Positions 1-36,114 of a stretch of 36,114 nt of DNA are shown here, piece by piece. Source of the DNA: Raillietiella orientalis (taxonomy: Eukaryota); assembly GCA_036172245.1 (NCBI GenBank), contig JAYWIR010000188.1, positions 1 to 36,114 on the forward strand, written 5' to 3'. Position 1 is the stretch's first letter, and every line of letters begins with the position of its first letter. The translations under genes and the position numbers were made by a program. The notes beneath the pieces are model-generated. The model ran no database searches, had not been told where the DNA came from, and saw only the letters and a program-made list of their open reading frames with translations.

Positions 1-534
1 CAGTCATGTGGACCACCACGGAGCGGTTCATAGATACTGGCAGGATCTTGCGGCCGTCTACGTTCAGCGGCGCATGTATAAGGCGGTGAGCCAAGGTGAC
101 ATCTTTGCAGACCACCTCGACCCGCTGCCCACCGCTGAGGACGGAAAGGCCGTCCAGATCCTTCTCTGTAACATTCGCGTCCTTCAACGCTTTGCTGAAG
201 GCGCGCGCTGTCCGGCCGTCGAACAAGTTGCCTACCTGGTACACAAGCGAAGGCTTGTACCCGGAGGCCTTGTATGCGGCCATCTCCGCCATGGCTTCTG
301 CGCTGGGCGCGGCCACCATGGCGCTCCATGTCCTCGGCGTGGCCGGGGATGATTCCGGGGCGGGTGCCCCTGCTCCAGTAGGCTGTGGGGGCGAACAAGC
401 CTCCCCCACTCCCACCTCCATCGCGGTGTCCTCTGGCGTCGTGGCCATTGGACACCGACGATGTACACAAAACACCACACAGAAGAAAGAGCGCTTTCCT
501 ACTACTCTTTGGGGAGTGAAGGAAGAACACGTCC
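1..534 (-). mobile_element. 5' end and ORF1 N-terminus of a Tx1/L1-like element (family L); runs off the window edge
   Basis: From the ATG at 448 the frame is open to the edge (MATTPEDTAMEVGVGEACSPPQP...GYKPSLVYQVGNLFDG...SVLSGGQRVEVVCK) and is homologous to the ORF1 at 8724-6925. The family 5' motif GGACGTGTTCTTCC begins at 534. Confidence 0.85.
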
Positions 535-1925
535 TCCTACTGGCCTTGGAGGGTTCTGGCTGCAACGAGGCTGCCAGCTCCTCCGCGGCTCGCGCGAAGG
601 CTACGTCATCGATGGTGGTGTCGATGACGGACGCCGCCGCCGGCTCGCTCCTCTCGCTGTTGACTGTGTCAACAGAGGGGAGGTCGTCGGTAGCGGCGAG
701 TTCTTTCCGGCAGCGTTCGGCAACATCGAGAACGCGTTCGACAACGACGCTGCAATCTTTAATTATCGCGCTACCCTGCTCTTTCTTCTTCTGTTGGTAG
801 GCGATTTTCTTTTCCATCCTCCTCTCCTTCTTTGATTTTTTGGCCGTTGCCACTTGCCACCCAGTCTTCTGGCCGGCTTCCTCAACTTTTTTGGCGTTGG
901 TCGCCGGGTTCTCGGGTGCGGCCTGGGTCTTCGGCGCAGGTGGCACAGCCTTCGCGGCAGCTTTCGCCGCCAGCCTTTTCTGCAGAAGCCGGGCGCGTTT
1001 TTTAAGGTTTCTCTTGGAAACCACCCGCACTGCTGCTTTTGGGCACACCTCCCTCGTGTGGCCCATTGTGCCGCATACTTGGTACTGCACATTGGGACAC
1101 CTCTTTTTGAGGTGGCCCGACGTATTGCAGAAGCCACAGTATTTCGGCTTCCACACATACCAGAGGTCGACGGTTTCGCCTTCGACCACCAGTTTGTGGG
1201 GAAGAGTGCAGCCCTTCCGAACGGTCACGCGCGCAGCAGTGAGGCCTTGTTGCAGGCATGTGAAGTCCTTGAAAGGACTAACTTTCGTCCACTGCGCGTG
1301 GACCGTTCCAAACTGTTCCAAAGCGGCGCGAACCTCTTTGCGCATTCGCGCGGTCACGCCTAACAGCTGGAACACCATGCTGCGGTCCGCCGTAGTGAGG
1401 ATGAGCCTGCGCGTCCCCATCACAACAAGAGTTTTAAGCAGTCGTTGGGCCAGCTCTGCATGTTTGCAGATGACCTCAACGTACTGACCCCCGCTGCGGA
1501 TGGTCATAGCGCTAAGCTCTTCTCTTTCACATCGAGAGCGCGCATGCCCTCCGAGAAGGCGCGCGCGCTCTCTAAAGAATATAAATTGCCTACCTTCTAG
1601 AACAGTGAGGGGTTGAACCCCTCCTCCACATAGGTCGACAATTCCGCAGCTGCTGCAGGCGATGGCGCTGACACAACGGCGCTCCACGCCCGCGCTGCAG
1701 CGGGGACCGATTCTGTGGTGGCGGATGCGCCCACCTCCATCGGCTCTGGGGGCGACGTTGCCGCCGCCCCCTGGCTCTCCATCGCCTCTGGGGGCGGCGT
1801 TGCCGCTGCCCCCTGGCCATCCCTGGTGGTCGCGTCAGGCATCGCTGCCTGATCGACCACCGAACCACACGACGCTTGCACTGGGGGAGACTTCCTGGCA
1901 CGAGGAGCACCGAGAAAACACGCTC
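535..1925 (-). pseudogene. Disrupted ORF1 (gag-like, CCHC knuckles) of a family L element, 3'-truncated
   Basis: Fragments include ARAWSAVVSAPS..EEGFNPSLF* and KYCGFCNTSGHLKKRCP (about 1145-1095), with stops and frameshifts. A 5' motif variant GAGCGTGTTTTCTCGG lies at about 1925. Confidence 0.8.
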
Positions 1926-2473
1926 GCCCTAGAGCGCACAAGGCGTTCGACTGTGTAGATCAGGAACACCTCTTGGAACACCTGGGTCGCATGGGCTTCC
2001 CACCCTCCCTGATTTACTACCTGCGCTCTTGCTGGCGGAATGTGATGTTTACCGTCTCTTTCAGCGGACAGGTGTATGGCGTGCCATGGCTGCGGGGCAT
2101 TAGGTAGGGAGATAGCCTCAGCTTCCTGGTCTTCAGAACCTACTATTAGTTGGTGCTGAGAGCATACAGGGTGACTCTGGCCCCCTTGCCGAGCTCGGCT
2201 CGCCCTAGAGCGCACAAGGCGTTCGACTGTGTAGATCAGGAACACCTCTTGGAACACCTGGGTCGCATGGGCTTCCCACCCTCCCTGATTTACTACCTGC
2301 GCTCTTGCTGGCGGAATGTGATGTTTACCGTCTCTTTCAGCGGACAGGTGTATGGCGTGCCATGGCTGCGGGGCATTAGGTAGGGAGATAGCCTCAGCTT
2401 CCTGGTCTTCAGAACCTACTATTAGTTGGTGCTGAGAGCATACAGGGTGACTCTGGCCCCCTTGCCGAGCTCG
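1922..2473. repeat. 276-bp tandem duplication (1922-2197 / 2198-2473)
   Basis: The two copies read identically, with GCTCG at both ends of the unit. The same stop codons occur in both copies. Confidence 0.95.
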
Positions 2474-4300
2474 TGCCCCGTCACGGCCGCCGTAGCAGCG
2501 TACGCCGACGATCTTCTGTTCTTGTTGCCAATGTCCACCCCGGCAAAGGCGGTCGGAGACTTCTTCGATCTGCTCAGCCGCGGAACCGGACTGCCGGTTT
2601 ACAGGGCGAAGTCATCTGTGGTGCCAATAAGTGCGGCCTCGGCAGGGCAGCTGGACTGGGTCCGTCTGGGGATCCCTACGGCGAGGTGCTTCAAGCACCT
2701 TCGTGTGCCGTTGGGCAACTACTCCCTTACGAAAGCGTGGTCCTGCTGCCTTCAAAAAGTAGAGACGGCGATCGGCCCGTTCCGAGGCGGCAGGTTTTTC
2801 CTGCCTGAACGGGCCGCGGTTTGGAACACGTTCGCGGCTTCTCTCCTCCGTCCCCTCCTTTTTGTTTGCCCTTCCACAGAGAGGATCAAAAAGGGGACAA
2901 AGGACCTCCTCCGAATCGCCCTTTGGTGCAGAGGGAGGCTGCGAGTCCGTCTCGCGGACTTGTGCGCTCCGCGTCGGGACGGCGGTCTTGGCCTCCTAAC
3001 GCTGGAGCGGCTGGAGCTTCAGCTCCAGTTCCGGAGTGTTGCCTTCCTGGCAAAAAATTGGTGCACCGCCTGGTGCCTCCCTGCACGTCTCCTCGTCGAG
3101 CGGGCCACCGGCAATGCGGAACTGTCGTCCTACTTTGCACTCCGAAGCCCCATCTGCCACTGCGGACTTCTGCTTCGAAGGGCGGCCAAGCTCGTGAAGA
3201 CCAACTCGGAGGGGATCCTCGTACGCTTCGCGAACGGTCGTACCTGGCTGCAGGAATCCGTCCGCACGTGGGCAGTGACTCAGGAGCAGAACCCGCAACA
3301 CGAGCGAATAGCTCTGTTCGGGCCGCACGCCCACCGCACGCTCTGAGAAATCATCGAGGATCCCCGAAGGAGAGCGTGGGCACAGAGAATCTCCCTTGCT
3401 GCGGTACTGCCTACCCTAAGGGAACATCTGGGCAGCGACGTCGCAGCACAATAGGAGGTTACTTTCAAGATCGCCGAAAGGGTACAGAAGATCGCGGATT
3501 GGAGAACGGGTCAGCTGACCAACGCTGCGACCTCGAGGACCACCCTACACGGACTCTTGCGCTGAGGCGAGCTACTCGATGTTCCGGAGGAACATCTGGA
3601 GTGGCCCCCGGTGCTCATGGACTCGCGCACCCTCCCCATGAAGTGGCAACATTCAGCACTCCTGGTGTTGCCTTTGAGCCTCCTTGCAACGCCCGCCTTC
3701 ACCACTGGACGCCGAGGGGTGTCAATCCCAATTGTGTCAGGTGCGGGGAGAGGGAATACCTCTCCCACCTGTTAGTGGAATGTGTTGCCCTCCGTACCTT
3801 CTGGGAACGCTTTGCCGCGGCCCTGGGGATTCCCGGAGGCCACCCCAGAGACGCTCTTCGTCCGTGACGCTTTGCCTCCGGCGGCCTCGCTTGCAGCCCT
3901 GTACTGCCTACGCGGGATCGTCGTGGCCTGGAGCAAAGCGATCGGAGGGTCCAGCGACAGGGACGCCACCGTGTACGCCGCCCGTTTCCTGAGGATGGCG
4001 ACTCGATAGCCCCATCTGAAATCCACAATTCAGCGCCAGCTCGCCGGCATCCTCCAGAGGATGACGGACCCTCCCAGCATTCAGTGATCCCTTCCCGCTC
4101 CCTCTCCGGTTTTGCTTATTTCATTGATTTCTTTCTCTTTGATTCCCCCTCTTCTCTGCTGCCGAGGTCGACCGCGCGGGTGTGTGCACCGGTAGCCCGG
4201 CAGGCTGAATGTTTCCAGGGCGTGGCTGGACTACTGGTCCAGTCACAGATTGTATAGGTTTATTTGAAAAAATAAACGTCCCGGCGTACCGGGTTTTAAG
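1922..4300 (+). mobile_element. 3' portion of a non-LTR ORF2 (RT core to CCHC finger) plus 3' UTR, inactivated
   Basis: Motifs KAFDCVD, GIR*GDSLS, AYADDLL and C-terminal CVRCGEREYLSHLLVEC, with in-frame stops. Ends with AATAAA (4271) and hairpin CCCGG-CGTA-CCGGG. Confidence 0.9.
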
Positions 4301-6960
4301 AAAAACTCTGGAGCTTGACGCCTCTTAGGAATTCGCGAAGGTGTTCCTTCGCACCTGAGAGTAGCGTACAGTACTCAGGCAGACGCCACTCCCTGGATGG
4401 CGGTCCATTGTCGCGAGGCCGCATCTCGAAAATTAGCCGGGAATGGTCCGACAGCGTCGACGCAATCTTTCCTCGTTTGCCGACCCGTGAACACAGTTCA
4501 GCGTCGAGCAAGACGTGGTCGATGCTGCGGACCATTCCCCTCTCACCCGCGAACAAGTTGCGCGCACGCATGGCGGCGCACAACTCGTTCATCGCGTTCA
4601 CTTGTGTTTCAGGCTCACCTGTTAGCAGGTGAGATTGAAATTTTCCGCTATCAGGTGAGCCTTCCGCACGTTCGTGTTCGCCAGCCAGTCGCGCTTCAGT
4701 GATTCAAGCAATATGGTACGATTGCTGTATCCCTTTTAACCGGTTGGGGCGTACGCATTCGAGACGATCAGATCGATCGAGTCGGACCAGCCGAGAATCA
4801 GCTGACCGACCCTACCGTCGTCATCGAAGCGCACGCCCTTCACGGCAGCCTCGATCGCCGGCTTCACGAAGAACGCAACCCCGCAGGAGTTGCGGATGCC
4901 GCATTGCCAATACAGTCGACCCCCCGCGATCGTCTCGATCTTCTAGATGTCCGCCACGGAGATCACGTGGATCTCCTGCATCAGGGCCAGGTCGAGCTCA
5001 CGCAGGGTGTCGGCTGTATCTCGCCTGTTATCGTCGTCGCTCAGCCCGTTGACATTCCAACAGGCCGCACGAATCCGACGCCGACTGGCGAGCCCAGGTG
5101 TTAATCCTGGGAAGATTGCGATGCGGCGTCCGCCACCTGCTGAGGCGGGACGCTAGGTGGAGGAGGAGGGTTAGGTGCTGAAGGCACCTGGTCCCCCTCC
5201 TTCATGGGTAACGGCGCGCCGAGCGGGTCATCCGCAGGTGGGGTCTCGCCTACTTGTTGGTCCTCCTCCATGGGGGCGGGCTGTTCAGGCTCGGCGACTG
5301 CAGGGAGGACTTCGCCCCCCTCCTCACCCTCCTCCATAGGGGTGGCCGGCTCGACGGCTTCCGAGCGTGGGAGTTCCCCCTCCGGGATTCCCACGCTACC
5401 GCTACCTTCCTGCTTCTCCTCCTCGCTGGTGGAGGGGAGGCGCCTCCTGGGCTTCTGGGACTTGCGTCCCGATTTCCTGGGGGGTGCCTCTGAGGAGGAG
5501 GATGTGCTTTCGGCTCCCAGGTCGCACTCACCTGCGGGGGCCTTCTTCGCCGGAGCCGGCCTTCGCACGGCCTTGCGCGAGGGGTTCTCACACTCGGCCA
5601 GCGTGGCCGCGAGCTCCTCCGCCGCCTGCGCTAACGCAGCGTCCTCGGCTTCGACCGGCGCGTCGCGCGGCTCACCCTCTGTGTAAACAGAGGGTTCTCC
5701 GGCGCGAACCTCGGGCGCGGCGGAAACGGCGAGGGGAGGCTCGTCGCCCCGGGTAGCAGCCTCGGGAACGCTGACGCGCTCCAGTGCTACCGTGCACTCG
5801 CGGATGGTTTTTGAGAGCGGTCCGGGTTTTTTCGCCTTTCCGGCCGTCTTTTTTTCCTCCTTTCTCTCCTTTCACTCTTGAGGCCCTTTTTTGGGCTCTT
5901 TCCTGGCCTTAACCAGCTTCCATCCCTCTTCCATTCCTGCGTCCTCTGGAGTTTTTTCCTCCGACGCATGTTTGGTAGCAAGAGGAGATGGCGGCTGGGG
6001 CCGGCCAGTTTCACGTTGCGGTCTTTCGACCTTCTTGGCTTTCTTTGCCTGCGCTTTTTTGGCAGCGGGCGGCACCGGGGTGGGGCGTTTAGGGCACACA
6101 CGACGAACGTTCCCCTTAACCCCGCACAAGTGGCACGCAATATTCGGGCACCGCTTGCGCAAGTGTCCTACTGCATTGCAGTAGCCACAGTAATGGAGTT
6201 TGCCCACGAACTAGAGGTCGACGGGTTCATTCGCGACCTCTAATTTGTGGGGTAAGCCACCACCCTTTTTAACGGTGACACGCACTGCAGCCTGGCCACC
6301 GAAAAGACCATTATAGCCTTCGAAAATCGTTGGCTTCGGCCGCAACGCGTGCACTTCTGCATGCTTTTCTAACTCTTTACCAACCGCTGAGCGCGTCATG
6401 CGGCTGGTAATTCCCGTGTGATGGACCACTATAGAGCGGTCCATCGTAACCGGCAAGATCTTGCGACCATCCACGATCAGCGGGTCGGTGATCAGGCGTT
6501 GGGCCAAGGTGATATCCTTACATACCACCTCGACCCGCTGACCGCCGCTGAGGACGGAGAGGCTGTCAAGATCTTGATCCAATATGTCTGCAGACTGCAG
6601 TGCCTTCGTGAAGTCTTGTGATGTCACGTGCAGTCTTGCCATCGAACAGATTGCCTACCTGATAGACAAGCGATGGCTTGTATCCGGCGGCCCTGTGAGC
6701 GGCTTGTTCAGCCAGAGTTGCCGCGCTAGGCGCGGCAACCATGGCGATCCAGCTCCTCGCCTTGGTCGGCGAGGGTGATTCCAGGGCGGACGCCCCTGAC
6801 TCTGTAGGCTGTGGGGGTGGACAAGCATCCCCCACACCTACCTCCATCGTGGTGTCCTCAGCCAAGGTTGCCATCGGACACCAACGATGTGCACTATACA
6901 CCACACACAATAGAAACCCGCTTTTTACGACTCACTCGGGAGCGAAGGAAAAACACGTCC
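4297..6960 (-). mobile_element. Family L element: 5' UTR, broken ORF1 and APE endonuclease part of ORF2; truncated before the RT
   Basis: 5' motif GGACGTGTTTTTCC at 6960. ORF1 pieces at 6910-6566, 6642-6211, 6207-5872 (CGYCNAVGHLRKRC, CHLCGVKG) and 5568-5101. APE motifs WNVNGL...QEIH (about 5065-4965), NAYAP, ENFN and IDHV...SDH (4601-4296). Confidence 0.88.
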
Positions 6961-8724
6961 GCCCGGCGGCGGAAGGGGGAGGCAATGTCCTACCTCATCC
7001 CCCTCCTCCATGGGGGTCGCCAGCTGCTCGGTAGCGGAGGGTGGGAAAATCCCTCCCTCCGTTCCCACGCTGCCGGATTCCCCCTCGGCTGCCGGTGCGT
7101 CCCCCTCCTTCTTCGTCGGGATGCGCCTCTTCGGATTCTTGGACTTCCGTCCAGTCTTCTTCGGAGGCGCCTCCGCGGAGAAGGACGCACTTCCGGTATC
7201 CGGATCGCGATCACCTGAAAGAGGTGCCTTGCTCGCAGCCGGCCTTCGCAAGGGCTTTCGCGCGCCGTTCTCACGGTCCGCGAGCTCGGCCGCGAGCTCT
7301 TCCGCCGCCTGTTGGAAGGCGGCGTCCTCGATTGCGGCGAGCGCGTCGCTTGGCTCCCCCTCTGTTTGCACAGAGGGTTCGCCTTCCGCGATCGCGGCTT
7401 CAGCGTCAACGAGGCGGGGGATATCTCCCCCGGTGGAGGTCTCGGGGATCTCCACTCGCTCCAAAGCGACCGAACATTCGCGGAGTAAAGCGCGGCGTTG
7501 TCTCCTATTTAATTGAGATGTCGCGGGTTCCGCTGTCGGTTCTTTGGTTTTCCTGGGTTTTTTACTTTTGGGCTTCGCCGTCCGCCAGCCCTCGTTCTCA
7601 TCAGCGTCGTCGGAAGTTTTCTCGACCGGCGTTTCCTGGGAGGGTTCGGGCACATGCTTTTGGCTTTGCTGCTCTGTTGGCTCATTGGACTTTCGTGCTT
7701 TCTCCAAGCGTTTCCCCTTACCTTTTTTCAAGGCAGAAGGCGCTGGAGGTTCCCGCTTTGGGCACACTTTCCGGAGGTGGCCCTTCTCCCCGCAGTGGAA
7801 ACACTGGATGTGAGGGCACCGTTTTTTCAGGTGCCCTGTTGCATCACAGTGCCAACAGTACTTGGGCTTGCCCACGTAGCAGACGTCGACGACCTCGTTG
7901 CCGACGTCGAGTTTGTGGGGCAGCCCACCGTTTTCGTGGACCGTCACACGCGCTGCAGCCATGCCACTGAACAGTCTTCCGTATGTTTGGAAGAAGTTGG
8001 GCTTGGTCCAGAGCGCGTGCACCGTACCATGTTTTTGCAACTCTTCCTGCACGCCAGCTTTGGTTATGCGAAGAGTTACACCGGTTAGGTGTGCAACAAT
8101 GGAGCGGTCCTCCGTTACGGGGAAGACCTTTCGGCCTTCCAGAGTGATGGGAGTGTTCAGTAGGCGCTGAGCCAGACTTGCATTTTTGCAAGTCAGCTCC
8201 ACCCGCTGAACACCACTTATCACGGAGAGACCTTCCAGGTCTTCCTCTTTCACATCCAACCGCTGTAACTCTCTTTCAAAGTTACGAGCGGTGTTTCCCA
8301 CAAACAGATTTCCTACCTTATAAATCAAGGATGGTTTATACCCTTGATCCCGGTAGGCACACTGTTCGGCAATGGCTTCAGGGGATGGTGCTGCAGCTAC
8401 GGCGCTCCAGATCTTCGTCGTTGCCGAGGAAGGATCCAAGGATGCGGTTGCCCCCTTTTTCAAGGGGGCGGTTGCTCTTTTTTCCGGGGTGACGTTTTTC
8501 CCCTTTTTCAAGGGAACGGTTGCACCCTTTTGCACGGGGGCAGTTGCTCCCTTTTTCAAGGAAGCGGTAGCCCTCGTTTCCGACGGGACGGTTGCCCTCT
8601 TTTTCAAGGAGGCGGTTGCCCTCGTCTCCGTGAGGGCGGTTGCCCTCACCTCAATGGGTTGGGGAGAGGAACAAGCCTCGCCCCCTCCGATCTCCATCGC
8701 GGTGTCCTCAGGCATTTCTGCCAT
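6925..8724 (-). CDS. Non-LTR ORF1 protein (two CCHC zinc knuckles, Lys/Glu-rich tail); C-terminus cut at a junction near 6961
   Basis: Long open frame (ATG at 8724, MAEMPEDTAMEIGG) containing CWHCDATGHLKKRC and CFHCGEKGHLRKVC. The element's 5' motif GGACGTGTTTTTTCC begins at 8810. Confidence 0.88.
   Translation of the reverse strand: MAEMPEDTAMEIGGGEACSSPQPIEVRATALTETRATASLKKRATVPSETRATASLKKGATAPVQKGATVPLKKGKNVTPEKRATAPLKKGATASLDPSSATTKIWSAVAAAPSPEAIAEQCAYRDQGYKPSLIYKVGNLFVGNTARNFERELQRLDVKEEDLEGLSVISGVQRVELTCKNASLAQRLLNTPITLEGRKVFPVTEDRSIVAHLTGVTLRITKAGVQEELQKHGTVHALWTKPNFFQTYGRLFSGMAAARVTVHENGGLPHKLDVGNEVVDVCYVGKPKYCWHCDATGHLKKRCPHIQCFHCGEKGHLRKVCPKREPPAPSALKKGKGKRLEKARKSNEPTEQQSQKHVPEPSQETPVEKTSDDADENEGWRTAKPKSKKPRKTKEPTAEPATSQLNRRQRRALLRECSVALERVEIPETSTGGDIPRLVDAEAAIAEGEPSVQTEGEPSDALAAIEDAAFQQAAEELAAELADRENGARKPLRRPAASKAPLSGDRDPDTGSASFSAEAPPKKTGRKSKNPKRRIPTKKEGDAPAAEGESGSVGTEGGIFPPSATEQLATPMEEGDEVGHCLPLPPPGGRVFPSLPSES
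8440..8645 (-). repeat. In-frame coding minisatellite in ORF1 (KK[G/R]AT[A/V]P[L/S]-type units)
   Basis: Recurrent TTTTCAAGG.GGCGGTTGC units encode ETRATASLKK twice and several KKGATAP variants. The repeat is absent from the paralogous ORF1 copies. Confidence 0.85.
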
Positions 8725-8810
8725 TGTACACCGCAGAGGCACCACACACAAACACTAACGAAAAGGAACGCTTCACAACAGGCGCAGAGGAGCGCGGAAA
8801 AAACACGTCC

Positions 8811-10725
8811 GCGCGCCAAGTTGCTAGCGAAGGTTAGGGCAGAGTGGTTGGGACGGGTTGCCAACATCTTCATCAGCCCGGAACAGACATATGCTGTTCC
8901 CAGGCGAAGCATGGAGGCGATCCTGTTCCACGCTTCCACATGGTTAGAGCTCCAACAAGGAAGGGGCTTAATAAGCATCCGGAATTCCGGTGCGTCCGTT
9001 GGTGGGAGACGGGGACGGTCGGGTGGGGAAGGGAGCCCTTGCGGTCGCAGTCGACTTTCGTAAAGCATTCTACAGCTTTGACCAGAATCTCCTGCTGGAA
9101 CTTCTGGAACGCTTGGGCTTCCCGGCCTCATTAGTGGCCTATCTGCGCTCCAGCTGGCGCGACGCGCTCATCAACGTTACTTTCAGCGGGCAGACCGTGC
9201 ACGGCGTGCCGGTGCTGCGTGGGATCCGGCAGGGAGACAGTCTGAGCTCGTTGCTCTTCAGTACCTACTTTGAGTTGGTACTAAGAGCGTACAGGGAAAC
9301 TCTGGCTCACCTGCCGAACGACTGTGCCGGTACGCCTGCCGTTTCAGCGTACGCCGACGACCTTCTGCTGCTACTCCCTATGTCCACCCCGGCTTCGGCG
9401 GTCGAGGAGTTCTTCGACCTGCTGCATCGGGGAACCGGGCTTACGGTGAACAGGGCGAAGTCGTCCGTAATGCCAGTCGGAGCGGCGTGGGTAGGGCAGC
9501 AGGACTGGGTCCGTTTGGGGATCCCCACGGTGAGGTACTTCAAGTACCTTGGTGTGTCGTTTGGGGATTATTCCCCTGCGGAAGCGTGGTCCGGCTGCAT
9601 TCATGAGGTTCAGGCGGCGATCGGCCCGTTCCAGGACGGCAGGTTCTTCCTGCAAGAACGGGCTGCGGCGTGGAAAGCGTTTGCGGCCCCCTTTCCTTCG
9701 CCCCTTACTTTTTGCTTGCCTCCCCTCAGCGGAGATGAAAAAGAGGACGAAGGACCTCCTGAGGATAGCCCTTTGGTGCAGAGGGAGGCCCCGAGTCCGT
9801 CTCGCGGACTTGTGCGATCCGCGTCGGGACGACGGTCTTGGCCTCCTGACGCTGGAGCGGCTGGAGCTTCAGCTCCAGTTCCGGTCTGTTGCCTTCATGG
9901 CGAAGAATTGGTGCACCGCCTGGTGCCTCCCTGCACGTCTCCTCGTCGAGCGGGCCACCGGCAATGCGGGACTCTCGTCCTACTTTGAACTCCGAAGCCC
10001 CATCTGCCACTGCAGACTTCAGCTTCGGAGGGTGTCCAAGCTCGTGAAGACCAACTCGGCGCGGATCCTCGTACGCCCCGCGAACGGTCCTGTCTGGCTA
10101 CAGGAAATCGTCCGCACGTGGGCGATGACTCAGGAGCAGAGCCCGCAACACGAGCGAATAGCTCTGTTCGGGCCGCACGCCCACCGCACGCTCCGAGAAA
10201 TCGTCGAGGATCCCCGAAGGAGAGCGTGGGCACAAAGAATCTCCCTTGCTGCGGTACTTATGCCTACCCTAAGGGAACATCTGGGCAGTGACGTCGCGGC
10301 ACAATGGGAGGTTACCGTCGAGATCGCCGACAGGGTACAGAAGATCGGGGATTGGAGAACGGGTCAGCTGACCAACGCTGCGACCTCGAGGACCACCCCA
10401 CACGGACTCTTGCTCTGGGGCGAGCTACTGGATGTTCCGGAGGAACATCTCGAGTGGCCCCCGGTGCTCCTGGACTCGCGCACCCTCCCCATGAAGTAAC
10501 AACAGTCGGCACTGCTGTTCCCGCTCCCTCCCCAGTTTTGTTTATTTTTCGTTTTTTTTTTTGTTTCATTCCCCCTCCCCTCTGCTGCCGAGGTCAACCA
10601 CGCCGGTCTGCGCACCGGTAGCCCGGCAAGCTGATACTTTCTAGGGCGTGGCTGGACTACTGGTCCAGTCACAGTGTAGATAAGTTTATTTGCAAAAATA
10701 AACGTCCCGGCGCAACCGGGATTAA
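8811..10725 (+). mobile_element. 3' portion of non-LTR ORF2 (RT) plus 3' UTR; sister copy of 1922-4300 with an internal deletion
   Basis: Motifs AKLLAKV...ISPEQTYAVP, VDFRKAF, GIRQGDSLS, AYADDLL and KYLG, with frameshifts. It lacks the region equivalent to about 3665-4090 (CCHC finger). Ends with AATAAA (10697) and TCCCGG-CGCAA-CCGGGA. Confidence 0.9.
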
Positions 10726-10732
10726 ATGAAAC

Positions 10733-10835
10733 CCTACGTGAGTACACGGCGGCACTGGAGCGCGTCGCCGTTCCTGAGGCTGTCACCCGTTGTGAAGAGC
10801 CTCCCGTCGCCGTTTTCGCCGCGCCTGAGGACTCC
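10733..10835 (+). pseudogene. Short internal ORF1 fragment (family L)
   Basis: Translates LREYTAALERVAVPEAVTRCEEPP, matching LRECSVALERVEIPE in the 8724-6925 ORF1. Confidence 0.65.
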
Positions 10836-10849
10836 GGTTTGTATTTAGG

Positions 10850-11460
10850 GTATAGGGCATAGTTCCCTGTGACTTTGGTACATATGTTCAGGTCAAAGAT
10901 TTCCTTCGAGGTTCTCTGCTGGATACGAAGAAGGGTAGGGCAAGGAGAATAAGGGTTGATGTATATGTCGCTGGAAAATTTTATAATTGCTGTACATAGA
11001 TGCAAAGAGATCGCGGTAATTGTTCTTTGAGGGATTGCGAGCAATTTTAGTAGCCTATCATTTTCGGGATCCCATGAGCTGAGCGCACCAATTAGAAATG
11101 CTTGGTTGATGGTACGCAAGACTTGAGTCCTAAGGACGCTCTCGATCTCTGCGTACTTCAGGATCTTGGTTTTCCTTGCACGCTGTAGCGATGATATACG
11201 ATTTTCAGATGAGATAACAACGTGGACGCATTCTTCGCAAAAATATTGAAGGGATTCAACATATCCATTTGGCGATCCTTTTGAGCAACGGGTCATCGAG
11301 GGGAGAGAATCATGATCAAGGTATCGACAACAACATTGAGTCATTGAATGATCATTGTCCCAAGATAAACTGAACAGTGACACAGGACATGCGCCAATGT
11401 TTCTTTTACACATCCACATCATCATTTCTTTTACACAGCCACATTTTACATCACCCACAT
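10850..11460 (-). mobile_element. C-terminal remnant of an RLE-type non-LTR element (NeSL/Utopia/R2-like)
   Basis: One frame gives CGCVKETLAHVLCHC...IQ*LNVVV (CCHC knuckle plus decayed RHN). Another gives ENR...RARKTKILKY...FLIGALSSWDPENDRLL...FSSDIY. The segment is AT-richer than its flanks. Confidence 0.75.
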
Positions 11461-11469
11461 TCCGTACTG

Positions 11470-12549
11470 TACGGTGGATGAGGTCTGGAACAGCCAGAAC
11501 GCCTGGCTGCCACGTTCTTCGTCGAAACACTGTCTGCCCTCGAGGTTCGAGAAGAGAGTAGCCAACCGGCAAGGTGGAAGTTCTCCTGCACCATCGCGGG
11601 TAGAACGAGACGCATCCGCGAATAGGACACGAGCGAGCTGGCGGATGCCGCCACTCCTCGTGCTACAGCAGAGGGATTACTTCGGTGGGGAGAAGCTCTT
11701 GTTGTTGCTCTTGAGAAACTGATAGTTCCTCCCTGCTGTTTGGACGGTTCGGTGTTTCCCCTTGCATGGAAGCAAGACGTCCTGCTCTTCTTGTACTGGG
11801 GCTTGCGTTACAACGAGCGGCGTCACCGAGTTTCCGGTGGGGTGGCTTCTCCCTACTGTGCCCGGTGCGGGGCGACGGAGTCGTTCCCGCACCTTGTTTT
11901 GGACTGCGGTGCCCTCTAGGAACTCCGGCGGAGGTTGGCAGTAGCACTCCTACCACCGGAGGACACCGCCCGAGAAGTGCTGCGACGGTTTTTCCAACCG
12001 CAAGGACTTTCGACGGCTGCGATGATTTCCACAGTTGGTTGCATCCGCGCCATCGTCACGGTCCGAGACGTGCTGGAGAAAACTGGCCAGCGATGCTGTG
12101 TCACCAGGAAGGCAGCCGACTTCATCATTGCGGCAGCTAAGTGGCGACAATTGAGCAAAAACGTAATGGAGGAGCTCATCGGCATCCATCTTAGGATTAA
12201 GCACGGTTTGGAACGAGGAACCCGGTGATCCACCCCTATTCCCTTTAACTCGATTTTTGTTCTCGCGTCCCTCCTACCATTCGCTCCGTAGTGCTTTTGG
12301 TGCTTTTCCTCTTTGTTTTTACCGGTGACTGCGGAGCGCCACCAAAGTCCCCTGGCCCATCCCTCCCATTTCGACATTTCTTTTTTTGTTGGTAGTCCCC
12401 TCCTCCCCCGTTCGTTCAGGTCCTTCCGTTTTCCTGGCCAGCGCGCCAGTGGTGTATCTCCGTTGCTGGTTGTTGTAGTCGTTGGCTGAAAACGGCTGTT
12501 TCCAGCCAGTTTATGTCAATAAACGTCCCGGCGTAACAGGATAAAAAAA
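11470..12549 (+). mobile_element. 3' fragment of a divergent L1/Tx1-like element (ORF2 C-terminus plus 3' UTR)
   Basis: CARCGATESFPHLVLDC finger at about 11857-11910, a pyrimidine-rich 3' UTR, and a terminus AATAAACGTCCCGGCGTAACAGGAT followed by an A-run (12518-12549). Confidence 0.75.
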
Positions 12550-12647
12550 TTTAATTTTCGCCTTCATGGGAGACGGATGTGGATTCGTGTTGCTCCGTTG
12601 ATCCGCTGTTTAATTGTGCTTGTGCGTCCCACTGCCTAGTCCTGAGG

Positions 12648-13730
12648 ATGAGCAGTGAACAACGCAACGTGGAAGTTGTCGAGCCAGTGGTTCAGGAATT
12701 TCCCACTGCGGGAACGATGGCGACAACCTGTGCGAGCCCCGCGACACCGGCCAGGAGCTTCGCGGACCTGGCTGCATCTGCAGCCGTACAAGGACGCCTC
12801 CTCGAGCAGGCGGAGTTGCAGGCATATGTAGCCCAGGGCTACAAACCTACTCTCCGCTATAATGTAAGTGGGGTAGGCAAGGCTGGAGAAGAGTTCGCGG
12901 GCGAACTTTTCCGTGTGGGAGTGCGAGAGGAGGACCTCATAGCACTCATGCCTGTTCCAGCATTGGGCTATGTAAAGGTCCGATGCAAGCAGGCTGCCCT
13001 TGTGCAGCGGCTCCTCCGCACTCCTTTGTTCATCCGCGGGAAGAAAATATTTTTCACCGCGATGGACGAGTCTTTTGTCGTTGTTCTCTCGGACATCGAA
13101 ACGGAGATCAACGACAAACAACTGATCACTCACGCGGTGTGGAGGAAGAGGAGTTCCTACAAGAAGTTTCCTCCTGTCCACACTGGATTTGCTTCCATTA
13201 GAATGACCGTCCCTAACCTTCGCACACTGCCTGCTACTCTACAGGTCAACGGCACGGTCGTTCACCTGTGGATCGCAGGTAAGGTTCCCACGTGTGGGCA
13301 ATGCGGCAGGGAAGTGCATCGAAGAAAACAATGCCCTTTCGCGAAGTGCCGCTATTTCAAGGAGCCCAGGAACGATCCCAGGCAGTGGCCGGATATTGAA
13401 ACAAGAAGGAGAAGGCTAGATTTCGACGCGCGAAGGGGAGCGCAGGGGAGAAAACAGAAGCCCTTTAAAAACAGATGAACACGCGAAAGCTCGCGTAAAC
13501 CCGGTCCGGTGGCCCCTCAAGCGGCTTCCTCTGCTGCGAAGCCCCGAAAGGGCAATCGCTCTGCCGGGAAGCCAGTTAAGAAAGGGCGCGGGGGCCCTTT
13601 CTTAACTGACACCTCTGCCGAATGCGGAGTTTACGCTCCCGGAAAGGGGTCTAGGAAGCCGTTTGCACCGTGTGATAGCGTGGAAGTTGGTGATGAGGAT
13701 CTGGATAACGTGCGAACCGTATGCACAGAT
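12648..13730 (+). pseudogene. ORF1-like gene of another non-LTR subfamily, frameshifted and truncated
   Basis: SFADLAAS...QGYKPTLRYNV...REEDL...LVQRLLRTPL resembles family L ORF1. Degenerate knuckle CGQCGREVHRRKQC. Starts about 100 nt after the preceding element's tail. Confidence 0.7.
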
Positions 13731-15120
13731 GCGAGTCAGGATTTGCTCTTGCTGTAGCGCGTCCGGCTCCTGGCCGACCTCCTCCACAACCTTCACCAAG
13801 TCCTGGCTGTGCTGCAGGACCTCCGGCGTCGCCACGGTGAGTTCATTAACATTCATTTCGTCGTCTTATTCGGCGTTTTCCTTCTCTGTTGCCTTGTAAG
13901 AGGGTTCTTGTTCCTTCACGAGCAAGCTCTCCTTAACTCCTTTTGTGTGTTCAACGAAGCCGTCCGCCGAAACCGAAGCGGCCTCCTCCACCTTTCTCTG
14001 ATTCTTCGCCTGCCTTAGGCTTTGTCACCTTCGCCGAAACCTTCTCCCGCACGGGGGAGTCCATGCATCGTACGCCAGTAGGCGTACTCGGGACAACACC
14101 ACCTCGCATGCCCCGGCTCCTTACAAAAGACGCGCACCTCGGGTATGTCACAGCTGCTAACCTGGTGTCCCTGCTTGTCGCAGCGGAAGCACCGAGACCT
14201 AGGGCACGTGCTCACCCGATGACCGAAATGCTTGCACCTGGTGCCGAACTTCGTCTGCGGGCGATACTTCACCAATACTTCCTGGGAGTTCCCAGCAATA
14301 TGATTAGCCCCCGGAATCTGCACCTCCTCGAACAGCTTAATTTTGGCAACCACATCGCCTGAAAACACGTTTTGGAGAAGTTCCGGAATTCTACTTTCAA
14401 AACCTCTCCGTATTTGGCGACGAACGCCCGCACCGCCTGCCTACTGGTGGTCCCGTAGACACCACCGAGAAATATCGTAGTATACGGCATATCTCGGATG
14501 CCTCGTACTATCCTGCCTTGGATGTTTATGCCCTCCTCGATCAGGGCCTCCTTCAGTTGTTTACAATCTGTGAAGGTTGTGAACCCGCTCATGCTTGGAA
14601 TTATGGCTTGTACTGTGTCAAAGTTGACATTTGCCTGGTATAGGGCCAGGTACACTTCCCTAATGTTGTGGATTCTGATCAGTCCTGTTTTAAAGGTGAT
14701 CGGCTTGACATTCGAGCCCATCTTAATGATGGGCTCGTCAGTGTTCTCAATTTTGTCCGTCACGGGCTTGCTAAACCTCAGGGCCGGTCGGATGGTCGCC
14801 GTCCCCGCCACCACAGCCTCATAGGAAAACGCTCGCCGCCCCACGGTCGCAGCCGCACAAGATGGCATGGCGTGCGTAGCGACGGGTAGGCCTATTGGCC
14901 CGCTTGTCGCTCCGGCGACCGTTGTCGCCGGGGACGCCGCCGCCCCCGCACCACAACATTCGCCTGACGCTACCTCCAGGGCTGGGGTAGCTCCGGCCTC
15001 TCCGCCATCGCAGCGGCCTGCTGCTGCATCCTAGCGGCGGGCACTGCCATCGCCGCTGCTGGTGCTGTCGAGAGTCCTCAGCCACACTGCACAGCACTGC
15101 TTCTACCTTTAGATTACGAC
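13728..15120 (-). mobile_element. Family S element, ORF1 remnant, 3'-truncated
   Basis: IREVYLALYQANVNFDTVQAIIP, FSGDVVAKIKL and CKHFGHRVSTC/CFRCDKQGH are homologous to the ORF1 at 30111. Confidence 0.85.
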
Positions 15121-15214
15121 TTGCTCTAAGAGGGCACTCACAAAAATTAGGAAAACGCTCTTTTCGACGCTCCTGGTGTCACCCGAAAGGCGTGAAAAAG
15201 GCGAAAGAAATGCG
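15121..15214 (-). pseudogene. U5: 5'-truncated, altered U5 snRNA copy
   Basis: Minus strand reads CGCATTTCTTTCGCCTTTT...GGAGCGTCGAAAAGAGCGTTTTCCTAATTTTTGTGAGTGCCCTCTTAGAGCAA. It matches the U5 at 24835-24718 from about nt 28 onward and shares about 23 nt of 3' flank. Confidence 0.85.
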
Positions 15215-15215
15215 G

Positions 15216-18200
15216 TTTTTCCCAAATCCCACAAGGGGTGGGGTAATTTATTTAACATCCATACTACAATCACATTCACGCAATCGAAACTTTTTGTTCC
15301 GCACTTGTGAGTTCATTCCACTATCAATTGGGGAGTCACTCGGGGAAGACCACGTTGGATTTGCAGTTTGGAGGACTACGTGTGGGTTTGGGCTTGAGCA
15401 ATACTTACTATCCCGCAAAGGATGTACTTGTACGGCCAGGCTTATACTTTCCCGCAGTTCCTGATTCCAATTTCCTTCTGGACGAGTCCTTGGAGGATGT
15501 CCATGGGATGTGCTGCTGTTCGGGTTTTCGCCATCTTCCACCATCGGATCAGGATGGCTTTGATGGACAAAGCAATGGTTATCCTAGCCATCGGGTTGTA
15601 CAGAGGTACATTGGCGTTCCCTTGAAACATCCGAGCTAGGACTTCCGTGGTGGTGACGTCAGGTAGTCCTATGACCCTTTTCAGGGTCTCCCAGTCCCGG
15701 TGGATTGCGGGACAGGTTAGGGCGTGGAGTCTTGTTTCCCAATCGCCACACGCCTTGCATTTCCCGTCTTCCACGTTTCCCGTGATGTGGTAGATCCTGT
15801 AACCACTCTGAATTCCTTCTTGATAAAACATCAGGAGCTCGTCCTGAGCGTTCGGCGGTAGGTCACTCCTCCATAGTGTTGTGCCAATCGCCAACAGATT
15901 GATCCTCAGACTTCCGTGGCGATCGGCAGCTTCATGGAGGGCACTGATGTCCTGATTGTCGTCTTTAATCATCCTGCGGAGGTTTTTCCTATCCACCCTG
16001 GACCACGCTGAGTTGCTGTGGTTTTTCCACACCTCGCGGGTCCTGTGAGTGAATTTTCCCAGCACCATCTCGATATACCGAAGTATACGAGAATGGCGAA
16101 GGTTTCCTCCTCTTCTCCATTCCTGGATTTTCTTCAGGGTAACTCTGGGCCGCTGGCGGATCCAGCTTCTTGTGTCAGGAGGCACGCGAAGCATTCTAGG
16201 GATCACCAGGATGGATTCCTCCTGCCAGAGTTCCCTGCTTCGTGGCACAATCTTCAGCTGGTGTTTTTGTACCAACTGCTGTTTCCTCTTCAAGGTGGGA
16301 TCGATCGTGTTCCAATCTCCTGCTTGACCTAGCAGCGCAGTCATTGGGCCCTTCGAGTTGTTCAATGACAACGAATAGGCCCTGTGCGCCGCATACGGCC
16401 AGTCATTTCAATGAGCGGCGATCTCCAGGATTTGTCGCTTATCATGATATCCACAGAATGTGCAAGCGACTTCATCCTGGTCCCACCTTCCTCATTGAAA
16501 CGACACAGTGGTTTGAGTCTTACTCTTGGTCTGTAACTACCCCATAGTACTTTTCGTTGCAACTTTTCTACTTCTCTGCGGGTTTTCCTGTACATTCTGC
16601 TAAAGGCCGCCCCGAAGAGGATCTTCGGAAGGATTACTCCATTCCACAGGTTGGCCTTCTGCTTCATGCTGAAGTCCGTCCGCGTGTACTTCGTCGCTTC
16701 TTCTGCTGAGTTTCCCAGGATTTCGGTCCATAGCAGCTTCGCCGTGGAGTCGTCGCCAATGTGGATTCCGAGGTACTTGGCGCAGTCCACCGTTCGGAAT
16801 CCTTCCTCCGTTAGTGGGGAGAGATCCAGGATTCCGACGGGCAGAAGTTGACTGTTCTGGGCATTGATTTTTAGCCCAAATCCTTTTTCCATCATCTCCA
16901 CCACATCCAGGAACGCATACTAATCTCGTTCCTCCTTGATAAAGAAGAGAAGATCATCCGCGTAAGCCAGATGGGTGAGCTTCTGGTCGTCCATCTTGAT
17001 TCCTCGTAGGCGTCCACTTCTTTCGATGAATGATGTCAGAGCTTCCATGTAGATAACAAACAGCATCGGAATTAGCGAGTCGCCCTGGCGGACTCCTCGT
17101 TCCATGCTGATAGCTGCTGTTTCTGCTCCGTTGATCTTGATACGAAAGTGTTGATGAGCAAGTAACATCCTCACGAAGTTGCTGAAGTGCTCCGGGAGGT
17201 CCAGTTTTCCCAGAATCTCCGGCAGTATCCCATGGTCGATGGTATCGAAGGCCTTCTCCATGTCTGTGAACACCAGCACCAGGTTCTCGCCGACGTATCG
17301 GCTGAGTCCCACGGTGGCCTGGGCACACTTGACATTGTCCGACATGTGGCGTCCAGGCACCGCACATGTCTGGACTGGAGAGATTAGCTTCGGCATGATC
17401 TTGGCTAAGTGGTTGGCCCAGATCTTCGCCAACCACTTGGCGTTGGAGCTGAGGATTGAGATTGACCCCCATTGGAAAACCTTGGTTAGGTCTCCGCCCT
17501 TCGGCAGCAATCTCATCCTGCTCTCGTAGAAGGACGTTGGTAGTCTGTCTTCTTGCCGGATGCATAGGGTCAGCTGGTGGAACAGGCGCAGGTAGGCGTG
17601 CAGGTACCGCTGGTAGTGAGAGATGGGAACACCATCAGGACCTGCCAACACGTCCTTGAGAAGTTGCGAAAACGCAGCTTCACCTCTTCTTCGAAGAAAT
17701 CCTCTTCCAAAATCTTCCGCTGGCATTCATCTATCTTATTCTCCAAGTAGCCTAGAAAAGCATTTTGTGTCGCCGGGCACAGGTGCTGGTGCCGGAAGTG
17801 TCCCGTGTAGTGCGTCTGGAAGGTTTCCACGATCTCCTCCGACGTGCGCTGACTGTGGCCGTCGTACTGGATGCAGAAGATGTCTGTTGCCAGATTCTTC
17901 TTCTCCAGCACGCCGACTTCCCCTTTGATGTTTGTGAAGACGTACCGTCTCTCGTTCTCTTCCCAGTACTTTGAGAGGGAGTGATCTTCGGCTTTCTGCT
18001 CCCAGAACGCTTCTTGCCTCAGTCGCTTGTCTCCGTACTGCATGTTACAGAACAGATGGACTTGATGTTTCAGGCTGTCCCATTCGGCGACCCTTCGGAT
18101 GATGCTGGTACTCAGGAACGTCTCGATCAGTTCTTGATGACTGGGAAACGTCCCGAACCAGGCGGACATGCAGATGAGCGCCGCCCCTGTGTTCTGCTTC

Positions 18201-20619
18201 CTCCGAGGATTTTCCGTTCTTAAGGAGAACCGCACCAACGGGTGATCGGACAGTGAGGTGGGCGTGTCGCGAAAATCTTCGATGCGGTTCTCGAGCTCTG
18301 TGCTGTGTAGGACGTGGTCGATCGGCTTGTGGCCAGCTGTTCGCCACAAAAGTCCGAACTCGTCTGACAACCGCCGATACGACGTCCTTTCTCTGGCGCC
18401 CCGGGTGTGGATGATCTCCATGATGTTCAGATCGCCGGGGACGATCACTTCGTCCTTGGGTGCGACCTACTGCCGGAGTGCTGCATGCAGCGCTTCCGCG
18501 CACTGATGTTTTTGCGTGTGTGTTCCGTACGCGCTTACCAAGAATATGTGAACAGTAGCGGACCACGCTAGTCGTACACCGATGATTGGTCCGGCATGGG
18601 ACAGAAGACTTCCGGGACTGTAGGGGCCAGGTCTTTGTTCACCAGCACCGCCACTCCTTCAGTGTTCCTCTGTCCTTCGCTGACGAACATTTGCATGTTA
18701 AGGCATCGTTCCATTTCCAGGCTGATCTGATGACCCAACTTGTGGGTCTCTTGCAAACACGATGTCTTCATGTGCGATCTTGCGCGCGATTCTTTTCCTT
18801 TTCCTCTGGTCGATCAGTCCATTAACGTTCCAGGAGGCGATGTTGAGCCTCCTGGCGGTGAACAGCGACGAGGCCAATGAGGGGTTCATTTCTCTTTTCT
18901 GAGCTTCTTCTGTAGGGGAGACCGTTGCAGTCTCTCCTACGAAGAAGCGGACTTCTCACTCCCGGCATCGCTCTCCGTGCCGGTGGGATCTGTCAAATCT
19001 GGTTCCTTGATTGAACGGTCGATTTTGGCGACCGCCTTGCGCGGAAGTGTCTCCTCGTCGACGTCCGCACAGTACGCCGCCTTCAGTTCGAAAAGCTTCG
19101 TCTCCAGCTTTTCGCGTTCTGACACGGTCACCATTCTGTTGATGTCCTATTGGACCTCGCAGATGCGAGCCAGGATTCGTTCCTGCTGCACCGCAGTTGA
19201 CTCATGTTGGACCTCCTTCACATACTGAACCACCTCCTCGGTTATCTGCAGAGCCTCCTGCGACACCTGGGGATGATCAGCCACCTGCATTTTTTCGCCT
19301 TTCTCTGCTTTTTCTGCCTCATCGACCTTCTGGGAGGGTTCTTGCTCCTTCACGAGCAACCTCCTCTTGCCACCCTTTCTGACCTTAACAAAGCCGTCTG
19401 CCGACGCCGGCGCGGCCTCCCTTGCCTTCTTCAGCCTCTCCACAAGTTTTGGAGGTTTCGCTACCTCCGCCAGCACCTTCTCCCGCACGGGGGAGAGTCC
19501 ACGCATCGTTCGTTAATTGGAGAACTCGGAGCAACTCCACTTGGCAGCCACTTGGCCCGGGCTCCTTGCAAAAGAAATACGCCTCGGGCATGTCGCAGTT
19601 GCGTACCCAGTGTCCCTGATTCCCACAGCGGAAGCCTCTGGATCTCGGACAGGCACTAACCCAGTGGCCAAAATTCTTGCACCCTGTGCAGAAAACTGGC
19701 TGCTCTCTATATCAGATGGAGACCTCCTGGGAGTTCCCATCAATCTAGGCGACTACTGGAATCTGCACTTCCTCTGCAAACTTTTCCTTCGCCACCACCT
19801 CTCCCGAGAAAATATTTCCGGAGAAATTCCGGAATTCCACCTCCAGAACCTCCCCGTACCTCTCCAGTAACTCCCACACTGCGTCCTTGCAGGTGGTTCC
19901 ACAAACGCCGTCAAGATACACCGTGATGTACGGCATCTCACCGATACCCCGGATCACCCTTTCTTGGAAATTCATGCCCTTTTTGATAAGGGCCTCGCGC
20001 AGTTGTTCACAATCGATAAAGATTGTGAAGCCTGACATGTTCGGTATGATGAACTGTACCGTGTCAAAGTTCACATTGGCGCGGTAAAGGGCCAGGTACA
20101 CTTCGCGGATGTTGTTCATCTTTACGAGGCCCGTCTTCAAAGTGACGGGCTTCACGTTCGGGCCAGTCTTGATAATGGACTCCTTCATGCGTTCTATTTT
20201 TCCTGTCACGGGCTTGCCAAAACTTTGGGCCGGTCGGGTCGTCGCCGTTCCCGCCGCCAACGCCGCATATAAAAACGGGGCCTTCGCCGCCGCCGTCGAA
20301 GCAGGCTGCCCCACGGTCGCAGCCACCGAGCAAGATGGCGTCGCGTCACCAGCAACGGGCAGGCCTACGGGCCTTCCTGTCGCTCCGGCGACCGCCGGTG
20401 CCGCGCCAGAACAATCTCGAAGTCCTACCTCCATGGGCTGGGGTGGCGCCACCGTCTTCTCCGCTGCCTGCTGCTTCTTCATCCTCGCGCCTGCAGACGC
20501 TACCGCTGGGGACGATCGCAAGGTTTACACCTTGGACTCCCTGGCGCTGTTGCTGCTGCTGCAGGTGGTGGGGGTCCTTGGCTGAGTACTCACTGTCACT
20601 GTCTTTGCCACTTGGGTGT
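15216..20619 (-). mobile_element. Full-length but inactivated family S Tx1-like element (ORF1 plus APE-RT-CCHC ORF2)
   Basis: ORF1 pieces span 20521-18937. ORF2 pieces carry WNVNGL, QETH, GDLN, IDHV/SDH, DMEKAFD, GVRQGDSL, YADD, KYLG and CKACGDWETRLHALTC, collinear with 31679-35206. The 3' end is AATAAA-TTACCCCACCCCTTGTGGGATTTGGG-AAAAA (15252-15216). Confidence 0.93.
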
Positions 20620-20760
20620 TGCCCTCTCGGGGCCCTCAAAAATTGCAGCGGCTGTTAGGTTAGTCACTGCCTTGGCGGGGTATTGGGTATAGTTTTCAAC
20701 TAACAATAATCGCGACTCAATTACGTTCAGCAGCGGCGAAATTGCCCGTGAGCAAGAGCC
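20620..20760 (-). ncRNA. U4: U4 spliceosomal snRNA gene or pseudogene, apparently full length
   Basis: Minus strand reads GGCTCTTGCTCACGGGCAATTTCG...GCGATTATTGTTAGTTGAAAACTATACCCAATACCCCGCC..., then Sm site AATTTTTGA and 3' hairpin GCCC-CGAGA-GGGC. The core matches the conserved U4 GCGATTATTGCTAATTGAAAACTTTTCCCAATACCCCGCC. Confidence 0.92.
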
Positions 20761-20782
20761 TCGTGATAATCATATCAAAATC

Positions 20783-23700
20783 TTTCTCAGTCCGACGTGC
20801 GGTGGGGCAATCTTATCGTTTGCAGTCAATCAAACAAACAATCGAGGAGACAGGGAAGATTGGTAAGCCTTTCGGGAATGTACTTTGGTTTGTCTCTATT
20901 CATGTCTTCACCGGGCAAAGATTCGTTTTTTGCATACTCGAGGACGAAGGATCAGGAAGCAAAGAGTAGGGAGGGCAATTGAGGGATGGGTCGTTTAGTA
21001 CACACTACTTTGTGCCTCCTGGTGTCATGTCAGGATCCCCTGTCTGTCAGCTTTCTCAATCTTTCGAAGGACGTGGCTGAAAATCCACATGCTGACACCC
21101 TAGCCCCTCGAAGCTTTGTCTTCCGGATGAGGATGTTCGAACGAAAATGCCAAAATGCTCCTTAGAGTGGATTGTAAGGGGGAGGAAACAGCCCCCTCTC
21201 CTTAGATTCCTCGGAGGGTCCCACATCGAAATGGATTTTGGAAGTTCATCGCCTGCTTCGCCACCCTCCTCCACTCTTTGGAGAGGATTCTGCAGATGTA
21301 CAGGTGGAGTGGGGCTTCTAAGATCCCTCACGCGGGACAGGCTCCACCGTTCGGGTTTTCAGTCCAATGTCGGAGCCTTGTGCCGCACAGGATCCCTCCG
21401 TGGAACACCAGGAGGCAGTCCCGAATCTCTGGAGGCAGTTCTGACCTCCAAAGGACGGTCCCTATGGCTATTGGATTTAGGACCGGTTTCCTGAACCTTT
21501 CCCACACCTTTGATATCACGTCCTCGGCATTGCTTTTCGACTTGAAGAGACATCCAGTCCTCGGGGTTCCACTCTGAGCCAATGCGAGTCCTGGTCTTGG
21601 CAGAGTCCGCGGGTCCCGTTAGTCATCCATCCTTGCGGCTGGCGCTTGTAATGCAACACTTTGCTTTCGTGGATGTTGGTGGCGAGGTGCTCTCATTCTG
21701 CGATGGTGACTGTTTTTATGCTCTAGAGCAATTTTTGTGTGGCAGAGGACACGCTGAGGAATCGTGAACGACCAACTCTTTGCCCCGAGGTTCCCTGCTT
21801 TTCTGGACGATCCCCGAATTCTTTCTTCGTGCCAGTTCTTGTTTCCTTCTCGGTGTGGGGTCTGTCAGGTACCACTGTCCTGTTGATCCGTGCAAGGGGC
21901 GCACCAGGCCCTCGGTCCCGTTGATACTCGACGCTCCTTAGGCTCGATGGGACGCATATGACCATTGGTAATAGGCGCCGACGTGCCTGATGATGTGCCG
22001 CAGGTCCCGGAGAACTGGGCAACGTGCGCCATGACTGTACCTCCTTCCTGGAGCGGTCAGCACACATACGCTTACTCTCGGCATCCGGTCACTGCTTGCC
22101 AGGTGTCGCCGGATGTAAGCCAGGTTCGGTCACCTTCTCCGGCATGCTGAGGAAGACCGTCCCGAGCGAGAACTTGGGTGTGAACACCGGTTTCATTGTC
22201 CTTCTCCCTCAGGGAGAAGTTCGCTCGCGCCTTGGTGGTCCAATGTTTGATTTCTGACTCTTTCCAGGATGCCCTTCAATTTGAGTCCTCAGAGTGCCAG
22301 TGGTCTTTTGGCGTCTCCGATGCGGACTCCCAAGTGTTTTGCCACGGCTGCTGTCCCGATTCCGTGGGATCTCAGGGGGGTGACGTTTGCTGTCCGGTTT
22401 TCATGGCCAAGGCGATTGTCCAGAAACGGCCTTCCATCCTGCTCGTCTGCCATGACACGAAGAGCAGATCGTCGGCGTAGGCCAGGTGGTTGACTCTCTC
22501 CCTTTCCGGGGCGAGTCCCTGCGGTGGACTCGCCGCCGTCGCGTAGGGCGACACCTGGTCCATGTTCAGAACGAAGAGCACGGGGCTCCAGGTTTCTCCA
22601 TGTCGGACTCCCCATTCGAACATCCGGTGATGCCAAGGCCGTTGATCCTGACGGCGAATTTTGCTTACCGCGTGAGTGGTCAAGGATTCTTATTCGGAAA
22701 ACCCGTCTTCCCGAGGATCCTGAGCAGCGTGACGTGATCCCTTCCGATTCGAAGGCCTTCGCGATGCCGATGAGGAGTGCAGCATCAGGTCGCTTCCCGG
22801 GATGCGCCTGGATCCTAGCAGGGCTTGGGCGCGCTTGACGTTCTCCCATGCGTCCTGCTTGGAACGGCGCACGTCCGCGTAGGAAAGACCACAGTCCCGA
22901 GGCACTTCTTCAGTCCGTCTGCCCGGATCTTGGCCATCCACCTCGCATCCTAGATCGACCTCCACTGGTTGGTGGACCAAAAATTGCCACCTCCACCCTT
23001 CGGGAGTTACCGCAACCACCCCCTGCTACGATGCAAGGAGGCGGGAAGTCTACCTCGATCCTCCCTCGGACCCGGATGAGCAGCTGCCGGAAGAATCGCT
23101 GGTAGGCCAGCAGGTGCCGCTGACAGTGCGTTACGGGCGCGTTGTCGGAACCTGCCGTCACGTCCCTGCAAGGCCCCGGGAACGCCGCTTTGAACTCCTC
23201 ATCGTCCGTAATTTCCGCTTCGATCTCTGAGGACTGTCGTGCGGCCAGTAGTTTCACCGCACGAAGACGCCTCGGTTCCGAATTCCCTGCCCGGAACAGC
23301 CGGGAGAGGCAGTGGCAGAAAGCGCCCACCCTCTTGTTCCGACGTTCGGCAGTCGGTGTCTCGATATTAGATGTGAAGGATGTCTGTGGATTGGTCTTGC
23401 TCCTCCCATATTTCATTTACGTCCTTCTTCCCTCTTTTGTCCGGGTATCTACTCTGGGGCTCTTCCCAATACGCGAAGTGAAAGGCGTCGCGTCGGTGGA
23501 TCCCCGGGCAGGCTTCTTCTCGAAGTGTCCTGTCGTCGAATCGCATGTTTGAGAAGAGGTGGTGGACTGCATGTTCAAGGCGATCTCAGTCGTCTACGGA
23601 GTGGATGGTGCTTCTGGCAAGGATTGTCTTCACGACGCGCTGGTATTGCGGGTAACATTCGCATCAGACTAGCATGCATATGAGTGTTGGCCTTGGCTAC

Positions 23701-24717
23701 TGGTGCTCCCTCCTGGGATTTCACCAGTGCAACTGGAACCTCAACAGGGGGTAGCCCGAGAAGTCGGGGAGACCAACTACGTCTACGGGCTCCCGGAGCC
23801 CCCTGGATGCGGTTTGCGACGGCCCGTGAGTGCGGGATGTAGTCGATGTGTGTGAAGCTCGAACCTATCCACGCGATGTCGAGTGCTTCCGCCACGTGGC
23901 AGTGAATGCTGAACGTCTAAGGCAAGCCGCCGGTTGAGGTTAATGTTGAGGTCGCCCATCTCAGCAGGATGAGACGTCCTTCGGTGCCGCCTTGCTCTTG
24001 AGAAGAGTTCCCAAGACCAGCGAGAAGGCTTCCCTCTTCTCATGAAGCCGTATACCTTCACCGCAAGGACGACTTCCAGGATGGCCACCACCTCGCGGTT
24101 GGGCTCTCCCTGGCTGACGTCGATGGTCGCTCGCAGGTGCTGCGCCCACGTGGTGTCGCTGCCTGTTCCGCCAGACAGGTGGACGGTCGTCCCCACGATC
24201 TCGGAGATGCCGTGGACTACAACCGTCTTTCGGTTGAGGAGAAGCCCATTGTCGAGATCGTCGATCACCTCCGAACTGTCCGTGTAGATGGAGAATCCCA
24301 CGACGAACGGCATGATCTCCTTGATACACTGAAAATCAATTCCTTTGCTGTCGATCCCGAGGTAGATCTCCCTCAATGCTCTGTCCGTCCGCGTCCTGTT
24401 CGTCATTACAAAGGTGACCGAGGTCACGTCCGGGCCGAAATTGCTTAGGAACCGGAACCCCTTTCGATTTGTCAGCAGACGATGCAGCCGCGTACGTGCA
24501 CCAATGCCCTCGTCGGCGAAGACGCGGATGCGGTCACGTGCGACAATGCCACGGGTGCCTTGCTGTCGTCGTCGTCGCACGCGAAACTTCCATCCGTCCG
24601 CAGGCCGCATCCGTACTCCCCACCGTCTCCACGACTACCGGTCTCCGCAGGGACACGCAACCGGAACACCATGCGTCCGCAGTTCAGACAACACAGCTTC
24701 TGCCTTTAGATTACGAC
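20783..24717 (-). mobile_element. Heavily degenerate family S element
   Basis: ORF1 remnant LREIYLGIDSKGIDFQCIKEIMPFVVGFSIYT, RT remnant NHLAYADDLLF and C-terminal AIGTVLWRSELPPEIRDCLLVFHGGIL. The 3' motif GCCCCACCGCACGTCGGACT lies at 20808-20789. Confidence 0.85.
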
Positions 24718-24835
24718 TTGCCCTAACAGGGCACTCAAAAAATTCGGAAAACGCTCTTTTCGACGCTCCCGCCCACGGATTTCTTTAGTAAAAGGCGAAA
24801 GAAATGCGCGCTTAGAGCGGGAGCCCGAGCACGTT
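24718..24835 (-). ncRNA. U5: U5 spliceosomal snRNA gene, apparently full length (about 118 nt)
   Basis: Invariant loop 1 in TTTCTTTC-GCCTTTTAC-TAAAGAAAT, stems GCTCCCGCT/GGCGGGAGC and GCTC/GAGC, Sm site AATTTTTTGAG, and 3' hairpin TGCCCT-GTT-AGGGCA. Confidence 0.95.
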
Positions 24836-26049
24836 CCGATTGCATCCGATGTTGGCCTGAAAGTACAGTTAAGGTCCCCACGTAGTGGCGTTGAAGTCAG
24901 TTTAGAGCTGATACTTTTGGAAAACAAAATCACTCATTTTCTATGTTTAGAAGGTTTCGCTTTCGAAGATAAAGAAAAGGAAGCTCAGTTTCATCTGCGA
25001 CAATTTCTGTCACGACATTGAGTGGATTCATAAGTAAATTTTCAAAAAGATCAAGTCTGCGCTGCCTGCCATCTATCTTACGATCCTTGCACCGAATTAG
25101 TGACAAGCATGACGAGAGCCTTCCAGCGCCGCGCTTTCAATATTTCCAAAGATCGTGCTTCTTCGAGGGTAAATATTTGACGATGACGTTTCCATTTGGA
25201 AAAGGCAAACCGCGATTCCTCAATGTTGCACCCATATTCGACCTTCGAGCTTTTGTTGACTGCAGTGCACCTTCGTCAAAGAGTCTGAAAGGAAAAGTCC
25301 CTAAGCAAAGCGCTCGCAAAGATGCAAAAGTTGCACCGGTGGTTACCATTTCCCTGCACTTTGAGGGGTGGCTCAACGATTCGAGGGTGACAGCGACGAG
25401 AGCATGACTGCAGTGCTGATGTACGGGCTCAACTCCCTGCGGCGAAATTTGCTGCAGACGGATTCAAGAAGCTTGTTCCGCGGTGTCAAAAGTGGGAAGT
25501 GACGGTGAGAACGGGCAAAAATGAGATGGGGATGCATGTGTGTAGAAACCACCACTAGTGCATTTTTGTTTCTCTGATTCGTTCTTCCTTTATATCCGGT
25601 TGGCCCTTACTTTGGACATGCGCCTCGTATAAACGGAACCTATAGGGAAGACGCTGCCAGCGTGGTCACGAGAGGAAACGAAAGATTCTTTTGGAAACCA
25701 CGGCTGCGCATGCGTTAGAATCTCCTAGATACCATTTGTGCGTCGATTCACCATTTAGGGGTCTGGATTGCGCTGGCTCCACGACACGCTTGCTCGATCC
25801 TGGTGCAAGTCTTTTGTCGGAAGAATGCGGAACGTGGTTCGCCCAAAATTACGGATCCACTAATCTCTCGAGCTAGACGTGCAGTGGCGTGACTTCACAC
25901 GTCCACAGCTTGCAGCAACACTTGCACATTCGTTTAAAACAGCATCTCGCACTGTTGTCCACCGTGATGGCTTCCTCTCGGTGTTCTGTCGTAACGCTGT
26001 TCTCTTGGGGATGGTGGACAGATGCTTCGGTGCTGCTTTGAGATCACCA

Positions 26050-28680
26050 GGCCATCTGCAGTTCCTGTAGGTAAGCATACGTAAGTGCTCATGCAGGCAT
26101 CCTTCGGCAGTTGAGGGTATCTTCAGCCGCTTTTACAAGGTCTTGTTCGACGGCATGTTTCTCCGCCTTCGCACCCGGATGCTGCTGATGAAGAAGGCAA
26201 AGATGGTTTCCAACATCGGGTTGTACGCCGGAACTTCCAACTCGGACATTCCCGTGGAAGATCACGCATTCAGGACGCCCTCTGGCAAAACGTTCTTCAT
26301 TCATCCACTGTCCAGTCGTTGGCCAGTGGCAGACAGATGAGGTAGCACGTGGAGTTTGGTTTCGCCACGCGCTTAGGAGCTTCATGCTGACTTCTCCTTG
26401 TGAGGTGTCGAAGCCGAGCACCGCACAAGAGATCTCCGGCGTAGGAAAGCAGGAAGCCATCTAGCGTGTTCGGTGGTGAGTCGGCTGTCCAGATCGCGGT
26501 GACCGCCGATCGCCCTGCAGATTTATCTGCGTCGTGAGGAAACGTCGGGTTCCCGCTGACAGTACGGGTCTCCCTTGCCGCGTCCGGTCTTCGCATCCTC
26601 TCTCTTCACTTGGCTCTCTGGAACACCATTCACTTCCTTTCCAAAGTTTTCCAGAGCTCCCTCGTCCCGCAGGCCACTCTGCGTCCCATTTTCGTGATCC
26701 ACTGGAAGAGCCACATCTGGTGGCGGTTTTCGCTGGTTGCGAGCGGTTCGGAATGCGCGCACGATCTTCAGATGGGGTCTCTGATGAATCACTGTTCCCT
26801 GCGGCAAATACACGAAGCGGAATATCTCCGGAGGCGATCTTTCGTCCCAGAGTCTCTTGGCTTATGGGCTCTATTTTCAGCTGGTGGATGCTGAGCAGCT
26901 GCATTTTCCGTGAATTCGAGGGGTCGACCGAATACCACTTGTCATCCTTGGTCACTGGGGCTACCATCATGCCTCCAGACTCTTACAGCACCTTGGCTCG
27001 GGCTATGCAAGCAGCGTAGGGACGCCCATCTCAAGATCTTAGCGGCTTCGATTAGTTGACGAGCGTCGGAGAGCTGGGCTTCCCACTCTGTCGGTTTCAT
27101 CCACACGCACGTACTCCGCCAAGTATCGCGGGAAGCACAGATTCTCCAGAATTCCGAGGAATACTCCCGTGGTCCACGGAGTGGAGCACCTTCACCATGT
27201 CGGTGAAGCCCAGCATGCGGTTGTCGCCGAGGTACCGACTCAAGCCGATCGTTGCCTGGGGCGCACTCGACGTTGTCAGGCATGCGCGTATCCGCGAGGC
27301 AGAATCGACGATGGAATTGCCTTTTCCATGTGGATGGCCCGGATCTTCGCCAGCCACTTGGGACGTCCGTGCTCAAGGTGGAGATTTGCCGCAACTGCGA
27401 TACTTTCGCAAGGCCCCCGTTTGTTGAGCAACAGCCTCATCATGCTTGCATGGGACGACGCTGGAGGCTACCGTCCTCTCCTGATCCCATTCGTCTGAGC
27501 TCGTGGAACGGACGGGGACAAACGTGTGGGTGCCGTCGAACGTGGCGCACGCACGCAACACCGTCACCTGCCGCCACGCCCTAGCGCAGTCCCGCCAACA
27601 AGCCCTTGATTTCCTTGACCGTTGATATCTTGCTCCGGGATATGCTGTGGTCTCGGCCAAGCCATCTCTGCGGATATCGGAGGGCGACTTGCAGCTACAT
27701 AAGGAGCAGAAAGGAAATGGAAGCGGGAGACGTCATGCTCTTGGAACGCCCCGCGGTACCTGCGGTGCCCTCCGACATGTACCAAAGCGCATTCTGGGAT
27801 TCCATGGAGAAGACGCCTGTGGAGACGTTCTTGCCCTCCATCAGGCCAGCGTCCCCATTCACGCGGTGGAAAACGTACCGTCACTCGTACTGATCCCAGT
27901 ACCGCGAGAATAAGCGGTCAAAATCGCGCGGACTCCATGCACAAACTCCTAGAAGCCGGTACAACAGCTCAGCTACAGGCGGTATCACACATGCACATCT
28001 TGCGAGGGCTCGCCGTGGGCGATGACACCTAGTATACGGGCATCAGAAAGAAGCTTGGAGCATGCTCCTGCAACTCCTGCAAAGACGTCTTCCATATGAC
28101 TGCGCAATGTAACCTGTTTGCAATCTCGTATAGGGAGAAAAACTCACACATTCTGAGGCGTTGTACAACGGCGTATCCCGGAAAAGTAGAACGCCGTAGT
28201 CGCTAGACCTCAAAGAACGCGAAATCGCTTCCCATTCAGCACCATACCACTCTCGATGAGTGTCTCTTGCAGCTCTGCGAACGAGGTATATAGCGAAAAC
28301 ACAATTGATGAAGATAGGATCGCCATTAATTTTTCAAAGTCCACATTTCGCTTGAGGAAAAAGACATACATGTCACGCAAATTGGAGGCACCTAACATCC
28401 CCATTAAAAAGGTGATATCAAAGTCAAAATTCATAAGAGATTTGTCCAACCGCTGTATTTCCAAACTTTCGGGCCTAGAAAACGCCACATTCCTAGCAAC
28501 TGGAATGGCAGCCGCCACTGCAGCATAAGATAGCGACAGCGTTGCCAGTAACGGCGTAGCTCCCACCTTGGAGGAGCGAATTTGGAAAAATAACATAAGC
28601 GTAGGGGTCGTCCTAGATCGTCCATCCACTGGTCGGTTGAAATTGACAACACTTCAGCTTCCGCAAATACAGGCGGAGTC
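26050..28680 (-). mobile_element. Very degenerate, internally deleted family S-like element
   Basis: ORF1 remnant SYAAVAA...NLRDMYVFFLKRNVDFEKLMAI (28629-28210) and RT remnant QATIGLSRYLGDNRMLGFTDMVK (27357-27097). C-terminal similarity continues to about 26090. The 3' boundary is uncertain. Confidence 0.75.
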
Positions 28681-28681
28681 C

Positions 28682-28741
28682 TTCACCCAAAAGGTGCAAA
28701 ACAAAAAATTCGCCATGGTATCGCTGCATTCAGGCAAGTAT
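28682..28741 (-). ncRNA. Candidate short U1-like Sm-site RNA, or internally deleted U1 relic
   Basis: Minus strand reads ATACTTGCCTG (U1 5' end with one mismatch), AATGCAGCGATACCATGGCG, AATTTTTTG (Sm-like), then a weak hairpin CACC-TTTTG-GGTG. It occupies the head position of a family S-like ORF1. Confidence 0.4.
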
Positions 28742-28819
28742 CCGGCATGCACAGAAATAAGAAGACGGAAATTATGGAGGGCAGCTTTCAGGTAAACATA
28801 AACGTGCTATTGTAAGACT

Positions 28820-29000
28820 CAATGCTTCCAACCGCGATTACTTTCTTTATCACAGCAATTCTGACACGAAGGACTGATATTCACAAATCCCGAAGAACAG
28901 CACTGCAAATCGAGATTTTTAAAAAAATTCGGACAGAATAAGATAAGGGTCACGAACTGATGTAATTATGGAAGTATAGCACATTGCGAATAAGATTACG
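28820..29000 (+). pseudogene. Old ORF2 C-terminal remnant related to family S
   Basis: MLPTAITFFITAILTRRTDIHKSRR aligns by eye with MVLTTLALFITAIVIRRAKMYTQRR of the intact ORF2. Confidence 0.6.
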
Positions 29001-29809
29001 ATAGGGAAAAGGACCAATGCACCGCACACCCTGCACCCAAACCAAAAGAATGCCTCCAGCCTGTATTCAACTGCAAACAACGCAGACACGACGATTTTGG
29101 CAACCTTAACCAAGGAACGGGTAAAGGAGCTACTCCCTCACGTAAGAGGCCGCCTGCAGGGAAAATGCAGGAGGACAGGAGGCGGAAACGACGAAAGGAA
29201 AGCGCCTGCATCGAAGACGTGAACGAGATGACAGCCGGAAGCAGTGCACAATTTCCAGAACCGGTGGTTAGCGACAAACGTTGACAAGCAGCAAGCGGAA
29301 ACACGATGAGAACAGTCCATCGAACCTACGACACGCGAAAGGAAGCTGGGCAGGAAAAGTAGACAAAGAGGCAAAACCAAACGAACAAGCTCTAAGGCGC
29401 ACACACCAACGGGAAGCACGCTTTGCAAACGCGGAAAACCGCGGCGAAACAACGCTGGGATCGACTGACGTCGGAAGCACGTGCGCAGCATACGGAGCGA
29501 CCAATCGCACAGCGGCAACGCCGCACACTCGCAGCAATGGGGCAACGAATAGTGCACAGAAAGCAAAAGAGAGGGAAGCAGAGATGTCAACAAGGCAAAC
29601 ATCAATCCGACTAAACTCTCGCCAAACCAAGGCAAAACAAAAAATAATACAAAAAATGTTTAGTACAAAAAAACAAGCACAGCCACAAAAATATCACAAA
29701 CACATGCCACAAATAACACATTGAAGAAATACTGCGCAGCAAAAAACATCCAGAAACTGCGTGAAACTCAACAGTAGAAACAATGCCAAATTCTAACATA
29801 TACAAAATC

Positions 29810-29972
29810 ATACTTACCTGGCTTCGAGGCGATCTTGGTCACCATGGAGATCCCTCCAGAGTGAGGCTCGATCATTGCACTGCGATTGGGCTGACCTCTG
29901 CGATAACCCCAAACGTGGGTTACTCGGAAGCATAATTTTTAGGCTGGGAGACTGCGTTCGCGCGGACTCCTG
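29810..29972 (+). ncRNA. U1: U1 spliceosomal snRNA gene, full length (about 163 nt)
   Basis: Begins ATACTTACCTGG. Stem I is GAGG-C-GATCT/AGATCCCTC. Stem II carries the U1A loop ATTGCAC (29874-29880). Sm site AATTTTTAG, terminal stem with a TTCG loop (CTGCG-TTCG-CGCGG). Confidence 0.97.
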
Positions 29973-30110
29973 CGAATTTCTTCAAAGTAAGTGGTTTTTT
30001 TCGAGTGCTGTGTGGAAAGTGGTGCCACAGAAAGGGACCGTGGACTTTGCCCTACCACCCAGTGTGCGGAGGAGGACGTTGCCCCACGGGATCGGCCCCA
30101 GTGGGGGAAA

Positions 30111-31672
30111 ATGGAGGCGGTGGACGTCTCCACATGTGCGAGGCCGGTAGAGGCGCTGGCGGCGAGATCGGCGGAAGGGCCGAACGCAGCGTGCGCGGGA
30201 GCGGCGTCCCCTGCAACGCTCGTTGCGACGCCCGTATCGATCCGCCCTGCGTCGTACGCGGCGGCAGCAGCGGCGGCGCCACCTGGAGGTTGGAATGCGG
30301 CGGCGGTGAAATCGGTCGGTTTTCCGGGAGTGCCTCCGGCAAAACCGAGGATCCCTGTCCAACCAACAAGGTACATCCTGGACGACGAGGATGAGCCTAT
30401 ACTCGTCCTGCCGGCAGATGTCAAGCCGGTAGTTTTTAACTGCGGTCCCCTTCGTTTGGCAAACGTGAAGGACATTTACATCGCCCTTCATCAGAAAAAC
30501 GTCGATATGGACGTAGTTCAGGCCATGATTCCGTGTGGGAACGGTTTCACCATTTACACGTCGTGCGATCCCCTCATCGAGGCACTTTGCGATCACGGCT
30601 TGACCATCAGTGGGAAGCTATTCCGTGGAGTAGGAGAAACCTCCACGACGACAGTGTACCTGAAAGGGGTTGACTTTCACACCAGCAAGAAAGTCATCAA
30701 GAACTTCCTGTCGCAGTACGGGGAAGTCCACCATCTGGAGATACGGAACCAGTTTGGTGAGATCTTCTCCGGAGAAGGATTTGCCAAGATGCGCCTGTAC
30801 GAAAATGCGCAGATGCCTGGCGTGGCTTACATCGACGCGTATTCGCAATCGGTGATGTTCAAATACAGGCAACAACCTGTATTTTGCGCAGGCTGCAAGA
30901 CGTTTGGGCACCGCATCGGAGCATGCCCTAGGGCTCAATGTCACCGATGCGGCCAGCGAGGCCACTTCTTCCGGGAGTGCAACCAGCCCATAAAGTGCTA
31001 CTTCTGCGGCTTGTCTGGTCATTCGAAGAAGGAATGCAGGCGATACGCCGCATGGAGGGACGCACAGGGGCTGCCACCATTAACGGTGGAACCGCAAGTG
31101 CAAACGGAAGAGGAGAAGAAGACTCCTTCGGCCGAGGTGACTGCCAGGAAGGCGGCAGAACTCACCGAAGGGAAAAGAAGCCCGCAAAGGGGAAGAGAAA
31201 GACAGCACCACAACCTTCTGTGGAAGCGCCGGCGGAAGAGGCCGAGCCAGCCAAGGAAGCGGTGGAAATACAAGCTGCAGAGTTGGCGGAAGTTGCCAAC
31301 GTAACAGCAGAAGTGCAAGAAGTCGCGAAAATCGTGCAGGAAGCAGTAACCAGAGAAGCGAAGGCAGAAGCTCTGGAACGCATCAGCCGGGTGGAGGCCT
31401 CCATCAACGAGCGCGTTCCAGACGCGGCCAAACGCTTCCAATTGGAAGAAAGGATGCTGGAAGTGAAACAGCGCTTCGCCAGAGGGGAGCTTGAGGATCT
31501 GCAATATGCAGTCCCTCGAAGCGTCCTTAATGAAACGAGGCACTCAATCGCAGACAGCACCGACTACGTCGGGTCAGAAAGCGACGTAGGAGATCAGCGA
31601 GACGCAAAGGGGGGGACGACAACGTCTCCCAAGAAGAAGAAGAGCAAGAGGAAGAGCAGGTCCTCCAACTAG
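30111..31672 (+). CDS. ORF1 nucleic-acid-binding protein (three CCHC knuckles), with one frameshift near 31173
   Basis: Knuckles CAGCKTFGHRIGAC, CHRCGQRGHFFREC and CYFCGLSGHSKKEC. The C-terminus continues in the 30938-31672 frame, which matches the paralog piece at 19506-19147. Confidence 0.88.
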
Positions 31673-31678
31673 TCCCCT

Positions 31679-34600
31679 ATGGCCACCTTCCTGTCGACTG
31701 TCAGGAGCATCAACATCACCTCCTGGAACGTGAATGGATTGTGGAACCCGGAGAAGAGACGGATGGTCACGCGGACCATCGAGCGTGACCACATCGTGTG
31801 CCTTCAGGAAACCCACGAGCTCGAACATCAGACCATCTTGGAGCTGGAACGACGACTGGACGCCCAGCTGTTCGTGAGCCCGGGCCAGAAAAGGACCAAA
31901 GGCGTGGCGATGCTCGTGAAGAACGAGATCGCACACACCATCCTGGAAACCTTTTCACCTTGGCCCGGCCGAATCGTCGGAGTGAGGATGTCCTGGTCCG
32001 GAAACGTTCACCTGTTCCTGGTGAACGTGTACGGGCCACACCGTGGAAAACATCGCTGCGCGGAGGCCGTGCAGTCTCTGCTTCGCAGCAAAGCTTCGGC
32101 AAAGGACATCGTGATCGTCGGGGGTGACTTCAACATGCTGGACAACATAACTCAGTCCAAGGATGCACGGGGAAGAACGGCGTATCGGCGGCTGTCGGAC
32201 GAGTTCGGACTGCAATGGCTGACCGCCAGCAGCAAGCCGATCGACCACGTCCTCTTCAGCGAAGACATCGCGAATCGTGTGCAAGGCTTCCGGGAGTCTC
32301 CATCCGTACTCTCGGATCATCCCCTGCTACGATTCACGCTGAAAACAGAGAACCCCCGAAGAAAGGAAGGCGCGCGGGCTGCATTAGTATGCATGCCCGC
32401 ATGGTTCCAGACGCATCCCTGTCACCAGGAATTGATCGAGGCGATCCTGCGCAGCACCACCATTCGCAGGGTCGCCGACTGGGACAGGTTGAAGCGAACC
32501 ATCCATCTGTTCAGTAATATGCAATACGGCGACAGGAAGATGAGGACGGAAGCGTACCGCGAGCTTGAACAGCAGCAAGATCGCTCGTTCTCGAAGTACT
32601 GGCCCCAGTACGAGAGCCGGTACGTCTTCAAGACGGTCAAAGGAGAAGTTGGAGTGCTGGAAAGGAGGAACATCGCCAGCGACGTTTTCTCCATCCGGCA
32701 CGCAGATGAAGTCAGGCACACGTCCGAAGGAATCGCGGAGGCGTTCCACCATCATTACGCCTCGCACTTCCGACGAAGACTTCTGTGCCCGACAGAACAA
32801 GAGAACATTCTGCGGTACCTGCATCCGCGTGTAAGGAAAGAACACCAGGAAAAAATGGAAGCCGAGATCTCCCCAGAGGAAATCAAGATCGCTTTCGCTG
32901 GACTGCGCAAGGATGTGGCGGCAGGTCCCGATAGTGTTCCCATCTCGCACTATCAGCGGTACCTGCACGCCTACCTTCGCTTGTTCCACGAACTGACAAA
33001 CGCCATCCAGGAAGAAGGAAGACTTCCAGCATCGTTCCACGAGGGAAGGATGAAACTGCTGCCGAAGGGAGGCGACCTGATGGAAGTCACCCAATGGCGG
33101 CCGATCACCATCCTGAACACGGATGCCAAGTGGCTGGCGAAGATCTGGGCCAACCGCTTAAGAATGGCGATGCCATCCGTCGTGTCTGCTACCCAGACAT
33201 GCGCGGTGCCCGGACGAAGCATGACTGCGAACGTGAAGTGCGCCCTGGCCACGATCGGTTATTGCCGATACGTGGGCGAAGACCTGGTGCTTGGGCTCAC
33301 GGATATGGAGAAGGCGTTCGACACCGTGGACCACTCGATGTTGCTGAAGATCTTGAGGAAACTGGGCTTCCCAAGCATCTTCATGCATTACCTGGAATGG
33401 ACCCTGGCGGAGCAAATCGTGAAGATCAGGATCAACGGACTTGAGACGGCAGCAATTCGGATGGAAAGGGGTGTCCGCCAAGGTGACGCCCTGAGCCCGA
33501 TGCTGTTCGTGCTGTACATGGAGGCGGTGTCCGCGATTATAGATCGGGGCAGCCGCCTCCAAGGAATAAAAATCGACAGCCAGCAGCTGACACACCTTGC
33601 GTATGCGGACGATCTGCTGTTCTTCCTGAAGGACGAACGTGATCAGGAAGCATTCCTAGGTGTTGTCAAGCAGATGGAAAATGGACTAGGACTCAAGATC
33701 AACTGCCAGAAGAGCCACCTGCTGCCAATCGGGATCATGGACCTCTCAGTACTTCAAGAGGCCGGATTCCGAGCGGCTGACACCGTCAAGTACCTGGGTA
33801 TCCGCCTCGGCGAAGAGACTGCGTCTCGCTGCCTGTGGCAGGAGATCCTGGGTAAGGTCACCGACGAAGCCACCAAGTACACCAGAGTCGACTTCAACAT
33901 GAAGCGGAGGACTGCCTTGTGGAACGGAGTGCTCCTTCCCAAGGTTCTCTACGGAGCAGCCTTCTGCCGAATGGACAAGAAAACGAAGGAAGAACTGGAA
34001 AGGCTACAAAGAAAGATCCTCTGGCGGGAGTATAGACCCAGGGTACGGCTGAAACTTCTGTGCCGCCCACGCGAACACGGTGGGACCGGGATGAAGCTGC
34101 TGCAACACTCCGTGGAATGCATGGATGCGCGGCAGCTCCTGGATCTCACCAGAAGTTGGGAAGACTGGCCCTATGCAGCGCACCGGGCGTACTCGAAGCT
34201 GTTGAACGGCTCGAGAGGCCTGATGTCAGCGCTCATAGGTGCCACAGGACACTGGATCAACATCGACCCTACGTGGAAGCGGAAGCAGGCACTGGTGAGA
34301 ACCCAAGGGTTCAAAATCGTGCCTCGCAGCTCCGAGATATGGGACGAAGAACTGGCCATGGTGATACCTCACTTGATCCCGATGCCAAGGGAGACGGTGA
34401 ACTGGTTGAACCAAAGGCCTAGATTGAACATCCGACGGTGCGAGCAGTTCGCTACCAGTGCCAGCCGGCACCAACTGCGACTGCATCGCCTGACCACGAC
34501 CTTGAGGGGTGGTTTCAATCATCGCACCCGGGAACTTTGGAAAGAGCAGCCGCAGGAGTCGTGGCTGCTGATGACCAAAGATAACATCAGGGTGGAAACG

Positions 34601-35206
34601 GCGCGAAAACACCAAGACCTGGATGCCCTCAACGCAGCCTCGTGCCGTTACGGCCCAGCACATGCCAATGTGGTGGCCGTCGGGGCTGCACTGATGAGGA
34701 GCGACCTACCTCCGGACACTCAGGACGACCTCCTGTTGTTCTTCAACGGAGGCATTCTGAGTGGATCCAGATTGCGGCACTGGACCGGGAGACAACAAGA
34801 TGGATTCTGCTTGGCGTGTGGGGAAGAGGAAACCCAACTCCACGTACTCACCTGCCCCACGCTGCGTCCGGACTGGAAGGCGGTAAAGGCGGTGACGTGC
34901 CTGCAGAGGAAGACTGCGATGCAGATCCTGTGGGGATTGTTTCAGGGGACAGGAGTGGTTCCCCTGTACAATCCGATGGTTTTGACGACGCTGGCCCTCT
35001 TCATCACAGCCATTGTGATAAGAAGGGCCAAGATGTACACACAGCGACGACAAGTGCCGGCTTGGGACATTCTCAGCGGCCTTGTTCGGAAGGAAATCGG
35101 GATTAGGAGTTGCGGAAGAATCGCCGCCTGGACGTACCGTTACATCTTGATGAAGATGGTCGAGTACTCCCAGGCACAAAGGACGATCCCACCCTCCGCC
35201 CCTTAA
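31679..35206 (+). CDS. ORF2 polyprotein: AP-like endonuclease, reverse transcriptase and C-terminal CCHC finger (1175 aa)
   Basis: APE motifs WNVNGL, LQETH, NVYGP, GDFN, IDHV and SDH. RT motifs WRPITILNTDAK, DMEKAFD, GVRQGDALSP, YADD and KYLG. Finger CLACGEEETQLHVLTC. Confidence 0.97.
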   Translation: MATFLSTVRSINITSWNVNGLWNPEKRRMVTRTIERDHIVCLQETHELEHQTILELERRLDAQLFVSPGQKRTKGVAMLVKNEIAHTILETFSPWPGRIVGVRMSWSGNVHLFLVNVYGPHRGKHRCAEAVQSLLRSKASAKDIVIVGGDFNMLDNITQSKDARGRTAYRRLSDEFGLQWLTASSKPIDHVLFSEDIANRVQGFRESPSVLSDHPLLRFTLKTENPRRKEGARAALVCMPAWFQTHPCHQELIEAILRSTTIRRVADWDRLKRTIHLFSNMQYGDRKMRTEAYRELEQQQDRSFSKYWPQYESRYVFKTVKGEVGVLERRNIASDVFSIRHADEVRHTSEGIAEAFHHHYASHFRRRLLCPTEQENILRYLHPRVRKEHQEKMEAEISPEEIKIAFAGLRKDVAAGPDSVPISHYQRYLHAYLRLFHELTNAIQEEGRLPASFHEGRMKLLPKGGDLMEVTQWRPITILNTDAKWLAKIWANRLRMAMPSVVSATQTCAVPGRSMTANVKCALATIGYCRYVGEDLVLGLTDMEKAFDTVDHSMLLKILRKLGFPSIFMHYLEWTLAEQIVKIRINGLETAAIRMERGVRQGDALSPMLFVLYMEAVSAIIDRGSRLQGIKIDSQQLTHLAYADDLLFFLKDERDQEAFLGVVKQMENGLGLKINCQKSHLLPIGIMDLSVLQEAGFRAADTVKYLGIRLGEETASRCLWQEILGKVTDEATKYTRVDFNMKRRTALWNGVLLPKVLYGAAFCRMDKKTKEELERLQRKILWREYRPRVRLKLLCRPREHGGTGMKLLQHSVECMDARQLLDLTRSWEDWPYAAHRAYSKLLNGSRGLMSALIGATGHWINIDPTWKRKQALVRTQGFKIVPRSSEIWDEELAMVIPHLIPMPRETVNWLNQRPRLNIRRCEQFATSASRHQLRLHRLTTTLRGGFNHRTRELWKEQPQESWLLMTKDNIRVETARKHQDLDALNAASCRYGPAHANVVAVGAALMRSDLPPDTQDDLLLFFNGGILSGSRLRHWTGRQQDGFCLACGEEETQLHVLTCPTLRPDWKAVKAVTCLQRKTAMQILWGLFQGTGVVPLYNPMVLTTLALFITAIVIRRAKMYTQRRQVPAWDILSGLVRKEIGIRSCGRIAAWTYRYILMKMVEYSQAQRTIPPSAP

Positions 35207-35324
35207 CCCTAGGAACACATACAGACCAATTGTGAAAGTGAAATGTATCACGGTCATACAGACATTAAAAGTTTTAATGAATGTGAATTAGGATGATTGG
35301 AGTGAAAGGAATTTTGTTGGTTGC

Positions 35325-35360
35325 AATAAATTCACCCCACCGCTTGTCGGACTTGGGGAC
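35325..35360 (+). terminator. Element 3' end: AATAAA plus hairpin CCCCA-CCG-CTTGT-CGG-ACT-TGGGG
   Basis: A related motif ends the family S copies at 15252-15216 and about 20816-20785. Confidence 0.7.
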
Positions 35361-35361
35361 A

Positions 35362-35502
35362 ATCTTGGTCACCATGGAGATCCCTCCAGAGTGAGGCTCG
35401 ATCATTGCACTGCGATTGGGCTGACCTCTGCGATAACCCCAAACGTGGGTTACTCGGAAGCATAATTTTTAGGCTGGGAGACTGCGTTCGCGCGGACTCC
35501 TG
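35362..35502 (+). pseudogene. U1: 5'-truncated U1 snRNA copy (nt 23 to end)
   Basis: Reads identical to 29832-29972 (offset 5530) and lacks the ATACTTACCTGG splice-site pairing end. Confidence 0.95.
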
Positions 35503-36114
35503 CGAATTTCTTCAAAGTAAGTGGTTTTTTTCGAGTGCTGTGTGGAAAGTGGTGCCACAGACCGTGGACTTTGCCCCACTACCCAGTGTGTGATGGAGGA
35601 CGTTGCCCACGGGATCGGCCCCAGTTGGAGTGGAAGCAGGAGGGCAGGGGGGACTGTCCTTCAGGCGGCGGTGGAGGCCGGTAGAGGCGCTGGCGGTGAC
35701 ATCGGCGAAGGGCTGAACGCAGCGTGCGCGGGAGCGGCGTCCCCTGCAACGCCTGCTGCCCGTATCGATCCGCCCCGCGTCGTACGCGGCGGCAGCAGCG
35801 GCGGCGCCACCCGCCGGGAATGCGGCGGCGGTGGAAATCGGTCGGCTCTTCGGGAGGCCTCCGGAGAAACTGAGATCCCTGTCCAACCAACAAGGTACAT
35901 CCTGGACGACGAGGATGAGCCTATACTCGTCCTGCCGGCAGATGTCAAGCCGGTAGTTTTTAACGGCGGTCCCCTTCGTTTGGCAAACGTGAAGGACATT
36001 TACATCGCCCTTCATCAGAAAAACGTCGATATGGACGTAGTTCAGGCCGTGATTCCGTGTGGGAACGGTTTCACCATTTACACGTCGTGCGATCCCCTCA
36101 TCGAGGCACTTTGC
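35503..36114 (+). mobile_element. 5' part of the next tandem family S copy (ORF1 with indels); runs off the window edge
   Basis: Identical to 29973-30031, indel-rich over about 35560-35880, then nearly identical to about 30350-30590. Confidence 0.93.

Follow-up and report, generated by a model that had tools for sequence, protein, structure and literature searches.

Retrotransposons of small RNA genes

LINEs that home into multicopy RNA genes are known, to our knowledge always with one target sequence per family, and the published snRNA targets are few. SLACS, CZAR, CRE and NeSL-1 insert a few nucleotides into a Pol II gene for an Sm-class RNA, in the orientation of the gene, and are expressed from the host promoter. 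They belong to lineages with a restriction-like endonuclease and a single target sequence, and we know of no duplication of the gene body by them. Ty3 and the TRE elements of Dictyostelium integrate position-specifically at Pol III genes, a matter of Pol III factors and tRNA genes. The part of PMC8869645 that concerns SLACS/CZAR/CRE and NeSL-1 presents them as non-LTR elements of spliced-leader RNA genes. In Phytophthora, the Utopia passages of PMC4640811 place an intact U2 upstream of the element and a U2 lacking 38 nt downstream, and its authors keep duplication of the U2 fragment as a possibility. A U5-associated family is named in the legend to a tree of the Tx1 clade (PMC4494074).

The locus we describe lies in a 36,114-nt stretch from Raillietiella orientalis, the whole of which we call the window. 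Here a clade of LINEs with an APE endonuclease and a reverse transcriptase accompanies three snRNAs (U1, U4 and U5), in their orientation and far more often than chance would give. That much of the association proposed in a first-pass annotation of the sequence stands; for its suggestion that one lineage uses several snRNAs there is one line of support, to which we return. As in the Utopia arrays of PMC4640811, so far as its passages describe them, different element families alternate with snRNA copies, the 3' end of the element is joined at a fixed internal position of the snRNA (here in three of the five junctions that can be read), downstream copies are short of their 5' end (by 38 nt for Utopia, 21-24 nt here) and what stands upstream is an intact snRNA in place of the 5' stub one would expect. 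Utopia, in the same passages, has a restriction-like endonuclease, a single ORF and U2 as its only target, whereas the elements here have an APE endonuclease and two ORFs and accompany U1, U4 and U5, with no U2 found in the window by Rfam. APE and two ORFs they have in common with Keno and other target-specific LINEs of the Tx1 clade, which, as described in the passages of PMC4494074 and PMC4640811, insert at a fixed site in a small RNA gene. Each Keno-type family described there has a single target sequence and inserts inside the gene, with no duplicated gene body reported in those passages, and Keno and Utopia share one conserved target, U2 nt 38/39; the junction sites here have no sequence in common. 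Insertion shortly inside a small Pol II-transcribed RNA gene, in the same orientation, would be a likeness to SLACS/CZAR/CRE and NeSL-1.

The first-pass annotation knew of no description of such a pattern. A search of the literature, apart from subscription journals and Repbase reports, found no LINE associated with more than one snRNA. That three snRNAs are used, perhaps within a single lineage, we did not find in print; the evidence for it is one window and one contig. The architecture itself (intact snRNA, element, 5'-truncated snRNA) is already published for the U2-specific Utopia, in the passages of PMC4640811 that deal with it.

Table 1. Coordinates of snRNA copies, flanks and elements in the window.
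Feature	Coordinates	Strand	Basis
Element A, truncated at 13726, leaving 5' UTR and ORF1	13726..15090	-	blastn, tblastn
U5 without nt 1-24, middle part replaced, with 30-nt 3' flank, directly after B tail	15091..15214	-	BLAST
U4 3' flank, then element B; tail motif 15225-15243	15212..20620	-	tblastn, motif
Full-length U4	20621..20759	-	Rfam RF00015
Spacer, 29 nt, between C tail motif and full-length U4	20760..20788	-	
Element C, degenerate, shortened; tail motif 20789-20807	20789..24684	-	tblastn pieces, tblastx, motif
U5 3' flank, AAAGGCAG at +11	24685..24717	-	common to U5 fragment flank 15091-15120
Full-length U5	24718..24832	-	Rfam RF00020
Element D, degenerate; diverged tail motif 25868-25886; no recognisable snRNA on either side	25868..28682	-	
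Full-length U1, head of plus-strand array	29810..29972	+	Rfam RF00003
U1 3' flank, 57 nt, AAAGTAAG at +12	29973..30029	+	identity with second copy
Element E, full length	30030..35361	+	5' boundary deduced from identity break 30029/30030
U1 without nt 1-22, directly after element E tail	35362..35502	+	Rfam, alignment
Second copy of 57-nt U1 3' flank	35503..35559	+	identity comparison
Element F, 5' part only, runs off window	35560..36114	+	tblastn, identity profile versus E

snRNA copies in the window

Across the whole window, Rfam returns two U1 matches, one U5 and one U4 at gathering score. The full-length U1 reaches 132.9 bits over model positions 1-166 (gathering threshold 69.5), the U5 81 bits (threshold 40) and the U4 63.1 bits (threshold 46), all at or above what the covariance models demand, and the first-pass calls of U1 at 29972, U5 at 24718 and U4 at 20620 are thereby borne out. 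The second U1 match, at 35340-35502 (+) with 105.2 bits against the same 69.5, flatters its snRNA a little: 22 positions at its start belong to the tail of element E, which lies upstream, and the true U1 part is nt 23-163. The U1 fragment proposed at 35502 is real all the same. So is the U5 fragment proposed at 15121, where BLAST aligns U5 nt 25-43 with 15214-15196 at 100% and query nt 64-137, which is U5 plus flank, with 15173-15099 at 93%. Two of the five snRNAs of the window are 5'-truncated copies, and it is in this weak sense only, and for the window only, that the idea of elements multiplying snRNA copies holds.

Short-word BLAST of the whole window gave no further snRNA pieces, the neighbourhood of a second LINE family included. 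This second family occupies 1-13.7 kb of the window. The U1-like stretch before element D (28683-28760), which had been put forward as a sixth head at 28682, had to be given up. A 251-nt Rfam search there has no match at E<=10, and its local alignment to U1 scores 26, which 124 of 2000 shuffled sequences and 441 of 3000 windows drawn at random also attain. The sequence after the tail of D likewise has no Rfam match, which rejects an snRNA remnant at that end.

The elements and their relatedness

On their predicted proteins, the elements are APE-type non-LTR retrotransposons, L1/Tx1-like, with two ORFs. Element E, the promoter-proximal element of its array, has both ORFs intact. Its ORF1 frame runs from 29991 to 31304 (first ATG at 30111) and carries three CX2CX4HX4C (CCHC) knuckles, the Pfam zinc-knuckle matches for E lying below their cut-offs. 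ORF2 (31679-35206) has an APE domain (PF03372, E-value 8.9e-19, residues 15-214), to which L1 endonuclease structures match at about 1e-5, a reverse transcriptase (PF00078, E-value 2.2e-30) with YADD at residue 642, and a C-terminal Cys-His motif, CX2CX8HX4C, at residue 1044. Its best solved relative is human L1 ORF2p (8e-57), R2 proteins following at 6e-24 or weaker, and the nearest database proteins are 26-27% identical, with no clade name attached. AATAAA and the tail motif are found at 35335-35353. In B, ORF1 lies at 20470-19490 and ORF2, at 18877-15388, is spread over three frames.

The first-pass annotation spoke of one family, which is too strong. The lineages are deeply diverged: copies share about 41-51% amino acid identity over the parts aligned by tblastx (79% for E and F) and 66-69% nucleotide identity, counted only where blastn aligns. 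F matches the ORF1 of E by tblastn over 35521-36114 at 63%, and the ORF1 core of the two is 98.9% identical. The elements do run in the direction of their snRNAs, as had been claimed, with L1-like ORF1/ORF2 homology downstream on the same strand, and all five that have an snRNA upstream begin upstream of ORF1.

Junctions with the snRNAs

Co-oriented snRNAs stand upstream of five of the six element 5' ends, all six having been claimed; D is the exception. Nor do the elements start directly after the snRNA, as first thought. Between the two lies a flank of 20-57 nt that is specific to the snRNA type; it measures about 57 nt behind U1 and some 33 nt behind U5, the end of the U4 flank being undefined. 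A 3'-box-like word, AAAGNNAG, sits at +11 to +15 in all five flanks (as AAAGACAG at +15 in that of U4) and occurs 21 times in the 72228 positions of the window. Mature snRNAs, by established 3' processing, have no such flank. The human 3' box consensus AARRYAGA, which may not be that of the host, is matched at +12 to +16 in 8/8 positions by the U5 flank, 7/8 by U4 and 5/8 by U1. Its resemblance to the flank word is to the consensus given in the 3' box passage of PMC5493778, according to which Pol II transcription in human cells continues for a few hundred bp beyond the box.

At the other end, a conserved tail motif has three matches in the window at <=3 mismatches, against 0.06 expected, and all three are at element 3' ends; its degenerate form has no match in metagenome contigs. 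Five 3' junctions can be read, one of them in contigs of a sequencing run, X1, presumably of DNA (share of words, 0.27), in which 15 of 155 aligned contigs are >=99% alike, so that it possibly comes from another organism. In three of the five, what comes after the tail is an snRNA without its first ~21-24 nt: the joint is at 22/23 in U1 (element E), at 24/25 in U5 (B) and at 21/22 in U4 (a B-like tail in an X1 contig). That contig, among the matches listed, shares its tail with B of the window to the last letters before U4 without nt 1-21. Of the remaining two, C is followed by 29 nt and a full-length U4, and D by no snRNA. No recognition rule is evident, because the three sites in U1, U5 and U4 have no sequence in common. 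The first-pass annotation, which covered the 5' side, had seen the snRNAs as heads or promoters used by the elements. Nothing shows them to be captured heads, and since tails also abut snRNAs without their first 21-24 nt, the snRNAs look like target-gene remnants and duplicates.

Two roles for the tail motif were tried and rejected. As a promoter element (PSE) for the snRNA of the next unit it is unlikely, the regions upstream of the U1 of E, the U5 of C and the head of D behaving like random windows (background fractions 0.06-0.99; 109-2835 of 3000 random windows score equally well), and a positional k-mer search gave nothing in common. An RNA hairpin can be folded from the tails of E and B, where inspection by eye shows one compensatory pair, and its energy does not beat that of shuffled sequences (z -0.08 and -0.91).

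On both sides of E, U1 nt 23-163 with the 57-nt flank is present, identical at 198 of 198 positions, and in the next 109 alignment columns identity is 76%, with the break at 30029/30030. Such a drop is as expected at the edge of a putative target duplication. The perfect identity is not decisive by itself: E and F are nearly as alike over their ORF1 core, and gene conversion between U1 copies would give the same picture. A simple duplication fits E only, for B has U4 upstream and U5 downstream, and C is bracketed by U5 upstream and, after the 29-nt spacer, the full-length U4.

Proposed homing into snRNA genes

The reading we favour, and to which we give about an even chance, is that L1/Tx1-like LINEs of the APE type home into Pol II snRNA genes, at a site near +22 to +28. 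By a long duplication of the target an intact gene would be kept upstream, and repeated insertions would build the arrays. A bottom-strand nick 21-28 nt inside the snRNA gene would prime reverse transcription, and the second strand would be broken just beyond the 3' box. Given the positions of the two breaks, the target-site duplication would be long (198 bp for U1) and take in the snRNA body with its flank. The product would read promoter, intact snRNA, 3' box, element, 5'-truncated snRNA, 3' box. Because the intact gene and its target site persist upstream, later insertions would strike the same gene, displacing older copies downstream into head-to-tail arrays with truncated snRNAs between them. 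Because the element lies beyond the 3' box, where read-through occurs, it would probably be transcribed from the snRNA promoter. It fits poorly that C looks more decayed than B, contrary to a model in which upstream copies are the younger. Many copies may have no snRNA neighbours at all, because word depth in X1 is about 360 for the reverse transcriptase core and 1-6 for snRNA-bearing bins (among the matches listed), a comparison confounded by 5' truncation and divergence.

A bolder form of homing, which we hold tentatively and think on the unlikely side, is that what this LINE clade recognises is the class of Pol II snRNA genes and not a sequence. Guided by the transcription or 3'-processing machinery, it would prime 21-28 nt downstream of the start in U1, U4 and U5 alike, break the second strand past the 3' box and duplicate the gene body, leaving an intact, targetable gene whose promoter and read-through drive the element, so that insertion preserves the gene and the array grows from its promoter end. 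Were one lineage to enter U1, U4 and U5 at equal distance, its target would be a gene class set by the transcription machinery, as for Ty3 and TRE. Those elements depend on tRNA genes and Pol III factors, and nothing in our data demonstrates guidance by a protein. If one lineage, or a set of related elements, does so, we would have a Pol II snRNA counterpart of class-level targeting at Pol III genes. A long duplication would also explain the puzzle of Utopia, the intact snRNA upstream of the element, and would show how a target-specific element can maintain itself on an essential gene family of low copy number and yet spare it.

Other explanations of the arrays

The alternative that survives best makes the snRNA and its 3' flank a cargo of the mobile RNA: read-through would supply a 5' head, and copies, often 5'-truncated in that head, would land behind earlier tails or be joined to them by template jumps. 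Mixed brackets (U4, B, U5 fragment; U5, C, U4) then come naturally, as does the sharing of U5 and about 33 nt by A and C, which are otherwise not alignable by blastn. The junction of B-like tail and U4 in X1 has a depth of 12-26, where contigs that match unique parts exactly have 3-5 (among the matches listed), which suggests an amplified junction, and the SINEU passage of PMC4494074 offers a precedent in propagated snRNA-derived heads. Yet cuts at nt 22-25 in three unrelated snRNAs are unlike random 5' truncation, and the type of head does not track relatedness, A (U5 head) and B (U4 head), not A and C (U5 head), being each other's closest relatives in the window. The fall in identity at 30029/30030 argues that the U1 block has a history different from that of the E and F 5' UTRs. 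Moreover, a carried head would bring no promoter, because snRNA promoters, in the account excerpted from PMC4494074, are external. We think cargo unlikely.

Several sequence-specific lineages, each with one snRNA as Keno and Utopia have U2, could also have been mixed in one array by recombination or by the chance neighbourhood of clustered snRNA genes, with no recognition of a class. The deep divergence (41-51% at the amino acid level) suits this, as does the company U1 keeps with both E and F; single-target families are, besides, the norm, and U2, U5 and 5S are the targets named in the legend to the Tx1 tree (PMC4494074). What makes us doubt it, and rank it as rather unlikely, is that the closest pair, A and B, have different heads (U5 versus U4) and that a B-type tail is joined to U5 in the window and to U4 in one X1 contig, among the matches listed. 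The tail is the line of support mentioned at the outset, and it favours one lineage accepting several snRNAs over one snRNA each. Many copies may have no snRNA neighbours at all, because word depth in X1 is about 360 for the reverse transcriptase core and 1-6 for snRNA-bearing bins (among the matches listed), a comparison confounded by 5' truncation and divergence.

An origin with no targeting, by local segmental duplication or unequal crossing-over in a repeat-rich region with an snRNA cluster, strikes us as very unlikely. The whole window is indeed repeat-rich, and one locus was seen, but at least four independent 5' junctions (U1-E/F, U5-A, U5-C and U4-B) and three independent 3' junctions have one geometry among elements 41-51% identical, and the X1 contig, among the matches listed, differs from the window and adds a further junction. 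Least credible of all are chimeric retrocopies of the U6-L1 type, for which reverse transcriptase would have left the LINE RNA and continued on a mature snRNA. Chimeras of snRNA and L1 are on record (cited in PMC4494074) and, like the SINEU heads in its passages, have the snRNA on the 5' side of a LINE-mobilised unit; snRNA and element are co-oriented here. Those chimeras and heads join mature snRNA to truncated partners, whereas in the window a type-specific genomic 3' flank of 30-57 nt with AAAGNNAG separates snRNA and element in 5/5 cases, the elements are full length at the junction with no variable truncation points, and the truncated snRNAs stand 3' of the tails.

Six related elements and their snRNAs

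Six related L1-like LINE copies, A to F, were mapped in the window by tblastn with both ORFs of the intact copy, E, as query. ORF1 of E has three CCHC knuckles; its intact ORF2 (1175 aa) combines an APE endonuclease with a YADD-type RT and carries a Cys-His motif at the C-terminus. Human L1 ORF2p is the closest relative with a solved structure (8e-57). The first-pass annotation, made by a model from the sequence alone, had placed the copies in one family. They are no tight family, since identity is about 31-51% over aligned parts (tblastx) except for E and F, at 79% and with an ORF1 core 98.9% identical at the nucleotide level. They nevertheless group together: in tblastx against B and E, C and D score 426-704 bits and a second LINE family (1-13.7 kb) 64-229 bits. 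This distinct family fills 1-13700 in both orientations, nested and broken, with a CCHC-knuckle ORF1 and RT fragments, one of which contains a perfect 276-bp tandem duplication (1922-2197/2198-2473, 100% identity). No snRNA pieces adjoining it were found in 1-13700.

LINE copies and snRNAs in the window (snRNA calls from an Rfam search, the U5 fragment from BLAST)
Feature	Position	Strand	Remarks
Element D	28682 to about 25868	-	First on minus strand in reading order
Element C	24684 to 20789	-	Second on minus strand in reading order
Element B	20620 to 15212	-	Third on minus strand in reading order
Element A	15090 to 13726	-	ORF1 only; fourth on minus strand in reading order
Element E	30030 to about 35361	+	Intact copy
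Element F	35560 to window end	+	
U1	29810-29972	+	Above gathering score
U1	35340-35502	+	Above gathering score
U5	24718-24832	-	Above gathering score
U4	20621-20759	-	Above gathering score
U5 fragment	15099-15214	-	U5 nt 25-43 matched 100%, 3' half 93%

The association with U1, U4 and U5 reported earlier is largely real: four spliceosomal snRNAs pass the Rfam gathering score, a U5 fragment joins them, and five of the six elements have a co-oriented snRNA upstream. The proposed sixth, U1-like head (28683-28760) is not supported. A 251-nt Rfam search there gave no match at E<=10, and its alignment to U1 was equalled by 124/2000 shuffles and 441/3000 random windows. Between the diverging arrays lies about 1 kb (28761-29809) that is AT-rich, with a GC content of 0.47 and a strong plus-strand A excess; the elements are GC-rich. 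Possibly this is native sequence from upstream of U1.

The upstream side

The elements do not begin directly after their snRNAs, as had been thought; each snRNA is first followed by a short type-specific stretch, which the two U1 copies share, as do the two U5 copies. At +11 to +15 after the snRNA end, AAAGNNAG occurs in 5/5 copies, representing three independent snRNA types, and in only 21 of 72228 positions in the window. It resembles the human 3' box, the Pol II snRNA 3'-processing word, whose consensus (human, not the host's) is given in PMC5493778 and is matched by U5 at 8/8, U4 at 7/8 and U1 at 5/8. Such a flank after each snRNA indicates that the heads, the snRNAs on the 5' side, probably represent snRNA genes that keep the genomic sequence 3' of them, and not the mature RNAs. 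The same flank argues against template-switch chimeras of the U6-L1 type.

The flanks also hold 5'-splice-site-like hexamers, GTAAGT and GTGAGT (U1 flank 29985-29993; U4 flank 20587-20594, minus strand). The one in the U1 flank shows complementarity to the 5' end of U1, and a CAG sits exactly at the 30029/30030 boundary. From hexamer to CAG, a read-through transcript could possibly contain a mini-intron.

The downstream side

A shared tail motif, with an AATAAA-like word ahead of it, ends E, B and C (three matches at up to three mismatches, against 0.06 expected from shuffling); D has a diverged copy. After the E tail comes U1 starting at nt 23 and after the B tail U5 starting at nt 25. The C tail is followed by 29 nt matching nothing recognised, then full-length U4, and the D tail by no recognisable sequence and no Rfam match. 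Right after the D motif, 25810-25860 (minus strand) has AATTTTGG, which resembles an Sm site, along with the word AAAAGAC and what may be a short stem; the stretch, itself unmatched in Rfam, could be all that is left of an snRNA.

X1 is the only public sequencing run found to contain part of the locus. Among its contigs, at least one runs from a B-like tail, complete to the final letters, into U4; 17 letters separate the aligned parts and start with U4 nt 22-29. A further contig connects this U4 region with the end of B ORF2, the intervening letters being unread. With E-U1 and B-U5, the tail thus abuts an snRNA lacking its first 21-24 nt at three of five readable 3' junctions (window plus X1). 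The junctions lie in three different snRNAs, and the sequences at the junction point are unrelated.

In the truncated U5 after B, unrelated sequence (15174-15195, minus strand) replaces the invariant loop region, so this copy cannot work as U5. A tail hairpin, and the tail motif as promoter element for the next unit, were dropped after testing.

A proposed long duplication

The first-pass reading of the snRNAs as heads was partly right. They do lie upstream, but remnants lie 3' of elements as well, which corrects the anatomy; capture is unsupported. We take the snRNAs to be copies of the target gene on both sides of the elements, the brackets of B, C and D excepted.

E makes the case best. The U1 upstream and the truncated U1 downstream are identical at 198/198 positions (U1 nt 23-163 plus a 57-nt flank). 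Past these, E and F share 76% identity over the next 109 alignment columns, rising further in to 86%, 89% and 98.9%. The sharp edge at 30029/30030 would mark the 5' ends of the elements, and fits the trace expected of a long target-site duplication. If the bottom strand was nicked between U1 nt 22 and 23 and the top strand broken 57 nt beyond the U1 end, the promoter and an intact U1 with its 3' box would stand ahead of the element, and a truncated U1 with its 3' box behind it. Were the surviving intact U1 gene hit again, exactly U1-E-truncated U1-F would result; the promoter-proximal copy, E, is the intact one. Gene conversion could also have produced the 198/198 identity.

Across 30030-30260 and 35560-35790 (5' UTR and ORF1 start), E and F are 76-86% identical with many indels; their 5' region looks hypervariable or recombinant.

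What does not fit

B has U4 upstream and U5 downstream, C has U5 upstream and its 29 nt plus full U4 downstream, and Rfam searches recognised no snRNA on either side of D. Extra events are needed. A read-through transcript with C, U4 and B on it may have inserted into a U5 gene, arrays may have recombined, or the mobile RNA may bring its own snRNA head along.

The family is abundant in X1, since across positions 14801-34800 of the window the summed word depth reaches about 360 at the B RT core. The depth is 0.2-8 over ORF1 and 1-6 in bins with snRNAs, a comparison confounded by truncation of copies at the 5' end and by the likeness threshold of 80%. Most copies there are probably 5'-truncated or diverged, and many may have no snRNA neighbour.

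Known systems

Some LINEs are known to home into small RNA genes and to build arrays in them. The architecture seen here is already in print for the U2-specific Utopia of Phytophthora: PMC4640811 describes intact U2 upstream of each element and U2 lacking 38 nt downstream, arrays holding several Utopia families, and duplication of the U2 fragment as an open option. A figure legend in PMC4494074 records a U5-associated Tx1 family. Searches of full texts, a body that excludes Repbase reports and much subscription literature, found no LINE described as associated with more than one type of snRNA.

Keno and Utopia both home into U2. Here, unlike there, one clade uses three snRNAs (U1, U4, U5), the junctions in them lie almost equally far from the 5' end, and the sequence itself gives evidence for a long duplication that preserves the gene. 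One X1 contig suggests that a single lineage may use two of the three.

Follow-up and report, generated by a model that had tools for sequence, protein, structure and literature searches.

The DNA analyzed here, a 36,114-nt stretch of Raillietiella orientalis contig JAYWIR010000188.1 (the window), carries two diverging head-to-tail LINE arrays. The plus-strand array is led by a U1 snRNA gene:

29810..29972 (+), full U1 snRNA gene, promoter-proximal in the array (Rfam RF00003, 132.9 bits, model 1-166)
29832..30029 (+), upstream copy of a duplicated block that covers U1 nt 23-163 and reaches 57 nt into the 3' flank (alignment)
29984-29992 (+), 3'-box-like AAAGTAAGT in the upstream U1 block
30030..35361 (+), U1-associated LINE copy 1, apparently intact (ORF list, Pfam, 3' motif)
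30111 (ATG) to 31304 (+), ORF1 of copy 1, weak CCHC knuckle matches
31679-35206 (+), ORF2 of copy 1, APE endonuclease and RT, 1175 aa (Pfam PF03372, 8.9e-19; PF00078, 2.2e-30)
35335-35351 (+), conserved 3' motif of copy 1, tail ...GGGGACA
35362..35559 (+), the same block downstream of copy 1, U1 without nt 1-22 plus the 57-nt flank (BLAST, alignment)
35560..36114 (+), LINE copy 2, 5' part, continuing beyond the window edge (alignment)

The minus-strand array is led by a U5 gene, and copy X lies on the same strand:

28672..28790 (-), U5-like head of copy X, decayed and nearly full-length, at approximate coordinates (local alignment)
25866..28671 (-), LINE copy X, decayed and with internal sequence deleted (tblastn, 3' end comparison)
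24718..24832 (-), full U5 snRNA gene, promoter-proximal in the array (Rfam RF00020, 81 bits, model 1-117)
24688..24808 (-), upstream half of the U5 duplication, spanning U5 nt 25-117 and 30 nt of flank (identity to 15091-15214)
24707-24699 (-), 3'-box-like AAAGGCAGA in the upstream U5 copy
20781..24687 (-), LINE copy U5a, ~3.9 kb, heavily decayed (tblastn, 3' end)
20760..20780 (-), 19-21 nt of unmatched origin between the U5a tail and U4 (sequence)
20621..20759 (-), full U4 snRNA head (Rfam RF00015, 63.1 bits, model 1-138)
20606-20598 (-), 3'-box-like AAAGACAGT behind the U4 head
15216..20620 (-), U4-headed LINE, 5.4 kb, A5 tail (ORF list, tblastn, sequence)
20482 (-), ATG of ORF1 of the U4-headed LINE
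18877-15388 (-), ORF2 of the U4-headed LINE, broken by 8 stops and at least 2 frameshifts (1167/1175 aa covered)
15243-15227 (-), 3' motif of the U4-headed LINE
15091..15214 (-), downstream half of the U5 duplication, spanning U5 nt 25-117 and 30 nt of flank (BLAST, sequence)
15110-15102 (-), 3'-box-like AAAGGTAGA in the downstream U5 copy
13726..15090 (-), LINE copy U5b, ORF1 region only, remainder missing (tblastn, alignment)

The full U1 gene (29810..29972) is preceded by A-rich, non-LINE sequence. A second U1 was reported by Rfam at 35340-35502, with U1 likeness absent from its first 22 nt; BLAST matched U1 nt 23-163 to 35362-35502 with complete identity (141/141). The 3' end of copy 1 is joined to U1 nt 23, which places the junction at 22|23 and bears out the U1 junction at +23 given in the sequence-only reading. 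The two U1 blocks that flank copy 1 (29832-30029 and 35362-35559) are identical over their entire length (198/198). Past this 198-nt block, the match breaks off sharply at a 6-nt indel, and identity drops to 68-96%. Copy 2 shares 91.6% identity with copy 1 across 772 aligned columns, the 198-nt duplicated block among them.

The full U5 gene (24832-24718) has ~1 kb of non-LINE sequence upstream. In U5a, tblastn covered 717 of the 1175 ORF2 residues, with 15 stops over ~785 aligned residues, and the 3' end was placed near 20781, where similarity to copy X stops at GAGAAAGATT. The U4 gene that follows (20759-20621) is full and has a 5.4-kb LINE downstream (Rfam, sequence), as claimed earlier. This U4 head has no room for a promoter of its own, because the LINE 3' UTR starts 19-21 nt upstream. 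The earlier observation that a U5-headed copy ends just before U4 is correct, but the distance measured from the Rfam start is 19-21 nt and not ~23 nt. The 19-21-nt piece itself (20760..20780) had no other match in the window or to snRNAs, and is read as a 5' extension brought in with the U4 head. ORF2 of the U4-headed LINE contains 8 stops over ~1506 aligned residues. This LINE ends with ...GGGAAAAA(C) at 15216, and its A5 tail indeed abuts U5, but at nt 25 according to BLAST rather than at nt ~28. The U5 remnant at this junction was missed by Rfam; BLAST detected nt 25-43 at 15214-15196 (19/19) and nt 64-115 at 15173-15121 (92%), and the loop region (nt 44-63) is replaced. The U5 duplication (24688-24808 versus 15091-15214) comprises ~124 nt, is decayed (82.5% identity) and ends 30 nt beyond U5, after which the bodies are unrelated. 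The U5 junction is located at 24|25.

Behind the downstream U5 copy, U5b has an ATG at 15029 and a stop 19 codons on. Its body is nearest to that of the U4-headed LINE (68% nt identity in ORF1), with similarity beginning at the ORF1 ATG, in line with short LINE-specific 5' UTRs. Since the U5-headed U5b is nearest to a U4-headed body, heads have been exchanged between bodies. Copy X has the 3' motif CCACTGCACGTC...GAGAGATT and a 3' end at ~25866. Its head had no Rfam match, whereas local alignment to U5 plus flank gave a score of 61.5 compared to 33.3 +/- 5.5 for shuffles (z ~5.1). The 3' flank of copy X showed no detectable similarity to U1, U4 or U5, with the downstream U5 copy (15091..15214) as the control (z = 26.9), and therefore one of the four recognisable 3' ends does not fit snRNA targeting.

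These LINEs probably represent a deep-branching clade of the L1 superfamily that is specific for Pol II snRNA genes. ORF2 of the clade consists of an APE endonuclease and RT, and the CCHC knuckle matches in ORF1 are weak and below cutoff. The best solved relative is human L1 ORF2p (8e-57), with R2 at 6e-24. The catalytic columns of the endonuclease and RT are conserved, and both ORF1 and ORF2 are intact in U1-associated copy 1. All six clade copies that have a 5' end are preceded by an snRNA unit with its 3'-box-like motif; the more distant LINE families Y and Z of the same window are not. The LINE's own 5' UTR is short (15-81 nt). Folding of the LINE 3' hairpin was no better than that of shuffled sequences.

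The motif AAARNNAGW (3'-box consensus as it appears in PMC9006982) was found 10-14 nt past the snRNA end in 5/5 clear snRNA units, with 24 matches across both strands of the window against 17 expected. Because this 3'-box-like motif trails every clear unit, the heads are gene units rather than mature RNA copies. The rest of the gene, together with a putatively native 3' flank (57 nt for U1, 30 nt for U5) that includes the motif, is present on either side of the insertion, and this duplicated remainder results in an intact, promoter-bearing snRNA gene before the LINE and a 5'-truncated copy behind it. The "head" is thus one half of a long duplication, which is new here, and it is probably the upstream half of a duplicated target. 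Heads and targets had appeared interchangeable; one copy does combine a U4 head with a U5 target and U5b reveals an exchange, but the duplication explains the heads more simply. The R9 element of bdelloid rotifers reportedly has a target site duplication that is unusually long (Gladyshev and Arkhipova 2009, via PMC5035012), at 126 bp. It is likewise a site-specific LINE in a multicopy RNA gene with >100 bp of target duplicated, but is of R2-type, resides in 28S rDNA and comes with no claim of whole-gene rebuilding with a processing signal.

The earlier claim that the LINEs reside in snRNA genes, with 3' ends in or beside the 5' part of snRNA units, was confirmed for three of the four recognisable clade 3' ends, which fall no more than 25 nt from the first base of a unit. 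Such placement by chance is very unlikely (rough estimate <1e-5, with five clear units in 36 kb and events that may be non-independent). The case for targeting consists of two clean junctions and one secondary junction in a single window, i.e., a small sample.

At a probability of roughly 0.6, we favor a reading in which LINEs of the L1 superfamily nick U1 at 22|23 and U5 at 24|25, restoring an intact gene upstream, repetition of this process builds the arrays, and the U4 head was co-transcribed and carried into an old U5 junction. Integration would proceed by target-primed reverse transcription once the 5' part of the snRNA gene has been nicked in a sequence-specific manner. Either a second-strand cut just past the 3' box or a cDNA of a read-through transcript (snRNA, flank and LINE) joining the target gene by homology could then generate the long duplication (198 and ~124 bp). 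The rebuilt gene would preserve the host's snRNA copy, and putative read-through from its promoter would transcribe the LINE; the intact gene is probably left ahead of the LINE so that its promoter serves this transcription. Arrays would grow by successive insertions into the promoter-proximal gene.

The halves of the U5 duplication flank U5a together with the U4-headed copy, which therefore most likely arrived second, at the existing U5a|U5-nt-25 junction. Of the two, U5a also shows the greater decay (717 versus 1167 of 1175 ORF2 residues covered), the order of insertion thus resting on decay compared across different families. The U4-headed copy would be a co-transcript (19-21 nt, U4, flank, LINE) from a U4 locus, inserted by the proteins of its own or a related family. 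With no homology at the U5a|U5-nt-25 junction, it would have produced no duplication. For the U4 head, one has to assume in addition 5' transduction, combined either with mobilisation in trans or with cross-use of the U5 site. The junction previously placed at -23 of U4 is most simply secondary; with entry at the U5a junction, this end at about -20 is not an independent event.

Ty3 and Dictyostelium TRE integrate beside Pol III small-RNA genes at fixed distances, guided by transcription factors. By analogy with these elements, which share the integration beside small-RNA genes, the sequence-only reading proposed positional targeting. In such a model, the LINE would be tethered to the snRNA transcription apparatus (SNAPc/pre-initiation complex) and nick ~20-25 bp from any Pol II snRNA start. 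Consistent with this, U1 22|23 and U5 24|25 are unrelated sequences cut at near-equal distance from the start, by families that are just ~45% identical in the endonuclease part of ORF2; the surroundings of the two cuts have no clear common motif, only ...GCG before the cut. One copy differs in head (U4) and target (U5), and the second boundary tracks the gene 3' end (+57/+30 nt) instead of a fixed distance from the first cut (198 versus ~124 bp). However, the most likely entry point of the U4-headed copy was ~4 kb away from the U5 promoter and lacked adjacent U5 nt 1-24, which agrees with recognition of the downstream sequence but not with a role for distance from the start site. Moreover, the 3' end of copy X is not at an snRNA start, and the candidate promoter word common to the U1 and U5 upstream regions was not significant (229 of 2000 shuffles were as good). 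LINEs in snRNA genes use fixed nucleotides, both in the systems covered by PMC4640811 and in the examined arrays of another genome (G001). With two clean junctions in the window, the duplication, the secondary U4 junction and the fixed sites in G001 weaken positional targeting rather than refute it; a sequence-specific nick explains the data in the window at least as well as factor guidance, and we consider tethering unlikely.

The heads could instead be neighbours within a pre-existing compact snRNA cluster (U5-U4-U5, U1-U1), where insertions deleted the spacers to the preceding 3' box. This is one reading offered by Kojima and Jurka for Phytophthora U2 arrays, in the discussion of these arrays in PMC4640811, and the apparent "U2 head" in G001 (L007) is indeed just a neighbour, the U2 gene in a tandem unit of the form U2-216 nt-U1. 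Yet G001 retains the spacer and U1 nt 1-15 upstream of the LINE, whereas the window retains no 5' part or promoter of the target; U5a, U5b and X, with unrelated bodies, all switch after ...GTGYTGT, ~30 nt past U5; and both U1 copies share one 5' boundary, so the same large deletion would be needed several times. A compact cluster is accordingly quite improbable. Every unit lies head to tail, as would also be the case in RNA-level concatemers, with the reverse transcriptase, on reaching the 5' end of one snRNA-plus-LINE transcript, jumping to the 3' end of a second one and the junctions representing RNA 5' ends; end-to-end template jumping of LINE reverse transcriptases is among the work cited in PMC4494074. 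These concatemers would need RNA 5' ends at U1 nt 23 and U5 nt 25, for which there is no known process, and do not predict an exact 198-nt duplicate beside an intact promoter-bearing gene. Within one array, decay varies greatly from unit to unit, as separate events would predict, and concatemers are very improbable. The least credible origin is a chimeric retrocopy of the U6-L1 type, where a template switch from LINE RNA to mature snRNA adds the head, as proposed for SINEU. Such copies are known to be marked by a full-length snRNA placed directly 5' of a LINE (Buzdin 2002, Garcia-Perez 2007, via PMC4494074), and Tx1-type elements repeatedly added U1 and U2 to SINEU (PMC4494074). The flanks contradict it: the heads run past the mature 3' end into the 3'-box-like motif and a flank that is shared over 57 nt in U1 (identical) and over 30 nt in U5, and at the array starts they are preceded by non-LINE sequence.

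The closest known systems are Keno/Tx1 and Utopia, above all the Phytophthora U2 arrays. In these Utopia arrays, intact U2 lies upstream and U2 from nt 39 downstream, and the account in PMC4640811 leaves open whether this reflects deletion or duplication. As in the window, an intact snRNA gene precedes the LINE, a 5'-truncated gene is joined precisely to its 3' end, and several families occur per array (PMC4640811). In contrast, Utopia, as described there, has a restriction-like endonuclease and targets U2 only, whereas the window LINEs are APE-type, with U1 and U5 targets and a U4 head, and show the duplication directly (198/198). Keno and target-specific Tx1 are, like the window elements, APE-type two-ORF LINEs whose insertion site is a fixed nucleotide within the 5' part of an snRNA gene (Kojima and Fujiwara 2004, via PMC4494074, PMC4640811). 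Keno differs in its target, U2 at the same site as Utopia, and in the classical layout with a 5' gene fragment upstream, as observed in G001. Tx1 families with a U5 snRNA target are listed in the Fig. 3 legend of PMC4494074. The snRNA/L1 chimeras and SINEU share an snRNA at the 5' end of the retroposed unit, but their heads, as presented in PMC4494074, derive from mature snRNA by template switching, without gene flanks, and SINEU is short and non-autonomous.

In G001, one related LINE interrupts U2 at a fixed position, nt 32|38 (U2 nt 1-32, LINE, U2 nt 38-192), and another inserts in U1 at a fixed nucleotide with a ~12-bp duplication (U1 nt 4-15). The latter, a U1-specific L1/Tx1-like LINE, encodes APE, RT and zf-RVT in ORF2 and has weak CCHC matches in ORF1. 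It is only 27% identical to the window ORF2, is not its sister in a quick tree, and duplicates ~12 bp compared to 198 bp in the window, the upstream U2 being merely a neighbouring gene. Like the window LINEs, it is inserted in the U1 5' end behind the U1 promoter, within snRNA arrays.

Nested non-LTR retrotransposons made up most of the window (GC 52-61%), and four snRNA genes were identified in it with Rfam. Among 14 ORFs checked, none was recognized as a host gene.

snRNA genes identified with Rfam
29810-29972, + strand: U1 (132.9 bits)
35340-35502, + strand: second 'U1' (model not matched over the first 22 nt)
24832-24718, - strand: U5 (81 bits)
20759-20621, - strand: U4 (63.1 bits)

When the window was searched by BLAST with its own snRNAs, the second U1 was found to consist of U1 nt 23-163 (141/141 identical). 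A U5 remnant was also detected, with nt 25-43 at 15214-15196 (19/19) and nt 64-115 at 15173-15121 (92%); Rfam at a lax threshold called no snRNA there. In this truncated U5 copy, unrelated sequence of similar length (15195-15174, - strand) stood in for U5 nt 44-63, which belong to loop I and the descending stem, with both sides of the swapped stretch kept. The sixth unit was a badly decayed, nearly full-length U5-like stretch at ~28790-28672 (- strand), with an alignment score of 61.5 against U5 (shuffles, 33.3 +/- 5.5) and no match in Rfam, lax threshold included. Its assignment as U1-like was dropped for U5 (U1 score 46.0; shuffle mean 39.4, sd 6.5). A LINE began directly after each of the six units, which we refer to as heads, and comprised ORF1 and ORF2, the latter with an APE-type endonuclease and a reverse transcriptase.

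LINE copies behind snRNA units
30030-35361, + strand: U1 copy 1, intact; ORF1 ATG at 30111; ORF2 of 1175 aa, catalytic columns conserved
from 35560 past the window end, + strand: U1 copy 2
28671-25866, - strand: copy X, strongly decayed
24687-20781, - strand: U5a, strongly decayed
20620-15216, - strand: U4-headed copy, near full length, broken; 1167 of 1175 ORF2 residues covered, 8 stops
15090-13726, - strand: U5b, of which ORF1 is all that remains

The heads extended past the snRNAs themselves. The motif AAARNNAGW was present 10-14 nt past the snRNA end in all five clear units (24 matches on both strands of the window, 17 expected), and the consensus core of the 3' box, which directs Integrator processing, fits this motif in the available text of PMC9006982. 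Because this 3'-box-like motif follows the snRNA end, the heads were not copied from mature snRNA. Behind U1, the motif (29984-29995, + strand) overlaps a perfect 5' splice-site word, AAA|GTAAGT, and behind U4 (20598-20585, - strand) GTGAGT lies a few bases past it. These words possibly mark either an intron in the 5' UTR or a site at which U1 binds read-through RNA. The LINE-specific 5' UTR measured just 15-81 nt, a length so short as to suggest that the element relies on read-through from the snRNA promoter.

A stretch starting at U1 nt 23 and reaching 57 nt beyond the gene occurred twice, with 198/198 positions identical (29832-30029 and 35362-35559). Likewise, U5 nt 25-117 with 30 further nt occurred twice (24808-24688 and 15214-15091, 82.5% identity), and past this duplication the bodies of U5a and U5b were unrelated. 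The order was promoter, snRNA nt 1-22 or 1-24, rest of the gene with flank, LINE, rest of the gene with flank, and next LINE. Therefore, the LINEs inserted at U1 22|23 or U5 24|25 with a 198-bp or ~124-bp duplication, respectively, and through this duplication the gene ahead of the element remains intact. For U1, the 198-bp duplication restoring both the gene and its 3'-processing signal is seen directly. A very long target duplication is reportedly also made by R9. The U1 junction had been placed at +23 in the sequence-only reading, which was borne out (22|23, n = 1). The U5 junction (24|25) was observed directly once and inferred once more, and the 3' end of copy X lay outside recognizable snRNA.

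The duplicated U1 block was followed by a 6-nt indel, after which identity between U1 copies 1 and 2 was 68-96% with several indels for ~340 nt (30030-30370 versus 35560-35890, + strand) and rose again to ~99% beyond. This strong divergence was limited to the 5' UTR and the start of ORF1 and suggests either that the N-terminus is hypervariable or that recombination was involved. The bodies of the U4-headed copy and U5b shared 68% nucleotide identity in ORF1, and their likeness began at the ORF1 start codon. The word AGTGYTGTS was located at or near the duplication end at ~30001-30009 (+ strand) and at ~24691-24683, ~15094-15086, and ~28653-28645 (- strand). Behind U1 and U5 it lies 3-12 nt past the 3'-box-like motif; at copy X, a box-like motif was not noted. 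The word could be a second-cut or termination signal.

We propose that reverse transcription would be primed at a sequence-specific nick in the gene's 5' part. The duplication would then arise either by a second-strand cut just past the 3' box or by pairing of a read-through cDNA (snRNA, flank, and LINE) with the target gene; the window data do not separate these two routes. If the intact gene next to the promoter were hit again and again, older units would be displaced outward, which would produce the two arrays.

All four 3' ends shared the terminal motif ACCCCACC(G/C)C..GT(C/G)GGA(C/T)T, after which come 8-10 purine-rich bases. Its exact matches (n = 3) were all at LINE 3' ends. As a loose pattern the motif was not enriched (6 matches with <=2 mismatches versus 4.0 expected), and the predicted 3' hairpin was no better than shuffles (z -0.7 to +0.5). 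For three of the four 3' ends, the first base of an snRNA unit was no more than 25 nt away, a proportion far above chance in 36 kb. The tail of the U4-headed copy does join U5, as had been noted, but at nt 25 rather than at about nt 28, and it ends in ...GGGAAAAA(C). U5a likewise ends just before U4, at ~20781, which is 19-21 nt away and not about 23. The 3' flank of copy X showed no likeness to U1, U4, or U5, and no snRNA was found in it with Rfam at a lax threshold. This flank (25866-25790, - strand) contains an Sm-site-like AATTTTGG, a possible short hairpin, and AAAAGACTT ~35 nt on. This is how Sm-class snRNA genes are laid out at the 3' end, but a search for a family or likeness returned none.

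The U4-headed copy sits in U5. Downstream of it there was no U4 fragment, and its U4 head has no room for a promoter, as a LINE 3' UTR begins 19-21 nt upstream. On both grounds, U4, its flank, and the 19-21 extra bases must have arrived with the LINE, and the U4 head is indirect evidence of a co-transcript of an snRNA gene and a LINE. The halves of the U5 duplication flank U5a together with the U4-headed copy; of these two elements, U5a shows the heavier decay. In the simplest history, U5a would have inserted into U5 at 24|25, creating the duplication, and the U4-headed copy would later have entered the exact old junction between U5a and U5 nt 25; this order is inferred from decay compared across families. 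The entry site would then have been ~4 kb from the promoter and devoid of U5 nt 1-24, which suggests that the downstream half-site was recognized or that a U5-specific relative with the same 3' motif mobilized the copy. On this two-step history, the position -23 of U4 is no target position.

In the sequence-only reading, heads and targets appeared interchangeable, and targeting was suggested to be by position, for example through tethering to the snRNA transcription machinery, rather than by DNA sequence. Homing into snRNA genes and one head/target mismatch (U4/U5) were confirmed, so that this reading was partly supported. The start-site distances of +22 (U1) and +24 (U5) fit integrators of the Ty3 or TRE type that act at a fixed position. 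The two breaks could bracket the snRNA transcription unit, one ~22-25 bp after the start and the other just past the 3' box, although we regard this as unlikely. It is similarly doubtful that the LINE machinery reads the transcription and 3'-processing apparatus (the pre-initiation complex and the Integrator zone) instead of sequence, and there is little probability that the break sites are independent of gene length or sequence. If such bracketing did occur, any Pol II snRNA gene (U1, U4, U5) would be a target, and with each insertion a functional gene driving the element would be restored. Copy X and the later entry inferred for the U4-headed copy do not fit a fixed position, and this entry 4 kb from the promoter argues against tethering, which is thereby weakened.

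The regions upstream of U1 and U5 (29756-29777, + strand, and 24886-24865, - strand) had in common a candidate proximal promoter element, ACTRCGTG at -54 and CTYAACWGTA at ~-42. These shared words were not significant, as 229 of 2000 shuffles equaled them.

ORF2 matched PF03372 (8.9e-19, aa 15-214) and PF00078 (2.2e-30, aa 462-710) in Pfam. This arrangement, an N-terminal APE-type endonuclease and then a reverse transcriptase, places the element in the L1 superfamily, as does the nearest solved structure, human L1 ORF2p (8.1e-57, versus 5.7e-24 for R2). The catalytic columns were conserved in the alignment with relatives, as were H1055 and C1059 of a putative C-terminal cysteine-rich motif. 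CCHC matches in ORF1 were weak (18-20 bits, under the Pfam cut-offs). Library matches to ORF2 were 26-34% identical, the named ones being L1-like proteins of plants, an alga, fish, a turtle, and a coral, and in two very large protein libraries there was no relative above ~34% identity. In a quick tree of 100 unnamed or mixed rows, the window's copies grouped with P0038 only. No close relatives were detected in the first metagenome scan or in two viral-contig scans; the second metagenome scan returned 80 loci with 23-31% identity. The more distant LINE families Y and Z of the window shared 20-29% protein identity with the clade (one short match, 34%), and their ends were without snRNA. In the RT region of a family-Y copy, a perfect 276-bp tandem duplication (100%) was present at 1922-2473 (+ strand). 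Family-Z copies were arranged head to tail at 6963-7383 and 537-700 (- strand), where the Z 5' end was twice directly preceded by the ORF2 start of another, 3'-truncated Z copy.

In the available text of PMC4640811, the list of elements that specialize in snRNA genes is confined to Keno and Utopia (U2) and two DNA transposons, Dada-U1 and Dada-U6, and a figure legend (Fig. 3) in PMC4494074 mentions Tx1 families with a U5 target. Keno and Utopia target U2, with a 3' flank from ~nt 38-39, whereas the window's elements use U1 and U5 and Rfam found no U2 there. Furthermore, Utopia has a restriction-like (PD..D/ExK) endonuclease, in contrast to the APE-type enzyme of the window's ORF2. In snRNA-L1 template-switch chimeras and SINEU, the head stops at the mature snRNA 3' terminus, with the retroposed sequence fused directly to it, unlike the window's heads, which run into the 3'-box-like motif and 30-57 nt of shared flank. 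In the literature searched, we found no LINE described as sitting in or behind a U1 or U4 gene and no long duplication described as rebuilding an snRNA gene. The lineage is L1-like, uses U1 and U5, and has carried U4, on the evidence of one window. In Phytophthora, Utopia has the same architecture as the window's elements, with a complete U2 before the LINE and U2 beginning at nt 39 after it, and in the available text Kojima and Jurka leave deletion versus duplication undecided for these arrays (PMC4640811); the duplication offers an explanation for that intact U2. It also suggests a way in which a parasite living in an essential gene of low copy number spares its target and borrows a strong promoter. 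The U4/U5 mismatch provides a handle on how such elements change target, and LINEs that home in on multicopy RNA genes serve as models of safe-harbour integration.

Among the 80 distant L1-like loci, 39 (19 + 20) were scanned with Rfam, and one contained snRNA: L007, with a full U2 before the LINE and a U1 fragment behind it. Searches of all 80 with the window's own U1, U4, and U5 (blastn, nhmmer) gave no match, at a sensitivity that also missed the U2 and U1 of L007. L007 was rejected as an snRNA-headed element, as in G001, a genome record with its relatives, U2 and U1 form a 2081-bp tandem unit, 216 nt apart, and U2 is a mere neighbouring gene. LINEs of the L007 family (L007:72-6146; G001 contigs C5, C46, C57, C68, and C71, L105-L112) lie in U1, directly behind its promoter in the U2-U1 tandem arrays; U1 nt 1-15 precedes the LINE and U1 resumes at nt 3-4 after it, which corresponds to a ~12-bp duplication. 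The family is large and L1/Tx1-like (270 library proteins at E <= 1e-30), and such a U1-specific LINE is absent from the published target lists, in the portions examined. Other G001 LINEs occupy the Keno/Utopia site (U2 nt 1-32, LINE with poly(A), U2 nt 38-192), at C46 10206-15876 (reverse complement) and at similar places on C68. These relatives behave as classical sequence-specific elements and were not sisters of the window's clade in the quick tree. G001 is titled an Anaerolineae MAG, yet it holds eukaryote contigs (L081-L114) with 19 U1 and 23 U2 matches and many LINEs, and is evidently contaminated or mis-binned. The L007-family 3' UTR (L007:5925-5945, L022:2345-2365) contains GGTTCGATTCC, the tRNA T-arm or B-box word, inside a GC-rich stretch, and may form a tRNA-like 3' structure.

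Follow-up and report, generated by a model that had tools for sequence, protein, structure and literature searches.

Putatively site-specific APE-type retrotransposons at U1 and U5 snRNA genes of Raillietiella orientalis: an array layout suggesting that insertion keeps or rebuilds the target gene

Results

Plus-strand U1 array

The window, by which we mean the whole 36,114-nt stretch of Raillietiella orientalis DNA analysed here (contig JAYWIR010000188.1), carries on its plus strand a full U1 snRNA gene, a 59-nt flank, a 5.3-kb element with APE and RT domains, U1 from nt 23 to 163, the same flank again and a second element. The complete U1 gene (29810..29972; Rfam RF00003, 132.9 bits, model positions 1-166) is the head of the first element, A1, and confirms the intact upstream U1 noted in the preliminary description of this locus. 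Its 59-nt 3' flank (29973..30031) reaches the border with the element, ends with the last base of an exact repeat and contains the motifs AAAG..AG and GCTGTGTGG, which are present in other snRNA flanks of the window as well. A1 itself (30032..35361; 5330 nt, 3' end ...GGGGACA) is followed by a decapitated U1 (35362..35502; nt 23-163, identical to 29832-29972), a second 59-nt flank (35503..35561, identical to 29973-30031) and the 5' part of element A2 (35562..36114), truncated at 553 nt where the window stops. Rfam also places a second U1 match at 35340-35502 (105.2 bits); true U1 is nt 23-163 alone, and the first 22 nt of this match are the 3' tail of A1.

Positions 29832-30031 and 35362-35561 are identical at 200/200 bases with a start-to-start spacing of 5530 bp, as claimed previously, and identity extends 0 bases beyond either edge. 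The repeat consists of U1 nt 23-163 (141 nt) and the 59 nt of 3' flank, so that the U1 portion described earlier holds, while what was called "start of the 5' UTR" is more suitably taken as flank of the U1 gene. Its left edge coincides with the end of the conserved 3' tail of the element, which places the junction between element and U1 at nt 22/23, in line with the earlier proposal. The tail motif CCCCACCSCNNGTSGG lies directly 5' of 35362. When the window was searched with up to 2 mismatches permitted, this motif matched three times, each time with 0 mismatches and always at an element 3' end, a count that is not above chance (at least 3 matches in 17 of 100 shuffles). The 3' hairpin suggested for this region survives as a conserved motif with a plausible interrupted stem, but folding of the tails does not exceed that of shuffled sequence (z -0.02, -0.76 and +0.53).

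At the border between flank and element, a 6-nt indel sets A2 apart from A1: A2 lacks the 6 border nucleotides and also the ATG of A1. Past the border, identity is ~84% with 8 further indels over ~320 nt, followed by 99% over ~240 nt; the earlier remark on the better preservation of the upstream copy is a statement about the 553 nt of A2 that this comparison covers. A contig from run X1 with 4 differences seems to span the U1-flank/element border (~29884-30069, an extent that we infer); if it does, the border recurs in at least one copy beyond A1 and A2, or in an allele.

Coding content of A1

ORF1 of A1 is open from stop to stop at 29991-31304 with its first ATG at 30111, and a second open frame (30932-31672) overlaps the ORF1 end and continues into ORF2. 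ORF2 (31673-35206, 1177 codons) combines APE and RT domains with a C-terminal CCHC pattern and is open, with intact catalytic motifs (WNVNG, LQETH, GDFN, SDH and YADD). Its endonuclease matches Pfam Exo_endo_phos (E 8.9e-19) and L1 endonuclease structures, its reverse transcriptase matches RVT_1 (E 2.2e-30) with YADD at residue 644, and ORF2 matches human L1 ORF2p at E 8e-57 versus 6e-24 for R2. CCHC zinc knuckles in ORF1 and a C-terminal CCHC in ORF2 were also looked for: matches to zf-CCHC lie below the Pfam cut-offs (E 7e-4 to 2.5e-3), the translation shows three C-x2-C-x4-H-x4-C motifs, a pattern search gives CLACGEEETQLHVLTC at residue 1046, and Pfam zf-RVT gave no match in A1. The 3' UTR includes AATAAA and the tail motif (35335-35350). 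The nearest database proteins are only ~29% identical and unnamed, and public scans turned up no relatives. Judged by its domain content, A1 is classified here as an L1/Tx1-like (APE + RT) non-LTR retrotransposon.

Minus-strand array and degraded units

On the minus strand the order is U5(full)-X-U4(full)-Y-U5(nt 25-end)-Z. The degraded element X (20760..24680, extent approximate) is headed by a complete U5 snRNA gene and its flank (24718..24832; Rfam RF00020, 81 bits); its ORF1- and ORF2-like pieces are spread across 24376-21262, and its tail motif lies at 20807-20792. From this motif to the next snRNA there are 32 nt in X (to U4 nt 1), compared with 11-13 nt in A1 and Y. The U4 snRNA (20621..20759, minus strand; Rfam RF00015, 63.1 bits, model 1-138) is complete from nt 1 and forms the head of Y. 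The tail of X lies 22 nt upstream of U4 nt 1, which leaves no space for a promoter. In run X1, the 3' flank of other U4 copies is not the one seen here (loose end at 20619, 2 contigs).

The ~53-nt U4 flank and element Y occupy 15215..20620 of the minus strand and end ...GGGAAAAAC; ORF1 of Y starts with an ATG at 20482, ORF2 (18877-15388) is interrupted by 6 stops and frameshifts, and the tail motif is found at 15243-15228. Joined to this tail is a decapitated U5 (15121..15214, minus strand; nt 25 to end) with a mutated block in its loop I region. It serves as head of element Z, of which the window holds the 5' part together with ~56 nt of U5 flank (13726..15120, minus strand). In Y, a U4 head goes with a 3' end joined to U5 nt 25, and in X a U5 head goes with a 3' end beside U4. 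Identical direct repeats on both sides are seen for A1 (200/200) and not for X or Y. Two junctions are visible in the window, one in U1 (22/23) and one in U5 (24/25).

Element W (25827..28741, minus strand) is degraded, and its head and remnant were read by eye. The U1-like head is internally deleted to ~72 nt, starts with ATACTTGCCTG at 28741 and includes an Sm-site-like run; at the other end, a degenerate tail motif (25889-25865) precedes a ~38-nt remnant of Sm site and stem-loop (25864-25827). Rfam matched neither the W head nor this remnant. In the left-hand units, the head is a U1 3' stem-loop-like sequence plus flank. No U2 was detected in the window by Rfam.

snRNA heads and flanks

An snRNA-derived head with flank directly precedes ORF1 in all seven elements or units examined: U1 in A1 and A2, U5 in X and Z, U4 in Y, and U1-like sequence in W and the left-hand units. 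The order head, flank, ORF1 is found again in four or more element families, whose heads derive from U1, U4 and U5. The flanks measure 59 nt for U1, ~53 nt for U4 and ~56 nt for U5, and the ORF1 ATGs lie ~70-140 nt past the snRNA end, which leaves little room for a promoter of the element's own. X and Z share ~34/36 flank bases (~94%), and blastn found no similarity between their bodies outside the U5-plus-flank match; the ORF1s of Y and Z are related (68% nucleotide identity), yet their flanks differ. By these sequence comparisons the flank follows the snRNA type and not the element family, so the heads would come from snRNA genes or read-through transcripts rather than from mature snRNA. No motif was found to be common to the regions that precede U1, U5 and the W head, and hence no promoter is seen at the "restored" genes.

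Discussion

A proposed insertion mechanism

The layout described here suggests that, when these elements insert, a whole copy of the target gene is either kept or made anew. The reading that we favour, tentatively and with a probability of roughly 40%, is that the snRNA head is carried by the element RNA and rejoined by homology, and that the array grows at the rebuilt gene. Site-specific APE elements would place a nick close to the 5' end of Sm-class snRNA genes, at nt 22/23 of U1 and nt 24/25 of U5. Nearly devoid of a 5' UTR of their own, the elements would probably be transcribed from the snRNA promoter by reading past the 3' processing signal, and their RNA would start with the whole snRNA and ~55 nt of gene flank. 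The nick would prime reverse transcription, the cDNA would finish with a copy of the head, and this head could pair with the target gene and thereby guide the joining at the 5' side and the priming of the second strand. The product would run from promoter through complete snRNA, flank and element to decapitated snRNA and flank. The upstream U1 may be functional, and the next insertion would enter this rebuilt gene and shift older copies downstream to form an array. Pairing can employ the strand of the target itself, and for this reason the target rather than the RNA may be the template of the rebuilt head.

An RNA-borne head rejoined by homology explains most features. The seven headed units, the promoterless U4 and the mismatch of head and target in Y all speak for the earlier proposal that the snRNA head is part of the transposed unit. 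A U4 head that starts exactly at nt 1 and has no promoter fits the expectation for a retro-copied RNA 5' end, and target duplication cannot yield Y, since its U4 head is joined to U5. On the other hand, the exact 200-nt identity that drops abruptly to ~84% agrees equally well with a target-derived duplication. A head inherited purely by RNA should diverge together with its element, so that the 200/200 identity needs target templating or gene conversion, and the ~94% likeness of the X and Z heads, with their dissimilar bodies, presents the same difficulty. Further observations count against the model: the similar flank lengths of three head types require a systematic head acquisition that it does not supply, the regions before U1, U5 and the W head have no motif in common, the window shows just one U1 and one U5 junction, and the 22 nt between the tail region of X and U4 nt 1 have no account in it. 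The interpretation given in the preliminary description is, overall, partly supported.

Alternative explanations

A very long target-site duplication is rather unlikely, although several features speak for it. With a bottom nick at U1 22/23 and a top break ~200 bp downstream, 59 nt past U1, a headless element would come to lie between the two copies, the upstream gene would be intact without an RNA-borne head, and the second element would be an earlier similar insertion. The left and right copies are indeed fully identical, identity is lost exactly at the 5' border of the element, heads stay alike while element bodies diverge, and target-site duplications are on record for CRE, R4, R8 and R9 elements (PMC3636483). 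However, two of the three elements with both ends informative (X and Y) misfit unless extra rearrangements are assumed, and only 22 nt separate the U4 head, which begins at nt 1, from an element tail. A1 and A2 have their 5' ends at the same flank position, so the second break, 150-200 bp away, would need site specificity in each of three different flanks. With the identity pattern, the 6 extra nucleotides at the A1 5' junction give the classic picture of a duplication plus filler, but they seem common to the run X1 contig (no 6-nt gap is listed) and are thus probably inherited.

We also doubt that the array was a pre-existing cluster of snRNA genes in the same orientation in which every gene took one element in its 5' part, each "head" being simply the neighbouring gene. 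In such a cluster, the mismatched heads and targets of U5-X-U4-Y-U5 come at no added cost, heads are, as observed, nearer to host genes than element bodies are to each other, and the 5' and 3' flanks of X sum to a spacer of ~58-62 nt that resembles the other flanks and fits a regular array. Everything from the previous flank to the nick, namely spacer, promoter and the first 22-24 nt, would have to be lost, and these independent deletions would have to stop at one flank position, as A1, A2 and probably the run X1 contig end ...GCCACAGA. Moreover, what lies upstream of the full U1 does not resemble the 59-nt spacer and there is no shared promoter-like motif, so that internal genes of a dense array would be promoterless. 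The element tail 22 nt upstream of U4 nt 1 and the different 3' flank of other U4 copies in run X1 likewise disagree with a cluster.

Ordinary insertion into U1 followed by unequal crossing-over, ectopic recombination or gene conversion, which would create tandem units, full U1 and mixed heads, appears quite improbable. Homologous elements in kilobase-scale tandem are good substrates for such events, the mosaic identity of A1 and A2 (100%, ~84%, 99%) suggests exchange or conversion tracts, and Kojima & Jurka could not exclude recombination for Utopia (PMC4640811). Yet the classical fragment of U1 nt 1-22 before the element is absent at A1, A2, Y and Z, unequal exchange cannot make full U1 plus flank from U1(1-22)-element-U1(23-163), and four or more families with U1-, U4- and U5-derived heads have one and the same layout. 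A plain segmental duplication, foreseen earlier as a refuting outcome, is not what is seen: the duplication edge is the element 3' end, and the two element copies differ. That a single U1-associated element was duplicated or mis-joined in assembly is hardly credible: 5.5-kb tandem repeats are error-prone, coverage in the only run found is thin (depth ~2-4) and no contig spans a whole unit, but over their first 320 nt A1 and A2 are separated by 9 indels and many substitutions, the layout is repeated independently on the opposite strand with U5 and U4, and several stretches of A1 recur without differences in run X1 contigs, one of which stops at the junction base 35362.

Comparison with known systems

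Keno and the other target-specific Tx1 elements (U2, U5, 5S, microsatellites) are of the APE type, have two ORFs and form precise 3' junctions in small RNA genes; the elements described here resemble them in these respects, with 3' junctions that are probably as precise. Kojima 2015 names U5 among the Tx1 targets (legend to Fig. 3, PMC4494074); a non-LTR element targeting U1 was not found in print. The same paper reports U1- or U2-derived 5' ends for Tx1-Mar families and SINEU, puts these heads down to template switching onto snRNA and also considers transcription from flanking sequence (PMC4494074). The elements of the window, L1/Tx1-like, resemble these in their snRNA-derived 5' heads. Tx1-Mar and SINEU, however, insert into a Mariner transposon (PMC4494074), whereas our elements end inside snRNA genes, and their heads, unlike those of Tx1-Mar and SINEU, include 53-59 nt of gene flank that is absent from mature snRNA.

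For R2 and R1, dependence on the target promoter and precise junctions arising from target sequence at the RNA ends are summarised in PMC4494074, which also cites, for R2, co-transcription with the target and its part in integration. Our proposal resembles these elements in the use of the target's promoter and in homology-assisted 5' joining. R2 has no more than a short piece of target sequence upstream, or a ribozyme trims it, and the 28S gene is disrupted; here, in contrast, a complete gene copy precedes the element. A duplication of the target site that is "exceptionally long" is announced for R9 in the title of Gladyshev & Arkhipova 2009. R9, from bdelloid rotifers, and CRE/SLACS-type elements are site-specific in multicopy RNA genes, with a stretch of the target duplicated (PMC3636483), features that the elements in the window may share. 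They differ in having restriction-like endonucleases and duplications shorter than 200 bp (reportedly ~126 bp for R9 and ~49 bp for the CRE/SLACS type), with no whole gene regenerated.

The closest parallel in layout is Utopia in the U2 arrays of Phytophthora, where each element is followed by U2 from nt 39, intact snRNA genes stand upstream instead of the expected 5' fragment, and several families share one array (Kojima & Jurka 2015, PMC4640811). Those authors left the mechanism open, offering a multi-gene cluster with deletion, recombination or gene conversion, and asked how several Utopia families persist on ~10 intact target genes (PMC4640811). Our arrays likewise show a decapitated snRNA 3' of A1 and Y and an intact snRNA gene upstream. 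Utopia, however, has a restriction-like endonuclease, one ORF and U2 as target, whereas the present elements have an APE endonuclease, two ORFs and junctions at U1 nt 23 and U5 nt 25, and they also carry U4 and U1-like heads. The head-element-decapitated-snRNA layout, already known from Utopia at U2, is found here in APE elements at U1 and U5.

Results

The Rfam scan of the window returned four snRNA matches in total, two to U1 and one each to U5 and U4. The full U1 lies on the plus strand at 29810-29972 (132.9 bits) and the second U1 call on the same strand at 35340-35502 (105.2 bits). Script comparison of 29832-30031 with 35362-35561 showed identity at 200 of 200 positions, at a spacing of 5530 bp, and neither edge extends by a single base. 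This repeat comprises U1 nt 23-163 and a further 59 nt past the U1 3' end, and its left edge is the 3' end of A1, the 5.3-kb L1/Tx1-like element (30032-35361, plus strand) that separates the two copies. Rfam aligned the 22 bases preceding 35362 as U1 nt 1-22, but they agree with U1 at only 11/22 positions and are in fact the end of the element. We considered this tail as a mimic of U1 nt 1-22, given its 11/22 matches (p ~0.014) and the Rfam alignment, but the tail of element Y in the minus-strand array described below has just 6/24 matches to U5 nt 1-24, and the likeness is therefore taken as chance.

Between the two U1 copies, A1 carries an ORF1 on the plus strand (stop-to-stop 29991-31304, first ATG at 30111) and an apparently intact ORF2 of 1177 codons (31673-35206, plus strand) with matches to Exo_endo_phos (E 8.9e-19) and RVT_1 (E 2.2e-30), the expected endonuclease motifs and a YADD box. 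The closest solved relative of the ORF2 product is human L1 ORF2p (E 8e-57), with R2 at 6e-24; a protein database search gave 36 matches, the best at ~29% identity and none of them a close relative, and a metagenome scan with the RT alignment of A1 and Y found just one locus (1648 nt, 30% identity). The preliminary description of 29810..35561 as a full U1, an element and a U1 reduced to nt 23-163, with an exact 200-bp repeat at 5530-bp spacing, is correct at the coordinates it gave, as the Rfam calls, the repeat, ORF1 and the APE/RT-bearing ORF2 show.

A 246-codon open frame at 30932-31672 (plus strand) overlaps the end of ORF1 and runs, in the frame of ORF2, to a single stop directly before it; its protein resembles a coiled-coil or charged region. 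ORF1 of A1 may contain a frameshift, which could be a mutation or programmed. Immediately before the full U1, 900 bp (28900-29809, plus strand) are strongly T-poor (A 40%, T 13%; AT skew 0.4-0.7), and this skew stops at U1 nt 1. The same stretch has no motif in common with the region upstream of U5, and a search for 9-mers with at most one mismatch and an offset within 12 found none common to the upstream regions of U1, U5 and the head of W, a degraded minus-strand element. The ORFs between the W head and U1 gave no Pfam match.

The tail motif CCCCACCSCNNGTSGG has three matches in the window, each with 0 mismatches, at 35335-35350 (plus strand), 20807-20792 (minus strand) and 15243-15228 (minus strand). 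At least three matches also occurred in 17 of 100 shuffles, so that the bare count is within chance; the weight of the motif is its position, at the 3' ends of three RT-bearing elements and preceded each time by an AATAAA-like sequence. The inner stem of the tail covaries between A1 and Y (CCG/CGG vs CCC/GGG), although the fold is no more stable than that of shuffled sequence, which makes 'hairpin' no more than a plausible label. Of the 3' hairpin described as joining U1 at about nt 23, the junction stands, at nt 22/23, and the hairpin finds no support in fold stability. The window shows a single junction each in U1 and U5, and a metagenome scan for the pattern of AATAAA plus tail motif gave 0 matches.

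Tblastn with the A1 proteins, self-comparison and junction reading resolved a minus-strand array with the order U5 (full), X, U4 (full from nt 1), Y, U5 (nt 25 to end) and Z, in which X, Y and Z are elements. The full U5 with its flank (Rfam, 24832-24718) is followed by the degraded X, whose tail motif lies 32 nt from U4 nt 1, compared with 11-13 nt in A1 and Y, an excess of ~20 nt. The U4 (Rfam, 20759-20621, model positions 1-138) is complete and carries ~53 nt of flank. Y, with six stops and frameshifts in ORF2, ends in the tail motif and AAAAAC, after which junction reading places U5 from nt 25 with ~56 nt of flank; only the 5' part of Z follows. The head of Y, that is the snRNA and gene flank just upstream of its ORF1, is hence U4 and its target is U5. 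This U4 head begins exactly at nt 1, and the tail of another element lies 22 nt upstream, leaving no space for a promoter.

Every unit starts its ORF1 only ~70-140 nt past the snRNA end. The flanks of X and Z have ~34 of 36 bases in common, and their bodies lack blastn similarity beyond the match of U5 plus flank; Y and Z have related ORF1s (68% nucleotide identity) and different flanks. Judged from these comparisons, the flank tracks the snRNA type and not the element family, and the heads therefore derive from gene copies or read-through transcripts rather than from mature snRNA. Flank lengths are similar for the three head types (59, ~53 and ~56 nt). AAAG..AG and GCTGTGTGG-like motifs are common to the flanks at 29973-30031, 20568-20620 (minus strand) and 15065-15120 (minus strand). 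Consensus 5' splice-site hexamers occur in the U1 flank (GTAAGT) and the U4 flank (GTGAGT), and CAG closes two of the three flanks; a mini-intron reading of these sequences (GTAAGT...CAG for U1, GTGAGT for U4) was rejected, as it fits just two of the three flank types.

At the next element copy, A2, which is cut by the window end, a 6-nt indel separates it from A1 precisely at the border of flank and element. From there the two copies have ~84% identity over ~320 nt with eight further indels, A2 lacks the ATG of A1, and the next ~240 nt are 99% identical. Among sequencing runs, the listing gave no RNA run with sequence of the window and a single other, X1, probably of DNA, with 0.30 of the sampled words. 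X1 consists of contigs at a depth of ~2-4 that bridge no whole unit, and was used only for a variant U1-flank contig and an alternative U4 flank. The variant contig has four differences and apparently the same U1-flank/element border as A1 and A2 (extent inferred, ~29884-30069). At 20619-20660, two contigs of this run have U4 with another 3' flank, two base differences and a raised depth of 11.8; the U4 head of Y is apparently distinct from the organism's main U4 genes.

W has a ~72-nt U1-like head with internal deletions (28670-28741, minus strand), starting ATACTTGCCTG at 28741, in which we read a Sm-site-like run and a terminal stem. At its 3' side (25827-25889, minus strand) a degenerate tail motif is followed by a ~38-nt remnant that reads as a Sm-site and stem-loop. 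Rfam gave no relevant match for the W head or for this remnant, and X and W cannot be grouped as one family, as nucleotide similarity between them is absent.

Towards the left of the window, ORF1-bearing units at 6900-6990 and 8730-8850 (minus strand) are directly preceded by a stem-loop similar to that at the 3' end of U1 (GCGCGGAC...CTCC..TGCG). These units have a U1-like flank (TTTTCG..GTGTGTGGTGCC) before the ORF1 start, one has a tail-like ...AACTTGG in front, and they may represent a different family with its junction close to the 3' stem-loop of U1. Additional degraded L1-like fragments occupy both strands of positions 1-13700, with repeat spacings of ~6.4-6.85 kb and ~1.7-1.85 kb (for example 2216-3664 vs 9062-10517 at 84%) and, within an RT-like fragment, an exact 276-bp tandem duplication at 1922-2473 (plus strand, 100% identity). 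Pfam recovered only RT, zf-RVT and zf-CCHC traces here. In its entirety, the window is a nest of retrotransposons around snRNA sequences.

Discussion

The U1 observation is real and belongs to a wider regular architecture in the window. The preliminary description proposed that a read-through RNA of U1 and element is reverse transcribed at a nick near U1 +22 and rebuilds U1, and this RNA-borne head is the best single explanation, albeit one that we hold at somewhat less than even odds. The element would share a transcript with the upstream snRNA gene, the cDNA would terminate in a copy of the whole snRNA gene, and this head copy would join the nicked target by homology. Such a route would account for heads on every element, for the common border in A1, A2 and apparently the run X1 variant contig, for the near absence of a 5' UTR, for the promoterless U4 head from nt 1 and for a U4-headed Y in U5. 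It fits less well with the 200/200 identity that falls abruptly to ~84%, with the close heads and very different bodies of X and Z, and with similar flank lengths across three head types. As a refinement, we infer that the target's own top strand could pair with the cDNA head and prime second-strand synthesis. The rebuilt head would then be target-templated and refreshed with each insertion, and the abrupt fall in identity and the similarity of the X and Z heads would no longer be problems. We tentatively propose target-restoring retrotransposition, in which a read-through RNA is led by a complete snRNA gene copy, and head homology rebuilds a promoter-linked gene upstream of every insertion (probability roughly 0.35).

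For the U1 pair itself, a target-derived head is a serious alternative: a 200-bp target-site duplication through widely staggered nicks is a perfect match to A1, but it breaks down at Y and X unless extra rearrangements are assumed, and as a general explanation we consider it unlikely. Equally doubtful is a native snRNA gene cluster with one insertion per gene, each losing the spacer, the promoter and the first 22-24 nt; this would explain the mismatches of head and target, but it would demand independent deletions that all stop at one flank base, and would leave internal genes promoterless. Recombination following a classical insertion is improbable, since it is unable to make a full gene plus flank and the window contains no U1(1-22)-element junction. 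Misassembly is a highly improbable source of the layout, because an assembler, like a recent tandem duplication, would yield uniform identity, whereas A1 and A2 differ; with the duplication edge at the element's 3' end, the U1-element-U1 layout is, on this sequence comparison, neither the assembly artefact nor the plain segmental duplication against which the preliminary description wished it checked.

If target-restoring retrotransposition is true, such a parasite would never exhaust its low-copy target and would always land behind a strong promoter, because head homology rebuilds the whole promoter-linked gene. snRNA genes are few, and an insertion after which an intact gene remains or is rebuilt would lift the paradox of several persisting families, account for arrays of element plus decapitated snRNA, and represent a new means by which a LINE without a promoter obtains its transcription. 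The same logic would cover the unexplained oomycete Utopia/U2 arrays, and could then be a strategy common to elements that target snRNA genes, whichever of the two endonuclease types they have. How a target of low copy number is spared by such elements becomes directly testable in this window, a concrete system in which ORF2 is apparently intact, the nick site is defined and the head measures 200 bp. Target-sparing, site-specific elements also hold interest as models of how genes might be inserted safely.

The literature searched, including that after 2015, yielded no non-LTR element targeting U1, and the 2015 list of snRNA-gene-targeting transposons, as it appears in PMC4640811, names only Keno, Utopia, Dada-U1 and Dada-U6. 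Long target duplications are described for R8, R9, CRE and R4 elements (PMC3636483). The Tx1 clade comprises site-specific APE-type elements in small RNA genes, with Keno in U2 and others in U5 and 5S (PMC4494074). Some crocodilian Tx1 families have U1 or U2 heads, ascribed to template switching (PMC4494074); gene flank is not part of that description of the heads, whereas the heads here include it. The closest precedent is Utopia in Phytophthora, whose snRNA-gene-targeting elements form arrays with several families in one array and a U2 that begins at nt 39 downstream of each element (PMC4640811). Kojima and Jurka proposed deletion at integration, with recombination or conversion also possible, and were puzzled that five families survive with about ten intact U2 genes (PMC4640811). 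Arrays of snRNA-gene-targeting non-LTR elements are thus known, and the elements of this window are of that kind, in a variant form.
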